IMG/VR virus record: IMGVR_UViG_3300025570_000014 | Location: 1 to 62,510 of that record | Length of the DNA stretch: 62,510 nucleotides | Reading direction: 5' to 3' (one strand) | Source: a virus | Taxonomy: Duplodnaviria > Caudoviricetes | Part shown: positions 1 to 62,510 of the stretch, in pieces | How positions within the stretch are numbered: the first letter of the stretch is position 1 | Layout of the letters: each line of letters starts with the position of its first letter | Program-made: the position numbers and the translations under genes | Notes under the pieces: generated by a model | Seen by the model: the letters and a program-made list of their open reading frames with translations, nothing else | Database searches by the model: none | Told to the model about the DNA's origin: nothing

Positions 1-573
1 TAACCATTTCTGGATTTGGTCAGGCTCGCCAAGTGGTGTTTGCTTCGTTTTAACACGAACCGAAGACTTGTTATAAGCGGTACCTGTAACATCAGGGCCT
101 ACAGTATCTACTGTAATGTCTCGTCCTTGATGGATGTCAGTATAATCACCAATATCTTCATCATCAGCTAGTGAAAGGAATTCTAGGTAAGTATTCTTAC
201 CGAACTGCCAAAGCTTAACACCTTGGTCTTCCTCCCCCCGAACAACTACGGGAACGAAAACACGCATTTTGGGGTCAAGCTTCTTAGCCAAACGCCAGTT
301 TTCCTTATCGCTTGTTGTACGAAGTTGTTTCGCAAACTCTACGATTGGGTCCTTTTCATCAAAATTAATTGGTGAAATCATTGTACGTTCTCCAATCCCA
401 TAATGGAAGTATACTTCCGTAAAAGGATTAGACTTATTAAATTTGTTGGGAACAATACGAACTGTTTGTTTACCAATACTTGGTTTCCAAAACAAGCTCT
501 TGCTGTTGTTTCCGTCTCCCTTGTTTGTTTGCTGCAAGGAGTTCAGCTTACTGCGAATTGCATTTAAATCCAT
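1..573 (-). CDS. T4 gp32-like single-stranded DNA-binding protein (runs off the left edge; absent from the ORF track)
   Basis: Manual translation from ATG at 573: MDLNAIRSKLNSLQQ...LFWKPSIGKQTVRIVPNKF...PFTEVYFHY...KDPIVEFAKQL...VRGEEDQGVKLWQFGK...DYTDIHQGRDITV, the gp32-like pattern (FWKP, VRI.P, VKLWQFGK, G.DI). Confidence 0.85.
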   Translation of the reverse strand, partial: MDLNAIRSKLNSLQQTNKGDGNNSKSLFWKPSIGKQTVRIVPNKFNKSNPFTEVYFHYGIGERTMISPINFDEKDPIVEFAKQLRTTSDKENWRLAKKLDPKMRVFVPVVVRGEEDQGVKLWQFGKNTYLEFLSLADDEDIGDYTDIHQGRDITVDTVGPDVTGTAYNKSSVRVKTKQTPLGEPDQIQKWL

Positions 574-608
574 GTGTAACTAAAATTTTAAAAATGTAAC
601 TTATTGCG

Positions 609-640
609 TAAATATACGAACGCTAACTCAAAATACCAAA
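609..640 (-). promoter_or_regulatory. Bacteroidota-type (host sigma) promoter TTTG-N20-TATATTTA upstream of the SSB
   Basis: Minus strand: TTTG (640-637), 20-nt spacer ending GTTCG, TATATTTA (616-609). Resembles the Bacteroidetes -33 TTTG / -7 TAnnTTTG consensus; same geometry at three other sites. Confidence 0.7.
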
Positions 641-1027
641 TTATAGTTCAATAATTTGATGAATTTTTGTCTTTAATTGATTCAACTCGTTGTGCTGGGT
701 GAGTAAAATTGTATTGCGATAATGTTGCCAATTGACTTTATATCGTACATCTACTACTCCTCCATTTAACAGTTTTATTAGCTCATTTAGAGCATTTATT
801 GTGTAAAGAGTATTGGACTCTTTTTTTCTATGTACTAAAATAGTGTTGGGTAAAATTGCTTCTATACTAGAAGGTTCTACATTATAAGTACAGACATACT
901 CGTCATTACTTTTTATATGGAGCACAAAAATTTTCTTATAAAGAATGTCGTAGCTAGATTTCACCTCCACTAGCGTTTTCTCCAACTCCTCTAATGTAGT
1001 AAAGGTGCAAAATAGCTTGTTATTCAT
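641..1027 (-). CDS. Hypothetical phage protein (128 aa)
   Basis: Clean ORF; TATTTAT motif just upstream of the ATG; no function recognised. Confidence 0.75.
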   Translation of the reverse strand: MNNKLFCTFTTLEELEKTLVEVKSSYDILYKKIFVLHIKSNDEYVCTYNVEPSSIEAILPNTILVHRKKESNTLYTINALNELIKLLNGGVVDVRYKVNWQHYRNTILLTQHNELNQLKTKIHQIIEL

Positions 1028-1038
1028 GTATATAAATA

Positions 1039-2286
1039 TTATACCCTCCCTAAAGAACCATAGGTGCTACCTGCGTCAACTTTTGTATTAAATTTAAATT
1101 CTTTGAACGTGTCCAAAATACACTCTATTGCCTCTTTCTCGGATTTATCCACATCTAAAAGAAATGAATCGTATGTGTAGTGAACTATACGGGTATTTTT
1201 ATTCTTTAATATAGATATAATTTTCTCTAAAATAAGAACATTATAATACGTTTCCGTATTTTGAAGTATGTAATTAAACAGTTTCTCCTTCTTCATATCC
1301 GTTTTAAAGACGTATCCAGACTTACAGACAACTTCTTCTTTCCTACTTATATCATCTATATATTTTCCTACTCGCTTAAAGAATTCTAAGTCTTTGTAGT
1401 TATCAAATACTCCTCCGTACAGCTGTTTGAACGTTAGTTCTTTAGCTTTCTTATAATCTACTCCGTACATATCAGCAAACGCTTGGTGTATGTCCTCGTG
1501 TTCGAATTCATAATCTACTAATTGTGCCGCTAGTGTAGGGTGGTAAGCACTAATGTCGATCTCCATTAAGAAATCATTATCGGGAATAAACGCATCTCTA
1601 CAACCCGATTTTTTATCTAAAGCAGCATAATTAATTCCCCCAAATGAGTTTGAAGGTCTCGTAGTTGTCGTTTTTAGGTTAAACTGGGAGTAAGTCCAAT
1701 CTCGTTCTACACCAAAATGTTCTTCAAAGAGTTTAGGATCAACTCTAATTCCTTCTGCTTCAATCCAATAGAATACATTTGTCGCCTTGTGGTTGTAAAA
1801 CTCAAAGTGCGGTGGTTTATCCATAGCGAACACATGTTTAACAGCGTTGTATAGCGTTTCACAGCGTTCATAATGCTTTACTATCGGTATGATGCTACCT
1901 ATGTTGGCTATGTGGGGGTATTTGTTATAGAAGAAATCGTGGCACGGGAACGAGTCGGGTATATCTGTAGGAGATATGAAATGTATGTCGCTAAGCTGCT
2001 TTAAAGGTACTATATGGAGAAATTCCTTTCTATCTCTTACAAATATTTCTTTAAATCCTCCTAATAATTCGTATACTTTAGATGAGTCACATGAAGTAGC
2101 TTCACTATGATTTATATTAAGAATAAAACCTTTTCTATGATTAATTTCTCTAATATAGAATCCTACTATACCCCTTAAAAAGGGGTGTTGATTGTCATTA
2201 GAGAAAAGGGGTTCAACGAATACTCGTTTAAATCCCTTTTCTTTAAATTCGTTTAGTTGTTTGTTATTTTCTATGAGCCAAAACAC
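1039..2286 (-). CDS. Compact family A DNA polymerase (probable GTG start at 2286)
   Basis: Motif A EIDISAYHP, motif B KAKELTFKQLYG, motif C HYTYDSFLLD, plus TTTTRPSNSFGGINYAAL matching the PolA T.TGRLSS..PNLQ region. The GTG lies just after the upstream TGA. Confidence 0.8.
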   Translation of the reverse strand: MFWLIENNKQLNEFKEKGFKRVFVEPLFSNDNQHPFLRGIVGFYIREINHRKGFILNINHSEATSCDSSKVYELLGGFKEIFVRDRKEFLHIVPLKQLSDIHFISPTDIPDSFPCHDFFYNKYPHIANIGSIIPIVKHYERCETLYNAVKHVFAMDKPPHFEFYNHKATNVFYWIEAEGIRVDPKLFEEHFGVERDWTYSQFNLKTTTTRPSNSFGGINYAALDKKSGCRDAFIPDNDFLMEIDISAYHPTLAAQLVDYEFEHEDIHQAFADMYGVDYKKAKELTFKQLYGGVFDNYKDLEFFKRVGKYIDDISRKEEVVCKSGYVFKTDMKKEKLFNYILQNTETYYNVLILEKIISILKNKNTRIVHYTYDSFLLDVDKSEKEAIECILDTFKEFKFNTKVDAGSTYGSLGRV

Positions 2287-2287
2287 A

Positions 2288-4591
2288 TCACAAGATACGA
2301 TCGATTCCTTCAATTACCAAGTCAGGAGTAATAGTCTCTATTTTATACCAATCTTCCATTAAATTTATTTTTTGGAAGGGATACCAATTCCAATTTGAAA
2401 CATCCATTCTATGGGTGCTAAAATATCCTGAAGGGGAGGTGTCATTGTATATTCGGGTGGTGTTTGATTTGAACTCACAATGATTTGGGTGGGTAAATGA
2501 AGAGATTAAAACTGTAGGGATGTTTAGAGCCCATGCTATCCAGGAAAGACCAGAACTAATACTAACATGGAATTCTGCCCCACTAATTATAGACATTACT
2601 TCATCTAGGGGTTTGTTGTGGAAGTGGTAATCACATTGAGGGGAACTATTCATAAAATTTTTAATTCCAAAATTTTTATGTTGGTCTACTGCTATTACTT
2701 TATATCCTTTGTTTTGTAGATGCTTTACAATTTGTTCCCAACCCCCAGGATAATTCCAATATTTGCATTGTGATGTAGATTGGATAGCAATAGTTACGTA
2801 TTTTTCTTTTATGGGGGAAATATTGGGAGATTTAAATCTAGGTATAATTTCTTTATATTCTAGTCCTAAAATATCAGATGATGTTTTTTGAAGAGGTTGG
2901 GTTTTAATATTATGGGGGTGATAAGAAGTATTAATTTTATCATTTTCATAATACCACCCTATTCCATAAGAAGTATGTAAATCTCCTACAGGGGTGCCAG
3001 GGGATACAAATTCTATTTGGGGATATTTTGACTGGAACCAATCGTTATGGAATGTAGAGCAAGTGACTTTGCAGTTATGTTTTTTTCTAAATTCTTCTAC
3101 ATAAGGGAACCATGCAATGGTGTCACCTATAGATTTACTATCTAAGTGTATGTAAACTTTTTTATCAGCTAGATCGAAAATATGCTCATGAATTTTAGTA
3201 TCGTTTTCCCAAATTTCTACTCTCCATTTTATAAAAGATTTATAATTGGGGGAAGTCCACATATTATTGGTAATAATACCCTCATGGATTAACTTATTAT
3301 TAATATCATTATAAAATTTAATTTGGTAATCTTGATTTAGGGGGCCTAGAATTTCACACTTTGCTCCATCTGTAAAGTCAAGGAGAATTTCGTTTTTAAG
3401 CTTTTTAGTTTTAAAATCTTTTAAGGTATCTATGCCTATTTCTGCTACCTTATCCCAATTAAAATCTCGATGGATTAGTTTTGCTTCTTCTAAAGCCCGT
3501 TTTTTATGGTCTGTGTAGTTTTCAAAAGCGTCTCTCATTACACGTGCTAAGTCTTGGAAATCGGGTTCATAGTAATTACCTACTGAAGAATTAAAATGGT
3601 TATAATCAGCATCCATTACGGGTTTTTCTCCTAATATCTTTACAGGAAGACCCTTTCCTTCAGCAAATTCCATTTGACCACTACATGCTGAATAGATTGA
3701 AGGAGTACCACAAGCCATAGCCTCAATTAAGGGTAAATTCCATCCCTCACTTCTAGCACAGGATACAAATACATGACCATTTTTTAAATAAGTAATATAA
3801 TCTTCTCTTGAGGGAAAATGTTTAATTTTTATTCTTTTATCAACAAGCCCATTGTGTTCTAAACGTTTTTCTGTAGTGCCGTGATTATCGCCTGAGAAGG
3901 GGTTATCAACTGATATAATTAAGTCTATAGGTTCGGATGGGTCAAATTCTTTAAGAAAAGTCTCTATAATTTCTTTAGTAGATTTTCTGTAGTCCCATCT
4001 CCCAAATAAAACAAATTTAAATCTTTTATCTTTGTAATCTAGTTTTTTAGAAAAAGGAGAAGGTTTAAAAGTATTAATATCTACCCCTTCAGGTACTACT
4101 TTAACCATATCAGGATCTGCTCCTTGTTTTATAGTACATTCAGCTTGCCATTTTGAGGGAACCCATATTTGATCATACTCCAATAACTTTTTAAAAAAAT
4201 GAGGAGGTTGGAGGGTAGATTCCCAAACATTATAGGCAATTTTGGGTTTGTTATAAGAATTATAAAAGTAGTGATGGTCTGTTTCTACTAAAACTAAATC
4301 AATATCTTGCTCAAACTTATTTTTATAATTGGGGTATATGGGAAATTCATCTCGTGTGTTCTTTCCCGTAGTTAGGGTTTGTTCTACTAATAATTTTTTA
4401 TCTAAATTATCAAGGTATAATTCACCGTTGTGGGGTTCATCATTATTTCCTTTCCAACTTTTTCCTACAGTAAAATTACGAATTTTTAAATCTACTTTTT
4501 CAGATAATTTTCTAAAAAAATCTCTAGAATGGTGATTATATCCGGTGGTTCCTATGTAAGAACAATGAACCTTTAATTTAGGTAATGACAT
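2288..4591 (-). CDS. Two-domain glycosyltransferase: N-terminal GT4-like (GT-B) + C-terminal Aah/TibC-like autotransporter O-heptosyltransferase domain
   Basis: N-half: GRWDYRK and RSEGWNLPLIEAMACG (GT4 E-x7-E motif). C-half: WRVEIWE, SKSIGDTIAWFPYVEEFRKKHNC, STSQCKYWN, SSGLSWIAWAL..PTVLISSFT, HCEF, typical of the Aah/TibC heptosyltransferase family. Confidence 0.8.
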   Translation of the reverse strand: MSLPKLKVHCSYIGTTGYNHHSRDFFRKLSEKVDLKIRNFTVGKSWKGNNDEPHNGELYLDNLDKKLLVEQTLTTGKNTRDEFPIYPNYKNKFEQDIDLVLVETDHHYFYNSYNKPKIAYNVWESTLQPPHFFKKLLEYDQIWVPSKWQAECTIKQGADPDMVKVVPEGVDINTFKPSPFSKKLDYKDKRFKFVLFGRWDYRKSTKEIIETFLKEFDPSEPIDLIISVDNPFSGDNHGTTEKRLEHNGLVDKRIKIKHFPSREDYITYLKNGHVFVSCARSEGWNLPLIEAMACGTPSIYSACSGQMEFAEGKGLPVKILGEKPVMDADYNHFNSSVGNYYEPDFQDLARVMRDAFENYTDHKKRALEEAKLIHRDFNWDKVAEIGIDTLKDFKTKKLKNEILLDFTDGAKCEILGPLNQDYQIKFYNDINNKLIHEGIITNNMWTSPNYKSFIKWRVEIWENDTKIHEHIFDLADKKVYIHLDSKSIGDTIAWFPYVEEFRKKHNCKVTCSTFHNDWFQSKYPQIEFVSPGTPVGDLHTSYGIGWYYENDKINTSYHPHNIKTQPLQKTSSDILGLEYKEIIPRFKSPNISPIKEKYVTIAIQSTSQCKYWNYPGGWEQIVKHLQNKGYKVIAVDQHKNFGIKNFMNSSPQCDYHFHNKPLDEVMSIISGAEFHVSISSGLSWIAWALNIPTVLISSFTHPNHCEFKSNTTRIYNDTSPSGYFSTHRMDVSNWNWYPFQKINLMEDWYKIETITPDLVIEGIDRIL

Positions 4592-4596
4592 AACAA

Positions 4597-4628
4597 TTAA
4601 TATAATTAATCTAATTTAGGAAAACAAA
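4597..4628 (-). promoter_or_regulatory. Bacteroidota-type promoter TTTG-N20-TATATTAA upstream of the glycosyltransferase/polymerase pair
   Basis: Minus strand TTTG (4628-4625), exactly 20 nt, TATATTAA (4604-4597). Confidence 0.55.
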
Positions 4629-4650
4629 TTATTATAGGAGAGTCTTAAAT

Positions 4651-6828
4651 TTATAGTTCTACCCAATCGTTGGATGGGTTAAAGAATACTAGGTTTGTGC
4701 CTACTTTATATCCCATTATTCTAACTACATCACCCGCTGCCGTAGGGGCTGTTGTAGTTAATCTTCCTGTAGCTGTTGATAGATATACTACATCTCCTAC
4801 TGACCCTCCAGGATCAGCAAATACATAGACAATGCCACGTATTACCATACCAGTATTAGAGTTGGTTGAGGTTGATACTCCCATAAATCCTTTAGAAGTT
4901 GATACGGCATCGGCATCTGAGAAAGTCCAAGCAGAACTACCAAGATAATAAACTCCTCCTGCTACAACTGTGTTACTATAAAAAGTAACTGTTTCAGCAT
5001 TAAATCCCTTATCGCCTGCAGATGATGCAGGACCCGCTGAGGATGCTATTTCACCTACTTCTAAAACAGATCCATTACCTGAAATGGTACTTGTAACAGT
5101 AATATCTCCGACAACAGACATAGTTGAGCCATTAAATGTAAAATTAGATTCAGCATTTAGAGTACCATTACCTACTGCTGTTACTACTCTATTATTAGCA
5201 TCATTTGCTATTGTAGGAGAAGTACCTGATGTACCTGAAGTACCTGAGGAACCGTCAGCACCGCTAGTTCTAGTTTTTACGTTACCACTACTATCTACTG
5301 TAAGGAATGTAGTTTCACTACCCACAGGAATAGAAGTAAATTGAGCATTTGATGCTGTTATAAATCCTCCAGCTTTAATATTATCGGATACTTCTAATTT
5401 TTCACTAGGTGAAGTAGTACCTATACCAAAATTACCTGTAGTATTGATATAACTATCCTTTGAGGCATAAGTTCTAAATACTATTTTTTCTGTATCATTA
5501 TCAAAGATACGAAGTTCCCCAGCATTTGTATCAGGAGGTGCTTGTGTATCATTTCCAATTTTAATAATATTTTCATCCGCTTCATTTTTTATAAAAATTC
5601 GAGGATTTTGAAAACCCCCCATTTCTATACTAGAACTAACAGCTATTCCAATATTTTGGCTATCGTTAGCAAAAAGTCCGTGCCCTATTTCAATAGCTTT
5701 TAAATCCCTTTCAGGGAGGTTAGGTCCATCTACTTCCAATACTAAAGACCCATATTGAAATGATGATTGTTCTCCTAATACTCTAGAATATATAGCTCCG
5801 GTACTTCCGGATACTAATAATTTACTTCCACTAAGTGCAGTATCTTCTATAACAAATGCTAATCTACTAGATTCAGCTCCTTCAGTAACGGAGCCACTAG
5901 GTACTGATAATATAAAATCAGGGGCCTCTTTACTAGAACCTTGTCCTGTTTTAAGTTCAAAAGTAGAAGCAGGTTTATCAGTTCCTATGCCTATTCTCGC
6001 ATCATCCCCTGATTTGGAAATAAAAAGGACTTCTTTAAGAACTTCATTAGTTTCTCCTACTAAAAATTTTATAGCTCTACTAGCTGTATCATAATTTATT
6101 TGGGCTGAGGCGCTTACAGGTTGTAGGGATCCTGAGATTGAAGCACTAGCGTCTGTATTAAAAAAATATATGTTGGGGACAGGGGTAAGTAATACTCCAC
6201 TTCGAGGGTCGGGGGAGGATGAAGTAACACTACTTAAAGTAATTTGACCCCCTCCTATTACAAGATTAGGACCATGGTCATTCCCTCCTCCTCCGGTAGG
6301 TTCATGAGTATCGTCACCATCAGATCCTGAGGGGTAAATTGTAATGTCTTTATTGTAAATTATATAATTATTAGGGTATTCACTTTGAGGTAGAACTCCT
6401 AATAAGAATATAGGTTTTTCTGTTTCTTGGGGGGTTACAAACGTGTATGCTAAGGATCCTTGTTCTCTAAATCCTGAGGTAGCATTAATTCCAGTTAAAC
6501 CGTTGTAATCTAAGGGTTGGTTTGATAAAAAGAGAGAGGTGTTAGTAGTAATAAACCCATTATCCGTTACTCCTTGGAGAGTATATTCGACATCTGCTAC
6601 TCCACTACCGGCATCACTGACGTCACCATTTACAAAATTAAGTGTAGTTGTAGGGTTAACAGTAGCTGTAATAGGGGTAGTTTTGGTAATTAAAGTTCCT
6701 CCTCCTCCAATAGAACTTGTTAAGGCAAAACTACCACTTGAAGCGTCCCATATAACCGCTCTATCTACAGAGGGAAATTCGGTAGGATCTAGTTCTACTT
6801 TTACATTATAATTAGTTTTTGTAGCCAT
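4651..6828 (-). CDS. Putative tail fibre / virion appendage protein (725 aa)
   Basis: Gly/Ser/Thr-rich; fibre motifs RIGIGTDKP and GNFGIGTTSPSEKLEV; short GSSGTSGTSGTS tract; C-terminal G.VGDVVYLST..G.LTTTAP domain. Confidence 0.7.
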   Translation of the reverse strand: MATKTNYNVKVELDPTEFPSVDRAVIWDASSGSFALTSSIGGGGTLITKTTPITATVNPTTTLNFVNGDVSDAGSGVADVEYTLQGVTDNGFITTNTSLFLSNQPLDYNGLTGINATSGFREQGSLAYTFVTPQETEKPIFLLGVLPQSEYPNNYIIYNKDITIYPSGSDGDDTHEPTGGGGNDHGPNLVIGGGQITLSSVTSSSPDPRSGVLLTPVPNIYFFNTDASASISGSLQPVSASAQINYDTASRAIKFLVGETNEVLKEVLFISKSGDDARIGIGTDKPASTFELKTGQGSSKEAPDFILSVPSGSVTEGAESSRLAFVIEDTALSGSKLLVSGSTGAIYSRVLGEQSSFQYGSLVLEVDGPNLPERDLKAIEIGHGLFANDSQNIGIAVSSSIEMGGFQNPRIFIKNEADENIIKIGNDTQAPPDTNAGELRIFDNDTEKIVFRTYASKDSYINTTGNFGIGTTSPSEKLEVSDNIKAGGFITASNAQFTSIPVGSETTFLTVDSSGNVKTRTSGADGSSGTSGTSGTSPTIANDANNRVVTAVGNGTLNAESNFTFNGSTMSVVGDITVTSTISGNGSVLEVGEIASSAGPASSAGDKGFNAETVTFYSNTVVAGGVYYLGSSAWTFSDADAVSTSKGFMGVSTSTNSNTGMVIRGIVYVFADPGGSVGDVVYLSTATGRLTTTAPTAAGDVVRIMGYKVGTNLVFFNPSNDWVEL

Positions 6829-6848
6829 TGATTATAAATATAAATAGT

Positions 6849-7112
6849 TTAAGTAGCAGCAATTTTAATACAATATTCAGCTGTTAGGTATTTAACAGGT
6901 TCATAACTAGCAAGCAAGCTAGCAGTTAAAGCGGCATTTAAAGTAGTAGTTAAAGAAGCATCTAGAGAAGCAGTTAAAGAAGCATTAAGTTCTTCAACAT
7001 TCCACAATGTAGAATCTATTGTAAGGGTAGGAAAGTTAGATCCTAAAAGGGGACCTCCAACTATACCTGTTAAAATGGATCCTGTTAAACTTGCATCTAG
7101 ATTACAACTCAT
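6849..7112 (-). CDS. Small hypothetical protein with L(D/N)ASLT repeats
   Basis: Start overlaps upstream stop; LNASLTASLDASLTTTLNAALTASLLAS periodicity. Confidence 0.6.
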   Translation of the reverse strand: MSCNLDASLTGSILTGIVGGPLLGSNFPTLTIDSTLWNVEELNASLTASLDASLTTTLNAALTASLLASYEPVKYLTAEYCIKIAAT

Positions 7113-7522
7113 TATATTGGTCTGTACCCATCAGAAGTAAATATTGATTTCTTAGGTATGAAGGTCCCTACGGCTGCTACTAAACTTGTATCTTCATCAC
7201 CCGTAGGACTAACTACTAATTCGGTATAATATGTTACGTTTTCTGTTAGGACTCCACCACTATTTACAAAATCCGCTTGGGTAAAAAATACTTGGATTTG
7301 AGTTCCTCCGTTGGGGATAACAACTTGGAAGGGTGAAGAAGGCATACCTGGTACCCATACACTTGTGCATTTCTCTAATACTGATACTCCTCCTTCAGTT
7401 AAAGAACACCCCCACCATGCATCCCAGTTAGTATCAAAGTTGGAAGTTAAATCTGTGAAAGTATATAGTAAAAGAAAAGTATCGTCTTCAAATTTTATAA
7501 AGTCTTGATTAAAAGATGCCAT
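7112..7522 (-). CDS. Hypothetical structural protein, paralogue of 7562..8284
   Basis: Shared FNQ..I.FED..F, WWGCS.T.GGVS.LEK, FTQ.D...SGG.L, YY.EL and SIF...GYRP. Confidence 0.7.
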   Translation of the reverse strand: MASFNQDFIKFEDDTFLLLYTFTDLTSNFDTNWDAWWGCSLTEGGVSVLEKCTSVWVPGMPSSPFQVVIPNGGTQIQVFFTQADFVNSGGVLTENVTYYTELVVSPTGDEDTSLVAAVGTFIPKKSIFTSDGYRPI

Positions 7523-7561
7523 TTTTTATTTTTTATATTATATTAATAAATATTGTAATGA

Positions 7562-8284
7562 TTAGGGTCTATATCCTTCAGCACTAAAAATTGAGGGTCT
7601 TACTTGTAAAGTACCTTGAGCTATTACTTGGGTAGGTACATTGTAGATAGCACTATAATTTAAGGTTTCACCTGCAATCAATTCCCAATAATAAGTTTCG
7701 CCTGTTTCTAAGGGGCCTCCACTAGCTTCGTAATCATCTTGGGTAAATTCTACAGTAACAAGAGCAGGACCCGTTCCATTATCTGTAGCAGTAAGGTATA
7801 TGTTTCCTGTAGAGGGAGGTATTTCCGTTGGGAGATTATTGGATGTTAAAGTTATAATAGCATCTGTAGTACTTCCAAGAGCAGATGATGGTAGGGTTAA
7901 AGTGTCTCCATCTTCATATCCTACTCCTCCATCATTTATAAAAGCATAAGTGATCACACCCGCAGTTTGTTGAGTAGTAATTTTAGCCCCACCACCATCT
8001 TCTCCGGGTAGAGTGGGTATGGTGTATTGAAAAAGATTGATGGTTGCATCTGTTGTATTAGTAGTAATAGAACTTAATATGTTTCCTGTAAAGATCCCTC
8101 CATCCCAGTTACTATTTGCCTTTTCTAAAATAGAAACACCTCCAAAAGTGGTAGAACATCCCCACCAAACATTATCATCTGCTGCTAAGTTATATTGAAT
8201 ATTATATTGAATAGGAATTACAGGAAATTCTACATTAAAAAATTCATCTTCAAATGTTATGATTTGTTGATTAAATGTATTCAT
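7562..8284 (-). CDS. Hypothetical structural protein, paralogue of 7112..7522 with an inserted DGG.GY beta module
   Basis: Same blocks as its neighbour plus about 100 extra residues. Confidence 0.7.
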   Translation of the reverse strand: MNTFNQQIITFEDEFFNVEFPVIPIQYNIQYNLAADDNVWWGCSTTFGGVSILEKANSNWDGGIFTGNILSSITTNTTDATINLFQYTIPTLPGEDGGGAKITTQQTAGVITYAFINDGGVGYEDGDTLTLPSSALGSTTDAIITLTSNNLPTEIPPSTGNIYLTATDNGTGPALVTVEFTQDDYEASGGPLETGETYYWELIAGETLNYSAIYNVPTQVIAQGTLQVRPSIFSAEGYRP

Positions 8285-8294
8285 TTTTTAATTA

Positions 8295-11200
8295 TTACAA
8301 ATCGTTAAAAATTCTAAATGTTAATGAATGCTTGTAGAATAAGCTATAATCAAGAGTATTGTATACTTTAAATCTTAGAATGTTGTTTGTAACATCAACA
8401 TCCTCTGCTTGAATGTATATTTGTTCCAAGTTTAGTCTGGATTTAGTGTATTCAGGAACTAAGTATGGGATCGTAAGGTTTAACACTACATCATCGGTGG
8501 ATGTTGTTCCTCCTATATCGGCCCCATCAATTGTGATTGCTGTAGTTGTTGAATATCCACTTCCCCCATCTGTTACTATTATTGAAGTAGCAAGTCCTGT
8601 ATTTCCTATTACAACTGTGGCTTGTGCTCCTGTTCCTCCTCCTGTAATACCAACAGGACCATAGGACCCTTGGGTCTTATTTCCGGGGTCTGTGGCTACT
8701 ATACTTATTAATTGGGTTTGAGCAATTTCAGTAGTTACACTTTGTGAAACGAATGTTCCATCTACTTCAGTAATAGTAAAATCATATAGATAGTTTTTAC
8801 TTAAAAATGCCCAAAGGGTACCTGTAAATTTCAATGTAGCACCTGCTCTGATGAAGGGGTCAGCAACGGTTCCTGTTCCGCTATTATTTCCTTTTAATAT
8901 AACCATTCCATCAAATTCAACTACATCGAATGTGCCAAAGCTAAGCCCCGTATTAAAAATATCAGTTCCTGGGTTACCCACGGATCCTGCAGGTACACTA
9001 TCTAATATAGACCAATTTTCTGTGATTGATGTACCTGAAGTACCTGATGAGCCTGATGTGCCTGATGAACCACTAGTACCTGAAGAACCTGATGTGCCTG
9101 AAGAACCAGATGTACCCGAAGCTCCCGTCATACCTGAAGAGCCTGAAGTACCTGAAGAACCTGAAGTGCCTGAGGAACCACTAATACCTGAAGTACCTGA
9201 AGAGCCTGAGGTACCTGATGAGCCACTAGTACCTGAAGAACCTGAAGTACCTGATGAACCTGATGTGCCTGAAGCACCTGTCATACCTGAGGAGCCAGAA
9301 GTGCCTGAAGAGCCTGAGGTGCCTGAGGAACCACTTGTACCTGATGAACCACTTATACCCGAAGTACCTGATGAACCACTTGTACCCGAAGAACCATCTA
9401 TACCTGAAGTGCCTGATGAACCTGAAGTACCCGATGAACCATCTATACCTGAGGTACCCGATGAACCACTTGTACCTGAAGAACCGTCTATACCTGAAGT
9501 ACCTGATGAACCACTTGTGCCTGAAGAACCATCTATACCTGATGTACCTGATGAACCTGAAGTACCTGAAGAACCGTCTATACCTGAAGTACCTGATGAA
9601 CCACTTGTACCTGAAGAACCGTCTATGCCTGAAGTACCTGAAGAACCTGAAGTACCCGATGAACCGTCTGTGCCTGATGAACCTGATGAACCTGAAGTAC
9701 CGTCTATACCTGAAGTACCTGATGAACCACTTGTACCTGAAGAACCATCTATACCTGAAGTGCCTGAAGAACCTGAAGTACCTGAAGAACCATCTATACC
9801 TGATGTACCTGATGAACCACTTGTACCTGAAGAACCATCTATACCTGAAGTACCTGATGAACCACTTGTACCTGATGAACCATCTATACCTGAGGTACCT
9901 GATGAGCCACTTGTACCTGATGAACCGTCTATACCTGATGTACCTGATGAACCTGAGGTACCCGATGAACCGTCTATACCTGATGTACCTGATGAACCTG
10001 AAGTACCTGAAGAACCACTTGTTCCTGAGGTGCCGCTAGAACCTGAAGAGCCACTAGTACCCGAAGAGCCTGAAGTACCTGAGGCGCCTGTCATACCTGA
10101 TGAACCGGATGTGCCTGAAGAGCCGTCTATACCTGCAATCCCTGAAGTACCCGATGAACCACTGGTGCCTGATAAACCACTTGTTCCTGAAGAACCTGAA
10201 GTGCCTGATGAGCCTGATGTACCTGAGGAACCACTAGTACCTGAAGAACCTGAAGTACCTGAAGCCCCTGTCATACCTGAAGAACCCGAAGTACCTGAAG
10301 AGCCTGAAGAGCCTGAAGTACCTGAAGAACCTGAGGTGCCCGATGAACCATCTATACCTGAAGTACCTGAAGTGCCTGAAGAACCTGATGTACCTGAAGA
10401 ACCTGATGCTCCTGGGGCTCCTGCTAGGTTTATACACCATGTATAAGAGGTAATTGAAGACCAAGACCCTGTGGAAGAAGTAACATTAATTTCAATATTT
10501 CCAGTTCCTGAGTTATAATTGTTTACGGTACCCTCAATAAAATTAGAGGAATCAATTGCTAATATTATGTTCTGCCCCGCAGTATAAGCTAATCCGGATC
10601 CTATAGCAATAGTAAGAGGGGATGAAGGAGGGTTTGAAATTGTAAGGTTATTAACACATGCAGCATAGATATCTCCATCGGTTCCTGAAGCACCTGATGA
10701 GCCTGAGGTACCTGATGAGCCTGATGTGCCTGAAGAACCACTAGTACCTGAAGAGCCATCTATACCTGAAGTGCCTGAGGAGCCTGAGGTACCCGATGAG
10801 CCGGATGTGCCTGAAGCACCTGTCATACCTGATGAACCTGAAGTGCCTGAAGAACCTGAAGTGCCTGATGAACCCGAAGTGCCTGAAGTGCCTGAAGTAC
10901 CTGATGAACCGTCTATACCTGAAGTGCCTGAAGAACCTGAAGTACCTGAGGCACCTGTCATACCTGAAGAACCTGAAGTGCCTGAAGTGCCCGATGTGCC
11001 AGAGGAACCCGATGTGCCTGATGAACCTGAAGTACCTGATGAACCTGAAGTACCTGAAATACCCGATGAACCTGAGGAACCACTAGTACCTGAAGAACCA
11101 CTAGTGCCTGAAGAACCTGAAGTACCCGAAGCTCCGGTCATACCTGAAGAGCCTGAGGTGCCTGATGAACCTGAAGTGCCTGAAGAACCATCAATACCTG

Positions 11201-14200
11201 AGGTGCCAGAAGAACCACCGGTACCTGAAGAACCTGAAGTACCTGAAGAACCACTAGTACCCGAAGAACCGCTAGTACCTGATGAACCATTAATACCTGA
11301 AGTACCCGAAGAACCACTGGTGCCTGAAGAACCTGATGTACCTGATGAACCTGAAGTACCTGAAGCACCTGCCATACCCGAGGAACCTGAGGTACCTGAA
11401 GAGCCACTTCCACCTGTAGCTCCTGAGGTACCTGAAGAGCCACTAGTGCCTGAAGAACCACTAGTACCTGAAGAACCTGATGAACCTGCAGTACCTGATG
11501 TACCTGAAGAACCTGATGTTCCTGAGGCTCCTGTCATACCTGATGAACCCGAAGTGCCTGAAGAACCACTAGTACCTGAAGAGCCTGAGGTGCCTGATGA
11601 GCCACTTTCACCTGTTGCTCCTGATGAACCTGATGTACCCGATGAACCTGAAGTACCTGAAGAGCCGTCTATACCTGAAGTACCTGATGAACCACTTGTA
11701 CCTGAAGAACCATCTATACCTGAAGTACCTGAAGAACCACTAGTACCTGAGGAACCTGAAGTACCTGAGGAACCTGAAGTACCTGAAGCTCCTGTCATAC
11801 CTGAAGAGCCTGAGGTACCTGAGGAACCTGATAAACCTGATGTACCTGATGTACCTGAAGAACCACTGGTGCCTGAAGAACCACTAGTACCTGATGAACC
11901 CGAAGTGCCTGAAGAACCTGATGTACCTGAAGAACCTGATGTTCCTGAGGCTCCTGTCATACCTGAAGAACCTGATGTGCCTGAAGAACCACTTATGCCT
12001 GAAGTACCTGATGAACCTGCAGCACCTGAAGTACCCGAAGAACCATCTATACCTGATGTTCCTGAAGAGCCTGAGGTACCTGAGGAACCTGATACACCTG
12101 ATGTACCTGATGTACCTGAAGAACCACTAGTACCTGAGGAGCCACTGGTGCCTGAAGAACCTGATGTACCTGAAGAACCTGATGTGCCTGAAGCTCCAGT
12201 CATACCTGAAGAACCTGATGTACCTGATGAACCCGATATACCTGATGTACCTGATGTACCTGAAGAACCAGATATACCTGAAGAGCCTGATGTACCTGAA
12301 GAACCTGAGGTACCTGATGAACCATTTATACCTGAAGTACCGGATGAACCACTAGTACCTGAAGAGCCTGATGTACCTGAAGAACCTGAGGTGCCCGATG
12401 AACCATCTATACCTGAAGTGCCTGATGAGCCTGATGTACCAGAGGTTCCTGATGAACCCGATGCCCCTGGGGCTCCTGCTAAGTTTAAACACCATTCTAT
12501 AGTACCTGAGAATGTTCCCGTGTAAGTTAAATTAATTAATACTATTACCCCTGAATTGGGAGTATAACTATCTACTGTTCCTTCAATAAATTGGGTAGCA
12601 CTATGTGCTAATATTACATTCTGTCCTGCGGTATAAGCTAAATCAGTAGCAAAAGTTAAAGTAAGTGATGGTGGAGGGGTACCACTAGTAATAGTTTGAT
12701 TTGCACAATCCGCGTATACATCACCATCCGCTCCAGCAGCTCCTGAAGAACCTGAAGTGCCTGAAGTGCCTGAAGAACCATCTATACCTGAAGTGCCTGA
12801 TGAGCCTGATGTGCCTGATGAACCACTAGTACCTGAAGAACCTGATGTACCTGAAGCTCCAGTCATACCTGAAGAACCTGATGTACCTGATGAACCCGAT
12901 ATACCTGAAGTACCTGATGAACCTGCAGTACCTGATGTACCTGAAGAACCTGAAGTGCCTGAGGCTCCTGTCATACCTGATGAACCCGAAGTGCCTGAAG
13001 AACCACTAATACCTGAAGAACCCGAAGTACCTGATGTACCTGATGAACCTGATGTACCCGATGAACCTGAGGTGCCTGAAGAGCCGTCTATACCTGAAGT
13101 ACCTGATGAACCACTTGTACCTGAAGAACCATCTATACCTGAAGTACCTGAAGAACCACTAGTACCTGAGGAACCTGAAGTGCCTGAAGAACCTGATGTG
13201 CCTGAGGCACCTGTCATACCTGAGGAACCTGAGGTACCTGAAGAGCCACTTTCACCTGTAGCTCCTGATGTGCCTGAAGAACCACTAATGCCTGAAGAGC
13301 CACTGGTGCCTGAAGAACCTGAAGTACCTGAAGAACCTGAAGTACCTGAAGCACCTGTTATACCCGAGGAACCTGAAGTTCCTGAAGAGCCACTTTCACC
13401 TGTAGCTCCTGAGGTGCCTGATGAACCTGACGTACCTGATGAACCTGATGTGCCTGATGAGCCATCCTCACCTGTAGCCCCTGAAGTACCTGACGAACCT
13501 GATGTACCTGAAGAACCACTAGTGCCTGAAGAACCATCTATACCTGAAGTGCCTGAGGAGCCTGAAGTACCCGATGAGCCTGATGTGCCTGAAGAACCAC
13601 TATCCCCTGTAGCTCCTGATGTACCCGAGGAACCACTAGTACCCGAAGAACCAGAAGTACCTGAGGCTCCAGTCATACCTGATGAACCACTAGTACCTGA
13701 TGAACCGCTAACACCTGAAGAGCCTGAAGTGCCTGAAGTGCCTGAAGAACCTGAAGTACCTGATGAACCGCTAAAACCTGAGGAGCCACTAGTACCTGAA
13801 GTACCTGATGAACCACTAGTACCTGATGAACCACTAGTACCTGATGAGCCTGAAGTACCCGATGAACCTGATGTACCAGAGGTACCTGATGAACCACTAA
13901 TACCTGATGAGCCTGAAGTACCCGATGAACCTGATGTACCTGAAGAACCACTAGTACCTGAAGAACCTGATGTACCCGAAGTACCTGAGGAGCCTGAAAT
14001 ACCCGATGAGCCTGATGTACCTGAAGTTCCCGATGAGCCCGAAATACCTGAGGAGCCTGATGTACCCGAAGCACCTGTCATACCTGATGAACCGGAGGTG
14101 CCTGAAGAGCCACTAATACCTGATGAACCACTGGTGCCTGCAGAACCACTAGTACCTGATGAACCTGAAGTACCCGATGTACCCGATGAACCTGATGTAC

Positions 14201-17200
14201 CAGAGGTACCTGATGAACCACTAATGCCTGATGAGCCTGAAGTACCTGATGAACCTGAGGAACCACTAGTACCTGAGGAACCTGATGAGCCTGAAATGCC
14301 TGAACTACCTGAAGTTCCTGAAGAACCTGAAACACCTGAGGTGCCTGAAGAACCTGAGCTGCCTGAAGTACCTGATGAACCTGATGTGCCTGAGGCCCCT
14401 GTCATACCTGATGAACCACTAGTACCTGAAGAGCCTGATGTACCCGAAGTACCTGAGGAGCCACTAATACCTATGGCGCCTGAGGTGCCTGAGGTGCCTG
14501 ATGAACCTGATGAACCTGAGGTGCCTGAGGAACCACTAATACCTGATGTGCCTGAAGAACCTGAAGTACCTGAGGCACCTGTCATACCTGAAGAACCTGA
14601 TGTGCCTGAAGAACCACTTATGCCTGAAGTACCTGATGAACCTGCAGCACCTGAAGTGCCTGATGAACCTGAGATACCTGATGTTCCTGAAGAACCTGAG
14701 ATACCCGATGTACCCGAAGAACCTGATGCTCCGGGGGCTCCCGCTAGGTTTATACACCATTGTTGAGAACCACTAAAAGTCCCTGTAGAAGAGGTAACTA
14801 TAATACTAATGCCCCCTGTTCCCGAATTATAGGACCCAACCGTTCCTTCAATTAGGTTATTAACATTACCTGGGGTAGCCAATATTATACTTTGTCCCGT
14901 TGTATAAGCTAATCCAATTCCTATAACAAGATTAAGGGTACCCGAAGCGGGGGAAGTGAGGGATTGGGTACTACAATTGGCGTATATGTCACCATCCTCA
15001 CCTGATGAACCCGAAGTACCCGAAGAACCACTAGTACCTGAAGAACCTGATGTACCTGAAGAACCTGATGTTCCTGAGGCACCTGTCATACCTGAAGAAC
15101 CTGATGTGCCTGAGGAACCTGAAGTACCTGATGAGCCAGCTGTACCTGAGGTACCAGATGAGCCTGATGTGCCTGAAGAGCCACTAGTACCTGAAGAACC
15201 ACTAGTGCCGGAAGAACCACTAGTACCTGAAGAGCCACTAGTACCTGAAGAGCCACTAGTACCTGAGGAACCCGAGATACCACTAGTGCCTGAGGAACCA
15301 CTAGTACCTGATGTACCTGAGGAACCACTAATACCCGATGTACCTGAAGAACCTGAAGTGCCAGATGAACCCGAAGTGCCTGAAGTTCCTGAAGAGCCAT
15401 TTATCCCAGAGGTGCCGGAAGAACCTGAGGTACCCGAAGATCCTGAAGTGCCAGATGAACCATCGATACCCGAAGTACCTGATGAACCTGATGTGCCCGA
15501 AGCCCCCGTCATTCCTGAGGAACCTGAGGTGCCTGATGATCCTGAAGAGCCGGCGGTGCCTGAGGTACCTGAAGAACCACTAGTACCTGAAGAACCTGAG
15601 GTACCTGAAGAACCATCTATACCTGAGGTACCTGATGATCCTGAAGAGCCGGAGGTGCCTGAGGTTCCTGAAGAACCACTAGTACCTGAAGAACCTGAGG
15701 CACCTGAAGAGCCTGATGTACCAGAGGTACCTGATGAACCACTAATGCCTGATGAGCCTGAAGTACCTGATGAACCTGATGTACCTGAAGAACCACTAGT
15801 GCCTGAAGAACCACTAGTACCTGCAGAACCGCTAGTACCTGAAGAGCCTGAAGTACCTGAAGTACCCGAAGAACCGTCTATACCTGAGGTACCCGACGAT
15901 CCTGATGAACCTGAGGTGCCTGAAGAACCTGATGTGCCTGAAGAACCACTAGTACCTGCCGAACCGCTAGTACCTGAAGAGCCTGAAGTACCTGATGCAC
16001 CCGTCATACCCGAAGAACCTGAAGTACCTGATGAACCTGCAGTACCTGAAGAGCCATCTATGCCTGAAGTGCCCGATGAACCTGAAGTGCCTGATGAACC
16101 ACTAATACCTGATGAACCACTAGTACCTGAAGTGCCTGATGAACCACTAGTACCTGATGTGCCTGATGAGCCACTAGTACCTGAAGAGCCACTGATGCCT
16201 GATGATCCCGATGTGCCTGAGCTACCTGAGGTGCCTGAGGAGCCTGAAAAACCTGAAGTGCCTGATGAGCCGGATGTACCTGATGTACCTGATGAGCCTG
16301 AAGAACCACTAGTACCTGAAGAACCTGAGGTACCTGAAGAGCCATCTATACCTGAAGTACCCGAAGAACCACTAGTACCTGAGGAACCATCTATACCTGA
16401 GGTGCCTGAGGAACCTGAGGAACCTGAGGTACCTGACGAACCTGATGAGCCTGATGAACCCGAGGTACCTGAGGCACCTGTCATACCTGAAGAACCTGAA
16501 GTACCTGATGAGCCTGATTCTCCAGATGTACCTGAAGTACCTGATGAACCTGATATTCCAGATGAACCTGAAGTACCTGATGAACCTGATGTGCCTGAAG
16601 AACCTGAAGAACCTGAAGTGCCTGAGGAACCGTCTATGCCTGAGGTACCTGAAGAACCTGAAGAACCTGAAGTACCAGATGAACCTGAAGTACCCGATGA
16701 ACCCGATATACCTGAAGTGCCCGATGAGCCTGAGGTGCCAGATGAGCCTGAGGAGCCAGATGTGCCCGAACTACCTGAAGTACCTGAAGAACCGGATGTA
16801 CCTGAAGCACCTGTCATACCTGATGAACCGCTAGTACCCGATGAACCCGATGATCCTGAAGTGCCTGAAGTGCCTGATGATCCTGCTGCTCCTGGAGCTC
16901 CCTCTAGGTTTATACACCATTGTAGAGAAGTAGGGGTAGGCCAATTCCCTGTTTGGGAAGTAATATCGATTTCTATATCCCCATTTGATGAGTTATATGA
17001 ATTAACTATTCCTACTATATACTGTGTGGCACTATATGCTAGTATTACAGTTTGACCTACTGTATATGCTAGTCCTGCGGCTATGTTTATATTAAGGGGG
17101 TCTCCAGGGGGATCGGTAATGGTTTGAGTGCTACAATCGGCATATATGTCACCATCTTCACCAGATGAACCCGAAGTGCCTGAAGTACCTGAAGTACCTG

Positions 17201-17645
17201 AGGAGCCTTCGGCACCCGATGATCCTGATGTACCTGATGAGCCGCTTCCTCCTCCTCCTGTTCCGTCATTATAATCTAATACAATACAAACTTCTTCCTC
17301 AGCATTTAATGGAAAATTACCAGATTGAGCACTAGCTCCTGCAGTTATTGTAAAAGATATATAATTAGTATTATCCGTTACAGCTGTGTAAGGAAAAACT
17401 GCGTAGTTAGCAGGATATTTTTTACTGTGTATTGTTAAATTACCTTTAGTACTATCTTTTAGGTAATCCGATATGTTAATATTATTAAGGTCCGATATGT
17501 TAATATCAACACGAGTTGTATTTCTAACATCTAAACTACTATAAAGACTTAATCTACCAGGGGAGGGGATTGTAGAGGGAGTTGAAACCTTGTAAGGTAT
17601 ACAAAATGCTCCTAAATCTCTATCTATAATAAATTTTTGTGCCAT
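8295..17645 (-). CDS. Giant Gly-X-Y (GSS/GTS) repeat fibre protein, 3116 aa, with four repeated ~90-aa spacer domains
   Basis: One open frame of 9.35 kb with globular N- and C-termini, Gly at every third residue in the repeat tracts, a late motif at 17665-17671, and a position downstream of the baseplate genes. Confidence 0.85.
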   Translation of the reverse strand: MAQKFIIDRDLGAFCIPYKVSTPSTIPSPGRLSLYSSLDVRNTTRVDINISDLNNINISDYLKDSTKGNLTIHSKKYPANYAVFPYTAVTDNTNYISFTITAGASAQSGNFPLNAEEEVCIVLDYNDGTGGGGSGSSGTSGSSGAEGSSGTSGTSGTSGSSGEDGDIYADCSTQTITDPPGDPLNINIAAGLAYTVGQTVILAYSATQYIVGIVNSYNSSNGDIEIDITSQTGNWPTPTSLQWCINLEGAPGAAGSSGTSGTSGSSGSSGTSGSSGMTGASGTSGSSGTSGSSGTSGSSGSSGTSGSSGTSGISGSSGTSGSSGTSGSSGSSGTSGIDGSSGTSGSSGSSGTSGSSGTSGSSGISGSSGTSGTSGESGSSGTSGSSGMTGASGTSGSSGSSGSSGTSGSSGSSGTSGIDGSSGTSGSSGTSGIDGSSGTSGSSGTSGSSGSSGTSGTSGSSGTSGFSGSSGTSGSSGTSGSSGISGSSGTSGSSGTSGTSGSSGTSGTSGSSGISGSSGTSGSSGTSGIDGSSGTAGSSGTSGSSGMTGASGTSGSSGTSGSAGTSGSSGTSGSSGTSGSSGSSGTSGIDGSSGTSGTSGSSGTSGSAGTSGSSGTSGSSGTSGSSGTSGSSGISGSSGTSGTSGSSGASGSSGTSGSSGTSGTSGSSGSSGTSGIDGSSGTSGSSGTSGSSGTSGTAGSSGSSGTSGSSGMTGASGTSGSSGTSGIDGSSGTSGSSGTSGSSGTSGINGSSGTSGTSGSSGTSGSSGTSGISGSSGTSGTSGSSGTSGISGSSGTSGSSGTSGSSGTSGSSGTSGSSGTSGSSGTSGSSGTSGTAGSSGTSGSSGTSGSSGMTGASGTSGSSGTSGSSGTSGSSGTSGSSGEDGDIYANCSTQSLTSPASGTLNLVIGIGLAYTTGQSIILATPGNVNNLIEGTVGSYNSGTGGISIIVTSSTGTFSGSQQWCINLAGAPGASGSSGTSGISGSSGTSGISGSSGTSGAAGSSGTSGISGSSGTSGSSGMTGASGTSGSSGTSGISGSSGTSGSSGSSGTSGTSGAIGISGSSGTSGTSGSSGTSGSSGMTGASGTSGSSGTSGSSGSSGTSGVSGSSGTSGSSGISGSSGSSGTSGSSGSSGTSGSSGISGSSGTSGTSGSSGTSGTSGSSGTSGSAGTSGSSGISGSSGTSGSSGMTGASGTSGSSGISGSSGTSGTSGSSGISGSSGTSGTSGSSGTSGSSGTSGSSGTSGSSGISGSSGTSGTSGSSGTSGSSGTSGSSGTSGSSGTSGTSGSSGFSGSSGTSGSSGTSGTSGSSGVSGSSGTSGSSGMTGASGTSGSSGTSGSSGTSGATGDSGSSGTSGSSGTSGSSGTSGIDGSSGTSGSSGTSGSSGTSGATGEDGSSGTSGSSGTSGSSGTSGATGESGSSGTSGSSGITGASGTSGSSGTSGSSGTSGSSGISGSSGTSGATGESGSSGTSGSSGMTGASGTSGSSGTSGSSGTSGSSGTSGIDGSSGTSGSSGTSGIDGSSGTSGSSGTSGSSGTSGTSGSSGISGSSGTSGSSGMTGASGTSGSSGTSGTAGSSGTSGISGSSGTSGSSGMTGASGTSGSSGTSGSSGTSGSSGTSGIDGSSGTSGTSGSSGAAGADGDVYADCANQTITSGTPPPSLTLTFATDLAYTAGQNVILAHSATQFIEGTVDSYTPNSGVIVLINLTYTGTFSGTIEWCLNLAGAPGASGSSGTSGTSGSSGTSGIDGSSGTSGSSGTSGSSGTSGSSGTSGINGSSGTSGSSGTSGSSGISGSSGTSGTSGISGSSGTSGSSGMTGASGTSGSSGTSGSSGTSGSSGTSGSSGTSGTSGVSGSSGTSGSSGTSGIDGSSGTSGAAGSSGTSGISGSSGTSGSSGMTGASGTSGSSGTSGSSGTSGSSGTSGSSGTSGSSGTSGTSGLSGSSGTSGSSGMTGASGTSGSSGTSGSSGTSGSSGTSGIDGSSGTSGSSGTSGIDGSSGTSGSSGTSGSSGATGESGSSGTSGSSGTSGSSGTSGSSGMTGASGTSGSSGTSGTAGSSGSSGTSGSSGTSGSSGTSGATGGSGSSGTSGSSGMAGASGTSGSSGTSGSSGTSGSSGTSGINGSSGTSGSSGTSGSSGTSGSSGTGGSSGTSGIDGSSGTSGSSGTSGSSGMTGASGTSGSSGTSGSSGTSGSSGSSGISGTSGSSGTSGSSGTSGSSGTSGTSGTSGSSGMTGASGTSGSSGTSGIDGSSGTSGTSGTSGSSGTSGSSGTSGSSGMTGASGTSGSSGTSGSSGTSGIDGSSGTSGSSGTSGSSGTSGSSGASGTDGDIYAACVNNLTISNPPSSPLTIAIGSGLAYTAGQNIILAIDSSNFIEGTVNNYNSGTGNIEINVTSSTGSWSSITSYTWCINLAGAPGASGSSGTSGSSGTSGTSGIDGSSGTSGSSGTSGSSGSSGTSGSSGMTGASGTSGSSGTSGSSGTSGSSGTSGSSGTSGLSGTSGSSGTSGIAGIDGSSGTSGSSGMTGASGTSGSSGTSGSSGSSGTSGTSGSSGTSGSSGTSGIDGSSGTSGSSGTSGIDGSSGTSGSSGTSGIDGSSGTSGSSGTSGIDGSSGTSGSSGTSGIDGSSGTSGSSGTSGIDGSSGTSGSSGTSGIDGTSGSSGSSGTDGSSGTSGSSGTSGIDGSSGTSGSSGTSGIDGSSGTSGSSGTSGIDGSSGTSGSSGTSGIDGSSGTSGSSGTSGIDGSSGTSGSSGTSGIDGSSGTSGSSGTSGISGSSGTSGSSGTSGSSGTSGSSGMTGASGTSGSSGTSGSSGTSGSSGTSGSSGTSGISGSSGTSGSSGTSGSSGMTGASGTSGSSGTSGSSGTSGSSGTSGSSGTSGTSITENWSILDSVPAGSVGNPGTDIFNTGLSFGTFDVVEFDGMVILKGNNSGTGTVADPFIRAGATLKFTGTLWAFLSKNYLYDFTITEVDGTFVSQSVTTEIAQTQLISIVATDPGNKTQGSYGPVGITGGGTGAQATVVIGNTGLATSIIVTDGGSGYSTTTAITIDGADIGGTTSTDDVVLNLTIPYLVPEYTKSRLNLEQIYIQAEDVDVTNNILRFKVYNTLDYSLFYKHSLTFRIFNDL
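9027..16886 (-). repeat. Degenerate 9-bp-unit coding repeat (Gly-Ser-Ser / Gly-Thr-Ser) in four tracts
   Basis: Tracts at about 9027-10406, 10680-12461, 12729-14726 and 14997-16886; plus-strand units such as cctgaagta, cctgatgaa and ccactagta. Confidence 0.95.
10407..17156 (-). repeat. Four copies of a ~90-aa domain (DGD(I/V)YA.C...LAYT.GQ..ILA...G.V..Y...WC(I/L)NL.GAPGA)
   Basis: Copies at 16887-17156, 14727-14996, 12462-12728 and 10407-10679. Confidence 0.9.
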
Positions 17646-17672
17646 AGATTAGTGGTTCTTCGTTATAAATAT

Positions 17673-18269
17673 TCAAGGTTTATAGTACCTTAAATATTTC
17701 TCTTGAAGATATTTTCCTAATCCATAAAAACCTTCATTTTTTTCTTTTAATTTTACTATACTATGATTTGTACGATATACTTGATTTTCATCTCCTGTTA
17801 ATGTCCAAGGTATATTAAAAGGTACCCAGTTTTGGAAATCTATAGTTGGACTATTTTGAACTAATGCGTTATAGTCAGATTCGGAAGTTTCTAAATAAAT
17901 AAATTCATTTCTACTTTTACAAAAAAATCTTCTAAATTCACCAAGTTGGTAATCCTGTTCAGTGGGTTGTGTAAAGAATAGTTGGGGGGAATTTCGTAAA
18001 TTATTTCCTGAGATTCCTCTTAAGAGTTTATAATTTTCATTTTCAACATTGTCTTTAATATAGACTTGAGTTTGGTTAGCTTGTACTGGTTCAGGAATTG
18101 GGATTAGGAGTCTATTGGGTTTATTATCAGGATTTTTTCCTGTAAATAATTGGCCCTTATATGTTTTGTAGTAGTACCCAATGTAAGGTTGGGTTGTTCC
18201 TTTGATTACATAGTTCTTTCCCGCAGTATACAGATTAGTTTGAATTCTACTTTTGGGAACATAGGGCAT
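17673..18269 (-). CDS. Hypothetical protein, baseplate region
   Basis: Clean ORF with late motif; context only. Confidence 0.65.
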   Translation of the reverse strand: MPYVPKSRIQTNLYTAGKNYVIKGTTQPYIGYYYKTYKGQLFTGKNPDNKPNRLLIPIPEPVQANQTQVYIKDNVENENYKLLRGISGNNLRNSPQLFFTQPTEQDYQLGEFRRFFCKSRNEFIYLETSESDYNALVQNSPTIDFQNWVPFNIPWTLTGDENQVYRTNHSIVKLKEKNEGFYGLGKYLQEKYLRYYKP

Positions 18270-18284
18270 ATTGATAAATATTAA

Positions 18285-20732
18285 TTAAAACTGATTTTGG
18301 GGGCCCGTAAAGAGGGGATTATCCTCTGTAATAGGTTCACTTAGTCTAGCTTTGGGCATAAACTGCCCTTCAACATTAGTAATCCATCCTGAACCATCTA
18401 TGGTATGGTTTATGCCTTTAATAATAAATTCTATATTATCCCTATAACTTTGGGGGAGAAATTCATCTGTGATAGTGTATTTTTGAAAAATTTTCATTCC
18501 AGAAAGACCATCCATAGTAAGAGATAATGAAATAGGAATTAAAACGGGAGATGTTAAAGAATTATCCTTTTTTATATTTTCAGAAGATCGTATTTCAAAG
18601 TATTTATTTATGGCTGTAGAAAGTTTGTAAAGATTCGCACTATAACTAAAGGTACTATTAAGCATAACTGCTATTTCTGTACTTTTTACAGTTTCAGCAT
18701 ATTTTAATCTTCTATCCTGCCTAATTTGTTCTTCTTTTGCTGTTGTTGATTCAGCAGAAGTTTTTTTATCTAAAACTATTCTGTCTGTGTATCCCCTATT
18801 CCAATTTGAAAAAGAAAAGGAATTTTGGTCTACGCTAGTGTTGTTAGCTTGAGCCCCTATTGCTATTTGGGTTGCAAAATTAGGAGGGATTGTTGAGTTT
18901 ATAGAAATATTTTTTACAAAACTACCCTTTTGAATACCTGTTATGTTTCCTTGCCCACTATTATAAAATCCTATTTGGAATTTTGAAGCTTCCTTTTCAG
19001 AATCAGGTAAAATGTTATTCGAGTTTCTTTTATTAACTATATATAAAATATTATCATCGGTATCATGGAATGGGGTTAATTCGGTTGCATTAGATAAAGA
19101 TGAATTTATTTGGGTGCACAAAGCTAGTAGAAAGTCAATTAAAGCTAAGTTTCCTGCGCTGTTTATGTTTTTATCAAGTATATTAAAAATTAAATCTATA
19201 TTTAAATGAATATGCATAAAATTATAAGTAAATTTATCATTTTTTTTATCTTTACTAGTTAAAAAATCTGATCCTAAAATCTGGTTAATTTTTTTGAAAT
19301 CAAAAGTATTTTCAAATCCTAATTCATCGGAACCTTCAAGAGAAAATTCTACTACTCCGGTTTTAAATCTAGAGGGTATTAAGCAAGTACGAGGATCTGA
19401 TGAAAATAAATCTTCAAGGGGGATAAAGCATTGATTTTCATCATATTCCCAATTTATACCTATTATAGGAGTAGAATTTTCGGTAGTATTATATAATAGA
19501 AGAAAATTTTGAATTATCCTTAATAACGCCCCAAATTTAATATAATAAAAAGCTTCGTCTGAGTTTTCTCCTTCAAGTTTTATTAATTCTTTAAGGGGTT
19601 GAGATGAAGGGGGAGAAATAATTTCATCTTTGTAGGGATTTAAATCTTCTAGGTTGGCACTTAATTTTATAGAGTCATTGGTAAGGTTAGAATTAAAATA
19701 AGATGCCTTACGTGGGGTTGGAACAACAATACCACTATATACGCCCAAATTTTCAGTTTTAAGTTCTCCAAGAGGGGAATCATCGCTTGAAAAAATAGAG
19801 ACACCATCAAGACGTTTTTTAAAGTCTCCCAATATTCTTCCTATAGTTGTTGATTCAATTTTATTTTCTATTCCCGAAGAAGGGGAATCGGGTTCTGAAC
19901 GTTTGTCACCGGGTAGATTTGTAGATATAGAAAGAGATTCTATAATATCTCCTGGGGAAAGAACTTTTACAGTTATATTATATTCCCCTTCAGGAGTAAC
20001 TTCCCAATTATAATTGAGCACTCTACCTAACATACCATCATAGTTACCTGAGGAATCTGATCTAGTTTGTTTTATTTTATTTTGTATGTAAGTTTGAGGG
20101 TCTTCATCATTTCCACTTTTAGCTTGAAGAAACTCTTTATATACCTGGTTACCCGAGGTGACATCACTTTCGAGGGATTTATCATTTTTAAAATATATAG
20201 TGTGTCCCCATTCTAAAAGTAAAGTATATCCTAATCTCAAGTAAAGAGCTTCAATATGATTAAATTGTTGTACGTTATAGCATTTAATTTTAATTTCTCC
20301 TTCTATTAAAGAACCATTATTTTTAGGTTTAATATTAAAAGAAGTAACACCTGGGAGTGGAGTTAAGCCATAATTTGCAGTTGAATCAAATCCATAGGAA
20401 GCATTTTTTAATATAGAATCAGTATAATTGTCTACAATTCCTCCTTTAGGTTTTGAAGAAGTTGTAGTATTATTGGCCCCCCCAAATAAAACATATCTCT
20501 CAGCTAACCCAGATCCCTCAGGAATTCCACCTTTTCCGATGGGGGTGCCGGGGAGGTTGTTAAGTCTAGTTTGGTCTATGTTAACTCCTGATGTTAGGCG
20601 TAACCAACTATCTTTACTTGTAGTATATGAAATAAGTTCGTTATCGTAAGTAGTAGATCCTAATTTTTCTTGTCTAACTTTTATTTGTTTATCTACAAAA
20701 GGAGCGAAATTTTCACCTATAATTTTCCCCAT
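18285..20732 (-). CDS. Putative baseplate hub / tail-associated protein (815 aa)
   Basis: Follows the LysM/gp53-like gene; LRLGYTLLLEWG, GNYDGMLG.V.NY.W and C-terminal LSLTMDGLSG...F.IKGINHTI..SGW.T.V resemble contractile-tail hub proteins. Confidence 0.55.
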   Translation of the reverse strand: MGKIIGENFAPFVDKQIKVRQEKLGSTTYDNELISYTTSKDSWLRLTSGVNIDQTRLNNLPGTPIGKGGIPEGSGLAERYVLFGGANNTTTSSKPKGGIVDNYTDSILKNASYGFDSTANYGLTPLPGVTSFNIKPKNNGSLIEGEIKIKCYNVQQFNHIEALYLRLGYTLLLEWGHTIYFKNDKSLESDVTSGNQVYKEFLQAKSGNDEDPQTYIQNKIKQTRSDSSGNYDGMLGRVLNYNWEVTPEGEYNITVKVLSPGDIIESLSISTNLPGDKRSEPDSPSSGIENKIESTTIGRILGDFKKRLDGVSIFSSDDSPLGELKTENLGVYSGIVVPTPRKASYFNSNLTNDSIKLSANLEDLNPYKDEIISPPSSQPLKELIKLEGENSDEAFYYIKFGALLRIIQNFLLLYNTTENSTPIIGINWEYDENQCFIPLEDLFSSDPRTCLIPSRFKTGVVEFSLEGSDELGFENTFDFKKINQILGSDFLTSKDKKNDKFTYNFMHIHLNIDLIFNILDKNINSAGNLALIDFLLALCTQINSSLSNATELTPFHDTDDNILYIVNKRNSNNILPDSEKEASKFQIGFYNSGQGNITGIQKGSFVKNISINSTIPPNFATQIAIGAQANNTSVDQNSFSFSNWNRGYTDRIVLDKKTSAESTTAKEEQIRQDRRLKYAETVKSTEIAVMLNSTFSYSANLYKLSTAINKYFEIRSSENIKKDNSLTSPVLIPISLSLTMDGLSGMKIFQKYTITDEFLPQSYRDNIEFIIKGINHTIDGSGWITNVEGQFMPKARLSEPITEDNPLFTGPQNQF

Positions 20733-20735
20733 AAT

Positions 20736-21035
20736 TTATTTATTTAAAACTTTATATGCCTCTATAATATCAGAAATATTAGAGGGTATTCTTATTTGGT
20801 GGCCCAATGTAGGGTACAAACTATTAGGTTTGAATCTAGGGTTTGCGGATGATATAACCCACCATAAAGTAACATCCCCATAGTATTGATAAGCTAATAG
20901 ATCGTATCTATCCCCTTCTTCGGCTATAACGTAGAAATCATTATCGCTAAAGGGAATTTCAGGATATTTTACATTAGCTCTATATCTTTTCCCTACAGGA
21001 GTACGAAATATGGGAATATTATTATATCTATTCAT
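20736..21035 (-). CDS. LysM-like baseplate wedge protein (gp53 / tail-X-like)
   Basis: EEGDRYDLLAYQYYGDVTLWWVISSANP...GHQIRIP. Confidence 0.8.
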   Translation of the reverse strand: MNRYNNIPIFRTPVGKRYRANVKYPEIPFSDNDFYVIAEEGDRYDLLAYQYYGDVTLWWVISSANPRFKPNSLYPTLGHQIRIPSNISDIIEAYKVLNK

Positions 21036-22708
21036 TATTGATATGAAATAAATTTGCTATCACTGCTTACTAATCCTTTACTATTATCAGTTATTGGAGT
21101 AAAATTAAACCCACTTACTTTAATGGATTTTGGGAGTTGTTTCCCCTTATCTATATCAAACCCAGCTTCAAATATTGGAGATAATGTAAAACCAGTTACA
21201 ATTCCGGGTACGTCATTCAAATAATCTCCAAATGTCAATTTAACAAAATTTCCACGTATATAACCGCTATTACTGTAGTTAGGGGCTAAATTTTGTATTA
21301 ATTTATTTAATTTAGCATAAATAGGAATTATTTGATTTGGATTTTCGGCTACTATTGTAAAGTCTAAATTTATTGCCCTACTAAACCCCTTATACTTATA
21401 TGAAGGATATCCTCTACCGGTATAAGTGTATTCATCATATTGGGCTCCTATAGAATCTGAGAAGTTGTCTACATAAGCTTGCCAGTAAAGGTATTCGTTA
21501 TCAGAGGGGTTATCAGGGTTAAGAAGATTTAAATAAAATTTAAATAATTGGGATTCTCCAAGTTCTTCTGCGCTTGACCCACTACTAACATTTAATAAGT
21601 TGGTATTTGTTGCACTAAATTTATCCCCTGTGTAAGTATATTGTTTACTCCCACTTACAGGAGATGCTAAGTTACCATACTTTCTAAGTATAAAATCTGG
21701 GTTGGATTGATATGAACGTTGGGTATAACTAGTGACAGAGTCATTAGTTAACTCATTAGGAGAGTTTGGATGGTATTCAATAGAGCTTCCATCAGGTTTT
21801 TTGTATGCCGTAGTAAGTGTTACAATAGAGCCAGAATTAACTACCCCCTTAGGAAAGTTTTCAGCACTATTGTATGTGCCTGCTTCAATTCCCTTTAAAG
21901 TAATTGGACCTAAAGGTGTATTAATTTCTTGTTCTTTAGAAGAGTAATTAGTATTAAAATAAGTTTGAGCTGCTGATACTTTGTTGAAGGAATTGTCTAA
22001 AAAAGATCCAGTAGTCCACCCGTATTCATTTTTGCCTGTAGTATAGGTTGCTCTTTTAGTTATAGTCTTACCTACACCTAATGTGGATCCCGGCCCCCCA
22101 CTATAAGATAGTATATTAAGGTCACTAGAAGCAACTAGAGGGTTTTTAGGAAATAGTGAACCTAAAATTTTAGTATCATATAAAGATACTAATCTATTAT
22201 TACTACTATCTCCTAATTGATTATTTTGGTCGTGGACCGCTTGTTCATATCTAATAAGACCCCCTCCAGGGAATAACCCTCCTTCAACTATCCCAGCCAT
22301 GGGAGAAGTTGGATCCAAGCCTAATAAATTTAAATGAGTGCCTCCAAATCCAGCCACAACTTGAGCTAGGGTAGAAGAGGGAACATAAACTCCTTGATTA
22401 ATGGTACCTGCAGCGTAAGCAGGGCCGGTAGTTGCTTCTGTTTTTACTGATGTTCTAGATAGAAGATTAGTAGTAGTTGTAAAGTTAAGACCTTTAGTAG
22501 TAGAAAAAAGTAATTTAGTTAATCTTGAAACATCTTCAACTCCTCTTCCGATAGCTCCTTGGCGTAGGAGAAAGTCGTTAGAAGCCCCAGGAGTTTCCCC
22601 TTCCGGAATAGGTTCTGTAATAAAAGGTTCTTTACTACTACCCCCACCAGGGCGATCCTTTCCATAGGTTAGAGACTTAAGGTCTGTTTTAAGATCAATT
22701 AAGGGCAT
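21035..22708 (-). CDS. Putative baseplate tail-tube initiator protein
   Basis: Between tape measure and LysM genes; C-terminal AYVDNFSDS..A......Y.GRG...Y.Y.GFSR.I.L.F...KLTFGDY..DVPG tube-like domain. Confidence 0.55.
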   Translation of the reverse strand: MPLIDLKTDLKSLTYGKDRPGGGSSKEPFITEPIPEGETPGASNDFLLRQGAIGRGVEDVSRLTKLLFSTTKGLNFTTTTNLLSRTSVKTEATTGPAYAAGTINQGVYVPSSTLAQVVAGFGGTHLNLLGLDPTSPMAGIVEGGLFPGGGLIRYEQAVHDQNNQLGDSSNNRLVSLYDTKILGSLFPKNPLVASSDLNILSYSGGPGSTLGVGKTITKRATYTTGKNEYGWTTGSFLDNSFNKVSAAQTYFNTNYSSKEQEINTPLGPITLKGIEAGTYNSAENFPKGVVNSGSIVTLTTAYKKPDGSSIEYHPNSPNELTNDSVTSYTQRSYQSNPDFILRKYGNLASPVSGSKQYTYTGDKFSATNTNLLNVSSGSSAEELGESQLFKFYLNLLNPDNPSDNEYLYWQAYVDNFSDSIGAQYDEYTYTGRGYPSYKYKGFSRAINLDFTIVAENPNQIIPIYAKLNKLIQNLAPNYSNSGYIRGNFVKLTFGDYLNDVPGIVTGFTLSPIFEAGFDIDKGKQLPKSIKVSGFNFTPITDNSKGLVSSDSKFISYQ

Positions 22709-22711
22709 CTA

Positions 22712-22942
22712 TTAGAATGATCTATTTTCAGGAGCGTTATCCCTATAATTATCTGCAGGAGTAATGCCTCGCAAACCTAGAGAGGTTGGAGAGGGTAAAC
22801 TAGGTAATTTAGGATTAGCATTTAAAGAATACTCATCATGGAGTTTTGATAAATTAGTTCCAAAAAATGAGCCTGCAGGAACCGTTGGGGGTCTACTTGC
22901 AAGATCAGAAGGTGATGTGTTGTATAGGTTAATAATTGACAT
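22712..22942 (-). CDS. Small hypothetical protein
   Basis: Own late motif at 22958-22964. Confidence 0.6.
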   Translation of the reverse strand: MSIINLYNTSPSDLASRPPTVPAGSFFGTNLSKLHDEYSLNANPKLPSLPSPTSLGLRGITPADNYRDNAPENRSF

Positions 22943-22969
22943 GATTGTGATTTTGTTATAAATATTAAA

Positions 22970-25108
22970 TTATTGTAATTTATAAGATCCTACTGTTAAG
23001 GCAGTTCCTACTTTTGTACCATCCAATGTAACCGTACCCTCTTTACCTAAAATAGCATTTAAGGTAGCATTCATTTTATTCATTTGTTCTACTAAAGGAG
23101 CTATGTTTATTGAGGTAGGAGAACTTTCAGTATTGTTATTATTATTAGTAACAGTTTCAGTATTGTTATTATTTGTAATAGTTTCAGTTATACCCATTTG
23201 TGGGGGTGATACTATATCATCTCCCATTTTTAAATCAGTACCTGCTACTATAGTATCTTTATCATTTAGGGAAATTGCACCTTCAGGACCAAATAAGGTA
23301 CGTTTACCGTATCCTGATCCTCCTTGTGATGGAGAGATAATATCGTCTCCCTGGAATGTGCCTAAAAGTGCTGCTGTTGCTAATCCCGCAGTGGCTGCCA
23401 TAGCAATTGCAGCTATAGGACCAAAGAAAATTCCTGTTAAAGCTCCTGCAAAAACAGCGGCAGCTATAGCAGAAAATTCTAATATTCCTGCCAATTTTTC
23501 AGCAGCACCCGCTAATCTTTGTTGGACCGATAATGCTGTAGCTGCTTCTTCTGCTCCTTCGGCAGTTCGTTCCGTAAATTTATCTGCTTCTGATGATATG
23601 CTTTCTTGAGTTCTAAGAGAATTAGCTAATTCATCAGCAGTTAATCCAACAGCATCCGCTAACGCTTGTTGTTGAATTACATTCATAGCTTGGAATTCAG
23701 CAGCACTACCTACTTGTTTAGCTATTTCAGCGGCCGCTCCTGCTGTATCTCCATTTAATGCTAGTAATCTAGCTTGTTCAAGATTAAGTTGTTTACCAGT
23801 TAAAAGTTCAGCTTGCATTTCAGCTTCAATACTTGATTCAAAATCAAGTAACTTTCCAGCCATTTTAGCAGTTTGCTCTACTTCTAAACCTAAAGCAGTT
23901 GCTTGAGCTACCGCTTTAACTAAACCTCCAGGGGTTTTTTCTAGGTTTAGTCTTAGGGCTCCTGATATTTTGTTAGCTTTATCTAAAGCGGCATTTGTGT
24001 TTAAGTTAACTTTTAAGGTTTTTTCAGCTGCTACTAAAGATTCTAATTGGTAATTTTTTATACTTTCTAAAGAACGACCCGTAGCTAATGCTTCTTTAGT
24101 AACATTACCTAAAGCTTCTTCAGACATATTAAATCTTTCTCTTAAAAAGGTAGCAGATACTAGTAAATCTTCATCAAATATTATAGCAGTACCTCCTAAT
24201 GATGAGTTTAAATCATTAACGGATTTAGTAAGGGTATCAACATTAACTCCTATTTTGTTGCTCGTGAAAGCGGTCATAGCAAGTTTATCATTTAGGTTAG
24301 TAGCTTCACCAGCACTTAATCCTAAATTTTTTCTTAAACCTACTACTCTAGTATCTATTTTTTTAAGAGCTTGGGAACTTTTAACTAAAAGAGCAGTAAA
24401 TATATCAGTGGGTTTAATGTTTGATAATAAGTTTTTACCTATTTGTTTAATAAAAAATCCTAATTTTTTAGAATTTGAAATTTCCTTACTACTTATTTTT
24501 AATCTACGACTCATAACATCTGTCATACGAGATGTTTGATTAGTAGCCCCCTCTATATCTAAAATAGAAGATAATTTTCCAGACTTATCAAAGTTTTTTA
24601 GAATTCCATTTAACCCCCCCGTAAGTTTTCCTACAAGGCCTAAAGATTTACCTCTTTCATCATTTTGTTCTTCTAAATCCTTTAAAATTTTACGTTCTAA
24701 CTTAATTTGATTTTGAAGTTCTACTGTAAGTTCTTCGCTTATTCCTACTCCATTCATCTGAAGTAAATTAATACGGGATTGGAGTGCTACTATGTTTTGT
24801 TCGCTTTTTTCTCTAATAGAAAGAATTTCTTTACTTATATCTTGACCTTTGTTTATCTTTCTTTGAAGATCAAGTTGAGTATCCAGGCTACTGACTATTC
24901 CCTTAACGGATTTAGTTAAATCCCTTTCATAAGTTTTAGCTATTTTTTGGCTAATTTTATCTAACCCTTGAGCAGAGTCAATAGCATCCGTAATAGCATC
25001 CGTAATAGTAACACCTAATGAAGAAAAGGCATCAATTAAAAAAGTGGTTTCTTGAGTTAATTTTTGAGTTTCTTCTCTAGCTCTATTGATGTCGTCTCCT
25101 GCTGCCAT
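22970..25108 (-). CDS. Tape measure protein (712 aa)
   Basis: Ala/Leu/Gln-rich helical protein with a hydrophobic C-proximal stretch, directly downstream of the tube and chaperone genes. Confidence 0.75.
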   Translation of the reverse strand: MAAGDDINRAREETQKLTQETTFLIDAFSSLGVTITDAITDAIDSAQGLDKISQKIAKTYERDLTKSVKGIVSSLDTQLDLQRKINKGQDISKEILSIREKSEQNIVALQSRINLLQMNGVGISEELTVELQNQIKLERKILKDLEEQNDERGKSLGLVGKLTGGLNGILKNFDKSGKLSSILDIEGATNQTSRMTDVMSRRLKISSKEISNSKKLGFFIKQIGKNLLSNIKPTDIFTALLVKSSQALKKIDTRVVGLRKNLGLSAGEATNLNDKLAMTAFTSNKIGVNVDTLTKSVNDLNSSLGGTAIIFDEDLLVSATFLRERFNMSEEALGNVTKEALATGRSLESIKNYQLESLVAAEKTLKVNLNTNAALDKANKISGALRLNLEKTPGGLVKAVAQATALGLEVEQTAKMAGKLLDFESSIEAEMQAELLTGKQLNLEQARLLALNGDTAGAAAEIAKQVGSAAEFQAMNVIQQQALADAVGLTADELANSLRTQESISSEADKFTERTAEGAEEAATALSVQQRLAGAAEKLAGILEFSAIAAAVFAGALTGIFFGPIAAIAMAATAGLATAALLGTFQGDDIISPSQGGSGYGKRTLFGPEGAISLNDKDTIVAGTDLKMGDDIVSPPQMGITETITNNNNTETVTNNNNNTESSPTSINIAPLVEQMNKMNATLNAILGKEGTVTLDGTKVGTALTVGSYKLQ

Positions 25109-25145
25109 GTTAAGGATTTATTATAAATATTTAAAAATAAAACCT

Positions 25146-25472
25146 TTATCGATATGTGGTTCGTTTTAAATGTTCTGGGGATTTGACCTTTCCAGATGAA
25201 TCTATTACTGTGGTTTGGTTAGGGGTTTTAGATTGGGATTCTTTAGCATTGTTAGATTTTTGATTATAATAATCTTTAATTTGCTCAAAAGTAAATTTTT
25301 TAAGCCATAAGGGCATATTATACACAGTTTCCCAATCATATCCCCCTTGCCCATGAAATACTATTTCATGTATTTGAGTAAATGTAGACTTTCTTAAATA
25401 AGCTGCCTTACTCGAAGTCAGGATAAAAAAAGCGGATACCAATTGGGAGGGGGAAAGAATCCCCTCCATCAT
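25146..25472 (-). CDS. Tail assembly chaperone C-terminal extension (probably reached by frameshift from 25408..26142)
   Basis: Overlaps the upstream gene in the +1 frame across T7 runs; QIHEIVFHGQGGYDWETVYNMPLWLK. Confidence 0.6.
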   Translation of the reverse strand: MMEGILSPSQLVSAFFILTSSKAAYLRKSTFTQIHEIVFHGQGGYDWETVYNMPLWLKKFTFEQIKDYYNQKSNNAKESQSKTPNQTTVIDSSGKVKSPEHLKRTTYR

Positions 25473-26142
25473 CGGGAAAAAAAGTTAAATCAACGTCGGG
25501 TTGAAATTCAAGAACATATTTTCTAAAAGCTCTGGCATCTTTAGCTAGTAAGTAATTATCTACAAATTCTCTTATATCCTTAGGTTCCCTACTTTCCCCT
25601 ACTGAAGTAATGATATACTTTAATCTTGTAGAACCATCGGGATTAGATTGGTTTAGTTTTTTAATACCTGCAAGTTCTTTTTGGATTTTTTTCTCATCAC
25701 CATGGGATAGTAATTTAAAAGTGATGTCGGTATCTGTATGAGGTAAGGTATAACTAAATTCATTTACTCCGGAGGTAAAAAGAGATTCATCGAAGGGTTT
25801 ATTTTCAATTTGGGTAAGATCTACAATATGAGTAGTATCTCCTACAGTAAACTCATAGTCTTTACCATACCCCAATACACGTGCTGCTATTAAAATTGCG
25901 TTTTTATCCCCAATTAATAAGTCATCATACTTAATACTTGAAACTATTAAAGATTGAAGAAGTTTATCAATTACTGTTCCGTTTTTAATGTAAGCAGAGT
26001 TGGTTAAAATATCTTCTTCCCTAGCAGTCATATACTTCATTTCTATGGTTCCGGAAGAAAGGGGGTTGTCTTTTGGGTATAAAAGACCTTTTGAAGGGAG
26101 TTCTACAGTTTCTGTAGGTAACTTTAGGTTGTCGAGTGCCAT
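25408..26142 (-). CDS. gp26-like baseplate hub assembly protein / tail assembly chaperone
   Basis: TVELPSKGLLY, MKYMTAREEDILT, LLIGDKNAILIAARVLGYG; located between tube and tape measure genes. Confidence 0.7.
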   Translation of the reverse strand: MALDNLKLPTETVELPSKGLLYPKDNPLSSGTIEMKYMTAREEDILTNSAYIKNGTVIDKLLQSLIVSSIKYDDLLIGDKNAILIAARVLGYGKDYEFTVGDTTHIVDLTQIENKPFDESLFTSGVNEFSYTLPHTDTDITFKLLSHGDEKKIQKELAGIKKLNQSNPDGSTRLKYIITSVGESREPKDIREFVDNYLLAKDARAFRKYVLEFQPDVDLTFFPDDGGDSFPLPIGIRFFYPDFE

Positions 26143-26182
26143 TATGGATAACTATTTGTTTGATATAAATATATAATAAAAT

Positions 26183-26210
26183 AAAAAGAGCGCACTTTCG
26201 TACGCTCTTT
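26183..26210 (-). terminator. Intrinsic terminator after the tail tube gene
   Basis: RNA AAAGAGCGUAC-GAAA-GUGCGCUCUUU followed by a U-rich tail. Confidence 0.85.
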
Positions 26211-26231
26211 CTTTATATTTTGTATTTTGTA

Positions 26232-26717
26232 TTAGAAATTCAATACACAGTAATCAGGTTGTACTGTCATTGAGATTTCAACAGCACCCTCACTATCGTA
26301 ATTGTAATCACCAAATGTTGCTTCGGTAATTATAGCTCCTTTAATGATCCATTCTGAGACTACATCACCTACAGGACCCAAGACATTTACTGTCATATCC
26401 TTTTTATAGAAATCAGAATAACCATCTCGGCCTGTTACTGATTCGTGGTGTAATCTTACCCATTCCATTACTGATTGAGCTCCAGAAGGAGTAATTGCAT
26501 CAAATAATGTCATTGATATGGTACCCCAAGTGGTTTTGCCTTTTACAAACCTTTGAACGTTAATGTGATTCAAAGGAATTGTTGCTTGGGATACTGAAAC
26601 TGCTCCTAATCCTTTAATAAGGTAAGCGGGAAATCCATCTACATACAAAACAAATCTATTTTGTTGTTTTGGTTCAAACGGGGTGAAAAATATTTCGTTG
26701 GGATCTAATACTGCCAT
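26232..26717 (-). CDS. gp19: Tail tube protein (T4 gp19-like)
   Basis: FEPKQQNRF, KGKTTWGTISMTLFD, EWVRLHHESVTGRDGY, LGPVGDVVSEWIIKGA; follows the sheath gene. Confidence 0.9.
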   Translation of the reverse strand: MAVLDPNEIFFTPFEPKQQNRFVLYVDGFPAYLIKGLGAVSVSQATIPLNHINVQRFVKGKTTWGTISMTLFDAITPSGAQSVMEWVRLHHESVTGRDGYSDFYKKDMTVNVLGPVGDVVSEWIIKGAIITEATFGDYNYDSEGAVEISMTVQPDYCVLNF

Positions 26718-26757
26718 TGTCGTGTTTTGTTATAAATATTACAAATTCAATTTCTTA

Positions 26758-28473
26758 TTATGCGGGGAATTCAGCTCCTGTTGGCAATACGTTGAAATCG
26801 AGGATTATAAATTCTGCTGTTCTGGTTGGCTGTAAGAATATCTGGCCTACCATTTGATTTCTATCGATTACATCAGGAGTGTTATTAGACGCATCCATTA
26901 CTACCTTAAAGGCATATACACCTTGTCTTTGTTGCACACTTTCCATGTATGGATTTACTTGGGCTAAGAAGTTATTTCTAGTAGCTGCAGTATTTTGTTC
27001 AAATACTAAGTTGTTAGCAACTTGACCAATATAGCTCTTAAGGGCAATTAATAACCTTCTAACATTTACACGATCAAGTGCAGATGCTTTCTTTTGTAAT
27101 GTCTTTTGTCCAAATACTACTGTTCCGGTTGCAGGGAAATTAGCAATTGGGTTTACATTGCTCTCGTACAAAGTATCTCTTTGTGATCTTTGTAATTTTC
27201 TTTCAGGACGGATTACTTGAGATAAACCTCCTCTATTAATACCTGCAGGTGCAAACCACGGTTCAGAAGCATTGTCATTAAAGGCATATACACCTGGGAT
27301 TAATGTTGATGCTGGAACCCAATTAGTTTTTCCTGTATTAGGATTAATAATCTGACACCAAGGCCAGTATGAAGCTGCATAGCTAGAGTTAATGCCTGAA
27401 GTTTGGTTTGTGGTAGAAGTAATAGTAGATCCATATTTTGTAAGATCAACTACAGCGATCGCATCTCCTCTATTTTGAGTATTAGCTATTAATGTGTTTA
27501 ATACGCCAGTATGTGCTGCTATACCGTGGAACAATCCAGGAGCGGTGATTACGTTGTATTGGTATTCGTCGTTGTTAGTTAACAAACTAAATGCGTCGCT
27601 ATAATCCTCAGCTCTTAAGCCTTGAGTATTAGTATCAATTTTTTCATTAAATAAAGCTTGTTCACTGCCTGTTAATTCACCTAAGCCTTGTAAGAAAGAT
27701 CCACTTGCAACTACAGGGATAGATTCTTCATAAGCAACACTTGCAGCGGACCCTGTGTTATTAAAGAAATTAGGGGTAGGTTGCAATACTTCACTTACAT
27801 AAACATAATTACTTTTATTAGGATAAGATCCAGTTACTTGTAAATACTTATTTCCATCACTATCAGATAGGAGTTGTTGAGAACTGTCACCTATTACTTT
27901 AGCTACATAATTATCTTGGAAAGGATCTAATGATACTCCGGCATAAGTTTCTAATACAGATTTGTCGTTGGTTAAATCGTTACCCTGTCTAATTAAAAGA
28001 TTAAAAGTTCCAGATCCTGTGTCTGAAAAAGATACTTCCCATCTTACATTGCTATCAGTTCCATTTGGTAAATCCCCATCATTTCCTTCAACTCCCCCAC
28101 CACTATTCATAATAGTACCTTCAGAAATAGTTTTAAGTATAAGAGATGTAGATGAGTCTCCGTCAATCCTGGATTCAGCAGACGTAAATGAACCTGTTAC
28201 AACTCTAGTTACCAACAAAGTATTACCTCCGTTTTGGAAGTAATTATATGCTGATACCGCTGTTAAATGGGAATAAACTTGCCCACCACTTACAAAAGTT
28301 GAGCCAAATCTATTTTGGTATTCACTATAAGAAGTAACTATAGTTGGGATTTCAACAGGGCCTAAAACAGTAGGGCCTACAATTGCAGCTCCTACTTCTA
28401 CAGGTTGTTGTGTGATAAATGACTGGTCGTTTTCTCTTGTGAATACTCCAGGTGATACTATTTGTTCTGCCAT
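26758..28473 (-). CDS. gp18: Tail sheath protein (T4 gp18-like)
   Basis: SPGVFTREND, WFAPAGINRGGL, FGQKTLQ, LDRVNVRRLL, VFEQN, QPTRTAEFIILDF. Confidence 0.95.
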   Translation of the reverse strand: MAEQIVSPGVFTRENDQSFITQQPVEVGAAIVGPTVLGPVEIPTIVTSYSEYQNRFGSTFVSGGQVYSHLTAVSAYNYFQNGGNTLLVTRVVTGSFTSAESRIDGDSSTSLILKTISEGTIMNSGGGVEGNDGDLPNGTDSNVRWEVSFSDTGSGTFNLLIRQGNDLTNDKSVLETYAGVSLDPFQDNYVAKVIGDSSQQLLSDSDGNKYLQVTGSYPNKSNYVYVSEVLQPTPNFFNNTGSAASVAYEESIPVVASGSFLQGLGELTGSEQALFNEKIDTNTQGLRAEDYSDAFSLLTNNDEYQYNVITAPGLFHGIAAHTGVLNTLIANTQNRGDAIAVVDLTKYGSTITSTTNQTSGINSSYAASYWPWCQIINPNTGKTNWVPASTLIPGVYAFNDNASEPWFAPAGINRGGLSQVIRPERKLQRSQRDTLYESNVNPIANFPATGTVVFGQKTLQKKASALDRVNVRRLLIALKSYIGQVANNLVFEQNTAATRNNFLAQVNPYMESVQQRQGVYAFKVVMDASNNTPDVIDRNQMVGQIFLQPTRTAEFIILDFNVLPTGAEFPA

Positions 28474-28495
28474 TTTGATATATTGTTAAAATATT

Positions 28496-28750
28496 TTATT
28501 CCGTTTTTGAAAACATCCCCGATTCTAAATCGACGGTTCCGTTCCCATATTTTTCTGTTAAGTCTTGTCCTGTTTTTGTTTCTCTAGTTTGTAACTCACC
28601 CATAGCTTCTACTAATTGGTCTTTTTGCAACTCTAACAACTGCATTTGGTATTCTAATTGCCCAAATTGGGTAATAAGATTCTGTTGCTGGGATTGTAAC
28701 TCTTTAATAGAATTTATTTCTTCTTGAGATAGTTTAATTTGTTCACTCAT
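28496..28750 (-). CDS. Small coiled-coil hypothetical protein
   Basis: Heptad-rich, ends KYGNGTVDLESG; late motif upstream. Confidence 0.7.
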   Translation of the reverse strand: MSEQIKLSQEEINSIKELQSQQQNLITQFGQLEYQMQLLELQKDQLVEAMGELQTRETKTGQDLTEKYGNGTVDLESGMFSKTE

Positions 28751-28817
28751 TTTTGATAAATATTAAATTTTTATTGAAACTGTTTGTCATAAATATTAAC
28801 TTTTTTCTAAAAAAACA

Positions 28818-29741
28818 TTAAAGAAAAATATTTGTATCAGTATTTTGAGGATTTCTGGTGTCGATGGGTTGGTTGATTTGGGCTTGATTAAGATCATTTA
28901 AATTAGCTACAGTTTCTTGTTGTACGACAAACTGAGCTTGGCTGAATCTTTTCTTATCTACTGTAAGGTCTTTTTGAGGGATATCAGGAATGATATACCC
29001 CATTAGATTTACATCAAAATTAGCTCTAACAGTACGATCTTTCCCAGCACTTACTTCAGTTACTGTAGTGAAGGAATTAATAGTTGCTTTAAATTTAAAT
29101 CTTTCGGGATTTCCCCAATATGAATCTGCAGCATAATTTACAGATTCAATTATTTTATTTAATTGTTCTACATAATATGTGTATACTATGCAGCTATAAG
29201 TCATTTGAACGTAGTTGGGGACTACAATAGTATGAAATTCTCTAACAGGAACCCTATTATTAAGAATATTAAACTTATCATACGCATTTTGTTTATTATA
29301 AGAAGTTTGCGAATAAGCTACGTTAACCGGGTGGTTAGCATCCAATTTATTATACTGCCCCTTAATAGGAGTAAGTGAATTACGTTTAAACATAATTACA
29401 GGAGACATAAGTTTACCTCTCTGGTCTCTCATGTATCCATCACGTTGGACTGTTTTCCATCTTTCAGGAGAACCATATATTAAAGGAACTTCAATACGTT
29501 GTCCATTCTGCATTACAAAAGGTTTAATAACATTTTGAAAGTAATACATTATAGACTCATCTATATCCTTAATTCCTACTGAAAAAGGCTTAGCAGTGTC
29601 ATCTCTAAGAGATGTTTTATTACCTCTATTTAAATCTTGAGGTTGGTTTGGATTACCCCTTGCAGTATCAAAGGGTTCAATAAAGCTATTAGCTATCTCT
29701 GCTTGAGTTTTTGGTATTGGTATTCTTCCTTGTGTAGCCAT
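28818..29741 (-). CDS. Tail terminator / sheath stabiliser (T4 gp15-like)
   Basis: VPLIYGSPERW, YVQMTYSCIVYTYYVEQLNKIIE; follows the neck genes. Confidence 0.7.
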   Translation of the reverse strand: MATQGRIPIPKTQAEIANSFIEPFDTARGNPNQPQDLNRGNKTSLRDDTAKPFSVGIKDIDESIMYYFQNVIKPFVMQNGQRIEVPLIYGSPERWKTVQRDGYMRDQRGKLMSPVIMFKRNSLTPIKGQYNKLDANHPVNVAYSQTSYNKQNAYDKFNILNNRVPVREFHTIVVPNYVQMTYSCIVYTYYVEQLNKIIESVNYAADSYWGNPERFKFKATINSFTTVTEVSAGKDRTVRANFDVNLMGYIIPDIPQKDLTVDKKRFSQAQFVVQQETVANLNDLNQAQINQPIDTRNPQNTDTNIFL

Positions 29742-30253
29742 TATAATCTTTCTTTAGTTATGCCGGGTTTATCACCAGGGACATAATGAGTTTCACAAAT
29801 AATAGAAAAATTAGATCCAAAAATTTCTAAGCCTGGGTTGAGTGGATTTACATTATATGGGTAATCCGGGTCTTTACCTACAATAAATTGGTTAGCATTA
29901 GTGTTTTCTATCTCATAGTAACCTCCATAATATAAAATTATATCTCCTACTTCGGGAACTAATTTGGCATCTTGTAAATCTTCACGAAGAAATCTAAAGG
30001 TAATGGGCCATTCAAAATCAGGAAGACCCATATCATCTATGGGGTTTGCTTGGACTTGTCTTTCAATTAAACAATTGAATAAAACCGGCCCATCGTAATA
30101 CTTATCTTCAGCAGATTCACCATATATGTTTATAGTAGTCTGGTTTAGGTTATATTTGTAAAATGCACATTCTTGGGTTATAATATTCCCTAACAACTCT
30201 CTATTGACAGTTGTAAATAAATTTACATCTCGTGTTCGTCCAAAAAATGCCAT
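29741..30253 (-). CDS. Neck protein / head-tail adaptor (gp14-like)
   Basis: NIYGES, PEVGDIILY.GGYYEI; synteny. Confidence 0.7.
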   Translation of the reverse strand: MAFFGRTRDVNLFTTVNRELLGNIITQECAFYKYNLNQTTINIYGESAEDKYYDGPVLFNCLIERQVQANPIDDMGLPDFEWPITFRFLREDLQDAKLVPEVGDIILYYGGYYEIENTNANQFIVGKDPDYPYNVNPLNPGLEIFGSNFSIICETHYVPGDKPGITKERL

Positions 30254-31407
30254 TAGCCTATAAAGATTGTCCAGGGTGCTGCACTAAGATCCTTTTGTAT
30301 AAACTCGGCGTTTGCTGCTTTCTTTTCTAATAACCTATTTCTTGATGTTTCTTCTAGATATGCTCTTAATCTTTCAATTAAAGCTGTTTTATCTGTAGTG
30401 GCGGATTGGATTAGATCTGCCTGGTTGAGGGTTACTTCAGCTCCCGGGATAGGTACTGTTGTATATTTACCTCTTACATAACCTAATATTTCTTTAGATA
30501 GAGCTAAAGTGTATTCAAATATCCATTGTCTGCCAATAGAATTAATGTATGAATAAGTTGGATTTGTATAGGGTACTGTGGAGATATCTGTTACTACTCC
30601 TATTCCCATACTTCCAGATACTACTGCCCTATTTCTATCAGTTTTTAAAATGTATTTAAAACGTAGCTTTCCGGGACCATTAGGAATAGGGAATATTCTT
30701 AGTTGATTATTTATTAATTCAAAACTATAGTTAGATCTTCTAATAGTATCATTAAGCTCAATAGCTTGTAAGACTTGTAAGTCATAGTTAATGGGCATCA
30801 TCATGAAATTGATACCCGGAGACATGTTTCCAAATCCGAATTGGTCCATCATCCCTCCTACATCAGAACCTCCAACACCTGCGTAGGGGTCAAAGAATCT
30901 TACAATAGCGGGAGTAGATTCATAAAATATTTGTTTAATTTCTAAATTGCCTGCTTCTATACCTGAACCCGTTGCCCAGGCTGTCATGTCATAAGTTTGA
31001 ACATTAGCTGATAGATCGAGGCTACCATCTCTCCAAGTTACAGTACCTCCTACACCTGCTTCTTCACCATATTGTTCAGATAAACGAACAATTCCTGCTA
31101 AGTTAGGTTGTTGTAGTTTATAATTTAATAGTGATCCCGTTGTCGACCCCTCTAGTGAGAGATAGTTTTCACTCGCTTGAAACGCGTATACTTCATTACC
31201 ATACGTGGTTACTGCTTCCTCAAACGCAGCATAAAAGCTAATATCTTGCAATTCAACATCTGTTAAAGGGTATCCTAAACGGCGAGCACAAAATACAGAT
31301 ACGGCATCAGCATCAGTTTGGAATTCAACATCACTGTCATAAAAACCGAATGGTGTTTCACCCGGGGCAAATGAAGATGAACCGGGCCAGATGGGAGTAT
31401 TGGGCAT
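30253..31407 (-). CDS. Neck protein (gp13-like)
   Basis: RRLGYPLTDVEL, QWIFEYTLALSKEILGYVRGKY, IPGAEVTLN. Confidence 0.8.
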   Translation of the reverse strand: MPNTPIWPGSSSFAPGETPFGFYDSDVEFQTDADAVSVFCARRLGYPLTDVELQDISFYAAFEEAVTTYGNEVYAFQASENYLSLEGSTTGSLLNYKLQQPNLAGIVRLSEQYGEEAGVGGTVTWRDGSLDLSANVQTYDMTAWATGSGIEAGNLEIKQIFYESTPAIVRFFDPYAGVGGSDVGGMMDQFGFGNMSPGINFMMMPINYDLQVLQAIELNDTIRRSNYSFELINNQLRIFPIPNGPGKLRFKYILKTDRNRAVVSGSMGIGVVTDISTVPYTNPTYSYINSIGRQWIFEYTLALSKEILGYVRGKYTTVPIPGAEVTLNQADLIQSATTDKTALIERLRAYLEETSRNRLLEKKAANAEFIQKDLSAAPWTIFIG

Positions 31408-31467
31408 GTTGTTTTGTTATAAATATAGCAGGATTTTAAAGGAGGTTAGGTTTTAATTATTTATAAA

Positions 31468-31743
31468 TTAAATAGGGTACCATTCATTAGGATTAGGAGG
31501 GTAAGGGATACGTACGTCATCTCTCCAATACCAATCACTAATCCCATTAATCAATTCAATATAATCAGCAAGGGATTGTTCATCATTAAAAATACTTAAA
31601 AATTGTTGACCTGTGGTTAATGTTTGTTCAGGTTCTATATAACCAATTTGTTGGGGTGTTAGCTCAATTCCATTAGAATATGCAACCCAAAATTTGGGTC
31701 CTGTTTCTTCTGTGCATTGGAAAGTAGTAGTAGTTAATTGCAT
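31468..31743 (-). CDS. Hypothetical protein
   Basis: Clean ORF with an A-rich start region. Confidence 0.6.
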   Translation of the reverse strand: MQLTTTTFQCTEETGPKFWVAYSNGIELTPQQIGYIEPEQTLTTGQQFLSIFNDEQSLADYIELINGISDWYWRDDVRIPYPPNPNEWYPI

Positions 31744-31758
31744 TTTTTAATTTAAAGA

Positions 31759-33780
31759 TTATTGACCATTATCACCCGCATCTAAAATAGTCCACCCGTA
31801 AGTACCGGTAAGAGTGTTTCGTGCAGAACTTGCAATGGATCCTGAGTATTGGGTTAAATTAGCCTCAAGGGTTACATTAGATTGTATATTAGGAGCTTGG
31901 GCAGCCCATCCTATAAGAATATTACTATAGTTTTCGTCTGAAAGGTTAGGTACATTTCTAAACATTCTAGACATATTAGTTACACCACTTATATCCCAAC
32001 TTCCTAAATCTTGGTTAAATCCAGTTCCTGTAGGGGCACCAAATCCTGCTCTAAAAAACATATCTTGAAATGTAGTAGCGGCACTTGTGTTCCAATTAGA
32101 TATATCTTGATCAAAATCACGACAATCATAAAACATACTAGTAAAATTAGTAACATTAGATACATCCCAACTGCTAATATCTTGATCAAAAGCATCGGCA
32201 TTATAAAATACCCGTTGCATACTTGTTAAATTACTTACATCCCAACTTGATATATCCTGATTAAAAGATGTTGCATTAAAAAATATAGTATCTATAGTAG
32301 AAACATTACTAATAGAACTTGACCAACTTGTGAGGGGTTGATCAAAATTAGTACAACCATTAAACATTCCATAAAGAGAACCCCCAGAAATATTCCAATT
32401 ATCAATATTTTGGTTAAAGCTAGAACAATTTTCAAACATTTCAAAAAATGTAGTTCCGCTAGAAACATCCCAAGTTGTAACATTTCCATTAAAAGCAGTG
32501 GCACCTGTAAAAACTTCAGTAAAATTAGTAATGTTACTCACATCCCACCCTGAAAGGCTTTGGTTAAATGATGTAGCTCCTTGGAACATTCTACGCATAG
32601 AAGTAGCAGTAGAACTTAAAGTCCAATTACCTATGGGTTGGTTAAATACGGGGGCGAAATTAAACATAAATTCATAGGTTGACGCGCTACTGACATCCCA
32701 ATTTGATATATCAGCATTGAATATAGGATTTTCTTGAATAAATCTTAGGAAATCTGTAACATTACTCACATCCCATAAAGAAACATCAGGATTGAATGAT
32801 ATTCCTGCAAACATGTAACTCATAGCTGTTAAAGAACCCACATCCCAACTACTAATATCTTGATTGAATGAGGAGGCATTTAGGAACATGGACCTCATAT
32901 CCGTTACACTACTTACATCCCAACCTGAAATATCCTGGTTAAATGAAGTAGCTCCGTTGAACATCGCATTCATTCTAGTTATTAAACTTGTATTAAAATT
33001 TACAATCTCGGGATTATTATAAACAGTATTTCCGGCAAATAGTGAGTTAAATGAAGTTACATTACTAATGTCCCAATTAGATATAGATCCTGTAAATTGG
33101 GTATCTTGAAATACTCCCTCCATTGCGTATGGGGGTGAAGTACTTGAAAGTCCTATGGTAGCATGAAAATTAATATTTGGGTTGTCAGATCCTTGTGCAA
33201 ATTGTCTAAAGTCTCCTGTTATAGGGCTCCCAGAAGTACCCCAAGAAGTAAAATCACCTACAAGAGAATTATTATTTATAAAGGTTTGATAATTACCACC
33301 TCGAGGAATATCTTTAGATCCAAAATTAGGAACATCCGTAGCAGTCATATACCAGTTTTCACAATTTTGAAAAATTTTATCAGAAAGATATATTTTTACA
33401 GGACCCCAAGATTTTACATTTATTAATTTAAGCCTATCATTAGCAGCAGTTGCTGTACTGCCATCTTGGGCTGCCCATGAAATATGGTCAACCCCATTAG
33501 AAATATTTTCAGAAATAATGATATCATATATCCCAACAGAATTATACGTGTGAACAACTTCAGATTGATTCCAAGAAGTGATATTATCAGAGGTACCATC
33601 ACCCCAAGAAACACTAAAATCATAAGTTCCTGTAGATATTGTGGGAAGTCTATATTGAAATATTGTGGTACTTCCAACTTCAGTATTTCTAGTATCTATA
33701 GTAAAATTAAAAGGTAAAACATTTGTTGATGTTCTTGGATAAGCGGCAGCAGATAATTCAAAAAGAAAAGCCATTATCAA
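31759..33780 (-). CDS. DUF285 / BspA-type repeat surface protein with an N-terminal PKD-like strand
   Basis: More than a dozen ~25-aa repeats of FNQDISSWDVS.VT.M..MF; VSWGDGT...HTY..G.Y motif. Confidence 0.85.
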   Translation of the reverse strand: MIMAFLFELSAAAYPRTSTNVLPFNFTIDTRNTEVGSTTIFQYRLPTISTGTYDFSVSWGDGTSDNITSWNQSEVVHTYNSVGIYDIIISENISNGVDHISWAAQDGSTATAANDRLKLINVKSWGPVKIYLSDKIFQNCENWYMTATDVPNFGSKDIPRGGNYQTFINNNSLVGDFTSWGTSGSPITGDFRQFAQGSDNPNINFHATIGLSSTSPPYAMEGVFQDTQFTGSISNWDISNVTSFNSLFAGNTVYNNPEIVNFNTSLITRMNAMFNGATSFNQDISGWDVSSVTDMRSMFLNASSFNQDISSWDVGSLTAMSYMFAGISFNPDVSLWDVSNVTDFLRFIQENPIFNADISNWDVSSASTYEFMFNFAPVFNQPIGNWTLSSTATSMRRMFQGATSFNQSLSGWDVSNITNFTEVFTGATAFNGNVTTWDVSSGTTFFEMFENCSSFNQNIDNWNISGGSLYGMFNGCTNFDQPLTSWSSSISNVSTIDTIFFNATSFNQDISSWDVSNLTSMQRVFYNADAFDQDISSWDVSNVTNFTSMFYDCRDFDQDISNWNTSAATTFQDMFFRAGFGAPTGTGFNQDLGSWDISGVTNMSRMFRNVPNLSDENYSNILIGWAAQAPNIQSNVTLEANLTQYSGSIASSARNTLTGTYGWTILDAGDNGQ

Positions 33781-35639
33781 GTAGTTGCTCGTTCACCTGT
33801 TAAAGTCCATGTATTAGTACTGACTCTTTTTAAAGCTATAACAGCATATTGACCTGACGTTACAAGAGTTGCTGAGGAATTAATTGTAACTCCGCTCCCT
33901 GCTGCTATAGTAATAGGAAAGGCATTACCCTGTTCAAAAGCTACTTCACATGAATCAGGCCATGAAACATCTGATTGGGGAGGGACTGTGTAAGTAGCTC
34001 CTGGGGAGGAAGGAGAACATTTTATATAGGTTAAATTATCACTTAAAGCAAGTGTTCTTCCTGTACTTTCTAAAGAAACTGAAAAAGAAGTACCAGCTTG
34101 CCCTGCGGGGCCTGCTGGTCCAGCAGGACCTTGTAAAGCGGGATTATCTACTTTAGTTAATTGAAAATATCCTTGTTGGGCGTTGCAAGTACCGCTTGCT
34201 GCATAGTTAGCTACTTTAATTTCTATTTGTTCATTACCGCCAGGACAATAAATAATTCTAGAAAGAGTACAACTAGCCTCATCAGCCCCACTAGCATTTC
34301 TTATATAACCATAAGCTCTACCTTGTACTTCAACCCCATTAATAAAGATATTCATTCCAGGAGTAGTTCTTGCCCCACCTGTATTAAAGGCAACTGCAGC
34401 ATCTACTTGGTAATATCCTGCTTCAGAAATAGTAATTACTGATGTATTACTCCCTGTTGAAGGGGTTAAAGAACTTCCTTGGTTGTATTCAATTTGGTCA
34501 AACTGAACATTTATAGGGGTAGTTACGTTATAGTTTACTGAAGTATTTATAAAAAAAAGTCCTGCGGACTTAAATGCAGGTTCTAAACCTAGATTAATAG
34601 AAGATGCTAAAGAAAAATCTACAATAGAACCTGATGTGATAAGTGAACCTGTAATGTTAGTATCTCCTATTACCTCTAAACTACCACTAATTATAGCACT
34701 TCCTGTATATGGGAATGGATCTTCATTAAATGATGATGTAGGTGTTGCAACCGCATTCCAGGTACTATCTCCTACCCAAGCATAACCTGGTTGGAGGTTA
34801 GGTATATCATTACTTCTCCCCGCTCCTAATACTGTTATTTCTCCATTATTGGCAACTCTTCCTACTCTAGCGATTTTTTGGATTAAAGCAGAACCTGTTG
34901 GTCTGTTAGGAGTTAAGATTCCTTCACCTACATATAAACTTTGATTAATTGAATACCCATTAGTATCAACCCCTCTTACGGCACCTAATAAAGTAGCATA
35001 ACCCTGATCGTTGGCATTTAATGTTTGGTCTAAAATACCAATAGAGGGCATGGTGTTAGCTTCTGAAGCAGAAGCAGGGGCAATTTGAAATATAGAAGCT
35101 CCCTGGAAGCCACTTATGTATACAGGTGTTCCTATAGGTAAGGTTATCCCATATGTATTTTTTACATCTATGTTAGTTCTATCAGACCAATCAAAACTTA
35201 GATTACCACTACCATCAGTAGTAATAAATTGTTTTTCACCCCCATCAATAGCAGGGTAGTTAAGTCCTGAGGCTGTTAAGTATTGTATTTCTGTAGATCC
35301 AGTAACTACTAAACTACCACTAATTATAGCACTCCCTGTGTATGGGAATGTATCAGGGGAGTTTAAAGCATAAGAAGCTGTTAAAGCATAAGAGGCAGAT
35401 ATGGAGGAGGTGGATAATCCTGATTCTTTGGCGTAATCGGCATAAGAAGAGGATACTTCTTTTATAATCTCATGGGAAGCAGATACAGCATATTCAGCAT
35501 AAGAAGCAGTTACCGCGTAAGAAGCACTTATAGGGAGAAAAACTGACCCAGTACCATCATATATAACAGTGCCATCAGTTTGTAATACCCTTTGATAAGT
35601 ATTTTCTATATTTTGCCCTGTTAAATCAGGTAATGCCAT
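33777..35639 (-). CDS. Mosaic fibre / adhesin protein (ASYA repeats, C1q/TNF-like domain, short collagen linker)
   Basis: SASYA repeats; duplicated FPYTGSAIISGSL.V.G; ITISEAGYYQVDA; GPAGPAGPAG; C-terminal GQYAVIALKRVSTNTWTLTG. Confidence 0.65.
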   Translation of the reverse strand: MALPDLTGQNIENTYQRVLQTDGTVIYDGTGSVFLPISASYAVTASYAEYAVSASHEIIKEVSSSYADYAKESGLSTSSISASYALTASYALNSPDTFPYTGSAIISGSLVVTGSTEIQYLTASGLNYPAIDGGEKQFITTDGSGNLSFDWSDRTNIDVKNTYGITLPIGTPVYISGFQGASIFQIAPASASEANTMPSIGILDQTLNANDQGYATLLGAVRGVDTNGYSINQSLYVGEGILTPNRPTGSALIQKIARVGRVANNGEITVLGAGRSNDIPNLQPGYAWVGDSTWNAVATPTSSFNEDPFPYTGSAIISGSLEVIGDTNITGSLITSGSIVDFSLASSINLGLEPAFKSAGLFFINTSVNYNVTTPINVQFDQIEYNQGSSLTPSTGSNTSVITISEAGYYQVDAAVAFNTGGARTTPGMNIFINGVEVQGRAYGYIRNASGADEASCTLSRIIYCPGGNEQIEIKVANYAASGTCNAQQGYFQLTKVDNPALQGPAGPAGPAGQAGTSFSVSLESTGRTLALSDNLTYIKCSPSSPGATYTVPPQSDVSWPDSCEVAFEQGNAFPITIAAGSGVTINSSATLVTSGQYAVIALKRVSTNTWTLTGERATT

Positions 35640-35641
35640 TC

Positions 35642-36214
35642 TTAACCTATTTTAGACAACCCTGTTAATACTCCTTCAATGATGGTTTCCTTTTGATTAG
35701 AGGCAATTTCATTTTCTTGTAAGTAAGTACCAACAAGATTGTTGAGTTTATCTTTTTTAATAGAGAGATTTTCTAAATTAATATCTTCCTTAATCAACAA
35801 CCGTAGTAGGGTAATGATATGTTCCCTTTCGTGGAGAGACACGCTATTTTTAACATTCTCTACAGAGACTGTAGGTTTTGATTCAGTTAAGACTTCTAAA
35901 TCTTCTTGAGATTTAACTTCTACGGTAATCTTTCGTGAAGTATCTACTGTAAATTTTGATTTCCATGGGGTAAAATAAGTATCATCCGCAATTACTTCCA
36001 ATTTGATATCTCCACTGATGTTTTCATCTAAGAGACCTTTTAATTTTTTAATAGGAATTTGGCATTTGCCTGTTGAACTTATAGTGCCCTTAAACATAAG
36101 GTTTAAGCCTTCAGATTCTACTAATAGACGTGCTTGACTATTCTTTAAAGAAGCCCCTTCTAATTTTATATTACACTCAAAGAGTTCGGTTTTGTCAGTA
36201 AATAATTTGTACAT
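35642..36214 (-). CDS. Hypothetical protein
   Basis: Start overlaps upstream stop; no function recognised. Confidence 0.7.
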   Translation of the reverse strand: MYKLFTDKTELFECNIKLEGASLKNSQARLLVESEGLNLMFKGTISSTGKCQIPIKKLKGLLDENISGDIKLEVIADDTYFTPWKSKFTVDTSRKITVEVKSQEDLEVLTESKPTVSVENVKNSVSLHEREHIITLLRLLIKEDINLENLSIKKDKLNNLVGTYLQENEIASNQKETIIEGVLTGLSKIG

Positions 36215-36531
36215 TATATGTCTATTTTTAAATCTATTCCTAATACTTCCTTAGCAACTAGCGCTACATCCGTAATACGTATTTGCCTTTCCTTTACCTC
36301 TTTAGTTTCTTTGTATTCTACGCCTTCTATTTGGCATATGAGTTTTATAAAGCGTTTTTTCTTTTTTTTATCTTTAAATACTTCACCATAAGCTCTTCCG
36401 GCTTGTATTACTTCTTCAACTAGAGCGCAATCGTCCCATGTAAAGGGGTTACGGCTTTGTCTTGCTCCAAATGGGTTAGTGTTCCAGGCAAAATTAGCAT
36501 TACCCCATTCAAATGGTATTCTAGAAGACAT
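36214..36531 (-). CDS. Hypothetical protein
   Basis: Trp-spaced N-terminus and a Lys run. Confidence 0.65.
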   Translation of the reverse strand: MSSRIPFEWGNANFAWNTNPFGARQSRNPFTWDDCALVEEVIQAGRAYGEVFKDKKKKKRFIKLICQIEGVEYKETKEVKERQIRITDVALVAKEVLGIDLKIDI

Positions 36532-36537
36532 TAATTA

Positions 36538-38934
36538 TTATCCTAATGAAATTTTTAAGTTAACTCCATCTCTCCATACTTGGCCTATAAATTCGGGGTC
36601 TGATGTGGGTAAGCTTTGAGCATCTAAGAATATTGAAGCCGTATTGATTACTACAATATTTTTTCTACTTCCATCGTTAGTACCATTACTTACAATAAAT
36701 AAAGCTTCATCGATTTTTCCTATCCCATCAGCATCACCGAATTTTGTAAATTTACCTACCGCAGTTGAGTAATCCCTTTGGGCAATTGTATTATCACCTG
36801 TAGAAAATGAACCGGTACCTTGGGCTCTTGATCCAGAACCTGCTGCAAATGAGTAAGAACCATTTGCTAGAGTTGTGAATCCTTGAGCATGTGATGATTC
36901 TCCTATAGCTAGTGTAAGGGTACCTTCAGCATGGGAAAAATCACCTGAGGCGGATGTGAAAGATCCTTCGGTATGGGATCCCCTTCCAAAGGCAAATGTA
37001 TCGTACCCTTCAGCATGGGTAAATGATCCTGTTGCATGGGTGTTATAACCTCCAGCATGAGATCCCCTCCCTGAGGCAAGTGTGGCTTCGCCTTCAGTAT
37101 GAGAGAATTGACCTGATGCTGTAGTTAGGTAACCTTCAGCGTGAGAGTAGTTCCCTAAAGTTTGGGTTTCACGGCCCTCAGTGTGGGAGTAAACTCCATT
37201 AGTTTTTGTAGTGCGTCCTTCAGCATGAGATCCTTCAGCCCCCGCTACGGTTCCATTTCCTTCAGCATGTGAATATCCTGCTTGTGTTATAGTATCATAT
37301 CCTTGTGCATGGGAGTATAAACCTCCAACAATGTTAAATTGGCCTTGAGCTAAACTTCCTGTGATAACTACAGTTCGGGAAGAAGTAACATTTAAATTAT
37401 CAGCGGTTATATACCAATCAGTATCTTCCCCTCCACTCCCCCCAGAAGAATATGAACCTGTATATTCGAATTGACCTGTTGTAGGATCATATACTACAAC
37501 ATTAGTACCACTACTATTAGTATCTTCAGGGATAGCGGCATATAAAGCACCACTAGCTGAGATGAGAGATGCTGTAAGGTCGTTTTTAAATTCAATGCCA
37601 TTAGAATTAAATAAAGCTAAGTCACTTCTAGCTCCATCGCTAACACCGTTTCCTATAATCATTAAGGAAGTAGTATTATCATGGGTATTATATTTACCTT
37701 GAACGTGTTGAGCTGACCCCGATGCTATGGTATAAAATCCTTCAGCATGAGAGGAAACTCCTAGTGCTATAGTTCCAAATCCTTCGGTATGAGATGTAGC
37801 CCCATATGCTATAGTTAAGTAACCTTCAGCATGGGAAGCTTCACCACTTGCTATAGTTTCTTTACCTTCGGAATGCTGTCCTCCTCCTGATGAGCCTGTG
37901 GTTAGAGTATTTAGACCTTCAGCATGTGAATAAAATGCAGAAGCTGTGCTATATGATCCTTCAGCGTGGGCATAAGCACCAAATCCATATACTGTAGGGC
38001 CTAAGACTGCATCCGTAGAAGGATTAGTTGTTGTGTGATGTCCTTCAGCATGAGAGTAGTATCCTGCTATTGTTTGGAATCCTGTAGTTAGAGAGTTAGA
38101 TCCTGAGATTTTACTTTGGTAACCTAAGTTAGCAAAAGAAGAAAAAGAAGATGTTCCGTTATTGTACATCCATATTTGATCGTTTCCTGAAGCAAGGGCA
38201 CCCAAAAAGGTTTCATCTGCAAAGGGACTTAAGGGAAAGATACCTCCCCCTGATCCTGTTTCTCCTGCTCCCAGCACAAGGTCTCCTAAAGATAAAATGC
38301 CTGGGGAATTAGATTTAACTATAATAGATCCTGTTACTTCGATACTCCCAGAAGGAATATGAAGATTTCCATAAAGTGTGTTAGTACTAGAAGAACCACT
38401 TAAACCTATTAAAACTTGAGAGCCTGTAAGGTCTAATAAAAGGTTTGATCCTATAGATGTATAAATTCTATCTGGGCCTAGTCTGAAGTAGCTAGTATCA
38501 ACCCCTTCAGAAAATATTGCTTGAGTTGTAATCCATGAACCCGAATTAATTCCCCCTTTTGATCCTGTAGAAGCGGATTTACCTTCTTTTATTGAGTCTA
38601 ACTCCGCTTTAGTAAAAGAAGATATATTTGACCCCGATACAAAATTTATAGATCCATCGGATACATAAATTTCGCTCCATGCCGAGTTAGGTCCCCCTAA
38701 ACTAAAAGAAGAAACGGTTTCACCCGGTGCGGTATTGGGTATTATACTACTTGAGATATAAATAGTGCCTGAGATAAATTGGCTTCCTGTTGGGGAAGAG
38801 CCTGTGTTTCCAGTTTGGGCCTCTATTATATCATATAAGGTGTTAACTGAGGTTTTGGTTTCGTTAAATATAGATGCACTAACCTCACTGTTAGATCCAG
38901 AGTCTGCTCTATTAGCCCATTCAATTTTTGCCAT
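36538..38934 (-). CDS. Adhesin-like fibre with 14-aa SH(A/T)EG repeats (YadA-head / Hep_Hag-like)
   Basis: Two blocks of SHAEG-x9 repeats, each followed by a G...L.I(I/V).NG..DG.R cap. Confidence 0.75.
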   Translation of the reverse strand: MAKIEWANRADSGSNSEVSASIFNETKTSVNTLYDIIEAQTGNTGSSPTGSQFISGTIYISSSIIPNTAPGETVSSFSLGGPNSAWSEIYVSDGSINFVSGSNISSFTKAELDSIKEGKSASTGSKGGINSGSWITTQAIFSEGVDTSYFRLGPDRIYTSIGSNLLLDLTGSQVLIGLSGSSSTNTLYGNLHIPSGSIEVTGSIIVKSNSPGILSLGDLVLGAGETGSGGGIFPLSPFADETFLGALASGNDQIWMYNNGTSSFSSFANLGYQSKISGSNSLTTGFQTIAGYYSHAEGHHTTTNPSTDAVLGPTVYGFGAYAHAEGSYSTASAFYSHAEGLNTLTTGSSGGGQHSEGKETIASGEASHAEGYLTIAYGATSHTEGFGTIALGVSSHAEGFYTIASGSAQHVQGKYNTHDNTTSLMIIGNGVSDGARSDLALFNSNGIEFKNDLTASLISASGALYAAIPEDTNSSGTNVVVYDPTTGQFEYTGSYSSGGSGGEDTDWYITADNLNVTSSRTVVITGSLAQGQFNIVGGLYSHAQGYDTITQAGYSHAEGNGTVAGAEGSHAEGRTTKTNGVYSHTEGRETQTLGNYSHAEGYLTTASGQFSHTEGEATLASGRGSHAGGYNTHATGSFTHAEGYDTFAFGRGSHTEGSFTSASGDFSHAEGTLTLAIGESSHAQGFTTLANGSYSFAAGSGSRAQGTGSFSTGDNTIAQRDYSTAVGKFTKFGDADGIGKIDEALFIVSNGTNDGSRKNIVVINTASIFLDAQSLPTSDPEFIGQVWRDGVNLKISLG

Positions 38935-38958
38935 GTTAAGTCGATTTATTTATAAATA

Positions 38959-39657
38959 TTAGAAAATGGGGTTATCTTCATAATAATCACGTAAATCTTC
39001 TACAATTTCATTGCGGTGGTTAGATTGGAGTGTAATAGCTTCAAGATTTTTAATTTTTCGTGATGCTTTGTAAAGATATTTAAATCCAGAGTCTGATTTT
39101 TTCTTTAAATCTGTTTGGTGAGCATCACCACATACCATCATTTTGGACCTTAAACCCAGACGTGTTGTAATCATTTCCATTTGATCGTGGGTTACATTTT
39201 GAGCTTCATCTACAATAACACATGCATCTAAAAATGTTCTACCTCTCATAAATGAAACAGGTACAATTTCTATTTTACCATCTGCTATAAGTTTTTCGAT
39301 TTTAGCCTTATCATATAACATAAATAAATTTTGATAAATAGGTTGCACCCAGGGGTCCATTTTTTCTCTTAAATCACCTGGGAGGAAACCGATTTCTTCT
39401 TTACTTACTGTAGGACGAGTAATAATGATTTTGGTGTAGATTCTTCTAAGTAAACCATCTAAAGCTACTTGACAAGCTAATAGGGTTTTACCTGATCCTG
39501 CTTGACCCGCTAATAGTGTAATTGTGTTGTCTAGTATTAGTTGTTTTGCTTCTTTCTGTTCATCGTTTAATTGTATTTTAAACTTTATAGGGTTTTTTGC
39601 TACTTTTTTTTCTCTAAAAATTTCTTTAGCTTCTTCGGTCGTATTGAAATGGGTCAT
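38959..39657 (-). CDS. phoH: PhoH-like ATPase
   Basis: GQAGSGKT, IITRP, IGFLPGDLREKMDPW, FMRGRTF, VDEAQN, TRLG, GD..QTD. Confidence 0.95.
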   Translation of the reverse strand: MTHFNTTEEAKEIFREKKVAKNPIKFKIQLNDEQKEAKQLILDNTITLLAGQAGSGKTLLACQVALDGLLRRIYTKIIITRPTVSKEEIGFLPGDLREKMDPWVQPIYQNLFMLYDKAKIEKLIADGKIEIVPVSFMRGRTFLDACVIVDEAQNVTHDQMEMITTRLGLRSKMMVCGDAHQTDLKKKSDSGFKYLYKASRKIKNLEAITLQSNHRNEIVEDLRDYYEDNPIF

Positions 39658-40375
39658 TATTAAAGTTAATTTTAACTAGTTTATCTAATCCGGCGTTTAC
39701 ATGCATTTCATTCTCTAAAACAAGGTCAAAGTTAAATCTATCATCCAGTGGTAAAACTAGGTCAACTTGTGAGCCCCATCTTATAAGTGAAAAACGTTCA
39801 TTTTGTGATACAGGTGAATTCTGGTCATTAATGAAGGGAGCTATAACATTTACGTCCTCGTCTGCTATTTGGACTAAGTAATAAGTATAATCTAATTGTG
39901 GAGAGTAAATTTTATTCCACATTCTTTCATTATACTTAAGATATTCTAAATTATTAGGGTTAATAGCAGCATTTAAAATATCTTTTTCTATAGCTAACAT
40001 AGGTTTGTTAGTAGATTCTATAGGATCTAAACCTTTATATTGTAATATACCAGGGTAGGGTATTCTATTTATATGAACATCATAAAATGACATAAATATG
40101 CCAATTACAAGAGAAGGTTTATCGTAAGTTTTATCCCCAAGTACATCTTGAATTGTATAATTCATACCCTTAATTTCTACTATAGGGTCAGTAGCGTTTT
40201 GAACTACCTTTTGATATAAAATTGTTCCGTCGGCTGGGGAGTAAAAGTGTCTGTGGTCTACATAGTTAGGGCGCATTGGGTCTCTAAAAAAGAAAGTATT
40301 TGATAATTCACCTACTTCCAATTTTGATAATTCTGCAACCTCCCCCTCTAACCAGTCTTCTAAATATTGAGCCAT
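39626..40375 (-). CDS. Phosphatidylserine-decarboxylase-like pyruvoyl enzyme
   Basis: SPADG (Asp), FMSFYDVHINRIP (His) and WGSQV (GS self-cleavage site); no membrane anchor visible. Confidence 0.8.
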   Translation of the reverse strand: MAQYLEDWLEGEVAELSKLEVGELSNTFFFRDPMRPNYVDHRHFYSPADGTILYQKVVQNATDPIVEIKGMNYTIQDVLGDKTYDKPSLVIGIFMSFYDVHINRIPYPGILQYKGLDPIESTNKPMLAIEKDILNAAINPNNLEYLKYNERMWNKIYSPQLDYTYYLVQIADEDVNVIAPFINDQNSPVSQNERFSLIRWGSQVDLVLPLDDRFNFDLVLENEMHVNAGLDKLVKINFNNDPFQYDRRS

Positions 40376-41301
40376 TATAGGAGGGATTTATCGTAATCTA
40401 CATAATTCAAATGCATTATCATACAGCTTAACATAGCTCCTGACTTCATGTATTCTGAGATATTGAAAAATACTGGTTCGAGTCCTTCGTTAAAGCAGAT
40501 TTTTTCTAAGCTTTCAATTTTATGTTTTTCTGCTTCATAATTTTCATCTGCTCTAGTCATTTCAGAAATATTTGAAGCACATAAAATTGTGTTGCCCAAA
40601 CGTACTGAATTTGCCATTCCGTTAAGGGCGTCGTCACCTTCTATGTTTATTACGTCAGTATATTGTGATAATTCAGCTAATTCAACATCATCATATAGTT
40701 CCGTGCAAACCAATGTTTTTTCTTTAGTTAACGGGAAAATAGAACAATCTAAGTGGTATAGATATTCATCAACCATCTCAAGTTTAATGATTTTCATACC
40801 AAATTCTTTTTCCATCCATTCATAGGCTTGAATATCTGAGCGCATTCCATAACCCCCTACATAAACATTGTCATAGAGATATTTTAAATCTGCTTCACCT
40901 TCCCATTTAAAGGGACACATATGAACTTTATAACCCATGGATTCAAAAAATGGTTTTCCAACTTCTTCTTCCCCTTGTCGAGGTTCAGAAGTAAAGTTTG
41001 CCATAATAATATTATTTGAATCTTTAATATGAGGTAAATAAATACCTAAATTTGCTACATATACCAAATCTTGGAAATCTCCATCAGCGGGTAGTACATA
41101 AGCTAAGCTATTGCCTGCTACAAATTGATATAAATCTAAAAATTGACGATAAGCAGTTCCTTTATTTATTTTAAGTGCTTCTTCTTCCATTTCTTGCATC
41201 CAAATATTATTGGGGTTTGCAGTAGATAATGTGAAGGGAAAATTCATAACGAATGCCGGTATAGGCAGTTGTGAGGGGGTCTCTTTCATTTTATATAACA
41301 T
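40375..41301 (-). CDS. Amidinotransferase / DDAH / arginine-dihydrolase-family (pentein) enzyme
   Basis: DLVYVAN, WEGEAD, YHLDC and C-terminal KSGAMLSCM (catalytic Cys). Confidence 0.85.
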   Translation of the reverse strand: MLYKMKETPSQLPIPAFVMNFPFTLSTANPNNIWMQEMEEEALKINKGTAYRQFLDLYQFVAGNSLAYVLPADGDFQDLVYVANLGIYLPHIKDSNNIIMANFTSEPRQGEEEVGKPFFESMGYKVHMCPFKWEGEADLKYLYDNVYVGGYGMRSDIQAYEWMEKEFGMKIIKLEMVDEYLYHLDCSIFPLTKEKTLVCTELYDDVELAELSQYTDVINIEGDDALNGMANSVRLGNTILCASNISEMTRADENYEAEKHKIESLEKICFNEGLEPVFFNISEYMKSGAMLSCMIMHLNYVDYDKSLL

Positions 41302-41341
41302 TTTTAATTACGTGTATACATATAGTATACTACTAGAGAAT

Positions 41342-41368
41342 AAAAAAGCCCCGCATAAGCGGGGCTTT
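41342..41368 (-). terminator. Intrinsic terminator after the major capsid gene
   Basis: AAAGCCCCGC-UUAU-GCGGGGCUUU followed by a U run. Confidence 0.9.
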
Positions 41369-41392
41369 CTCTTAGTATATTCTAAAGTCTAA

Positions 41393-43030
41393 TTAGAGGG
41401 TATTCAAACCGTTCACATAGATCTTAGCATAGTATTCAGGTCTTAACATCTTCTTAGCATAGCGAGTCAAGAGGCCTTTACGTGGAGTGAAGGTCTGTGG
41501 ATCGTATACAAGAGGAGTCATGATCAATGGAATATAAGGAGCAAAAGTAGCACCTGTTTCCAAGAACTGAGAACCTCTAAATCCTAATAGGATAGTGTTT
41601 TCAGTCATATATGGGTTCTTATAAACATCAAACTTGGTGTTTAAGTTACCTACTTTTTGGATACCAAACGCGTAGTTCATAGTATCAGCATCCGCTCCAT
41701 CTGTAGCAGCAAATCCTGGGATTGATTCCAAGATAGTACCGATTGTTGGAGAACATACCATAAAGTTAGCGCCTCCTCTCAAAGTTAACTGGTGGATCTT
41801 GTTAGATACCTTGTTTAACTTAGTACCTAGAGTTTGGAACCATTGGCCTTGAGTATTATAGAAAGTACCATTGTTGGTTTCACCATTAGCATCAAATGTT
41901 TCATTGTTCCTAGCTGACCAGTAGTCAGTAGTAAGAGCATTTTCAATTAACATACCTAGGATCTCCAAATCAATTTCAAGAGCAATGTACTCACTCATGA
42001 TGCTTGTCAATTCAGCTTCAGCATCCAAAGAATGGTAAGCGTTCAAATCTTGAGCAAATTCTGGAGTCCATACAGCCTTAAGTTTCTTAGTCTTAGCAAC
42101 GATTGCTTCAGACTTCATCTTAATGTTGATTTCTGGGATATCGATCGGGTTGTTATTTCCGTTCAAAGTGGTGTTACCATCTTCGAAATCACCTCTTCGG
42201 TTATCCTGTGGTGCCTGTACATAAGTGATAGTAAAGGCAGTTGGGTCAGTGGCACCCGCGGTACCTTGAACGTATAAAACAATATCATTAGCACTTCCTG
42301 AGGCATAATTGTATTGAGGAATATTAACTCCAACACTAGTACCGTCTACAACGAATCCTCTAACACCATCAAGGTCTGGGAAGGCGAATGATGATGAGTT
42401 GAATACTAGTCTCTTTAAGGTACTAGCAGTTCCTGCAATAGAAGCAGATAACGCTGAGTCGAATCCAACTTCGGCCCATGAGGCTGAGCTGATACTCGCA
42501 GCGGTTGCAATTGGGCCTGATGAAGTTACATTGGTAGAGTAAGTCCACTTACCTGCACCGTATAAACCATCAGTAGGGGCACCCTCAGTGTTAGTAACAC
42601 CATACATAGAGCCTGCACCAAATACATCACCACCTACATTGAATTTAGAACCAGACTTAGCTGTTCCATATTGAAAATCGAGGAAGAAAACAAGTCCTGA
42701 AGGTAAGCTCATAGGTTGAACACTTACGAAATCTTTCGCAGCAATCATACCGAATACTTTTCTTACCAAAGGAAGAGCAACTCCTGCCCATTGTTCACCT
42801 GTTCCAGGAGTAAATGAAGCACCTGCTACACCACCACCAGTTTGTGAAGATTCAACAACAAGCTGTTTAGCTTGGTTTTCGAGAATCAAAGCCATATTGT
42901 TTTTGTCAGTCTCACTATTGAGTCCTTCTAACAATCCTGTCTGATTCCATTTGTTAGCTAATCTAGCGGAGTCCGATTGGACGTTTTTCCACTGATTTGC
43001 GCTCTCTAAAAGAGAATTTAAATTTGACAT
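41393..43030 (-). CDS. gp23: Major capsid protein (T4 gp23-like)
   Basis: LENQAKQL, VSVQPMSLPSGLVFFLDF, KLKAVWTPEFAQDLNAYHSLDAEAEL, APYIPL, FTPRKGLLTRY. Confidence 0.97.
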   Translation of the reverse strand: MSNLNSLLESANQWKNVQSDSARLANKWNQTGLLEGLNSETDKNNMALILENQAKQLVVESSQTGGGVAGASFTPGTGEQWAGVALPLVRKVFGMIAAKDFVSVQPMSLPSGLVFFLDFQYGTAKSGSKFNVGGDVFGAGSMYGVTNTEGAPTDGLYGAGKWTYSTNVTSSGPIATAASISSASWAEVGFDSALSASIAGTASTLKRLVFNSSSFAFPDLDGVRGFVVDGTSVGVNIPQYNYASGSANDIVLYVQGTAGATDPTAFTITYVQAPQDNRRGDFEDGNTTLNGNNNPIDIPEINIKMKSEAIVAKTKKLKAVWTPEFAQDLNAYHSLDAEAELTSIMSEYIALEIDLEILGMLIENALTTDYWSARNNETFDANGETNNGTFYNTQGQWFQTLGTKLNKVSNKIHQLTLRGGANFMVCSPTIGTILESIPGFAATDGADADTMNYAFGIQKVGNLNTKFDVYKNPYMTENTILLGFRGSQFLETGATFAPYIPLIMTPLVYDPQTFTPRKGLLTRYAKKMLRPEYYAKIYVNGLNTL

Positions 43031-43054
43031 TTTGTTTGTTTTTAAAGTTTAAAA

Positions 43055-44152
43055 TTAATTAATACCTGCTAATCTTTTAAAGCGTGACACCATAGCATCC
43101 TCTGGAATGATATTCTCAGTTAGAGGGCGTTTTGGAGCTACACCTGCAGGCTTGGAAGCCATACCCATTGCTTCTCTTATATTAGACTTAGGAGATTTAA
43201 CAACTAAGTTTTCGCTAAGAGTAGAATAAATAGCTTTAGCTTCTTTTACTGTTTCGGCTCTATCAAAAGCCTTTAAAACCTTAATTTTCTGATTTTCTGT
43301 TAAGGTTTTAGCCTTGAAAATCTTATTAGTATAGAGTAACTTGGAATTTAATAAATTGACTTCATTAAGTTCAGAACGTAAATGAGAAATTGCGGATTGG
43401 GATTCTTTAAGATCTTTTTCAAGCTTCTTCTTTTCATCAGCCTTTCCATCTAGATAGCCTTCTTCTTCGGCATCTGTTCTAGCATTTTCTTCCAATTCAA
43501 TTTCTTCAGTATCAGTAACATCAACTGTTACGTCTACATCTTCAATTTCCTCTTCGTCATCAACAAATTCAACAGCGTCTCCGCCTGCTTCTAAGTCGCC
43601 TGAGGATACCATGTCTTCGATTACATCTTCGATCATAGCTTTTAATTCCTCTTCACTCATATCGTCCAGATCAATTTCATCATCGTCCTCACCTGCTTCT
43701 TTGCCCTTTTCGTATTCAAACTTGTCTACGTCAGCGCGTTCAGCTTCTGATTCCTCTGATAAATCTTCCTTTTCGTCTTTCATGCCATCTAAATAGCCCT
43801 CTTCTTCGGCATCTGTTCTAGCATTCTCATCTAAACCTTCTAGCTCAGCTAGAATTTCATCAAGGTTGAATTCCTCATCGAGTTCCTCTTCCTCTTTGAT
43901 TTTTCGCATCTTCATAGTTTCGGCTTCCGCCTTATTATCGTAAGTGCGATCATCTCCTTCTGCCTTTTCTTTTTTAGTCATGTATTCTTTCTTTTCGTCG
44001 AGTTCCTCCATTTCGTGGATTTTCTCAGAAAGCATGTCTTTAAGATGAGGTGTGAAGGCTTCTTCTAAAGCTGCTTTCGCATTAGCGATAGCAGTTTCTC
44101 TGACAGCTTTTGCATCAGCAATAGCTTCTTCTAACAAATTTCTATTTGCCAT
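43055..44152 (-). CDS. Prohead scaffolding protein (gp22-like)
   Basis: Very acidic coiled-coil protein between protease and capsid genes, with many L-x-E sites. Confidence 0.8.
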   Translation of the reverse strand: MANRNLLEEAIADAKAVRETAIANAKAALEEAFTPHLKDMLSEKIHEMEELDEKKEYMTKKEKAEGDDRTYDNKAEAETMKMRKIKEEEELDEEFNLDEILAELEGLDENARTDAEEEGYLDGMKDEKEDLSEESEAERADVDKFEYEKGKEAGEDDDEIDLDDMSEEELKAMIEDVIEDMVSSGDLEAGGDAVEFVDDEEEIEDVDVTVDVTDTEEIELEENARTDAEEEGYLDGKADEKKKLEKDLKESQSAISHLRSELNEVNLLNSKLLYTNKIFKAKTLTENQKIKVLKAFDRAETVKEAKAIYSTLSENLVVKSPKSNIREAMGMASKPAGVAPKRPLTENIIPEDAMVSRFKRLAGIN

Positions 44153-44265
44153 TGTTCCTAAATTTTTTTGGAAAATACGCTTATTCTGTAGAAGCGTAAT
44201 AGTGATTAATAATTTAAATCAAATGTTGTATAGACTGACAACATATTCTTGTGATAAATATATAG

Positions 44266-44300
44266 AAAAAAAGAGAGACACAATTTCTTGCATCTCTCTT
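44266..44300 (-). terminator. Intrinsic terminator after the prohead protease gene
   Basis: AAGAGAGAUGCAA-GAAA-UUGUGUCUCUCUU followed by a U run. Confidence 0.85.
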
Positions 44301-44322
44301 ACTCTTCTATACCTAGAAAAAA

Positions 44323-44940
44323 TTATATAATAGGGCACTGTCCATTATTACAAAGGATCTCTGTAATAATTTCGTTTATTTTATGATATGTGTTGGGAAC
44401 CGTAGTAGAGGGGTCTAAACCTTCACTTATAGGGTGGACATATGCTCCTGGGGTAGAGGGAGTTGATACAAAATCCCAACATAGTAATTCGAAATCATCT
44501 TGTACTTCTTGGACTCCATTAGAATTAGGTTGTAAACTACCCATTCCTCTAGATGAAACACCGACTGTAATCCCGTTTCGGAATAACTCTGTTAGAATAT
44601 TACCTGATGGGGTGGGGAGGATTTCAATAGTGCCTACTACATCATCACCTTCCCAACGGATATTTTTTATATTATGTGAAACATTTTTTAAATTGATAAT
44701 AGAGGAATCAGGGTGATCTAATTCACCTAATGCTCTATTTTCTTTAATAGGACCATCAATATAGTTTTTTACTTCTCTTTCTAAAATTTCTCTAGGATAG
44801 TACCTACCATTACCGTTTTTTGTTTCGGCGGTTTGTAGTCTACCCTCAACTATTAAATTACCATTATCCGTTTTAAGGGCTTCGGTAATTGCTTGGGGTG
44901 CAATTTTAAAAAACTGAGTATCTATGAGGGTCTGTCTCAT
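44323..44940 (-). CDS. gp21: Prohead core protease (T4 gp21-like)
   Basis: KNGNGRYYP, ALGELDHP, VSH, TPSG, GVSSRGMGS, WDFVSTPSTPGA. Confidence 0.95.
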   Translation of the reverse strand: MRQTLIDTQFFKIAPQAITEALKTDNGNLIVEGRLQTAETKNGNGRYYPREILEREVKNYIDGPIKENRALGELDHPDSSIINLKNVSHNIKNIRWEGDDVVGTIEILPTPSGNILTELFRNGITVGVSSRGMGSLQPNSNGVQEVQDDFELLCWDFVSTPSTPGAYVHPISEGLDPSTTVPNTYHKINEIITEILCNNGQCPII

Positions 44941-45791
44941 TATCCCATAGTATTAGCGTCAGCCGTTACTTCCATTAACTTTTTTTCTAATAAAGCAACT
45001 TCTTTTTGGACTGATTGTACTGCTGATTGGTTAATGAATTCAGAAATAGATTCATCTTCGTTTACCATAAGAGCACTTTTTCTTTCAGCAATAGCTCTTT
45101 CGTAGATTTTAGCTTCAACTCTTTTTTTAGCTACTTCTCCTAGACGTTTTGCTTCTTTCATAATGTCTTTCATACCCATTCGGCCCTCTTTCTTAGCTTC
45201 TTTTTTCTTATCTTTCTTTTCGTCTTTCATGCCATCTAAATAGCCCTCTTCTTCGGCATCTGTTCTAGCATTCTCGGATAAATAAGCTTCAAATTTAGTT
45301 TCATAAGAGGTTTGTTTGCGTTCTGCAAATGGGTTTCCTATTGAGGGGATACCTGCTACTGCTTCTTCTAATAGTTCTTTTAATTGTTCGGACTTTTTCA
45401 TGTTATTTTCTTTTATATCTCCATAGCCGGAGGATTTATGTTCACCTTTAGGTTCTTCTTGTAATTTAGATTCTTCATAACCTATACCATCAACTTGAAA
45501 TGCTGCATTTTTCATATAGTATGTAGGGTCTTCTCCTAATTTTTTAACTACTATGTCTATAGCTTCATCTTTGTGGAGTTTAGGGTTTTGTCTAATTTCA
45601 AAAGATACCCCATTATGAAGCTGGCCAGGGTTTAGATTATTAAAAAGTTTATGGTCTTCATAATCCCACCCTTTAGTATCCTGCTCGTTTGCTTTTTTAG
45701 TAGCTTTCTTTTTAGTAGCTTTCTTTTTAGTAGATTTCGTTTCCGCTTCTGCTAAATAGTTTTTAAAATTATATATGATATTGCTTGACAT
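44940..45791 (-). CDS. Putative prohead core / internal head protein
   Basis: Charged; FKNYLAE leader; shares a 60-bp block with the scaffold gene. Confidence 0.6.
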   Translation of the reverse strand: MSSNIIYNFKNYLAEAETKSTKKKATKKKATKKANEQDTKGWDYEDHKLFNNLNPGQLHNGVSFEIRQNPKLHKDEAIDIVVKKLGEDPTYYMKNAAFQVDGIGYEESKLQEEPKGEHKSSGYGDIKENNMKKSEQLKELLEEAVAGIPSIGNPFAERKQTSYETKFEAYLSENARTDAEEEGYLDGMKDEKKDKKKEAKKEGRMGMKDIMKEAKRLGEVAKKRVEAKIYERAIAERKSALMVNEDESISEFINQSAVQSVQKEVALLEKKLMEVTADANTMG

Positions 45792-45802
45792 GGTGATAAA
45801 TA

Positions 45803-46330
45803 TTAATCTTTATACAAATCTATATAATCAACGGCTTTAGATTTTTTTCTAAGTTCTTTTTGATTAACGGGTTTGTATCCTATTGAGGTGTATTGAGAGG
45901 TATTGGCTTTACCAAACGCATAAGGAGTATTGTACCCCATTCCTGCCATTTCTTTAATGCTACTTTTTACTAAGGAGTATTGATCCGGATAATTTTTTCT
46001 AAAATAAGTCCTAAATGAGTTAAATGTATCAATTACTTGGTTAGCTTCTTTTTGAAAGGGTACATCTCCTTTTAAATCGGGGCTTGAATAAAGGGATTTA
46101 GCTGAGTTTTTGGCTTGTCCTAGATTTTTATATAAGTCAACAAAACTAGCTAAACGCAATACTAGATGTTCTTTGCCTCCTCCTTCTGATTTATATTTGG
46201 GGTTATATTTGTAATAAGTAGCTAAGTTCGGGCTAAAGAAATCTTCTTCAACATTAACTTCCCCATACCGATCTTCAACCCTTTTAAGGAATTCAGGTGA
46301 TAAATCTTTAGGTTTAATAATTTCAGCCAT
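45803..46330 (-). CDS. Hypothetical protein (head cluster)
   Basis: Start overlaps upstream stop; C-terminal IKE...YNTPYAF. Confidence 0.65.
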   Translation of the reverse strand: MAEIIKPKDLSPEFLKRVEDRYGEVNVEEDFFSPNLATYYKYNPKYKSEGGGKEHLVLRLASFVDLYKNLGQAKNSAKSLYSSPDLKGDVPFQKEANQVIDTFNSFRTYFRKNYPDQYSLVKSSIKEMAGMGYNTPYAFGKANTSQYTSIGYKPVNQKELRKKSKAVDYIDLYKD

Positions 46331-47187
46331 TATTTAGTTGTTTTAGATAATTCCTCAGTTAATTCATAATACTGTAGGAGGTTAATTAAATCATTATTGT
46401 TAATTCTTGAACCTTTATCTATTTCTTTAAGCAATTTTACTACTTCCAACAATTTAATTTTAGTAACACTATCTTCTACTTTTTCAGCTTGAGTATTTAG
46501 TGTCACTTTCACTTCAGCAATTTTAGTATTATATATTTCTTTTAAACGTGGAGTATTATCAATAGAGTTAATGAATTCTCTAAGAATTTCTTTTTGCCCT
46601 TCATTTAAATTAGAGTATTTACCATTAAATTTTTCAAGCATTACTTTGTAAGTAAGAATTCTTAAATCTTTATCATACTTACCAAATTCTTCTATTAAGT
46701 TTTCTTTAACTTTTTTTTCATTTACTATTTTTTCTGTTAAGTTTTCTAATATAGTTACTTTATTAGAAATAATTTCATCAGTTTCAGATAGTTTGTCTGA
46801 GTTGTAGATTTCTACTAATTTATATAATGCAGCGTATCCTTTATAATTAGGAACTTGGTGTTTAAAAAATTCCTCTAAATTATAATTTTTACGAATCTCG
46901 TTTATTAAATTGTATTTTTCCCTTCTTAAGGTACTCCTATTTAATTTTCGAGCAGCTTCTAATACAGTATTTAGTGTAATTTCAGCTTTGGTTTCACTAA
47001 TATTTTTATTTTTAAATAAAGTTTCGTAAAGTTTATATTCTTTTCCTAATTCAGTCTTAGCAAATGATTTTTTTAGAATTTTAAGTGAGGCAGATTCACC
47101 TCCTGATAGGGCATCAGCAGTTATCTGTCTTACTAAAAGCTCAAATAAAAGGCCGGTGTTTTTATACTTAGAATGTTTGATTCTCAT
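46330..47187 (-). CDS. Hypothetical helical protein downstream of the portal
   Basis: MRIKHSKYKNTGLLFELLVRQIT; late motif at 47202-47208. Confidence 0.7.
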   Translation of the reverse strand: MRIKHSKYKNTGLLFELLVRQITADALSGGESASLKILKKSFAKTELGKEYKLYETLFKNKNISETKAEITLNTVLEAARKLNRSTLRREKYNLINEIRKNYNLEEFFKHQVPNYKGYAALYKLVEIYNSDKLSETDEIISNKVTILENLTEKIVNEKKVKENLIEEFGKYDKDLRILTYKVMLEKFNGKYSNLNEGQKEILREFINSIDNTPRLKEIYNTKIAEVKVTLNTQAEKVEDSVTKIKLLEVVKLLKEIDKGSRINNNDLINLLQYYELTEELSKTTK

Positions 47188-47219
47188 CGATGGGCTTTTT
47201 TATAAATATATAAAGATTT

Positions 47220-49121
47220 TCACTCCTTTAAGTTACCTTCATCTAATAATGACTCATCTTGCTCAAATACTAATTGTTTGCGATTAACAGGTATTTTTTT
47301 AAGCATATCTTTATTCTGCAGATATGTTGTTTTGGCTTCTAAAGCTAAAGGAGAATTTCCTTTATATGTAGATTTTCTAGAATCAGACTCATTTTCAACA
47401 CCTTTCATAGCCTTTACACCTAATCTATCTTTACCAAAGGCGTTATCTTGAGTATTACGATTTGATGAATTTTCTTTGGGTCTGCCTAGATCACTTTGAT
47501 TATAATCAGTAGGTACATTATCAGGTTCATCATAATATCTACCTTTACCATACATAGTAGCTAAATCATGTGGAGTACCATATGAAGCTCCGGTTTCTTG
47601 AGGATCGTTTCCTTCGGTTTCGATTTGCGCGTTACGGAAGGCACGTTTAGCATCCTCTCTAACCAAATCTCTAAATTCTACATACTCATCTTCACTCATA
47701 TCAAACAGGTGATCATAAATAAAGTCTGTAGGGAATAGCTTAGTCTCCATCATTTGAGCTGCTAAGTCCATTTTTTCTTTCATTAATACAACTCTCTCCT
47801 GTTCATAAATGATAGAAGGTATAGTTAAATTAAGTTCGAAATTTGTTAATTCTTCCCCATCATAACCTTGGGTGTAGAGGTGAACAACTGCAATTTTATA
47901 TAATTCTGAGAGAACGATCTTTTGGATACGTTCTACAGTGCGTGCAAATCTAATATCTTCTGATGCTAAAGTTGCTTTACCTCCTGTGTTTTCATCATAT
48001 CCTAAAAATGCCTTTGGTACTTTAAGAGCTGCAAATAATTTATCTCTTAAGTATTCAACGTCTTGAATTCCATCATATTGTAAGCCTGGGGTGGTATCAA
48101 TTTTAGTAGTGGTGTCATTACCTCTCATAGGAATATAAAAATCCTCTAACATGTTTTGCATGTTATATTTGAGATTATAGTCCCCAGTTTCTTGATCCAT
48201 ATAGGGAGTGCGTTTCATTTTTGAAATAGTCTTCTGCATGAAGTTTTCTATTTCAGCAGGTGGTATAGCTCCTACATTTATATAAAAAATACGTTTTTCA
48301 GGTGCTCTTACAATTCTATGTACTAACATAGCATCCTCCATTAAAACATACTGTTTAAAGAGTTTACGTGCGGGTTCTATGTAGCTTCTACCATATGGGA
48401 GGTAGTTTACATCTGAGAGTAGTCTAAAGTGGGCAATTTCATAATTGTCAAAGTAAATAGCATTCCGATTGTTATAGTCTGAAGTTGAGGTTGAGGTTCC
48501 ATAGTAACCCCCGTATTCACCACCCCCACTTAACCCATCAGGATCAAATTTAAATTTGACTTCTACATCATGTTTATTTTCTCCAATTTTTTCTTCTCTT
48601 ATGATATTATAAGCAGTATAAGGTATAACATTATATACACCAAATTTATCTGCTATTTCCAATTTAAGAAAAAAGTCACCATACTTACACATTTGGCGAA
48701 CCCACATCCATAAATTAAATTCTATATTTAATACATCATAAAATAAATTATATAGAATTTTTTGTAAATGCTCATCAGAACTTTTTATTTGGATCACCTC
48801 ACCCATTGAATTTTTAAGAGTGGATTCATCAGCTATTATATCAAGGGCTGATGCTACTATAGCATCAGTATCCATAGCTTCGTAATCCCTATAAAGTTGT
48901 GGTCTAAGGGTTTGGTAATTTATTCCAGGGTTGTAAATTCCTATTGAGTTAGTAGTATACAAACGATTGTACCTATCAACCATGGAATTAGTTTCTAATT
49001 GACCTGCTTGTTGAAATTCATCAAAGTCTAAAACTTTAAGTTGATTTCCTCCGGTATTGCGGATTATTACATCCGTAGAGAATAATCTCTTTAATCTTGT
49101 AAATATGCTTGTATCGGCCAT
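47220..49121 (-). CDS. gp20: Portal protein (T4 gp20-like)
   Basis: MEDAMLVHRIVRAPEKRIFYINVG, LEDFYIPMRG, LFAALKVPKAFL, EDIRFARTVERIQ. Confidence 0.95.
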   Translation of the reverse strand: MADTSIFTRLKRLFSTDVIIRNTGGNQLKVLDFDEFQQAGQLETNSMVDRYNRLYTTNSIGIYNPGINYQTLRPQLYRDYEAMDTDAIVASALDIIADESTLKNSMGEVIQIKSSDEHLQKILYNLFYDVLNIEFNLWMWVRQMCKYGDFFLKLEIADKFGVYNVIPYTAYNIIREEKIGENKHDVEVKFKFDPDGLSGGGEYGGYYGTSTSTSDYNNRNAIYFDNYEIAHFRLLSDVNYLPYGRSYIEPARKLFKQYVLMEDAMLVHRIVRAPEKRIFYINVGAIPPAEIENFMQKTISKMKRTPYMDQETGDYNLKYNMQNMLEDFYIPMRGNDTTTKIDTTPGLQYDGIQDVEYLRDKLFAALKVPKAFLGYDENTGGKATLASEDIRFARTVERIQKIVLSELYKIAVVHLYTQGYDGEELTNFELNLTIPSIIYEQERVVLMKEKMDLAAQMMETKLFPTDFIYDHLFDMSEDEYVEFRDLVREDAKRAFRNAQIETEGNDPQETGASYGTPHDLATMYGKGRYYDEPDNVPTDYNQSDLGRPKENSSNRNTQDNAFGKDRLGVKAMKGVENESDSRKSTYKGNSPLALEAKTTYLQNKDMLKKIPVNRKQLVFEQDESLLDEGNLKE

Positions 49122-49128
49122 AGTATAT

Positions 49129-49160
49129 TAAATATACGAATAAATATTACAAAAGCCAAC
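49129..49160 (-). promoter_or_regulatory. Composite promoter before the portal: host-type GTTG-N20-TATATTTA overlapping a TATTTAT late motif
   Basis: Plus strand TAAATATACGAATAAATATT at 49129-49148; CAAC at 49157-49160. Confidence 0.55.
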
Positions 49161-50718
49161 TAAAATCCTCAGTTCCCCCTTTTCCATCATCCATAGTATA
49201 AGGATTATCTAGTCCTGTAGAGAAGTAAGCTCCTTGGTAGTTGGTTGTGGTTTTTGAAAAGGATCCTAAAGCTGCCTTTGTTATATCTACTCCGTGTTGT
49301 TTAAATTTTAATGCTGTGTCTCTAACGTATAATCCCATACCAAAACTCATAATTAAATCGTCATTATAGCCTCCTTGAGCTTCAGCCCTGCCATGTTTCC
49401 ATATAAACGTTTTCATTTCTTCTAGTAAGCGTTTTGATTGGATTGTAACACCTCTATCTGCTACATATTCTTGAAATTTACCTATTACCATAGGGCGAGT
49501 TCTTGTTGACATAGTAAAACCTGCAGTCATACTTGAATTATTTTCATAATTTTGTAAATAAGAATCTACATTTATATTATCGGATTTAGGTGAGTAGTAT
49601 AAATTAGAATAATTACGTTCAATAATAGTTTGAATTGTACTCCATCCAATGTTAGCATTTTCCACTATGAGTAGGGCATTGTTATATTCGGTAGCAATTG
49701 CTGTAAGAATATTACCAAAGTCTTTAGTACCTACTTGGCCTTTATATTCACCTACTTGAGTAGCCGATTCTACATCAAAAATGTGAAAAGCTGAGTAATC
49801 CTTACCATCTCCTCTAGCTACGTCTGCTGAGATAAGGTATTGTCTTGAATAATCGGCTGATTCCCAAATCCATAAATTTTGGTCTGCACCTCTTCTTTCT
49901 AAAGGTTCTTTAAGTGTAGATTTTTCTATAAATTCTAGATATTCAGGGTAAAATACAATGTCACCTGAGGTGCTAAAGTCGCAGTCACATTCTTGTGCTG
50001 CCATTCTAGGATCTCCTAGTAGTTCATCTTGTCTATCTCTCCACACTTGGTCTCGTTCAGGGTGGACATACCAAGGTAATTTAATAGGTAAGAATTCATT
50101 TTCTGAGGATTCTGCTCTAACCCATGTTTGGTGGAACCAATTTCCAGTACCATAAGGTGTTGAAAGAGCAATACACCCTCCACCAGTAGCGAGTGTTTGT
50201 TGAGCCGAGGCCCATATTTCTCCAATATTATCAATGAAGGCAGCCTCATCAATTAGCAAAAGGGAAACTGCTTCGGATCTACCTGCATCACTAGATGCTG
50301 ATGTGGCTTTAATTTGAGACCCGTTTGTTAGTCGAAGGGTTAGTTTGTTGTTTTCTTCAAAATCTACTTTAAGCCAAGAAGGTAAATTTTCATACATAAA
50401 TTTAACCTTTGTAACCATGTTTTTAGCGGTTTCTTGCTTGGTAGCTATGCATAAAATATTTTTATCTTCATGGAAAATCATCATCCATAGCGAGTACCCC
50501 GCAGATAGTGTTGAAATGCCTAATTGACGCGATTTTAAAATAATAGAATAAGGATTGTCTTCAAATAGTTTTAAGACTTTTTCTTGAAAAGGGTATAAAT
50601 GGAACTGTATTCTACCCCTTTGTGGGTGTTGAATCATACAATACTTCTTCATGAAGTGTATAGGATCCTGGGCGCACTTTACATATTCTTGCCTTATTAT
50701 TTTTTTAAGGTTACTCAT
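49147..50718 (-). CDS. terL: Terminase large subunit (T4 gp17-like)
   Basis: LYPFQ, KSRQLGIST (Walker A), LLLIDEAAF (Walker B), STPYG, ADVARGDGKDYS, GYNDDLIM. Confidence 0.96.
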   Translation of the reverse strand: MSNLKKIIRQEYVKCAQDPIHFMKKYCMIQHPQRGRIQFHLYPFQEKVLKLFEDNPYSIILKSRQLGISTLSAGYSLWMMIFHEDKNILCIATKQETAKNMVTKVKFMYENLPSWLKVDFEENNKLTLRLTNGSQIKATSASSDAGRSEAVSLLLIDEAAFIDNIGEIWASAQQTLATGGGCIALSTPYGTGNWFHQTWVRAESSENEFLPIKLPWYVHPERDQVWRDRQDELLGDPRMAAQECDCDFSTSGDIVFYPEYLEFIEKSTLKEPLERRGADQNLWIWESADYSRQYLISADVARGDGKDYSAFHIFDVESATQVGEYKGQVGTKDFGNILTAIATEYNNALLIVENANIGWSTIQTIIERNYSNLYYSPKSDNINVDSYLQNYENNSSMTAGFTMSTRTRPMVIGKFQEYVADRGVTIQSKRLLEEMKTFIWKHGRAEAQGGYNDDLIMSFGMGLYVRDTALKFKQHGVDITKAALGSFSKTTTNYQGAYFSTGLDNPYTMDDGKGGTEDFSWLL

Positions 50719-51083
50719 TTAGGAAGTGTATAATCTACAGCATTTAAAAAAAGTATAGTGCCTACTACCCCTATCCAGGGTTTATTGTACCATTTATCTA
50801 CTTGATTTAAACGTTTATCATACAATTCAATTTGTTCATTTAATAGTTGAACTTCTTGATTTTTATAAGATAATAATAAACTATCTTGTGTGGTTAAATT
50901 TTTAAGTAAAACCAATTCAGTTTCTAAATTAGAAATATAAATAGTTTTAATAGAATCTTGAGTTTGTAAAGTATCTAGGGCTAAGAAAAACTCCTCAAGT
51001 TCCGATGAAGGAATTTGAAGAGTATCTTGTGAATAGCAAATACTAGATATTCCTAATAGTAATAACGTTAGTAATTGCTTCAT
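50715..51083 (-). CDS. Secreted coiled-coil protein with C-terminal hydrophobic segment (possible lysis/spanin-like)
   Basis: Signal peptide MKQLLTLLLLGISSICYS/Q, a coiled coil, then WIGVVGTILFL. Confidence 0.45.
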   Translation of the reverse strand: MKQLLTLLLLGISSICYSQDTLQIPSSELEEFFLALDTLQTQDSIKTIYISNLETELVLLKNLTTQDSLLLSYKNQEVQLLNEQIELYDKRLNQVDKWYNKPWIGVVGTILFLNAVDYTLPK

Positions 51084-51394
51084 GATTTAGTTTTTGGACG
51101 GCCCGGGCCTTTTTTACGATATTTATCTTCAAAATTTTTAACCGTTTTTTTAGCAGTAGTAGTATCCTTAACTTTAGCTTTTATTTCGGATGTCTTAATT
51201 TTTTGATTTTTAATAGCTTTTTTAGTTTCTACTTTTTTAGTTTCTACTTTTTTAGCTTGAGTTTTTATAACTTTTATTTCTTCTTTATTATCTTTTATTT
51301 GATTTTTAGTTACTTTTTTGTTTTTAAAGTAAATAAAAGTAAACAAAAGTACGAAAAGTAAATTAATAATAACGTATATTTTCCAAGATTCCAT
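51080..51394 (-). CDS. N-terminal TM + Lys-rich coiled-coil protein (possible i-spanin-like)
   Basis: IYVIINLLFVLLFTFIYF hydrophobic helix; stop overlaps the next start. Confidence 0.45.
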   Translation of the reverse strand: MESWKIYVIINLLFVLLFTFIYFKNKKVTKNQIKDNKEEIKVIKTQAKKVETKKVETKKAIKNQKIKTSEIKAKVKDTTTAKKTVKNFEDKYRKKGPGRPKTKS

Positions 51395-51405
51395 GATTAT
51401 AAATA

Positions 51406-51927
51406 TTAATATTTAATAGTTTTTAAAACCTGGTTAATGCGTTCTTCAGTTGTTCCACTAATAGTATAAAAGACAGGACGATGTTTAGATAAAAGTTTTT
51501 GAATAGTTTTATCAATTTCATTTCTATATTCAATATTTGTTTCACGTACCCCATTATCTTCAATATCTAGTCCCTCTGGGGAGATATAGAATATGTAATC
51601 GTATTGGTAAAGGAAGCGCTTAGCATATGTTTCAAAGGCATCAGCATCTATATAACTCGTATAAGTAGCACAATTAGTAAAAGCCATTACATCAAGAATC
51701 GTTCTATCAGTAACAATTTTTTCTTGCATTAATTCAGTAACACGTTCTGCTAAAAATATAGTTTGCCCTTCAATAGTAGTTTTATGATTCAATGGTATCC
51801 CCAATGAATTAAGATATTTACTACGTTCTGTTGCAAATTTATAACCCTTAAATTCAGGTAATTCTTTCAACGCATTTACAAGCGTTGTTTTACCTACTGA
51901 CATTGTTCCACAAAAACCTATTTTCAT
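51406..51927 (-). CDS. P-loop nucleotide-kinase-like protein (AAA_28 / NadR-type)
   Basis: GTMSVGKTT, TDRTILD, YDYIFY, EDNGVRE. Confidence 0.8.
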   Translation of the reverse strand: MKIGFCGTMSVGKTTLVNALKELPEFKGYKFATERSKYLNSLGIPLNHKTTIEGQTIFLAERVTELMQEKIVTDRTILDVMAFTNCATYTSYIDADAFETYAKRFLYQYDYIFYISPEGLDIEDNGVRETNIEYRNEIDKTIQKLLSKHRPVFYTISGTTEERINQVLKTIKY

Positions 51928-51928
51928 T

Positions 51929-52186
51929 TTAACCAGCGTTTCGGGTTGATTCTCTCATTGCAGGATTCTTGTACCAAGGTACACCATTCTTTTCTCTTTT
52001 AACTTCCTTCCATTCATCTTCAGTATGGTAGATACCGTAAATATAATATTCCCTTTGCCGGTAAACACCCTTACGTATAAGAGCAGGCCCTTCCCAATTA
52101 TGTAATTTACCATCCCAATGGTGTACTATAGTTCCATCAGGAGTTTTAGTTCGTTTTGGCTTAGGCCATTTGTTATTTTGTTCCAT
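51929..52186 (-). CDS. Hypothetical protein with GKLHNWEGPALI motif
   Basis: One copy of a G.LH...GPA.I...EYY..G unit. Confidence 0.7.
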   Translation of the reverse strand: MEQNNKWPKPKRTKTPDGTIVHHWDGKLHNWEGPALIRKGVYRQREYYIYGIYHTEDEWKEVKREKNGVPWYKNPAMRESTRNAG

Positions 52187-53558
52187 TTTCTTTTAATATT
52201 TGTTCTGCTACTAATGTACCCTGTGCTCCTGATACTGTTATACCTCTAGCACTTAATGCATCTCCTACAAAATGTACATTAGGGTATGTAGTTAAACTTA
52301 AATCCTCATAGTTTACAAGTGGTTCAGGTGAAAGGTACTTAACTTCAGGTACATAAATTCCCCAATCATCTCCAAGTGTTGGGAATACTTTTTTCATATC
52401 CCCAATAAAGTCTTCAATATATTTAAAATATCCTTTAAATGCGTCTCTTACTTCTTGAAGACCTGATTCACCAATGTAATGTGCTTTAACCCAATCACCT
52501 TCAGATGTAAGTGTTTTATCTTTACCTGCAGGACTATAATAAAGACCTGCTTGATACTTTATTTGGAAACGACCTAGTGCTTTTTGACCACTCCCTCCTT
52601 CATTAGATACAATAGTATTCCTTTGTACTTTAGAAACTAACTCACGTGACCAATCAAATGGTTTATCAATACCTTTAACTTCCATTAAGATACCAAAATT
52701 AGTCATATTGTTTCTATGTTCTTCTCCTTTTTTAGCATGACCATTGTAGCTATAATCACCATATGTTTCTTCTAGGGCCACATAAGCTGCATTGTTATTA
52801 GTGCAGAATGAACGAAGTGATACACCTTCATCTTCAAACTTACGATACAATTTAAAATCATAACTTACATCAATTAGTTTTTGGAAGTGTTTTTGTGGTG
52901 CTTCAAATCTAACACCAATTTGTACTGGTTTTGATTCCGTTGGTAATTCATATTGTTCAGCTAATTTTTTACCAAAGTCAATTCCAGATTTACCTACACC
53001 AAAAATGAGTTTATCATATCCTACCCAATCATTATCTTCTGTACTTTTATCAGTGTGGAGTTGTTGAGCATCAAAATCAATTGATGTTACCTTAGTTTTC
53101 CAAATAAATTTAACACCTTTATCACAAAGAAAATCATACCAATTTTTACCAATTTCATGCAAGTAATCTGTACCAACGTGCCATACAGGAAATAAACGGA
53201 GTCCAAAATATGGTTTAATAAAATCAGGTTCTGCTACAGGATTAGAACATTGTACTTCTTCTGGCTTAGGGTGGAAGCGTTTAAAGTTGGTAATTACCTG
53301 ATCCATTAACTCCATTGCTTTTTCATCGCCCGTATACTTAGTTAAATGACCACCTATTGAAGTATGGTATGTAAGTTTACCATCACTCCACCCACCAGCA
53401 CCCATAAACCCTGTCATTACTTCTTCAGGTTTCCTATTGTACGGATCATTACCCATATCAATAATTGTGATACAACTTCCATCGTATCCATTATCTACTA
53501 ATTTAGTTGCAGCATTAACACCTGCCACACCGGCTCCAATTATTACTATTTTTTCCAT
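52173..53558 (-). CDS. FAD-dependent oxidoreductase (probable start MEKIV at 53558)
   Basis: IIGAGVAG, GFMGAGGWSDGKL, IGVRFE, RSFCTN, NGHA, TNFGIL, VGDA...RGI. Confidence 0.85.
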   Translation of the reverse strand: MEKIVIIGAGVAGVNAATKLVDNGYDGSCITIIDMGNDPYNRKPEEVMTGFMGAGGWSDGKLTYHTSIGGHLTKYTGDEKAMELMDQVITNFKRFHPKPEEVQCSNPVAEPDFIKPYFGLRLFPVWHVGTDYLHEIGKNWYDFLCDKGVKFIWKTKVTSIDFDAQQLHTDKSTEDNDWVGYDKLIFGVGKSGIDFGKKLAEQYELPTESKPVQIGVRFEAPQKHFQKLIDVSYDFKLYRKFEDEGVSLRSFCTNNNAAYVALEETYGDYSYNGHAKKGEEHRNNMTNFGILMEVKGIDKPFDWSRELVSKVQRNTIVSNEGGSGQKALGRFQIKYQAGLYYSPAGKDKTLTSEGDWVKAHYIGESGLQEVRDAFKGYFKYIEDFIGDMKKVFPTLGDDWGIYVPEVKYLSPEPLVNYEDLSLTTYPNVHFVGDALSARGITVSGAQGTLVAEQILKENGTK

Positions 53559-53576
53559 TATTGTATTAATATTATG

Positions 53577-53608
53577 TAAATATACGAACAAAAAGTGACG
53601 TCTCCAAA
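53577..53608 (-). promoter_or_regulatory. Bacteroidota-type promoter TTTG-N20-TATATTTA
   Basis: GTTCGTATATTTA identical to the site at 609-621, with TTTG exactly 20 nt upstream of TATATTTA. Confidence 0.7.
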
Positions 53609-53619
53609 GGAGACGCCAC
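53590..53619 (-). terminator. Intrinsic terminator overlapping the -33 element
   Basis: GUGGCGUCUCC-UUU-GGAGACGUCAC-UUUUU. Confidence 0.8.
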
Positions 53620-53624
53620 AGATG

Positions 53625-53661
53625 TCATGTTTTTTTAGTTACGACTGGCTATGAATCAGTC
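53625..53661 (-). ncRNA. Candidate H-type pseudoknot RNA with preQ1-I-like topology
   Basis: GACUG-AU-UCAU-AGC-CAGUC-GUAACUAAAAAAAC-AUGA: P1 GACUG/CAGUC, P2 UCAU/AUGA, A-rich L3. Confidence 0.35.
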
Positions 53662-53671
53662 TATATGTTTT

Positions 53672-53842
53672 TTACTTCTTATCTTCAGCTACAGATGCTT
53701 TACGATATTCAGTTACTAATTTTTTAATTTCACCTAAGCATTTACGAGCTCTGCCGTGTGCTGCTTTAGATTTACCTTCATGTTCGGTTTTAAATGTTTC
53801 ATATAAACCTTCGATTTGTTCAAATAACTCTTGAGTATTCAT
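53672..53842 (-). CDS. Histone H1-like Hc1-type small protein (56 aa; absent from the ORF track)
   Basis: Manual translation MNTQELFEQIEGLYETFKTEHEGKSKAAHGRARKCLGEIKKLVTEYRKASVAEDKK; KAA..RARK.L.EI.KL..EYRK.SV matches Hc1-like proteins common in Bacteroidota. Confidence 0.8.
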   Translation of the reverse strand: MNTQELFEQIEGLYETFKTEHEGKSKAAHGRARKCLGEIKKLVTEYRKASVAEDKK

Positions 53843-54090
53843 TTTTTTATAATTTTTATTGTTAAATTTTCGCTACCTTTTATTATCCTATGTAAATATC
53901 CACAAGGGATGTCAAAATTGAGATTTTCTGTGAGTTCAAATGGGAGTTCTTCATCAAATTGGAATTTCCATCCATTCCCTTCTATAACTTCTATTGTTCT
54001 ATCTTCTTGATCTTCATGCCAAATTAACGACATTGGGTCTACATTTTCTGAGAATGTTCTTATGTTTGAATTATCTGTGTATGGGTTCAT
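53839..54090 (-). CDS. Small cupin-like protein
   Basis: WHEDQEDR.IEV..G.GW and IP...LHRIIKG. Confidence 0.7.
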   Translation of the reverse strand: MNPYTDNSNIRTFSENVDPMSLIWHEDQEDRTIEVIEGNGWKFQFDEELPFELTENLNFDIPCGYLHRIIKGSENLTIKIIKK

Positions 54091-55217
54091 TAACTTAGTC
54101 TTGTTGCTGTAATTTTAACAGCAGGTGTTGCTGGTCTAGTAGGGGTAGATGATGCTGCAGTGTATTTTAATATCATATCCGTATCATCGGTTGCCCAATA
54201 GAATTGAATATAATCTCCTGCTTCAAGTACTATTACAAGATTTCTATCTAATAAGGTTGCAGCAGTACCGGTATTTCCTGTTATGTCTATGTTGTTATTT
54301 GAATTTGGAACATCTACTCCATTTTTCTTTGCCCAAAAATACATGGAGGCGGTGCCTGAACTTGAAACTCTGTTTATTTGGGATATCATTGTAAATTCAT
54401 ATAATCCAGGGGTTGATACTGTAAGTTTAGAATTATCTACAAGTGTTATTCCGCTCTGTACCTGTGGGGTATCTATATCTATAAGAGTTTCTGTATTAGC
54501 AATAGACGCAGTATGGTTGGATAGGTTATACCCAATTGCGTATTGTGGGTATTCAAAACCACTTCGAACATTAACATATAGTGAACCTGTTGTTGCAGAG
54601 TTATCAATAACATAACCCATTATTACTGTAAGGGCAGGAGGAGTAGGGGGTATATTTACTAATTCACCATTAGATCCACCTAAATATAAAGTATCACCTG
54701 CTGTGTATGCACTCATATCTACATTTCTAACTAAACCTTGAGTAGTTACAAATCCTAAATCTCCACTGCCTATGTTCTCGGTTACAATTCCTATAGTATT
54801 TTCTGAAGCTTTTCTTGATAAATTATCAGCTAAATTTACGGACGGATAATTACCGACTGACCCGCTAATGAAAACAGCCTTATATTCTGATTCTAGAAGT
54901 GGTGCTCCTGTATTATTACGAGTATAGATTACATTCTCTTGACCTATTTGTAATGTAACGTTTCCCCCTTTAAGGGTTAAATCTAATGTACCGTCATTAT
55001 CGTTCCATCTTAATCTACCGGGTTTACCTGTTACTGAAGCTGTAGTATTAAAATCTACAAAATCTGAGATTATACCGCTAGAGGTAATGGGTAGATTTGC
55101 ATTGAGTATATCTTGTACTGTTTGTTGTTTTGTAACCCCACCTTGAACATTAACTAATAATTCTGTTCCGTCTAATGATGTTACGGCAGGTAATCCTGAA
55201 ATTGATAAGTTAGCCAT
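54090..55217 (-). CDS. Fibre / decoration-like protein with C1q-like C-terminal domain
   Basis: ISGLP...LDGTE...VQGG.TK N-terminus; G.VTTQGLVR.VD....AGD.LYL (shared with 33777..35639); LTVSTPGLYEF, LEAGDYIQ. Confidence 0.65.
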   Translation of the reverse strand: MANLSISGLPAVTSLDGTELLVNVQGGVTKQQTVQDILNANLPITSSGIISDFVDFNTTASVTGKPGRLRWNDNDGTLDLTLKGGNVTLQIGQENVIYTRNNTGAPLLESEYKAVFISGSVGNYPSVNLADNLSRKASENTIGIVTENIGSGDLGFVTTQGLVRNVDMSAYTAGDTLYLGGSNGELVNIPPTPPALTVIMGYVIDNSATTGSLYVNVRSGFEYPQYAIGYNLSNHTASIANTETLIDIDTPQVQSGITLVDNSKLTVSTPGLYEFTMISQINRVSSSGTASMYFWAKKNGVDVPNSNNNIDITGNTGTAATLLDRNLVIVLEAGDYIQFYWATDDTDMILKYTAASSTPTRPATPAVKITATRLS

Positions 55218-55220
55218 ATC

Positions 55221-55490
55221 TTATGTTATTATTATTTTATTATTATCTTCTTGTAGAATATCAAATCCATCTTCTTGTAAGAGAAAACCTACATCTTGAA
55301 CGGGTTGTTCGGGTTTAATTCCTCCCCTATTACCCTCAAGCCAATTTAACTGTTGGATATAATGTTGGCGTCGGTTTTGTAACTCATTTAAATATTGATT
55401 GTAGTGGTTTACCTGCTCATTGAGAGATAAACTACGCACTTCATTCAACTTGATGAATTGGGGCCACAATATTTCATTAAATATATCCAC
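55221..55490 (-). CDS. Hypothetical protein (GTG start)
   Basis: C-terminal LLQEDG..ILQED repeat of the kind seen in phage structural proteins. Confidence 0.6.
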   Translation of the reverse strand: MDIFNEILWPQFIKLNEVRSLSLNEQVNHYNQYLNELQNRRQHYIQQLNWLEGNRGGIKPEQPVQDVGFLLQEDGFDILQEDNNKIIIT

Positions 55491-55527
55491 TATTTATTTA
55501 TCTTGAATTTTTCTGTGTATGGGTTCA

Positions 55528-56115
55528 TTATCCTCCTATGTCTGCTATTACATCCTTAAAAATGGAATGAACTTCTTTACCTTTAACGGCTGATTTGAGT
55601 CCGTATAATCCTCCCTTAAGGTAACTTGCTTTTTTAAGATAGGAAGCAGCATCACCTCCTGCTTGACCCGCCATCAATAGAATTACAATAGCGTAAAGAA
55701 TTTCTGAAATTTGTTTCTTCTTTTTTTCATCCTTAGTAAACAGTCCTACTATTCTTTTAATTGGAGCTTGAAATGCTTTCTCATTATCGTGAGTCCATTT
55801 ATAGATATTTTTTGCTGCTTCTTCACCTTTACCCCAATTGTATTTTTTAGACATTTTTTGGGCAAACTTAGCAAGCATATTAGCTACAGTATTAGATAAT
55901 AGGATATAACCTATAATACCTACTACACCTGCAACCTCATCTAATTTTTCTTCTTTACCTTTTAATTCACCTTTTATAGCGGTAGCTAATTGAGCTCCTA
56001 AAGCATCAAATTCATTATCAAATGCTTTTTCTTCGGATCCATTATCTTCTAATTCTTCTTTAAGAAGAGGATTATTTTTTAAATATGCTTTGTAATCGAA
56101 AGTATCCATTACCAA
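55528..56115 (-). CDS. Putative internal head protein with hydrophobic helices
   Basis: MDTFDYKAYLKNNPLLKE leader; two apolar segments. Confidence 0.55.
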   Translation of the reverse strand: MVMDTFDYKAYLKNNPLLKEELEDNGSEEKAFDNEFDALGAQLATAIKGELKGKEEKLDEVAGVVGIIGYILLSNTVANMLAKFAQKMSKKYNWGKGEEAAKNIYKWTHDNEKAFQAPIKRIVGLFTKDEKKKKQISEILYAIVILLMAGQAGGDAASYLKKASYLKGGLYGLKSAVKGKEVHSIFKDVIADIGG

Positions 56116-56750
56116 TAGGTATTCATTTTAGGTCCTAAACCGAGAGCGGGAGCATATCTAGGGAGATTACAACTCCAATATCCCGCAGTTGTTCTATCTT
56201 TCTTTTGGTCACAATTGTGACGAGCTGCAAAGGCGTTACGGGCTTCTTTATCTTTAATTTTTGCTCTTAAACCACCTGATCCAAATGAGACTTTTTTAAC
56301 TTTGTCTCCATCCATCACATAAACATAGTAAGCTTTAGAACCACCACGTTTTGGTTTACCTATTTCAACTTCTTTACCTTTAAATTCTGCTTCCTCTATG
56401 TTTTTGGGTAAGTCAAGTGGTACTTTTTTACCTTCATAAATTCCAAACTTACCAATGTCAGTATTTTCTATTAGGTGTAGACTATTTTCATCTAGACTAA
56501 TAGTTTTCCACCCATTCAGCATACGAGCTTCAGCAAATAATTGTAGGTATTTTTTAGATCCGATTCTAAATACATTGTCTTGCAATGAGACGCCATTATC
56601 GATGTGATACCGTAGACCTTCGCTTATAGGCGCTTTAGTCTCGAGTAAAGCGATTTTAGGTGCCGTATCACAACCACCACAACCACATGAACATGGTTCT
56701 TGTGGGATTTGATATCCCTGTATTGCTTCTTGAATGTATTTTTTAATCAT
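56109..56750 (-). CDS. Hypothetical protein with Cys cluster and a basic C-terminal domain
   Basis: CSCGCGGC; KVKKVSFG...FAARHNC..KKDRTTAGYWSC. Confidence 0.65.
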   Translation of the reverse strand: MIKKYIQEAIQGYQIPQEPCSCGCGGCDTAPKIALLETKAPISEGLRYHIDNGVSLQDNVFRIGSKKYLQLFAEARMLNGWKTISLDENSLHLIENTDIGKFGIYEGKKVPLDLPKNIEEAEFKGKEVEIGKPKRGGSKAYYVYVMDGDKVKKVSFGSGGLRAKIKDKEARNAFAARHNCDQKKDRTTAGYWSCNLPRYAPALGLGPKMNTYW

Positions 56751-56774
56751 ATTAATTGTAATTTATTTCATTTA

Positions 56775-57425
56775 CTAATTACCCGTATAAGCATTAAATA
56801 CTTTTTTTCTTAGAGAATTTGCTCTTGCATTATCCCAATTGCTATGAGAAAGGAATATTGTGTTTTTGGGGTCAAAACGTCCCCTTACATATACTAAATC
56901 GTCGGGTCTGCGTAATTCGGCTGTTAACTTACTAAAAGCTAATATTGCTTTTGGAATACCTTGCCATAGATTATTAGGTCTTAAATGACCATCAACATAT
57001 GCCATAAAAGCACGTTCTTGCTTTTCATTAAAAGGATTTTCAAATTTTAACAATTCAGTCTCTAACCTGTCATCAAAAGGAATTTCTTCATTAGATGGTT
57101 TATATAGTATTGTATCTTCGTAGTGTTCTATTGCTCCATCAGCAAAGTCTTCAGCAGAAACTTCTATTTCTTCTGGGTCAGATCCTTTAGCATTACTCCT
57201 GGCTTCATTATACCATGTATCGTTCATTACTTCTATAGATTCTTCTAGGTCTTCATCTGAAATATCAGGATGTTTTGCTTTAATAAAGTTTATTACTGCT
57301 TCTTTATATTTTGGTCCTGCTTGTTCTATATCTGCACTATCTTCTGATGCCTCTATATACCATATATCATCTTCATATAGCTTACCTTCTGCGAGGAATT
57401 GTCTAAAAATATTTAATTCTTTCAT
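56775..57425 (-). CDS. Putative internal head protein
   Basis: MKELNIFRQFLAE leader; acidic; late motif upstream. Confidence 0.55.
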   Translation of the reverse strand: MKELNIFRQFLAEGKLYEDDIWYIEASEDSADIEQAGPKYKEAVINFIKAKHPDISDEDLEESIEVMNDTWYNEARSNAKGSDPEEIEVSAEDFADGAIEHYEDTILYKPSNEEIPFDDRLETELLKFENPFNEKQERAFMAYVDGHLRPNNLWQGIPKAILAFSKLTAELRRPDDLVYVRGRFDPKNTIFLSHSNWDNARANSLRKKVFNAYTGN

Positions 57426-57445
57426 TTTATTTTTGTTTATAAATA

Positions 57446-58066
57446 TTAATTGTAATTATCCATACCGAAATCGGCAATTTTACCTTTCCATAAATCAGCA
57501 TCTTTTTCTCCAAATGGATCTAAGTCACTAAATACACCTAGATTTGATACTCCGGCGAACTTGAATGAGTCTACATATTCTTCATCCATGTATTGTTGGG
57601 TAAGCATTTTGGCTTCTTCTTCAGTGTCTGCTGCTACATAAAGAATTACCTCTAAACTTTCCATAGGATCCCTAAATGAAGTAGAAAAGATAGTTTGGTT
57701 GGGGTCAATGCTATATTGTGTAGTATCAATTTCTAAACTATCATCATAATCTCCTGCCCCTGCACTAGTGTTAGCAAATTGAGGAACGTACCAATTCCCT
57801 AACTCAAATACTCCTTCATCTTTAAGGTTACCTTCAAATTCTTTTTGCCCTTCATCACTTATATCTATGAAGCCTACTGTATCATCTGTAAATGGGAATA
57901 AAGGTCCATATTTGTCTTGTACATATGATTTAGCAATTTCTTTAGCTTTGAACTTATCGTCCGCTTTTACACGAATAATTGTCTGCTTTCCCTTCCTGTA
58001 GTTTTTAAATTCAGTAGTGTATATTTCTTCGTTGAGAAATTGTCTAAATCTATGTAATTCTTCCAT
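57446..58066 (-). CDS. Putative internal head protein with an internally duplicated domain
   Basis: MEELHRFRQFLNE leader; IIRVKADDKFKAKEIAKSYV vs ILYVAADTEEEAKMLTQQYM. Confidence 0.55.
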   Translation of the reverse strand: MEELHRFRQFLNEEIYTTEFKNYRKGKQTIIRVKADDKFKAKEIAKSYVQDKYGPLFPFTDDTVGFIDISDEGQKEFEGNLKDEGVFELGNWYVPQFANTSAGAGDYDDSLEIDTTQYSIDPNQTIFSTSFRDPMESLEVILYVAADTEEEAKMLTQQYMDEEYVDSFKFAGVSNLGVFSDLDPFGEKDADLWKGKIADFGMDNYN

Positions 58067-58082
58067 TTTAATTTATTTTATT

Positions 58083-58496
58083 TCAGCTAGGTAATTCTTC
58101 TCTAGTATCACCAGGATAAAGATCTTTATTTGCATTGAAAAATTCAGAGTAATCTTTATCTACATACTTTCCATAAGTAAAAAAATCACTATCTTTCCAA
58201 TAATCATCGGCCCAAATCTCAACCATATCTTCATTTTGGTATTTAAATATATCGTCCTTCGATAATTTTAAATCATACGCTACCTGACCTTTGGAAAGAT
58301 GGGTTATTAAAGACTGAATGATTTGATTTTTTTTATATTTAGAAAATTCAGATAATGGTTTTTTGGCAAAAGGATTTTTATCATAATAATCAATTACCTC
58401 TTGTGGTGGGTTGAATTTATTTATAAATTTAATATTACCATCATTTTCGTATAGCCTACCTTCAGTTATGTATTTTCTTAAATCGAAATTGTCCAT
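58083..58496 (-). CDS. Putative internal head protein
   Basis: MDNFDLRKYITEGRLYE leader. Confidence 0.55.
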   Translation of the reverse strand: MDNFDLRKYITEGRLYENDGNIKFINKFNPPQEVIDYYDKNPFAKKPLSEFSKYKKNQIIQSLITHLSKGQVAYDLKLSKDDIFKYQNEDMVEIWADDYWKDSDFFTYGKYVDKDYSEFFNANKDLYPGDTREELPS

Positions 58497-58510
58497 TTTA
58501 TTTTATTTTA

Positions 58511-58705
58511 TCAGATTTCTGTAAATCCTAAAGATTTAAGCATATCATATTCAAAATTATCTCTAATGTATTCTGCTAAGTCAGCACGTTCTTCATCGTG
58601 ACCCCCTGCATCAAGGATATTATGTATTTTGATAAACATGTCTGCTTGTATATCGTCATTTTCACCTTCTATAAGGAATCGTTGGAATTTAGTTAGTTTT
58701 TTCAT
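58511..58705 (-). CDS. Putative small internal head protein
   Basis: MKKLTKFQRFLIE leader; late motif upstream. Confidence 0.55.
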   Translation of the reverse strand: MKKLTKFQRFLIEGENDDIQADMFIKIHNILDAGGHDEERADLAEYIRDNFEYDMLKSLGFTEI

Positions 58706-58725
58706 TTTAGTTTTATTTATAAATA

Positions 58726-59871
58726 TTAGTTGAAATCAATTTCGTTATTAAATTCAATATCAACATCTTCATTAGAGGGTGAAATAAATTTAGTAATATA
58801 TTCAATTCCAGTATTAAGTAAACTTTTAACTTGGTTTACAGTTTTACTTAATAAATTTTCTTGAAGAGATTTTGAAGGATTAAAAATAAGAGATACTACA
58901 CTCCAAAATCTATATTTACCCGTTTTGCCTTTAGGATTTTCAGAAGATTTAAGGTCTGCGCTTTTAGTTGATGTAGATTTAAATCTTACAGTAAGATTTA
59001 TTTTATCTGCTATTTTAGCCACATATGAATCGTCATTAACTGAGTTAATAGAAGCTTTAGATAAGGAGGGGTCAGCAGATAATACCCAATCTGCGGAAGC
59101 AGCATCATTTACCCCAAATTTTTTATACCCAGACATAGCTTCTTTAGCAAAAGCTATTTTGAATTCTTCACTTTTATTAAATAAAGCTTGAAGTTTACCC
59201 CGCATTTCTTTATGTGCTTTATCTCCATCTATAATTATAGAGTCTTCACCTTGTTTTAAGCTTTGACCTACAGTACCCATTTTGGTTACCCCAGATTCAA
59301 CAAATTTATTAAAAGTATTTATTACATCTTGGGCTTCAGCAGAATCTAATAATTCAGGAGTATCCTCCATCGCAGCATAAAACGTAGCTAGAGACTCAGC
59401 TTTACCTCCACTCATTAATTGAGAAGGGCCTACTTTAACTGAGATCATTTTATCTCCTAAAATTACATCAGTTTTGGGAGTTGTATTTTTAGCTCCAAAT
59501 TTACTCCAAAAGGGGGTAATAGAAGTTTCTAATCCTCTTCCAGTCCCTTGAGCTGAGTCTCCTCCTGAAAGGTTTAGGTCTTGGATTATAGCTTCTGATT
59601 TTTTAACCATTTGAGGGTTTTGGGTTAATTTTTTAATTTCTTTGGGATCTATAGCTCCTTCTGGTGGGGTTAATTTATTTACATTATACCAAGCTTGGAC
59701 TAAAGCTGCTTCAAATAAAGTAGCATCACCTGTGTCTGCTTCATTTAAGTCAATCCCCATCTCCTTTAACATTCCCTCTAACATAAGCATATCCTGAGCA
59801 TCATTGATGTCAGGATATCCTTTTGGAAATTTGTATGAAACTTTCCTTAAAAATTTTTCTAATATATCCAT
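58726..59871 (-). CDS. PD-(D/E)xK-like nuclease-fold protein with a putative cleavable leader
   Basis: FEAAL ... PKTDVILGDKMISVK; the leader ends GIDLNE. Confidence 0.5.
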   Translation of the reverse strand: MDILEKFLRKVSYKFPKGYPDINDAQDMLMLEGMLKEMGIDLNEADTGDATLFEAALVQAWYNVNKLTPPEGAIDPKEIKKLTQNPQMVKKSEAIIQDLNLSGGDSAQGTGRGLETSITPFWSKFGAKNTTPKTDVILGDKMISVKVGPSQLMSGGKAESLATFYAAMEDTPELLDSAEAQDVINTFNKFVESGVTKMGTVGQSLKQGEDSIIIDGDKAHKEMRGKLQALFNKSEEFKIAFAKEAMSGYKKFGVNDAASADWVLSADPSLSKASINSVNDDSYVAKIADKINLTVRFKSTSTKSADLKSSENPKGKTGKYRFWSVVSLIFNPSKSLQENLLSKTVNQVKSLLNTGIEYITKFISPSNEDVDIEFNNEIDFN

Positions 59872-60215
59872 TATTTAACTTTCAACTGTTTTAATGTCAT
59901 AAAGATTTTAGAAATAGCACTTGGATCCCCAGACTTCATCATAGCGTTAAAAGTTTTTACTACTTCATCTTTATGTTTAATGTTAGTAATACCTTTCCCA
60001 TTAGCTAGTAAAGTAATAGCTTGTTTGAGAAGAGATGTATCTATGCTACTATCTAAATCAGCCATTTTTGTCGTAAAACTTAAAATAGGACCTGAGAGTT
60101 TTTCTGATCCTTTATCAGGAGTTTCTTCGGATACTTGTTCTAGGAGGGCTTCTTTTATAAGTTGTTTTAATTCTAATTTTCTCATTGTATTTTTTAATTC
60201 ACCGTAGGTTTCCAT
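59871..60215 (-). CDS. Hypothetical / putative head protein
   Basis: MRKLELKQLIKEALLE motif. Confidence 0.55.
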   Translation of the reverse strand: METYGELKNTMRKLELKQLIKEALLEQVSEETPDKGSEKLSGPILSFTTKMADLDSSIDTSLLKQAITLLANGKGITNIKHKDEVVKTFNAMMKSGDPSAISKIFMTLKQLKVK

Positions 60216-60217
60216 AA

Positions 60218-60721
60218 TTATAAATCTTCTACTGATGCCGGTACTGCAGGTTCAATATCAACACTAATGTCTTCACTTTCTCCACCTCCTATTGGATCTC
60301 CTCCAATTGGTTCGTCTAATTCTTCGTCTTTAGGAACAGTTGCAAATTGGTATCTTAATAATCTTGAAATGGCTTCACAAGCCTGTTGTTCTTCTGATAG
60401 GGATTCCAGCCAATATTTTTTACCCGCTACGTTTGCTGTGTAGAGTCCTTTATTGGCTTCGTCACCTTCATAAATTAAATAAAAATCTGCACCATTTACA
60501 AGCATAACTCTAAATGTAGTAGGTTTTGGTGCTACCCATTGAATGTCTTTAACGAAAGGTTCATATTGAAAATCAAATAAATCATCCATTACTCCCTTTA
60601 AAGAAGGGAAGCTATCAATCATAGGAAACTTATTAGGAACCAACTCAGGTTGGTCAGTCTTTTCAGCATAAATATCCTTAGCTAATAGACGGATTTTTTC
60701 TTTGAATTCCGACTTTTTCAT
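60218..60721 (-). CDS. Hypothetical / putative head protein
   Basis: MKKSEFKEKIR leader; WVAPKPTTFRV.L.NG; acidic tail. Confidence 0.6.
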   Translation of the reverse strand: MKKSEFKEKIRLLAKDIYAEKTDQPELVPNKFPMIDSFPSLKGVMDDLFDFQYEPFVKDIQWVAPKPTTFRVMLVNGADFYLIYEGDEANKGLYTANVAGKKYWLESLSEEQQACEAISRLLRYQFATVPKDEELDEPIGGDPIGGGESEDISVDIEPAVPASVEDL

Positions 60722-61383
60722 TATGATTTTTTTAATTTAGCAGTTACTTCTTTGAATAGTTCATCTTTAGTAATATCTCTACCTAATGCTTTTGTAAAGG
60801 CCTTTATCATATCGATTTCAGTACTAGCACCGCGTTTAAGTTGTTTAAGAACTCTTATTAATTCTCTTTCAGAAAAATCATAATCAACTTTAGCTTCAGC
60901 TATCGCTTTTTTACCTCTTAATTTAGCAATTGCATTATCAATGCGATTTAATTTTCTACCATACTCATTTGCAATTGGGCCTCCTTCTGGTTCAGCTTCT
61001 TGCTCCATATCTCTCATTAATTGAGCTTTTTCTTTTTCAAGAAATTTAATCTTAGAAGCATTTTTAACTGCTGCATAATTAGGATTAATAGATTTTTTAG
61101 GAGTTGATTTAGGAGCATTAGCTGCCTTTTCTCGCTCCATTCTATCTGCTCTTTGTTTTACTAAAACAGGATCATTAAAATCCATAAGTTCTTTTAAATC
61201 AAAGGTATCCTTAAACTTCATTACATGGTCCTCTTTTTTATTCTCTTCACCTTTAGTTAACTTACGTTCATTTTTAGGTGTTTGAGGCTTACCATGTTTA
61301 GCTATATTAGTAGCTAAAGCGTATGCTAAAGATGTTCTTTCATCTTTAGACATTTTTTCTAATTTAGTTTTTTCCTTAGCCAT
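60721..61383 (-). CDS. Hypothetical charged mosaic protein
   Basis: Short modules separated by (L/I)-x-E sites. Confidence 0.6.
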   Translation of the reverse strand: MAKEKTKLEKMSKDERTSLAYALATNIAKHGKPQTPKNERKLTKGEENKKEDHVMKFKDTFDLKELMDFNDPVLVKQRADRMEREKAANAPKSTPKKSINPNYAAVKNASKIKFLEKEKAQLMRDMEQEAEPEGGPIANEYGRKLNRIDNAIAKLRGKKAIAEAKVDYDFSERELIRVLKQLKRGASTEIDMIKAFTKALGRDITKDELFKEVTAKLKKS

Positions 61384-62105
61384 TATACCTCAGGTGTAAT
61401 TGCATCAAACTGTGTTTTAGAAGAGAATTTAGCTGAGTTAAGGATTTGGTTTGCTAATTCTACGAATCCTGCTTCTTTTGCTCGTCTAGCTATTACTACT
61501 AATTCGTCGGTCATACCATCTAATGTAGCTTCATCTGGGGTGGGTTCAAGTGATACTTCATCTTCAACTTCTACATCATCAGTTACATCAATATCAACAT
61601 CAACTTCTTCTTCTTCTTCAAGTTGAACATAGTCTGGTTTTTTCTTTTTAAAAGATTTAGGTTCGGATCCCGGATCAATATTTCCTGCTTCTGCTAAAAT
61701 TTCATTTTTAAGATATTCCTTAAATTCAGATCTTTTTATTTTACCTTCCATAGTAGAGGTTAATTTTTTAGTTATTTCAAGTTCTTTATTAAGTTCTTTC
61801 TGGCTATCTATTTCTTTAGAAGTTGCTTCACTCATTCGAAGAACTTCGTTTTTTAGATATTCTTTTAATTCAGATTTTTTCATTTTATTTATTTTTTTAC
61901 CTGCTTTTACAGCGGACTTATAATCATCGGAGTTACCATGAGAAGGTTTTCCACCTCGCTCTTTTTTAGCACGGATATTATCCCATAAACCCGGTTTTCC
62001 TTCTTCAAGTTTATTATACTTTATAGTATAACCCCCTTTAATGGTAATTTCTCCATCATTATGAAGTTTTTCCATATCATCCGAATTGAGTTGTATAGTA
62101 TTCAT
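61383..62105 (-). CDS. Hypothetical charged mosaic protein
   Basis: GLWDNIRAKK module; duplicated K.SE.KEYLKNE(V/I)L. Confidence 0.6.
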   Translation of the reverse strand: MNTIQLNSDDMEKLHNDGEITIKGGYTIKYNKLEEGKPGLWDNIRAKKERGGKPSHGNSDDYKSAVKAGKKINKMKKSELKEYLKNEVLRMSEATSKEIDSQKELNKELEITKKLTSTMEGKIKRSEFKEYLKNEILAEAGNIDPGSEPKSFKKKKPDYVQLEEEEEVDVDIDVTDDVEVEDEVSLEPTPDEATLDGMTDELVVIARRAKEAGFVELANQILNSAKFSSKTQFDAITPEV

Positions 62106-62126
62106 GTTGTTGATAAATATATAAAA

Positions 62127-62498
62127 TTATTTAATCTTTAAATTTTTTAAATATTCAAGTCCTTCTTGAAGTTGAGATTCAAGATCTTCTTTTTTAAAAC
62201 CACCTTTCCAACTTTCTACATCTCCTGATTCTGTAACGTATCCTTCACTATTTTCGTTTAATTTTTCTTTTATAAAAGATTCGTACTCAGAAATTACATT
62301 ATTAATATTACTATTGTGGATATTATTGTGATATTCTTCTAATTTACCTTGTTTTTGAAGTTCGGCTTCAAAATCTACTATACAATCAAAGCATTTCTGG
62401 TATGCTGGGAAGACTTTTTTATCAAGGTGTTTTTTCATGAGGGTATTACATTCCGGACAAAATAGAGGCATTTTCCCTATTTTTTTAAATTTGTCCAT
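62127..62498 (-). CDS. Zn-ribbon (CxxC...CxxC) protein, possibly the 3' part of a longer gene
   Basis: CPEC and CFDC; an in-frame TAA sits immediately before the ATG near the window edge. Confidence 0.6.
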   Translation of the reverse strand: MDKFKKIGKMPLFCPECNTLMKKHLDKKVFPAYQKCFDCIVDFEAELQKQGKLEEYHNNIHNSNINNVISEYESFIKEKLNENSEGYVTESGDVESWKGGFKKEDLESQLQEGLEYLKNLKIK

Positions 62499-62510
62499 TT
62501 AGTAATATTT

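Follow-up and report, generated by a model that had tools for sequence, protein, structure and literature searches.

A T4-like phage encodes both an enzyme, P0001, that joins a GT4 to a BAHT-like glycosyltransferase domain, and a collagen-like giant fibre, P0002, whose gene lies 3.7 kb upstream of the enzyme gene. Does the phage glycosylate its own fibre? We approached this question through the 62,510 nucleotides of the viral record IMGVR_UViG_3300025570_000014 (hereafter the window), through related phages and through bacterial relatives of the enzyme.

The fibre locus and its giant collagen-like protein

According to the ORF list of the window, all open reading frames lie where the first-pass annotation had placed them. 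The features discussed here are as follows.

2288-4591, minus strand: P0001, putative bifunctional glycosyltransferase, 767 aa, from its open reading frame and translation; last gene of the late/structural module
2291-3412, minus strand: BAHT-like (Aah/TibC-like, GT9) domain of P0001 with N-terminal beta-barrel, residues 394-767, matched by TIGR04414; iron-finger-less subtype
3413-4591, minus strand: GT4 domain of P0001 (GT-B, retaining-type), residues 1-393, matched by PF00534, PF20706 and phrog_2170
4651-6828, minus strand: P0003, fibre-like protein, 725 aa, with one short GSSGTSGTSGTS tract at residue 527
6849-8284, minus strand: three small open reading frames (87, 136 and 240 aa) between the two fibre genes, without profile matches
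8295-17645, minus strand: P0002, collagen-like giant fibre, 3116 aa, with PF01391 at 999.8 bits and tail-fibre families as best PHROG matches
8298-9026, minus strand: C-terminal non-collagen domain of P0002, 243 aa, placed by its position after the last Gly-X-Y run
9027-17252, minus strand: collagen-like region of P0002, five Gly-X-Y runs with four globular modules of 80-82 aa between them
17253-17645, minus strand: N-terminal domain of P0002, 131 aa, conserved in relatives

By gene order and annotations P0001 closes the tail-fibre module, in agreement with its earlier placement at the downstream edge of the fibre cluster, and is followed by replication genes: a 424-aa open reading frame that weakly matches a DNA-polymerase PHROG, and the gene of a gp32-like ssDNA-binding protein. 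The short Gly/Ser/Thr tract that had been noted in P0003 is present. This protein has no Pfam, NCBIfam or PHROG match, and no relatives were found in viral contigs; an 845-aa open reading frame at the same position in two close relatives (L006 and L012) is 45% identical to it over 292 aa. Pfam and PHROG searches with the three small inter-fibre frames gave no match, and weak relatives of the 136-aa frame (24-31% identity) adjoin the giant fibre gene in the same two relatives. The T4-type late promoter TATAAATA was considered and rejected; the gene-sense strand carries TATTTATA instead, just upstream of many start codons. By capsid protein, the nearest cultured relative is a Flavobacterium phage (56% identity), and a Bacteroidota host is plausible.

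The uninterrupted Gly-X-Y runs of P0002 (residues 132-167, 249-887, 969-1643, 1724-2326 and 2409-2873, the longest of 675 residues) sum to 2418 residues and contain 1388 Ser+Thr, so that the initial estimate of about 2350 repeat residues with more than a thousand Ser/Thr hydroxyls was close. The runs consist of 42.8% Ser, 33.5% Gly and 14.6% Thr, with 0.2% Pro and no Lys or Arg; X is Ser or Thr in 80% of triplets and Y is Ser in 88%. Because proline is so scarce and the repeats lack Lys and Arg, a P0002 helix would need a stabiliser, and a (Gly-Pro-Thr)10 collagen peptide described in PMC11923368 folds only when its Thr residues are galactosylated. At the DNA level the repeats are degenerate: matches reach about 63% at periods of 9, 18 and 45 bp. 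An open frame of this type, 2891 aa long, also occurs on two further contigs, so the giant size of P0002 is not a one-off assembly artefact. The N-terminal domain is encoded on seven viral contigs at 56-61% identity, all of which stop within about 2 kb after the domain, inside the repeats. For the C-terminal 243 residues we found no relative in viral contigs, and the best ESM Atlas score was 0.83, none reaching 0.9; from its position, this domain could serve in trimerisation or receptor binding.

Domains and active site of the enzyme

The description of P0001 as a fusion of GT4 and Aah/TibC-like domains stands on strong profile matches to both halves. PF00534 matches residues 182-310 at 44.9 bits (cut-off 26.4, E 1.2e-11), PF20706 matches the GT4 domain at 31.9 bits (cut-off 26), and the glycosyltransferase family phrog_2170 matches the same half at E 1.3e-27. 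Its best solved folds in Foldseek are the PBCV NY2A glycosyltransferase 3oy2 and then MshA, with PimB' also matched. Alongside a profile score above the gathering score, this half has an acidic pair in its C-terminal lobe, E282 and E290, which we take to be the EX7E motif; both residues are kept in 41 of 43 family members.

The C-terminal half scores 257.7 bits on TIGR04414 (hepto_Aah_TibC), whose curated cut-off is 200; the match has E 1.6e-76 and aligns residues 394-741 with profile positions 4-350 of 374. A classical E. coli plasmid enzyme scores 614.7 bits, and the bacterial clade-B enzymes described below score 299-312. Profile and structure searches against Aah/TibC, the check suggested at the outset, returned TibC (4rap) as the closest solved protein by sequence (E 1.8e-47, aligned to TibC residues 15-359) and by fold (Foldseek TM 0.85 normalised to TibC, rmsd 2.7 Å). 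In the AlphaFold model of P0001 (mean pLDDT 86.2), strands at 401-471 precede the catalytic domain, which gives the BAHT beta-barrel followed by a two-lobed GT-B fold. Family members combine the BAHT-like domain with GT4, GT2, GT34-like or methyltransferase domains, and some have two or three copies of it; such modularity is what a glycan-building enzyme would look like.

Asp-110 is the catalytic base of TibC and Thr-226, Lys-230 and Trp-305 contact the donor (PMC4358343). These residues align with D490, T606, K610 and W684 of P0001; all 43 family members have the first, second and fourth of them, and 41 have K610. Two other features of TibC are absent. Its Arg-286 contacts adenine N1 and is the basis of ADP-sugar specificity, and its iron finger, in which Cys 339, 342, 358 and 370 bind Fe, is needed for the dodecamer, for activity and for TibA recognition (PMC4358343). 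P0001 has V665 at the Arg-286 position, a column that reads V 27, I 6, A 6 and R 2 across the 43 members. At the positions of Cys-339, 342 and 358, the three cysteines covered by the comparison (that of Cys-370 lies beyond the aligned stretch), it has P720, Y723 and Y737; each of these columns holds Cys in just 2 of 43 members, and the finger-less copies make up one 26-row sub-clade with support 100 (FastTree). In the thumb region the model has two short strands at 640-649, with N645/F646 in place of the tip residues F265/V266 of TibC, and S679 corresponds to the Ser of Aah at the stereoselectivity position. As judged by eye rather than by count, finger-bearing copies in multi-domain proteins carry an Arg at the Arg-286-equivalent motif.

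By profile and fold, then, P0001 is a BAHT-family enzyme, yet not a classical member, and because the iron finger and the adenine-reading Arg are absent, neither its substrate handling nor its donor can be copied from TibC. ADP-heptose is a doubtful donor since the window holds no heptose-synthesis gene. Searches for gmhA found none in the window, in the contigs of 10 relatives, in Microcystis phage Mel-JY01 or in the huge phage LR756501; one of the 14 records searched, LR756504, carries it, 27 kb from a BAHT-like gene. The rfaE domain II model gave sub-threshold, cytidylyltransferase-like matches alone, in 2 of 14 records, and the 'cytidylyltransferase like protein' of Mel-JY01 has no NCBIfam match. 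The early caveat that the sugar may not be heptose was well placed, given the lack of gmhA in the window and of the adenine-reading Arg.

Gene pairing in bacteria and phages

A FastTree phylogeny of 147 domains is parted by one branch (support 100) into clade A and clade B, and IQ-TREE on 63 rows gave the same split. Clade A comprises the classical enzymes, including those of E. coli and Pantoea with annotated autotransporter partners, and clade B comprises every phage copy and some bacterial copies. Counting as a repeat ORF any frame with at least five (G[STA][STAG]) triplets, we found one within 2.5 kb of the enzyme gene at 0 of 48 clade-A loci versus 22 of 45 clade-B loci, and within 6 kb at 0 of 48 versus 26 of 45 (Fisher 3e-11, phylogeny uncorrected), which leaves 19 clade-B loci with no repeat ORF within 6 kb. 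AIDA or autotransporter domains lie next to the clade-A enzyme at 3 of 6 loci scanned and at both annotated plasmid loci.

Immediate adjacency prevails in a bacterial sub-clade of 23 rows from Methylobacter, Methylomicrobium, other Methylococcales, Polaromonas, Burkholderiaceae and Binatia. Here the repeat ORF directly adjoins the enzyme gene in 19 rows, 13 at the strict threshold and 6 more at a lower one. Nine translated repeat ORFs start with a signal peptide or lipobox and continue into (GTS/GTA/GTT)n tracts, and all three products scanned match PF01391. Apart from the repeat ORF, each locus has its own set of housekeeping neighbours (Mfd, ThyA, Lgt, pyrophosphatase, TctC); autotransporters never adjoin bacterial clade-B enzymes in the loci examined. 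Like aah and aidA, the bacterial enzyme and repeat genes form a two-gene cassette. Because these relatives of P0001 adjoin proteins with similar repeats, the phage fibre is probably heavily sugar-coated.

Co-occurrence of the transferase with GSS/GTS proteins across related phages had also been proposed as a check, and it proved incomplete. Four close relatives (L004, L005, L006 and L012) extend at least 2.9 kb upstream of the enzyme gene, and each of the four has a GSS/GTS ORF there. In L018, where the enzyme gene adjoins the sheath gene, a repeat ORF ends 70 bp before it. The complete 190-kb genome of Mel-JY01 has a single collagen-like ORF, 1.7 kb upstream of its sole BAHT-like gene, and in LR756501 (locus L128) a GT4+BAHT gene lies 3.6 kb from a GTS/GSS fibre-like ORF, a distance that is about 5 kb in record coordinates. 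When the repeat DNA was compared by blastn with 50,697 phage records, 10 matched, headed by LR756501 and LR756503. Both genes are missing in four complete relatives (Flavobacterium phage immuto, LR756508, RM378 and LR756511). On the other side, the 636-kb LR756504 has a BAHT-like gene with no PF01391 match at E <= 1e-6, and G044, a 49%-complete close relative, has a Thr-rich (GAT/GLQ)n collagen-like ORF but lacks a BAHT gene on its 66.6-kb contig, where 1074-aa and 1556-aa ORFs without Gly-X-Y precede the 424-aa gene. With the 424-aa gene as anchor, one more enzyme variant came to light (L223, 1017 aa).

Among 26 sheath-anchored contigs, PF01391 matched 7 of the 9 that carry the enzyme and 10 of the 17 that do not, a comparison that does not discriminate because these contigs are just 10-32% complete; the 10 enzyme-less matches nevertheless indicate that collagen-like genes are common in this phage group anyway. 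Three of the seven contigs with the P0002 N-terminal domain are rows with collagen and no enzyme in this comparison, and they are uninformative since they end inside the repeats. Where the enzyme copy adjoins the sheath gene, nearby collagen-like ORFs are rich in Pro and poor in Ser/Thr, with Ser/Thr fractions of 0.04-0.14 (G023, G035, G039) and 0.05-0.12 (L015, L024); G023 also has one Ser/Thr-rich ORF (0.96), at the contig end. The phage co-occurrence is thus suggestive and not clean, because contigs break inside the repeats.

Proposed mechanism, alternatives and known systems

Taken together, these findings lead us to favor a model, with a probability of about 0.6, in which P0001 O-glycosylates Ser and Thr residues of P0002. 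The initial proposal that the phage glycosylates its own fibre is helped by the bacterial clade-B enzymes that pair with secreted Gly-Ser/Thr proteins, but the absence of the iron finger and Arg-286 weighs against it. P0001 would be a phage-encoded, cytoplasmic, bifunctional protein O-glycosyltransferase, and its natural acceptors would be Ser and Thr hydroxyls in collagen-like repeats of the Pro-free Gly-(Ser/Thr)-Ser type, mainly those of the 3116-aa P0002 and probably those of the short tract of the 725-aa P0003 too. The BAHT-like domain (GT9, inverting, with D490 as base) would add the first sugar to Ser/Thr of the nascent chain, and a further sugar would come from the N-terminal GT4 domain. 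The product would be a densely glycosylated fibre, roughly 0.7 micrometre long if triple-helical, in which sugars would stabilise the helix in place of the absent proline, hydroxyproline and salt bridges and would also form the outer surface. The comparisons establish what the domains are, that their catalytic residues are conserved, how the genes are ordered and that the pairing is specific to one clade; which residues accept the sugar, which domain acts first and whether glycans hold a triple helix together are inferred. The fibre glycan might in addition mimic a polysaccharide or shield the virion. A complex prediction for the BAHT-like domain with a 60-residue repeat fragment scored 0.07 against a mark of 0.32 and counts neither way.

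A wider hypothesis, to which we give slightly less than even odds, is that the second Aah/TibC clade constitutes a widespread, so far unrecognised enzyme-substrate system. Its acceptors would be Pro-free Gly-(Ser/Thr)-(Ser/Thr) proteins, small and secreted or lipid-anchored in bacteria and giant fibres in phages, which dense O-glycans, instead of hydroxyproline or salt bridges, would hold in triple helices as a 'sugar-stabilised collagen'; the GT4, GT2 and methyltransferase modules fused to family members would make the glycan more diverse and so vary the host range or the resistance to proteases and defences.

An unlikely alternative is that the enzyme targets virion proteins other than, or more than, P0002, such as the 725-aa fibre, a YadA-head-like protein, or the capsid or tail, in the manner of glycosylated mycobacteriophage virions. 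Its gene sits in the structural module, in several phages the enzyme gene adjoins the sheath gene and the vicinity lacks a Ser/Thr-rich collagen ORF, and classical BAHTs modify beta-helical adhesin passengers (PMC4358343). The window does encode a 798-aa protein (36538-38934) with 25% Ser+Thr, which YadA_head matches twice, weakly and under its cut-off of 25 (19 and 16.8 bits). However, AIDA repeats (PF16168) matched nowhere in the window and no autotransporter family was found among the 42 ORFs scanned, in the clade of the phage enzyme the partners are Gly-Ser/Thr proteins and in no case autotransporters, and P0001 lacks the iron finger with which TibC grips a beta-helix.

Quite improbable, in our judgment, is the idea that P0001 is an auxiliary enzyme with which the phage alters the envelope of its host (LPS core, O-chain, capsule or a surface protein) during infection, for example to block superinfection; glycosyltransferases of the host-recognition cluster in marine T4-like phages have been interpreted along these lines. 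LPS heptosyltransferases belong to GT9, and PF01075 matches residues 594-705 of P0001 at 29 bits. In PMC7029224, fibre-region glycosyltransferases of pelagimyophages are read as O-chain modifiers and rfaE is reported in such phages; LR756504, moreover, combines gmhA and a BAHT-like gene and has no collagen-like gene. Yet the LPS heptosyltransferase models score far below their cut-offs on P0001 (TIGR02193, 26.1 against 185.3; TIGR02195, 13.1 against 134.6), the BAHT-specific beta-barrel is present, and the bacterial relatives pair with secreted repeat proteins in unrelated chromosomal contexts rather than in LPS clusters.

That the two genes have no functional link, the enzyme being a mobile passenger in a hypervariable region and the repeats an unmodified flexible or triple-helical spacer, would fit the frequency of collagen-like genes in enzyme-less contigs, the occurrence of the enzyme gene at at least two genomic positions and the hypervariable fibre genes (P0003 and the P0002 C-terminus, with no relatives found in viral contigs), but is very improbable given that the pairing recurs in bacteria, in Mel-JY01 and in one huge phage on separate tree branches, that the control clade scores 0 of 48, and that the catalytic residues of both domains are conserved. 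DNA glycosylation was set aside: both domains are of protein/glycan-type GT-B, the nearest family acts on proteins and the gene belongs to the structural module.

If P0001 does glycosylate P0002, the autotransporter heptosyltransferase family would be connected with collagen-like proteins for the first time, and the phage would be an example of one that glycosylates the tail fibre it encodes; the open-access papers searched yielded nothing that links BAHT-type enzymes to collagen-like proteins or phages. PMC11923368 asks how bacterial and viral collagen-like helices fold without proline, hydroxyproline or charge pairs, and poses as open whether Thr glycosylation precedes folding. For Pro-free, charge-pair-free helices the folding question would become directly testable. 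The model also offers an alternative to the host-LPS reading of fibre-region glycosyltransferases in marine T4-like phages (PMC7029224). Finally, proteins without an autotransporter partner are receiving the NCBIfam equivalog name 'autotransporter strand-loop-strand O-heptosyltransferase': JGI has applied it to the phage proteins, and it also falls to Methylococcales and Burkholderiales proteins with scores of 299-312 bits.

The closest known systems are Aah/AIDA-I and TibC/TibA of E. coli (4RAP/4RB4), and the sole characterised BAHT members are protein Ser O-heptosyltransferases (PMC4358343). P0001 shares with them the TIGR04414 family, the beta-barrel and GT-B fold, the catalytic Asp and the Thr, Lys and Trp donor contacts, and the proximity of its gene to that of a very repetitive, Ser-rich candidate substrate; both would be cytoplasmic hyper-glycosylating enzymes. 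Unlike them, it falls in a separate clade (support 100) without the iron-finger Cys and Arg-286, is phage-encoded and fused to GT4, has no gmhA in its window, and neighbours a collagen-like Gly-X-Y protein rather than an autotransporter beta-helix. The GT9 enzymes WaaC, WaaF and WaaQ share the superfamily, the GT-B fold and the PF01075 match, whereas their acceptor is a lipid-linked sugar and not a protein, and P0001 lies far under their cut-offs.

On the substrate side, P0002 resembles the Bacillus exosporium protein BclA, with (GPT)n repeats and O-linked oligosaccharides, and the cuticle collagen of Riftia, with galactosylated Thr: all have Gly-X-Y repeats with hydroxy-amino acids at helix-stabilising positions and no hydroxyproline (PMC11923368). 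Theirs contain Pro and carry Thr at Y, whereas X and Y of P0002 are nearly all Ser/Thr. The enzymes differ as well, since the transferases of BclA belong to families other than BAHT. Chloroviruses and Mimivirus, the latter for its collagen, encode transferases that glycosylate their own virion proteins, and the same reportedly holds for mycobacteriophages (Freeman et al. 2023). The phage described here would join these viruses in decorating its own structural proteins, as predicted from its genes, and the GT4 half of P0001 has its best fold match in the chlorovirus NY2A enzyme, although enzyme families and acceptors are otherwise different.

A two-domain glycosyltransferase

The first-pass annotation had described the 767-residue glycosyltransferase P0001 as a GT4-like domain joined to a domain with Aah/TibC motifs, and both halves of that description are borne out. 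The N-terminal domain is GT4 (PF00534, 44.9 bits; match to phrog_2170), with E282 and E290 present in 41 of 43 relatives. The C-terminal domain scores 257.7 bits, above the 200-bit cut-off, with TIGR04414, the curated NCBIfam equivalog model of the Aah/TibC autotransporter O-heptosyltransferases (hereafter BAHT), and a PDB sequence search places residues 393-738 on TibC 15-359 (E 1.8e-47). The structure predicted by AlphaFold from 43 sequences (mean pLDDT 86.2) also has TibC as its top solved match (rmsd 2.7 A; TM 0.85 when normalised to TibC); for the N-terminal half a chlorovirus glycosyltransferase ranks first and MshA-type GT4 enzymes come next. We compared the alignment with residue roles defined for TibC and scored conservation over the 43 relatives.

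TibC residues with roles given in PMC4358343, their counterparts in P0001, and conservation
Asp-110 (catalytic base): D490; 43/43
Thr-226 (beta-phosphate contact): T606; 43/43
Lys-230 (beta-phosphate contact): K610; 41/43
Trp-305 (heptose O4 contact): W684; 43/43
Arg-286 (adenine N1 contact): V665; column V 27, I 6, A 6, R 2 of 43
Cys-339, 342, 358 (iron finger): P720, Y723, Y737; Cys in only 2/43 per column
Pro-300, Ser-294 in Aah (heptose stereoselectivity): S679; column S 22, G 21 of 43

Because the catalytic base and the Thr, Lys and Trp donor contacts of TibC are retained, the C-terminal domain is, judged by this alignment, a BAHT relative whose catalytic residues are intact. It has neither the adenine-reading Arg nor the iron finger, which in TibC serves ring assembly and grip on the beta-helical substrate, according to PMC4358343.

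Among length-matched candidates, more than 1082 are relatives of the BAHT-like domain. In the 120 matches listed, its fusion partners are GT4, GT2 and GT34-like domains and methyltransferases, and in some proteins there are two or three BAHT-like copies, finger-less and finger-bearing kinds together. The metagenome relatives P0004, P0005, P0037, P0076, P0106 and P0107 have an "assembly-line" layout, in which two or three BAHT-like domains of mixed finger type are combined with methyltransferase, GT34-like or GT4 domains.

A tree of 147 domains, drawn from phage loci, metagenome proteins, 80 cellular loci and two plasmid loci with annotated autotransporter partners, is split by one branch with support 100 (FastTree; IQ-TREE on 63 rows). 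Clade A (48 loci) holds the E. coli and Pantoea enzymes together with those of Caballeronia, Paraburkholderia, Pandoraea and Selenomonadales, and AIDA or autotransporter domains are among the neighbours at three of the six loci scanned. All phage copies fall in clade B (45 loci), together with those of Methylococcales, Binatia, Polaromonas and other Burkholderiales and of a few MAGs; within this clade the copies that lack the finger group as a single sub-clade of 26 rows.

The phage and its collagen-like fibre

The window, which spans the entire IMG/VR record of 62,510 bases and is estimated to be 42% complete, carries all its long ORFs on the minus strand. By gene content the phage belongs to the T4-like myoviruses: among 42 ORFs scanned were those for the Gp23 major capsid protein, Gp20 portal, prohead protease, large terminase, PhoH and gp32, and the tail sheath is a 571-aa ORF (phrog_23, E 2.8e-75). 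The nearest cultured relatives by capsid protein are Flavobacterium phage immuto (56% identity), Microcystis phage Mel-JY01 (47.5%) and Rhodothermus phage RM378 (36%), which makes a Bacteroidota host plausible. Besides PhoH, one or more of the scanned ORFs encode auxiliary functions unusual for a phage: phosphatidylserine decarboxylase (PF02666, E 1.9e-24), a pyridine nucleotide-disulphide oxidoreductase and a DUF285 protein (E 3.2e-111).

Features at the end of the structural module, in the direction of transcription
Baseplate-region ORFs, first at the module end
8295-17645, minus strand: 3116-aa ORF P0002, the giant collagen-like fibre, after the baseplate-region ORFs
Minus strand: three small ORFs between P0002 and the 725-aa ORF
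4651-6828, minus strand: 725-aa ORF, preceding the P0001 gene
2288-4591, minus strand: 767-aa ORF P0001, ending the module; replication genes next
1039-2313, minus strand: 424-aa ORF, first replication gene after P0001, weak DNA-polymerase PHROG match
gp32-like protein, downstream of the 424-aa ORF

The 424-aa ORF has a TTG start and shares 26 bases with the end of the transferase gene; its only match, a weak one (E 8e-08), is to the C-terminal part of the polymerase PHROG, and in relatives it is 74-87% identical and there too directly downstream of the transferase. The motif TATAAATA on the plus strand (TATTTATA in gene sense) lies about 4-22 nt upstream of many minus-strand start codons, with sites at 1031-1038, 6833-6846, 17664-17671, 25122-25129, 26164-26171, 26731-26738, 31418-31425, 47201-47208, 51398-51405 and 57438-57445. 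It occurs 23 times in the window against 12.2 expected, a count reached in 1 of 100 shuffles, and may serve this group of phages as a late-promoter element or in translation initiation.

P0002 begins with an N-terminal domain of 131 aa and finishes with a C-terminal one of 243 aa; between these lie five Gly-X-Y runs without interruption, of 36, 639, 675, 603 and 465 residues (2418 in total), held apart by four modules of 80-82 aa each. The runs are 42.8% Ser, 33.5% Gly, 14.6% Thr and 0.2% Pro, with no Lys or Arg. A collagen helix rises 0.286 nm per residue, at which the repeats would be about 690 nm long. The DNA repeats are old and degenerate, matching at about 63%; their codon content accounts for the rise in G+C to 0.49-0.50 over 10-16 kb. 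Long plus-strand frames opposite them (531, 599, 669 and 699 aa, within 8851-17055) are a by-product of the repeats. Elsewhere in the structural module, a 798-aa protein (36538-38934, minus strand; Ser+Thr 25%) contains two repeats that weakly resemble the YadA head (19 and 16.8 bits, both under the cut-off) and is a possible alternative acceptor or second fibre.

Pairing of enzyme and repeat genes

Repeat ORFs, defined as having five or more G[STA][STAG] triplets, lie within 2.5 kb of the enzyme gene at 22/45 clade B loci versus 0/48 in clade A, and within 6 kb at 26/45 versus 0/48 (Fisher's test 3e-11, with loci taken as independent and relatedness ignored). The pairing falls on at least six separate tree branches, judged by eye. 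In a bacterial sub-clade of 23 rows the repeat ORF directly adjoins the enzyme gene in 19, and two of the other four are 2-4 kb contigs that stop at the enzyme gene. In the cultured Methylobacter luteus IMV-B-3098 (locus L135), a 287-aa GTS-repeat protein is encoded next to the BAHT-like gene. The nine bacterial repeat ORFs translated encode an N-terminal signal peptide or lipobox and (GTS/GTA/GTT)n tracts; PF01391 matches all three that were scanned. Further neighbours are housekeeping genes that differ from locus to locus. With this arrangement the bacterial pair, which was detected independently of the phage fibre, bears the mark of a self-contained cassette of enzyme and substrate, comparable to aah-aidA.

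Among related phages, the anticipated co-occurrence of the transferase with GSS/GTS proteins holds only in part. GSS/GTS ORFs lie upstream in all four close relatives with sufficient upstream sequence, and at locus L018 the repeat ORF stops 70 bp before the enzyme gene, though the latter now sits beside the sheath gene. In the complete 190-kb genome of Mel-JY01 the sole BAHT-like gene, which encodes a GT4-methyltransferase-BAHT protein, has the sole collagen-like ORF 1.7 kb upstream. In the huge phage LR756501 (735 kb) a GT4+BAHT gene and a GTS/GSS fibre-like ORF are separated by 3.6 kb as measured in locus L128, or by about 5 kb as measured on the record. Repeat-DNA resemblance was found in 10 of 50,697 phage records, with LR756501 and its twin LR756503 the top two. 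Both genes are absent from four complete relatives (immuto, LR756508, RM378 and LR756511). Against the pairing, or neutral to it, LR756504 has a BAHT-like enzyme and gmhA, and a collagen-like gene was not found in that record; the enzyme was not found on the contig G044, which covers 49% of its genome and carries a (GAT/GLQ)n ORF. Among sheath-anchored contigs, a collagen-like gene is present in 7/9 with the enzyme versus 10/17 without. Phage collagen repeats are of varied type (GSS/GTS, Pro-rich, GTQ/GIQ, GAT/GLQ), and viral assemblies end inside repeats, so that a clean co-occurrence table is out of reach in these data.

Three of these records merit comment. In LR756501, giant collagen-like frames (3488, 2830, 2816, 2373 and 1665 aa) cluster at about 104-123 kb and 400-421 kb, and the GT4+BAHT gene is at about 580 kb. 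In LR756504, gmhA (430182-430640; TIGR00441, 251.5 bits, cut-off 209) and the BAHT-like gene, a stand-alone one of the finger-bearing kind, are 27 kb apart. The annotated CDSs of Mel-JY01 at 1-651 and 739-2298 are opposite in strand to a 1016-aa Gly-X-Y open frame at 2-3049; the collagen-like gene is probably mis-annotated and spans the record start.

Proposed modification and relation to Aah and TibC

We favor a model, to which we assign a probability of about 0.6, in which P0001 O-glycosylates Gly-Ser/Thr repeats in the cytoplasm late in infection. In this model the first sugar on Ser/Thr of the repeats would come from the BAHT-like domain, and the GT4 domain would extend the glycan. The P0002 repeats are without any known collagen-helix stabiliser and, in PMC11923368, Thr glycosylation is described as able to stabilise the collagen helix; these two points make a sugar-stabilised triple helix a reasonable predicted consequence. 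A search for heptose-pathway genes did not find gmhA in the window, ten relatives' contigs, Mel-JY01 or LR756501.

Automatic JGI product names call the phage relatives autotransporter heptosyltransferases, which is probably wrong as to substrate. The equivalog model TIGR04414 likewise gives 299-312 bits on Methylococcales and Burkholderiales enzymes (L135, L148, L151, L160, L150 and similar loci) that have a collagen-like repeat protein in place of an autotransporter as neighbour; the automatic product name there is probably an over-annotation. We found no link of the BAHT family to collagen-like proteins or phages in the open-access papers searched. Set beside Aah and TibC, P0001 differs in having no iron finger, no counterpart of Arg-286 and no autotransporter partner, and in its placement in a separate clade, but it is predicted to work in the same way.

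Follow-up and report, generated by a model that had tools for sequence, protein, structure and literature searches.

The question raised by this locus is what a viral protein of 3116 aa, built largely of Gly-X-Y triplets, folds into and what it does for the virus that encodes it. The window analysed here is a stretch of 62,510 nt, positions 1 to 62,510 of IMG/VR record IMGVR_UViG_3300025570_000014. It is a fragment of the genome of an Immutovirus-like myophage, the host of which is probably a member of the Bacteroidota, and the lineage of this phage is abundant. We consider it fairly probable that the gene encodes a homotrimeric collagen-type fibre of this phage, composed of an N-terminal anchor, four rods, four small spacer domains (hereafter knots) and a C-terminal tip. 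The features on which this proposal is based are collected in Table 1.

Table 1 Features of the fibre gene and its neighbourhood in the window
Feature	Position	Strand	Basis
767-aa two-domain glycosyltransferase	2288..4591	-	Profile and alignment evidence
725-aa protein with short GADGSSGTSGTSGTS tract	4651..6828	-	C-terminus like immuto gp047
136-aa protein	7112..7522	-	Homologues directly downstream of orthologous fibre genes
240-aa protein, paralogue of the 136-aa neighbour gene	7562..8284	-	Sequence comparison
Whole gene, 3116-aa segmented Gly-X-Y fibre protein (P0001)	8295..17645	-	ORF list, Pfam, tract count
C-terminal globular domain (P0002), residues 2874-3116	8298..9026	-	Sequence comparison, fold model
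Rod 4, 155 triplets, 465 aa, residues 2409-2873	9027..10421	-	(G..)n count
Knot domain 4, residues 2327-2408	10422..10667	-	Sequence comparison
Rod 3, 201 triplets, 1809 nt, residues 1724-2326	10668..12476	-	(G..)n count
Knot domain 3, residues 1644-1723	12477..12716	-	Sequence comparison
Rod 2, 225 triplets, 2025 nt, residues 969-1643	12717..14741	-	(G..)n count
Knot domain 2, residues 888-968	14742..14984	-	Sequence comparison; copy used for folding
Rod 1, 213 triplets, 1917 nt, residues 249-887	14985..16901	-	(G..)n count
Knot (spacer) domain 1, residues 168-248	16902..17144	-	Sequence comparison
Short first Gly-X-Y tract, 12 triplets, residues 132-167	17145..17252	-	(G..)n count
N-terminal globular domain (P0003), residues 1-131	17253..17645	-	Shared by 14 viral loci with conserved synteny
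Upstream tail-module genes: 712 aa (tape-measure homologue), 557, 815 and 198 aa	17673..25108	-	Homology, gene order

The tract boundaries were set by a strict (G..)n definition. Under this definition the protein contains 806 Gly-X-Y triplets (12+213+225+201+155), and the register is never broken within tracts. This is the second highest count in the collected set, after the 960 triplets of the truncated L026. The four long tracts comprise 794 triplets; Ser or Thr takes the X position in 641 of these, and the Y position is filled by Ser in 700 and by Thr in 30. These counts bear out the initial annotation, which had described a 3116-aa Gly-X-Y reading frame with mostly Ser and Thr at X and Y. 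Its internal tracts of 210, 222 and 198 triplets are each three shorter than ours through boundary placement only, and its last tract of about 460 aa was counted at 465 aa. The remark that the tracts are exact multiples of 9 nt is true but carries no information, since any uninterrupted in-frame Gly-X-Y tract is one. The protein had also been called proline-free, which nearly holds for the rods, where there is one Pro per long tract (in a GAP at its start), but fails for the whole protein, which has 32 Pro, the rest of them in the globular parts. The collagen-type assignment agrees with the Pfam search, in which Collagen (PF01391) matched 18 stretches and reached 999.8 bits against a gathering cut-off of 27.2, a score that is partly compositional. 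The genes flanking the fibre gene all lie on the minus strand too, and the large ORFs that can be read within it on the plus strand are shadow frames produced by the repeat.

No recent DNA repeat underlies the periodicity of the gene: exact repeats reach 107 nt at most, no 127-mer occurs twice, and repeated 51-mers cover just 2.8% of positions. Tandem Repeats Finder reported long arrays that match at 60-64% only, and a repeat search recovered the 9-nt register only, with copies 60-78% alike among the matches listed. Gly codons are mixed (GGT 550, GGC 189, GGA 49, GGG 8), as are Thr codons, and all six Ser codons are used. The unbroken register of 806 triplets, combined with this synonymous variation, implies that the Gly periodicity is kept by selection at the protein level. 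Within rod 4, a 15-aa unit (GID-GSS-GTS-GSS-GTS) is present in 13 copies, arranged in runs of seven and six, which points to an expansion that is still going on.

A repetitive gene of this size could be real and nonetheless owe its tract lengths, and hence its 3116 aa, in part to short-read assembly. Logan contigs from four runs, belonging to four studies, recovered positions 8000-9072 and 16678-17900 and all four spacers with 0-2 differences, so that the four knots and both ends were found again in four studies. None of these contigs crosses a rod: they break up inside the rods, many joints are ambiguous, and the rod lengths given here are as assembled. One joint, from 10225 to 10291, skips 65 bases with two other letters between and occurs in all four runs; it was not taken as a length variant because its shorter side has 26 letters, and the limit is 31. 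The contig also stops inside the repeat in 10 of the 14 orthologous loci, and the sister contig L085 carries a premature stop. The scarcity of exact repeats speaks against an artefact, as does a frame that stays open across 9.3 kb. Moreover, contigs L002 and L004, with two metagenome ids, yield an identical 2891-aa product, and L003, with a third, has the same seven tracts from 219 onward (219/63/26/128/172/14/7). Weighing these points, we regard a partly artefactual length as rather unlikely.

The near-equal length of the rods had initially been read as a sign of selection on length. Under this explanation, segment-length selection would hold the rods at 201, 213 and 225 triplets, possibly as a bundle folded back along the virion and deployed on contact. 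Rods are more alike within than across proteins (permutation p = 0.0026, 28 proteins, window left out), and the rod-length CV of the window protein, 0.13, is the lowest among the 12 proteins listed with at least four rods, although a shared duplication history accounts for this likeness no less well than selection. The steps between the three values are exactly 12 triplets, but three values are a small post-hoc sample of lengths as assembled, and rod 4, with its 13 copies of the 15-aa unit, has 155 triplets. The window knots are 48-58% identical among themselves and up to 64% identical to those of L002; as they are no closer to each other than to the L002 knots, the modules are not recent copies, even though the rods that they carry have similar lengths. 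In the knot tree, one of the 11 inner branches is well supported, so the duplications cannot be dated. A test of rod colinearity (z = 5-11 against fully shuffled triplets) was rejected as uninformative, because shuffling destroys the local alternation of GSS and GTS.

Across orthologues, rod length varies widely. The orthologues compared are complete or near-complete proteins that have the N and C domains and the gene order in common with the window, and their rods are very unlike. The orthologue in L086 has rods of 49/219/63/26/128/172 triplets, that in L092 has a single 437-triplet rod without a spacer, and P0014 is a version of 598 aa whose N domain (34% identity, E 2e-20) and C domain (47%, E 1e-17) match those of the window fibre. 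Such differences argue against selection on equal rods, which we hold to be an improbable account of this protein.

The knots provided insights into the family to which the protein belongs. The four spacers are homologous domains of 80-82 aa, with copies 48-54% identical to the first and 25 invariant columns common to all four, two Cys among them. Modelled as a monomer, knot domain 2 is, with high confidence, a six-stranded small beta-barrel (pLDDT 92.2). Compared with BFVD, this model retrieved 16 matches at E <= 0.001 (TM 0.79-0.92, 26-43% identity), of which 12 bear the automatic name "Collagen triple helix repeat" and two "Tail fiber protein". All but one of them (15/16) come from uncultured Caudovirales phages, and Virus NIOZ-UU157 is also represented. 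A profile made from the four copies matched 63 open frames, most with a Gly-X-Y tract directly or a few residues after the knot, and in total 76 viral loci were found in which the barrel adjoins Gly-X-Y tracts, whose composition varies greatly. In 34 examples with flanks, these tracts included Pro/Thr (GPTGPTGATG), Gln (GIQGIQG, GYQGVQG), Trp (GWSGISG) and Ser/Thr types. Hence, the Ser/Thr rods of the window fill the slot that ordinary bacterial collagen-like sequence fills in relatives. Fold comparison of the knot with the PDB gave no match at E <= 0.001; the highest-ranking folds, at TM about 0.5, belonged to small barrels of a generic kind (ATPase N-terminal barrels, Upf1, the norovirus P domain). 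Trimer prediction of three copies of knot 2 with 36/39 flanking residues scored 0.22 and 0.27 against a mark of 0.42 with a 38-row alignment, values that are uninformative either way.

Both ends of the protein are globular. The N domain (131 aa) is 32-61% identical across 14 syntenic viral loci and in a protein atlas matched only unnamed viral clusters; a word-indexed search for it within longer proteins found none, which is weak evidence. The core of the C domain is all-beta and conserved; an insert of about 100 aa bearing a GGSGY motif is optional. Relatives of the C domain number only 42 at E <= 0.001 among 1.84 billion representatives, and a peptide-pattern search with this domain across viral contigs gave no match. 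Fold comparison of the C-domain model (pLDDT 77.6) yielded nothing at E <= 0.001, with TM <= 0.31. Like other tail fibres, the window protein is conserved at its N-terminal end and variable distally. We infer that the N domain attaches the fibre to the tail or baseplate of the virion and that the C domain is the distal, host-binding tip. Since the knot, N and C domains matched no Pfam family in a meaningful way even at E <= 10, nothing significant among PDB sequences and, by tblastn, none of 50,697 GenBank phage records, the argument for virion attachment and receptor binding is one of gene position. NCBIfam likewise gave nothing meaningful for the N and C domains.

That position is conserved. 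The fibre gene sits at the distal end of the tail/baseplate module, as tail fibre genes do, and the order of the 712-aa tape-measure homologue, the 557-, 815- and 198-aa proteins and then the fibre is kept in all 14 loci with the N domain. The nearest cultured phage, immuto, infects Flavobacterium. Its annotated tape measure and the 712-aa protein share 27.5% identity across 549 aa, and the four genes upstream of the fibre match immuto gp037, gp035, gp033 and gp032. The fibre gene itself is absent from immuto and is thus accessory. On the other side, the fibre orthologue of L092 is followed immediately by a homologue of the 136-aa protein, and those of L085, L086 and L087, which are three contigs of one phage type, by two copies each. 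We regard the paralogous 240-aa protein as a candidate fibre assembly factor. The C-terminus of the 725-aa protein resembles immuto gp047, annotated as a tail fibre.

Also near the fibre gene is a glycosyltransferase with an N-terminal GT4 domain and a C-terminal domain (residues 394-741) of the TibC/Aah protein O-heptosyltransferase type. The equivalog profile TIGR04414 (Aah/TibC O-heptosyltransferase) scored 257.7 bits against a cut-off of 200, and the enzyme aligned to TibC residues 23-359 with an E value of 3.4e-48. As described for TibC (Yao et al. 2014, PMC4358343), Asp-110 is the catalytic base, Thr-226, Lys-230, Arg-286 and Trp-305 bind the sugar, and four Cys form an iron finger. Read from the alignment, Asp-110, Thr-226, Lys-230 and Trp-305 are kept in the viral enzyme. 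Arg-286 aligns with Val, Pro, Tyr and Tyr stand in place of the iron-finger residues Cys-339, -342 and -358, respectively, and the fourth, Cys-370, falls beyond the alignment. Relatives of this domain adjoin Gly-X-Y ORFs in 12 of 30 loci versus 0 of 80 control loci anchored on terminase (11/16 versus 0/23 for loci of at least 12 kb), the linked loci amounting to roughly 7 distinct cases because of near-duplicates among them. In the L116 group the linked Gly-X-Y genes are Pro-rich, with only 3-5% Ser+Thr, so the link may not concern Ser/Thr rods specifically. Judging from its sequence, the 767-aa enzyme is a candidate for modification of the fibre.

Based on these findings, we propose that the rods are triple helices, a structure that would require a Gly in each triplet. 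Every rod is immediately preceded by a knot, which would bring the three chains into register, nucleate that rod and serve as a joint. A collagen-type helix rises about 0.286 nm per residue, and at this rise the rods would be about 183, 193, 172 and 133 nm long, roughly 0.69 µm in total, in keeping with the initial arithmetic. Tail length corresponds to 0.15 nm per residue of the tape measure, which for the 712-aa homologue gives about 107 nm; the fibre would thus be longer than the tail, as had been anticipated. If extended, the whole fibre would form a beaded tether of ~0.7 µm, with a larger capture radius in dilute water. The hydroxyls of Ser and Thr probably stabilise the proline-free helix through hydration, and these residues may also be O-glycosylated by the neighbouring TibC/Aah-like enzyme.

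That tracts with almost no Pro would form a stable triple helix is a conjecture, drawn for the window rods from sequence. For bacterial collagen-like regions, the review passages cited here (PMC8968730) put Pro at 19-31% of X positions and Thr, in place of Ser, at 32-48% of Y positions. The stabilising imino acids, Thr at Y or charged pairs of characterised bacterial collagens do not mark the rods of the window. Glycosylation might supply what is lacking. In this fuller scheme, a "glyco-collagen", the phage-encoded fusion enzyme, which lacks the iron finger, would hyperglycosylate ~1500 Ser/Thr before trimerisation, sugars would replace imino acids in stabilising a triple helix on the micrometre scale, the knots would act as register elements and joints, and the near-equal segments could fold back to be stowed. 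We find this scheme doubtful.

The shortage of Pro and of charged residues that could stabilise a helix would also be accommodated if the tracts were extended linkers of Ser, Thr and Gly, either disordered or heavily O-glycosylated in the manner of mucin-like brushes, between beta-barrel beads. The nearby protein O-glycosyltransferase homologue, recurrently linked to such genes, is consistent with that reading. However, a disordered or mucin-like linker needs no Gly at every third residue, and 0 of the 806 triplets are off register; ordinary Pro-rich collagen-like sequence, moreover, occupies the same place in relatives. We judge linkers of this kind quite improbable.

The initial annotation had offered, as another option, a compact polyglycine-II bundle that binds ice or glycans. 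Such bundles call for a Gly content near 45%, with Gly turned towards the core and short helices that regular turns connect; snow-flea antifreeze protein, a bundle of this type, has tripeptide Gly periodicity and small residues as the window rods do. Although the Gly-X-X periodicity with small hydroxylated residues and the source in cold or temperate fresh water would suit this fold, the tracts have 33.3% Gly with Ser, Thr, Ile and Met side chains at both other positions, no regular turn motif, hydrophobic triplets irregularly spaced (15-642 residues apart) and a collagen-like family context, with the knot beside Pro/Thr/Gln tracts in relatives, which makes it extremely unlikely.

The collagen-type fibre that we favour has implications beyond this phage. 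Rods that did form triple helices would call into question what sequence a stable helix is accepted to require, and they would offer biomaterials very long, simple, genetically encoded rods of tunable length. A tether of ~0.7 µm on a tail of ~0.1 µm would alter adsorption models for dilute water. Should the rods be glycosylated as outlined above, this would be a virus-encoded system of collagen modification in bacteriophages and would add a new route to collagen-helix stability. Distinctive are the near-proline-free Gly-X-Y tracts hundreds of triplets long, punctuated by an undescribed knot domain, and the recurrent linkage of such fibre genes to a protein O-glycosyltransferase homologue. The literature that we searched yielded no description of the knot domain or of the giant fibre family.

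Several known systems resemble parts of this fibre. The Ser residues that TibC hyperglycosylates belong to a long, repetitive adhesin of the surface (Yao et al. 2014, PMC4358343). This adhesin, as presented in that source, is a beta-helical autotransporter, whereas the 767-aa enzyme is phage-encoded, fused to GT4 and located near a collagen-like fibre. Our idea of glycosylation is modelled on the BclA exosporium glycoproteins of Bacillus, which, like the window fibre, are Thr-rich Gly-X-Y filaments and whose sugars are believed to support the network of hydration around the triple helix (PMC8968730). As far as that text describes them, they have short Pro-containing repeats and lie on the spore surface, in contrast to a phage fibre, and no globular domain common to both was detected. 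Orf028 of cyanophage P-SSM2 is a near system by its description (Sullivan et al. 2005, PMC1079782).

The closest characterised counterparts are EPclA-D, collagen-like side-tail-fibre proteins of E. coli O157 prophages (Ghosh et al. 2012, PMC3368898). EPclA was found to be a trimer and a triple helix by CD and rotary-shadowing EM, with a hinge between segments. These proteins and the window fibre, the latter known from its sequence, are alike in having an N-terminal globular domain, one or more Gly-X-Y rods and a C-terminal globular domain. The parts differ, however: the EPcl proteins carry PfN (PF08400), Pf2 (PF03406), PfC (PF06820) and a coiled coil, none of which was detected in the window fibre; PF01391 was the only Pfam match on the whole of the latter, which has the knot as a different domain. 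Characterised collagen-like phage fibres, as reported for the E. coli prophage set, are short and Pro-containing, with a longest collagen domain of 322 aa (PMC3368898); Pro is nearly absent from the window fibre, whose collagen-like sequence comes to 2418 aa, with single tracts of up to 675 aa. The nearest relatives are themselves viral. IMG/VR loci (L002-L093) and UniProt entries of uncultured phages have the same knot barrel within Gly-X-Y proteins, several relatives carry multi-kb Ser/Thr tracts, and Pro at X/Y stays below 2% in 41 of the 75 distinct proteins. The giant collagen-like fibre family, absent from the GenBank phage records searched, is widespread in aquatic viral contigs.

The 3116-aa fibre is encoded by one single open reading frame on the minus strand; outside the repeat, all further genes of 120 aa or more lie on this strand as well. 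No tRNA gene was detected in the window. A strict (G..)n scan of the translation yielded Gly-X-Y tracts of 12, 213, 225, 201, and 155 triplets, adding up to 806 triplets or 2418 of the 3116 residues. The tracts are parted by four segments of 80-82 aa, hereafter knots, and the protein ends in a 131-aa N-terminal and a 243-aa C-terminal domain. The four long tracts (rods) comprise 794 triplets, of which 641 have Ser or Thr at X and 700 have Ser at Y. Each rod has one Pro, in its opening GAP. Hence, the description of the protein as proline-free in the initial annotation nearly holds for the rods, but not for the whole protein, which contains 32 Pro. The tract lengths reported there are each three triplets below our scan, a matter of boundary placement only, and their being multiples of 9 nt carries no weight, since this is automatic for an unbroken Gly-X-Y frame. 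The raised G+C content of the gene (0.41-0.51 vs about 0.33 around it) results from its Gly, Ser, and Thr codons.

Long arrays identified by Tandem Repeats Finder had only 60-64% matches, the longest exact repeat in the gene is 107 nt, repeated 51-mers cover only 2.8% of positions, and no 127-mer is repeated. Several codons are in use for each of Gly, Ser, and Thr. Synonymous sites thus drift without loss of the periodicity of the protein, the hallmark of selection at the protein level. Part of the window is present in 20 public runs from 14 studies, with at least half of the sampled words found in 10 of them, and the ten best-covered runs are labelled as freshwater or aquatic metagenomes. Contigs of four runs from four studies matched positions 8000-9072, 16678-17900, and all four knots with 0-2 differences, indicating that the phage, the gene ends, and the four knots are real in several places.

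In the same four runs, no rod was spanned by a contig; instead, rod sequence was recovered in short fragments that had many ambiguous joints. The rod lengths of the window come from the original assembly alone, and it is possible that the lengths, and the lengths only, are partly an assembly artefact. The contig stops inside the repeat in 10 of 14 orthologous loci. Indirect support for the reproducible assembly of giant Gly-X-Y genes comes from three orthologous loci with different metagenome identifiers: L002 and L004 encode an identical 2891-aa product, and the seven tracts from 219 onward in L003 are identical to theirs. Locus L085 (contig 3300007344_000263) displayed a premature stop at residue 232 of the fibre gene, while the sister contigs L086 and L087 are intact (2890 aa); this stop stems either from misassembly or from a genuine frameshift within the first rod. 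Within rod 4, position 10225 was joined to 10291 in one contig per run in all four runs, with 65 bases skipped and two other letters between. The shorter side of this joint, only 26 letters, is below the counting limit for variants, and the joint may reflect either variation in length or a shortcut between repeats.

The similar lengths of the rods had been proposed to reflect selection. Rods within one protein are indeed more alike than chance (p = 0.0026; 28 proteins, with the window left out and the near-duplicate pair L051/L064 included), and, of the 12 listed proteins that have at least four rods, the window fibre displayed the lowest rod-length CV. On the other hand, comparison of orthologues reveals that rod number and length change freely. 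Collectively, these results indicate a weak though real tendency towards likeness within proteins, which shared history explains as well as selection does. Every window knot is at least as close to some knot of L002 as to its sister knots, which makes the modules look old; the branching of the knot tree was not resolved. Three of the rods (201, 213, and 225 triplets) differ in length by successive steps of exactly 12 triplets, which may be chance. Rod 4 contains a 15-aa unit repeated 13 times, in runs of seven and six.

Among the 75 distinct Gly-X-Y proteins of loci L002-L096, Pro at X/Y was below 2% in 41 and Ser plus Thr exceeded 70% in 39. Long tracts (above about 100 triplets) were almost always proline-free and Ser/Thr-rich, whereas short-tract proteins mostly had 12-30% Pro, a pattern that could stem from a mutational expansion bias or from a functional requirement. 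The window fibre ranks second by triplet count in this set, after the 960 triplets of the truncated L026.

The four window knots, located at 10422-10667, 12477-12716, 14742-14984, and 16902-17144, align with 48-54% identity and two invariant Cys. Pattern searching with the knots retrieved 76 viral loci, and a profile of the four copies recovered the domain in 63 open frames, in most of which a Gly-X-Y tract follows directly or after a few residues. Across 34 examples with flanks, the junctions are conserved (G-D-x-Y before, W-x-V/I-N-L-x-G-A after), and the adjoining tracts include GPTGPTGATG, GIQGIQG, GYQGVQG, GWSGISG, and GSSGTSG. That one domain adjoins tracts of so many types is the strongest comparative argument for regarding the Ser/Thr rods as structurally equivalent to ordinary bacterial collagen-like sequence. 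The knot was modelled from a 39-row alignment as a six-stranded small barrel (pLDDT 92.2). The model had no significant matches among PDB folds and 16 matches in BFVD at E <= 0.001 (TM 0.79-0.92), of which 12 are named 'Collagen triple helix repeat' and 2 'Tail fiber protein'; 15 belong to uncultured Caudovirales phages. No matches to the N domain, C domain, or knot were found in 50,697 GenBank phage records. Cys at domain positions 4 and 77 occur only in knots of the window, L002, and L005, other relatives having Thr and Ala/Val/Ile instead. As the model places them in its first and last strands, they might form a disulfide staple where the chain enters and exits the knot.

The N domain search led to 14 viral loci, in all of which the four genes upstream of the fibre are conserved in content and order. 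The 598-aa orthologue P0014, which is among the C-domain relatives, matches the window fibre at both ends (34% identity and E 2e-20 for the N domain; 47% and E 1e-17 for the C domain). Complete orthologues differ in architecture: those of L086 and L087 have five knots and rods of 8, 49, 219, 63, 26, 128, 172, 14, and 7 triplets, and that of L092 (1621 aa) lacks knots and has a single rod of 437 triplets. For the C domain, which consists of a conserved core and an optional insert of about 100 aa with a GGSGY motif, a search of 1.84 billion representatives yielded only 42 relatives (E <= 0.001); its model (pLDDT 77.6) had no fold matches.

Based on these findings, we favour a trimeric collagen-type beaded fibre, which would be fixed at the tail and carry a distal binding domain. 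Hydration of the Ser/Thr hydroxyls would probably steady the helix, and O-glycosylation possibly does so too. The polyglycine-II fold raised as an alternative in the initial annotation does not fit, as the Gly content does not agree and turns are absent. Reading the tracts as mucin-like or disordered linkers fails, since this leaves 806 unbroken Gly positions unexplained.

The phage carrying this fibre gene is represented by a viral record estimated to be 42% complete, with terminase, portal, major head, sheath, tube, and T4-type baseplate-hub-like proteins (PHROGs and Pfam). IMG/VR contains at least 599 relatives of the terminase, the best 80 (L127-L206) being 75-96% identical. Although this lineage abounds in aquatic metagenomes, the closest phage in culture, Flavobacterium phage vB_FspM_immuto (immuto; 160 kb genome), has a sheath only 54.8% identical. 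Because that phage infects Flavobacterium, the host is probably a member of Bacteroidota; three metagenome-assembled Bacteroidota genomes also contain the knot domain, which is weak host evidence. In the linear immuto record gp032 is the last gene and the polymerase the first. Assuming that these ends adjoin in the phage, the window has five extra genes between the respective homologues: the giant fibre, the 240-aa and 136-aa paralogues, a 725-aa fibre-like protein, and a 767-aa glycosyltransferase.

Genes and rods of the window discussed in the text, with matches to immuto
Feature	Coordinates	Strand	Remarks
767-aa glycosyltransferase	2288-4591	-	Fusion of N-terminal GT4 and C-terminal TibC/Aah-type protein O-heptosyltransferase domains
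725-aa protein	4651-6828	-	Five-triplet tract GADGSSGTSGTSGTS; C-terminus resembles annotated immuto tail fibre gp047 (38% identity, 125 aa)
136-aa paralogue	7112-7522	-	With the 240-aa paralogue, directly 3' of fibre gene; 40-44% identity in two blocks
240-aa paralogue	7562-8284	-	See 136-aa paralogue
Giant fibre gene	8295-17645	-	3116 aa
Rod of 201 triplets	10668-12476	-	
Rod of 225 triplets	12717-14741	-	
Rod of 213 triplets	14985-16901	-	
Pre-sheath gene	31759-33780	-	Large; upstream of sheath gene
Pre-sheath gene	33777-35639	-	Large; upstream of sheath gene
Pre-sheath gene	36538-38934	-	Large; upstream of sheath gene
Terminase	49147-50718	-	
712-aa protein			Upstream of fibre gene; matches immuto gp037, annotated tape measure
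557-aa protein			Upstream of fibre gene; matches immuto gp035
815-aa protein			Upstream of fibre gene; matches immuto gp033
198-aa protein			Upstream of fibre gene; matches immuto gp032
424-aa protein			Downstream of fibre gene; matches immuto DNA polymerase

No family match was obtained for the 240-aa and 136-aa proteins. Their homologues directly follow the orthologous fibre in L085, L086, and L087 (two copies each) and in L092, and they could be fibre assembly factors. The three pre-sheath genes probably encode the fibres or adhesins of the ordinary kind in this phage. DUF285 repeats (366 bits) are present in one; another combines a short GPAGPAGPAGQAGTS tract with a C-terminus like that of tail fibres (phrog_6953), and the third scores 30.2 bits for YadA-head repeats over the whole protein (cut-off 25) with no single significant stretch.

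The C-terminal half of the glycosyltransferase scores 257.7 bits on TIGR04414 (autotransporter strand-loop-strand O-heptosyltransferase, Aah/TibC; cut-off 200), and its homologues occur in 9 knot-anchored loci. Reciprocally, 12 of 30 loci fetched with this half contained an open frame with at least 12 Gly-X-Y triplets, compared to none of 80 terminase-anchored control loci of the same phage group, which are not from tail modules; restricting the comparison to loci of 12 kb or more gave 11 of 16 and 0 of 23. Several positive loci are near-duplicates, leaving roughly seven distinct cases, and in the L116 group the linked tracts are Pro-rich with few Ser/Thr. Considering these points and the nature of the controls, the link between glycosyltransferase and Gly-X-Y genes is suggestive rather than proven.

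The proposal that phages have collagen-like fibres goes back to Smith et al. 1998, as cited in PMC1079782; such fibres were characterised for E. coli prophage proteins (PMC3368898), with prokaryotic collagen-like proteins reviewed in PMC8968730 and the triple helix in PMC13138384. No account of the knot domain, of giant phage fibres with Ser/Thr Gly-X-Y tracts, or of a phage TibC-like enzyme came up in our literature search, which covered few subscription journals and no supplements. The C-terminal half of the glycosyltransferase aligns to TibC residues 23-359 (E 3.4e-48). Of the key TibC residues named in Yao et al. 2014 (PMC4358343), the viral enzyme keeps the catalytic Asp-110 as well as Thr-226, Lys-230, and Trp-305, but lacks Arg-286 along with three of the four iron-finger Cys.

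Follow-up and report, generated by a model that had tools for sequence, protein, structure and literature searches.

Directly behind the major capsid gene of an aquatic T4-like myovirus stand genes for a pentein hydrolase, a protein resembling phosphatidylserine decarboxylase (PSD) and a PhoH-like ATPase, and the locus raises the question of which reactions the first two enzymes catalyze and what a phage would gain from them. One gene is at present labelled psd or phosphatidylserine decarboxylase, a lipid enzyme, and the other DDAH or amidinotransferase. Passages of one ocean AMG survey place viral psd under membrane lipid metabolism (PMC11360552). In our literature search we found no paper describing a pentein and a PSD-like gene as a pair. 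The window analyzed here is the whole 62,510-nt stretch of IMG/VR record IMGVR_UViG_3300025570_000014.

Three minus-strand genes behind the capsid gene, read from the sequence in an initial annotation, were recovered as ORFs where that annotation had placed them (Table 1). Relatives of the pentein begin at its second ATG, at 41289, which is the basis for the shorter version of the protein. One base (within TAATG) belongs both to the stop codon of the pentein gene and to the start codon of the PSD-like gene, and the coordinates of the PSD-like and PhoH ORFs give a 32-nt overlap. PhoH matches PF02562 over its full length at 209.9 bits (gathering cut-off 27), with the Walker A motif GQAGSGKT in its translation. 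Compared with the PhoH-like ATPase of marine phages it is ordinary, and although its gene comes after the PSD-like one in 79 of 80 related viral loci, that third-gene position is kept only within this clade; PhoH is part of the operon in this phage clade alone and not of the module elsewhere.

Table 1. Features of the pentein operon and its surroundings, in window coordinates.
Feature	Position	Strand	Remarks
gp23-type major capsid gene	41393..43030	-	PF07068 3.4e-72, phrog_138 3.6e-65; immediately upstream of pentein operon
Rho-independent terminator hairpin after capsid gene	41342..41371	-	13-bp stem, 4-nt loop, T-run
Late-promoter-like motif TATATGTATA	41315..41324	-	26 nt before likely pentein start codon 41289
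Pentein hydrolase ORF	40375..41301	-	308 aa; likely start 41289, giving 304 aa
PSD-fold decarboxylase ORF	39626..40375	-	249 aa; predicted self-cleavage G201/S202
PhoH-like P-loop ATPase	38959..39657	-	232 aa; last operon gene; PF02562 3.8e-62, phrog_170 7.7e-68
Canonical late motif ATATTTATAA	38950..38959	-	overlaps PhoH stop codon

The same annotation had described a terminator after the capsid gene and a variant late motif in front of the operon, and both are present. The hairpin with its T-run is strong by a shuffle test (-23.2 kcal/mol, z = -6.2, with 0 of 200 shuffles folding equally well), and it went unflagged in a simple consensus scan. TATGTAT lies on the minus strand at exactly 41316-41322; it is the core of TATATGTATAC, itself a variant two changes away from ATATTTATAAC, the motif that stands just upstream of many genes in the window. 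The canonical form ATATTTATRAC occurs five times in the window, where chance would give 0.32, and each copy is on the minus strand. Among 21 relatives inspected, the late-motif position is occupied by TATATTTATA or something close to it in 16 and by TATATGTATA in the other 5, and most have a GC-rich hairpin at the terminator site, none being visible in two (L028 and L041). The predicted late promoter and terminator of the pentein operon are conserved in relatives. Beyond the operon, the gene that follows encodes a 798-aa YadA-head-like fibre protein, and its promoter is marked by ATATTTATAA.

Sequence and fold both put the pentein nearest to ArgZ/AgrE, the arginine dihydrolase of cyanobacteria. 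A search of the PDB sequences retrieved this enzyme at 5e-18 when the query was the single protein and at 2.4e-28 when it was a profile, and six ArgZ/AgrE sequences were the only solved relatives found by the profile at E <= 0.001. The AF2 model (pLDDT 93.3) gave the same best match in Foldseek (3.4e-21; TM 0.80 by query length and 0.88 by target length; rmsd 2.4); DDAH ranked next (7.7e-13), ahead of amidinotransferases and agmatine deiminase, which scored about 1e-10 to 1e-11. On the curated NCBIfam models it scored 1.9e-23 for ArgZ-type arginine dihydrolase (NF052232; 83.1 bits, cut-off 450) and 3.9e-23 for dimethylargininase, both below cut-off; a bacterial relative reached 77.7 bits on NF052232. 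Since the protein is only 23% identical to ArgZ and falls so far below the NF052232 cut-off, a changed substrate is quite possible.

Alignment with the solved enzyme places the pentein active site residue by residue. D78, N84, R108, E134, R154, H183, D185 and C293 align with AgrE D65, N71, R90, E118, R139, H168, D170 and C264, so that the Cys-His-Glu triad (C293, H183, E134) is intact on a pentein fold, as had been supposed from the sequence. Across 25 family members Cys and His are each found in all 25 and Glu in 24, the other having Asp. N84, also invariant in all 25, falls in the column where the chain of PDB 6juz differs from wild type (TANAG vs TASAG); going by its title, we take that entry to be an N71S mutant caught on an intermediate of the reaction, and an Asn here is presumably required to complete the second hydrolysis. 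R108 and R154 are invariant as well, and we take the equivalent arginine pair of the DDAH family to bind the alpha-carboxylate of the substrate. Because this pair is kept, an amino-acid substrate is favored over agmatine.

The second enzyme is predicted to have the PSD fold but is probably not a lipid PSD. It belongs to PF02666 (1.9e-24; 86.9 bits, gathering cut-off 22), but scores below the cut-offs of all 15 NCBIfam PSD/Asd equivalogs, the best at 71 bits vs 183. With its AF2 model (pLDDT 93.7), Foldseek matched E. coli PSD at 6.5e-7, the tryptophan decarboxylase PsiD at 3.1e-4 and the arginine decarboxylase Ao-ADC1 at 1.3e-3. The N-terminus is acidic, with no transmembrane or amphipathic anchor helix apparent there, and a hydrophobic segment was not detected (maximum Kyte-Doolittle value over 19 residues 0.95), a crude test that leaves room for peripheral binding.

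The PADG and His motifs of the decarboxylase align with those of E. coli PSD, and the Asp-His-Ser set (D49, H101, S202) that the initial annotation had called intact is present and mostly invariant: among 74 members of its family, which consists of proteins of about 240 aa with a conserved acidic N-terminal helix, H101, G201 and S202 each occur in 74 and D49 in 64. The Gly-Ser pair lies within IRWGSQVD, and the enzyme is presumably pyruvoyl-dependent through self-cleavage at G201/S202. The WGSQ noted in place of the usual (L/F)GST is there, but it is no peculiarity of this phage, as [WFY]GSQ is the family norm (W, F or Y in 57 of 74 and Q in 56 of 74).

The pentein and PSD-like genes form a real module. 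In 78 of 80 related IMG/VR loci the PSD-like gene comes immediately after the pentein gene, the other two ending at a contig edge, and the pair is also adjacent in Bacteroides phage DAC19, with matches at corresponding positions in DAC20/22; the conservation across phages that the initial annotation had proposed checking is thus borne out. Cultured phage records contain the pentein in 47 cases and the PSD-like gene in 45, and the two co-occur. Unlinked genes in relatives had been named as evidence against a joint role; separation was seen only in the Campylobacter Fletchervirus phages, where the genes are ~43 kb apart yet still co-occur. With the pentein query alone we found 34 bacterial genome or MAG loci, spanning a GC content of 0.32-0.71, and 28 of them had a PSD-like match, in the order PSD-like then pentein in 23 and in the phage order in 5. 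Some pentein relatives, a subgroup made up of L121, L122, L125 and L129, have no PSD-like neighbor.

The distribution of the pair is patchy, as in one actinobacterial family where 2 of 151 genomes have it. Both genes are plentiful in public metagenomes, which when clustered at 90% identity yielded 2388 PSD-like and 1968 pentein clusters at E <= 0.001. In 61/61 loci holding all four genes conservation is higher for the pentein than for the capsid protein, and the same is true of the PSD-like gene, although these loci were picked by PSD similarity. Pentein relatives carry PF19420 (DDAH_eukar) and the JGI name dimethylarginine dimethylaminohydrolase. Two family members contain an intein.

Bacterial neighborhoods add an exporter to the pair. 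A MATE transporter is present in 14 loci, directly downstream on the same strand in 12 of them, and an MsbA-like ABC exporter directly follows the pair in 3 further loci. In the cyanobacterium Dulcicalothrix PCC 7102 (locus L117), whose genome has no PF02666 match, the gene after the pentein encodes a PLP-dependent decarboxylase for basic amino acids (Orn/Arg/DAP type), and behind it come an ABC-2 exporter and a gene resembling agmatine deiminase. This is a non-orthologous replacement of the PSD-like gene; the nearest match of the PLP enzyme is DAP decarboxylase at 135 bits, below cut-off. Two Streptomyces genomes hold a canonical PSD elsewhere (~152 bits) besides the copy in the pair (86-94 bits), and the PSD-like gene of the pair is therefore not the housekeeping PSD. 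Elsewhere, a PotD-like binding protein is encoded 3.3 kb from the pair in one locus (L097) and three GNAT acetyltransferases follow it in another (L120), both weaker hints of polyamines.

We tentatively read the pair as a late-expressed two-enzyme module taking arginine to ornithine (or citrulline) and on to putrescine (or N-carbamoylputrescine), a proposal that we consider plausible without quite reaching an even chance. The analysis establishes the gene structure, the folds, the conservation of catalytic residues, the linkage and the exporter context, whereas we infer the substrates, the order of the steps, self-cleavage and the physiological role. The ArgZ-type pentein would remove the guanidino carbon and nitrogens from free L-arginine, giving ornithine, 2 NH3 and CO2, or citrulline if the first step alone occurs. 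The soluble PSD-fold enzyme, having presumably formed its pyruvoyl cofactor by self-cleavage at Gly201/Ser202, would then decarboxylate ornithine to putrescine or citrulline to N-carbamoylputrescine. Since a MATE or ABC exporter follows the pair in bacteria, the bacterial end product is probably a small molecule that leaves the cell. The phage pair comes without an exporter and with its own late promoter, so its product may instead build up in the infected cell during head filling, where an accumulated diamine could act as counter-ion to DNA or add to the polyamine supply, and the ammonia released might bring a side benefit. The first two genes would constitute a mobile metabolic module, and PhoH a clade-specific passenger.

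The initial annotation had already offered arginine to ornithine to putrescine, and this remains the best-supported reading, through the likeness to ArgZ, the existence of PSD-fold enzymes for Trp and Arg, the linkage and the replacement in Dulcicalothrix. Our literature search found no precedent for a PSD-fold ornithine or citrulline decarboxylase. No gene for a later polyamine step was seen: AdoMetDC (speD) was present in 0 of 4 long relatives, and spermidine synthase was not among the Pfam matches to 150 of the 166 ORFs in a complete relative of 170 kb. Against a diamine product, we note that bacterial export of putrescine made in this way has no rationale in this reading.

Of the other readings, related substrates fare best, though we think them unlikely: a substituted or methylated arginine for a DDAH-like pentein and Asp, Ser, Lys or diaminobutyrate for the decarboxylase, with an amine other than putrescine as product. 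The near-equal scores on the dimethylargininase and arginine dihydrolase models and the PF19420 and JGI DDAH names among relatives are compatible with this, and sequence alone fixes the substrate of neither enzyme. However, ArgZ clearly outranks DDAH as a fold match (3.4e-21 vs 7.7e-13), the pentein profile retrieved no DDAH at E <= 0.001, and the ArgZ-type Asn, N84 here, sits where we take DDAH to have its guanidino-binding Asp.

It is slightly less probable that the order is reversed, with a PSD-fold arginine decarboxylase producing agmatine and the pentein acting as an agmatine deiminase or dihydrolase that yields N-carbamoylputrescine or putrescine. Passages on Aspergillus Ao-ADC1 describe it as a proven PSD-family pyruvoyl arginine decarboxylase (PMC12904898), and it is a fold match to our enzyme (1.3e-3), but the decarboxylase sequence profile did not detect it at E <= 1. 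Likewise agmatine deiminases are penteins, and an agmatine-deiminase-like gene stands in the Dulcicalothrix cluster; yet the C. jejuni enzyme matches the pentein fold at 1.3e-10, much more distantly than ArgZ at 3.4e-21. The pentein moreover keeps R108, R154 and D78, aligned with the ArgZ/DDAH residues that presumably hold the amino-acid end of the substrate.

We give a similarly small chance to the pentein being an amidinotransferase, which would move the amidino group of arginine onto an amine made by the decarboxylase (putrescine, cadaverine or similar) to form a guanidino-amine for export (agmatine, arcaine or homoagmatine type). A dedicated exporter beside a rare and patchy pair (the 2 of 151 genomes above) would suit a secreted specialized metabolite, and GenBank records of Campylobacter phages use the name, but that label was taken from the name of a broad family rather than from any assay. 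SxtG, HsvA and AGAT are fold matches at ~1e-10 to 1e-11 (across the AGAT/StrB1/SxtG/HsvA type, 1.2e-11 to 5.2e-10 with TM 0.55-0.69), whereas the ArgZ/AgrE hydrolase match is better by ten orders of magnitude and the profile found no amidinotransferase at E <= 0.001. The pentein is also compact like ArgZ-N and DDAH, vs ~360 aa for the amidinotransferase matches, and the N71 position invariably has the ArgZ-type Asn.

A lipid enzyme that converts phosphatidylserine to phosphatidylethanolamine for host membrane remodelling, with a functionally unrelated pentein, is highly improbable. Membership in PF02666, E. coli PSD as the best solved match and the ocean survey's treatment of viral psd as a lipid gene speak for it; against it stand the lack of an apparent membrane anchor, scores far below every PSD/Asd equivalog cut-off, the almost constant pairing with a pentein in both gene orders, the separate canonical PSD kept in Streptomyces and the PLP amino-acid decarboxylase that takes the gene's place in Dulcicalothrix. 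Equally slight is the chance that the pair modifies DNA or nucleotides, by trimming an amino-acid adduct on a base or acting on a guanine-derived guanidino group. All three pair-bearing phage groups do have genes that replace or alter guanine (FolE, QueD, a QueE-like enzyme and QueC in the complete marine relative; an IMPDH/GMP-reductase-domain gene in DAC19, two genes from the pair and inside a nucleotide-metabolism block), and Fletchervirus DNA reportedly has deoxyinosine in place of dG. These guanine systems are, however, unlike between the groups, the bacterial chromosomal pairs lie beside small-molecule exporters with no DNA-modification genes nearby, and the pair's genes are unmentioned in passages of a 7-deazaguanine survey.

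Were the arginine-to-diamine module correct, polyamine biosynthesis would gain a new fold combination, a widespread annotation would be corrected, late phage expression would acquire a testable link to counter-ion supply for DNA packaging, and an unexplained bacterial operon of pair and exporter would appear to secrete an arginine-derived amine. A broader version is conceivable, and we hold it to be doubtful: an unrecognized putrescine route of ArgZ-type dihydrolase and PSD-fold, pyruvoyl-dependent ornithine decarboxylase, travelling as a mobile two-gene cassette and followed in soil and aquatic bacteria by a dedicated MATE or ABC exporter, may have been captured by at least three large-myovirus lineages (aquatic T4-like phages, Bacteroides DAC phages and Campylobacter Fletchervirus), of which the aquatic phages would have put it under a late promoter behind the capsid gene to supply packaging counter-ions. 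If true, viruses would have an auxiliary pathway of major extent that has been mis-annotated until now, because the family is abundant in aquatic viromes. The question is directly testable, since cultured Bacteroides thetaiotaomicron phages DAC19-23 exist.

Among known systems, the N-terminal domain of ArgZ/AgrE (PDB 6juy, 6jv0, 6lrf) has in common with the phage pentein the alpha/beta-propeller pentein fold, the Cys-His-Glu triad, the Asn at the N71 position, the two Arg and the Asp (AgrE R90, R139, D65) and, as a candidate role, coupling to a second enzyme able to take ornithine. In ArgZ/AgrE that partner is a fused ornithine cyclodeaminase or LOR/SDH-type domain, whereas the phage pentein, only 23% identical, is a stand-alone protein with a separate PSD-fold decarboxylase, and it is found in phages and non-cyanobacterial bacteria. 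The decarboxylase shares fold, PADG and His motifs and an invariant Gly-Ser with phosphatidylserine/archaetidylserine decarboxylases (PF02666; E. coli PSD 6l06, 7cnw), but it is without a membrane segment, misses the curated PSD/Asd models widely, forms a family of its own and has a pentein partner. Ao-ADC1 of Aspergillus oryzae (Arg; 9jer) and PsiD of Psilocybe (Trp; 8x4q) are soluble PSD-fold pyruvoyl enzymes that act on free amino acids and are both fold matches; these are eukaryotic and larger (~350-480 aa) with extra N-terminal domains, and sequence similarity to PsiD is marginal (profile 3.5e-3).

Phages are known to encode polyamine enzymes, namely AdoMetDC-derived pyruvoyl ADC/ODC, PLP ODC and arginase (Li et al. 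2023 PNAS, PMC9992855); the words dihydrolase, amidinotransferase and Campylobacter are absent from the main text of that paper. The idea is the same, phage-made diamines from arginine or ornithine with pyruvoyl-dependent enzymes among the catalysts, but the module described here would use a PSD fold in place of the AdoMetDC fold and a pentein dihydrolase in place of the manganese arginase.

The 62.5-kb window is the entire IMG/VR record, whose completeness is estimated at 42%. Every large ORF is on the minus strand, and its structural module is of the T4-like myovirus type, with a gp23 capsid, gp20 portal, T4-type terminase, prohead protease and tail sheath. The initial annotation had placed genes for a pentein hydrolase, a soluble PSD-like decarboxylase and PhoH in one operon directly behind the capsid gene, preceded by a terminator and a variant late motif, and the ORFs, the folded hairpin and the motif itself all bear this out (see the table). 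The pentein stop and the PSD-like start have one base in common (TAATG), and the PSD-like and PhoH ORFs overlap by 32 nt. Because relatives of the pentein are 304 aa long and begin with MKETPS, its likelier start is at 41289.

Features of the pentein operon and other genes of the window
Feature	Position	Strand	Remarks
Capsid gene (gp23)	41393-43030	-	Three operon ORFs follow directly
Terminator hairpin	41342-41371		Between capsid stop and pentein gene; 13-bp GC-rich stem and T-run
Late-motif variant TATATGTATAC	41314-41324		After the hairpin; includes TATGTAT at 41316-41322
Pentein ORF	40375-41301	-	308 aa
PSD-like ORF	39626-40375	-	249 aa
PhoH ORF	38959-39657	-	232 aa
AAA_28/deoxynucleoside-kinase-like and FAD/pyridine-nucleotide-disulphide oxidoreductase-like proteins	51406-53558	-	173 aa and 461 aa; just upstream of terminase
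Fibre-like protein	36538-38934	-	798 aa; YadA-head repeat match (PF05658)
DUF285 (BspA-like) repeat protein	31759-33774	-	671 aa
Collagen-repeat ORF	8295-17645	-	3116 aa; nearly all collagen triple-helix repeats (PF01391, 18 stretches)
GT4 and GT9 glycosyltransferase fusion	2288-4591	-	767 aa

Elsewhere in the window, the collagen-repeat ORF accounts for a jump in GC to 0.48-0.50, the rest having a GC of 0.31-0.37. The kinase-like and oxidoreductase-like genes near the terminase have a counterpart in G001, a complete 170-kb marine relative (L091:13484-16024), where two short ORFs, one of them a cupin, lie between the AAA_28 and Pyr_redox_2 genes.

The pentein protein has no match in Pfam, and its NCBIfam matches (arginine dihydrolase, 1.9e-23; the bifunctional ArgZ model; dimethylargininase, 3.9e-23) all fall far below the cut-offs. 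Against solved structures, the single sequence matched only ArgZ (Sll1336) and AgrE (Alr4995), at best with 5e-18, and a 25-member profile recovered the same six ArgZ/AgrE sequences, up to 2.4e-28, and no other solved structure at E <= 0.001. The best fold matches of its AlphaFold model (pLDDT 93.3) were again ArgZ/AgrE (3.4e-21, TM 0.80/0.88, rmsd 2.4), followed more weakly by DDAH (7.7e-13) and then by amidinotransferases, agmatine deiminase and AstB (approximately 1e-10 to 1e-11). Counted along the printed alignments, pentein residues D78, N84, R108, E134, R154, H183, D185 and C293 correspond to AgrE D65, N71, R90, E118, R139, H168, D170 and C264, respectively; seven of the eight are invariant in the 25-member alignment, and E134 is kept in 24 of 25, with Asp in one member. 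In DDAH-type enzymes the counterparts of the two arginines (R108, R154) and of D78 hold the amino-acid end of the substrate, and at the position of the ArgZ Asn (N71, our N84) DDAH has an Asp. PDB 6juz, titled 'ArgZ(N71S) covalently bond to a reaction intermediate', has a chain that departs from wild type at the N71 column. We read the pentein as a predicted ArgZ-like hydrolase acting on a free arginine-type amino acid.

The PSD-like protein matches PF02666 (1.9e-24) and scores far below the cut-offs of all 15 NCBIfam PSD/Asd models (best 71 bits vs 183). An exhaustive search of 1.84 billion representatives yielded 614 relatives at E <= 0.001 and 98 at E <= 1e-30. The 83 near-full-length representatives examined are about 220-320 aa long, and almost every one has an N-terminal 'MA..L..W' helix, FFRDP, PADG and I/V-R-[WFY]-G-S-Q-[VC]-D-L. 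H101, G201 and S202 are shared by all 74 aligned members and D49 by 64 of them. The catalytic residues are thus in place, as originally noted; 'WGSQ', which the initial annotation set against the usual (L/F)GST, is the family norm, given the invariant G201-S202 and the shared [WFY]-G-S-Q motif. Matches to solved structures by profile were E. coli PSD (1.2e-12) and PsiD (3.5e-3), and those of the model (pLDDT 93.7) by fold were E. coli PSD (6.5e-7), the tryptophan decarboxylase PsiD (3.1e-4) and the Aspergillus arginine decarboxylase Ao-ADC1 (1.3e-3). Ao-ADC1 is described in part of a review as a PSD-family pyruvoyl enzyme that decarboxylates free arginine (PMC12904898). No hydrophobic segment was found in the phage protein (maximum KD value 0.95). 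Self-cleavage, predicted at G201/S202, would yield fragments of about 23 kDa and about 5 kDa, and D172, E130 and D231 are candidate residues for holding a distal amine in the pocket. Complex prediction for the pentein and the PSD-like protein gave run scores on either side of the mark of 0.32 (0.56, 0.21 and 0.19), which speaks neither for nor against a complex.

None of the 10 long PSD-like proteins found is fused to a pentein. Among P0243, P0388, P0246 and P0248, two family members are interrupted by an intein carrying a LAGLIDADG endonuclease, one is joined to an Acb1 anti-CBASS domain and one to an ADP-ribosyltransferase domain with ParB/VapB-like parts; a GMC oxidoreductase, a methyltransferase and an ATP-grasp domain were further fusion partners. 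Each of these is known from a single cluster on a short contig and may be a gene-calling read-through.

The initial annotation had proposed conservation of the pair across phages as a check, and in 80 IMG/VR loci with a PSD-like gene 74-98% identical the pentein lies directly upstream in 78, the other two starting inside or at the PSD-like gene. PhoH is downstream in 79 (the remaining locus ends 70 nt past the PSD-like gene), and 73 have a capsid match, the seven without one starting within the pentein or PSD-like gene. All four genes are near full length in 61 loci, and in every one of these the pentein is better conserved than the capsid protein; median identities there are 58% for the capsid, 69% for the pentein and 78% for the PSD-like protein, the last biased by our picking loci on PSD similarity.

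Among cultured phage records, the pentein occurs in 47 (40 Campylobacter, 6 Bacteroides and a single distant Xanthomonas DDAH-like match at 21% identity) and the PSD-like gene in 45; the Campylobacter records examined for the pair included none above 135 kb, which we take to be Firehammervirus size. Linkage holds here only in part: the two genes are adjacent in Bacteroides phage DAC19 (DAC19_243/244) but approximately 43 kb apart in Campylobacter phage NCTC12673 (gp044 and gp085). Viral-contig scans with the distant PSD-like representatives P0335, P0306 and P0270 found no confirmed relative. In DAC19 the pair belongs to a nucleotide-metabolism block (L001:6273-12869) that also holds two dUTPase/dCTP-deaminase-like genes and a 324-aa protein with an IMPDH/GMP-reductase domain (PF00478 at 2.9e-27). 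Fletchervirus, a group of Campylobacter phages, replaces dG by dI, and the GMP-reductase-like enzyme could matter if DAC19 makes the same swap.

Two low-GC contigs binned with Bacteroidota MAGs, L094 and L124, carry the capsid-pentein arrangement; L094 also holds the start of a PSD-like gene, and L124 stops inside the pentein. On a third, L126, a fibre-like gene rather than a capsid match precedes the pair. The MAG labels of the three are Flavobacteriales and Saprospiraceae, and together they hint weakly at aquatic Bacteroidota as hosts of the window's phage. The DNA runs in which the stretch occurs carry the labels freshwater, aquatic, marine sediment and sponge metagenome.

When the pentein alignment was run against one genome for each prokaryote species, 34 loci emerged, with GC from 0.32 to 0.71 and hosts recorded as Streptomyces, Gemmatimonadota, Caulobacteraceae (on a 1.66-Mb contig), Verrucomicrobia and Acidobacteria, among others; some low-GC MAG contigs, also with a capsid gene, are evidently phage. 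A PSD-like gene is present in 28 (one only a fragment), 23 with PSD-like then pentein and 5 in phage order. The six loci without it comprise two cut at a contig end, three of a divergent subgroup (41-43% identity) and L117. By neighbour clustering, a MATE transporter occurs in 14 loci, directly downstream on the same strand in 12; three further loci have an MsbA-like ABC exporter directly downstream, and a weak MatE match immediately follows the pair in L126. The pair is rare: of 151 genomes sampled across the family to which one Streptomyces carrier belongs, 2 hold the pentein. Two Streptomyces carriers have a separate canonical PSD (about 152 bits, vs 86-94 bits for the pair's copy). At a Streptomyces locus (L107; G006:C4:193686-195370), two PSD-like paralogues stand back to back on opposite strands beside the pentein, flanked by two DegT-aminotransferase/GT2 fusion proteins.

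The most telling locus is L117, in Dulcicalothrix desertica PCC 7102, where the gene behind a pentein with 49% identity to that of the phage encodes a PLP-dependent Orn/Arg/DAP-type decarboxylase instead of a PSD-like protein, and an agmatine-deiminase-like gene and an ABC-2 exporter come next; PF02666 has no match in this genome. That an unrelated basic-amino-acid decarboxylase fills the slot argues that the PSD-like enzyme does the same kind of job. Weaker hints are found in L097, where a PotD-like polyamine-binding protein lies at a distance of 3.3 kb, and in L120, where three GNAT acetyltransferases follow the pair.

We propose that the pentein would hydrolyse arginine to ornithine, or to citrulline, and that the pyruvoyl decarboxylase would convert ornithine to putrescine, or citrulline to N-carbamoylputrescine. 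Bacteria would export the product; since the phage has no exporter, it would build up in the infected cell, late in infection. The pathway would stop at the diamine, because G001 has no AdoMetDC and no spermidine synthase appeared in a Pfam scan of 150 of its 166 ORFs; AdoMetDC (speD) was found in none of four long relatives. A two-step route from arginine to a diamine, as first suggested, is thus supported in part, by the ArgZ-like pentein, the fold hits of the PSD-like protein on enzymes of free amino acids and the linkage of the pair, with substrates that are predicted. The pair is a conserved, mobile, two-enzyme module whose predicted chemistry yields an arginine-derived amine, and it is currently mis-annotated in databases.

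That both enzymes take other substrates is unlikely, though the least so among the alternatives; the pentein scores about equally on the dimethylargininase and arginine dihydrolase models, and in fold DDAH stands well behind ArgZ. Slightly less probable is the reverse order via agmatine, with Ao-ADC1 and agmatine deiminase among the fold matches and ArgZ/AgrE the best pentein match; amidino transfer is on a par with it, amidinotransferases appearing among the weaker fold matches and not among the profile's solved structures. We give very little credence to a true lipid PSD, the nearest by fold; the NCBIfam scores, the lack of a hydrophobic segment and the separate canonical PSD of Streptomyces carriers stand on the other side. 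DNA modification is just as improbable: a 7-deazaguanine link was considered because G001 (L085-L093) has FolE, QueD, a radical-SAM QueE-like enzyme and QueC, which suggests 7-deazaguanine DNA in that phage, but it was dropped as the main reading because the bacterial loci with the pair have no such genes, because guanine-related genes differ among the three phage groups with the pair, and because no Campylobacter record above 135 kb was among those examined.

G001 also encodes a RuBisCO-large-chain-like protein, GroEL/GroES, a SET-domain protein and a large sugar-modifying block (glycosyltransferases, DegT aminotransferases, a PglD-like gene, a sulfotransferase and a HAD-nucleotidyltransferase).

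We found no paper describing the pair, although supplementary tables of a 7-deazaguanine survey (PMC10516641), an ocean AMG survey (PMC11360552) and a virosphere polyamine survey (PMC9992855) may list these genes. The ocean survey, in part of its text, counts viral psd as a lipid gene, and the words dihydrolase, amidinotransferase and Campylobacter are all absent from the main text of the polyamine survey.

The hairpin behind the capsid gene was absent from a simple consensus terminator scan of the window; folding confirmed it instead (-23.2 kcal/mol, z = -6.2; 0 of 200 shuffles fold equally well). The motif that follows, TATATGTATAC, is a variant of ATATTTATAAC, a late-promoter-like sequence that precedes many of the window's genes by 10-30 nt, structural ones included (those ending at 17645, 22942, 26717, 28750 and 31407, and others). 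ATATTTATRAC occurs five times in the window, always on the minus strand, vs 0.32 expected, and the motif also runs across the stop codon of PhoH, in front of the following gene. At the same place, the 21 relatives inspected carry TATATTTATA or a close variant (16) or TATATGTATA (5), in most cases after a GC-rich hairpin. With terminator and late motif kept before the pentein gene in relatives, the operon thus makes up a late transcription unit of its own. Metatranscriptome contigs identical to the window, from two runs of two studies, lie on PhoH, the PSD-like gene and the pentein, and capsid-gene pieces appear in all four RNA runs; as these contigs are assembled from libraries that may contain DNA, where depth cannot rank genes and uncovered stretches carry no meaning, they are at most a weak hint of transcription. 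The late motif of the window, ATATTTATAAC, is unlike the TATAAATA box of T4.
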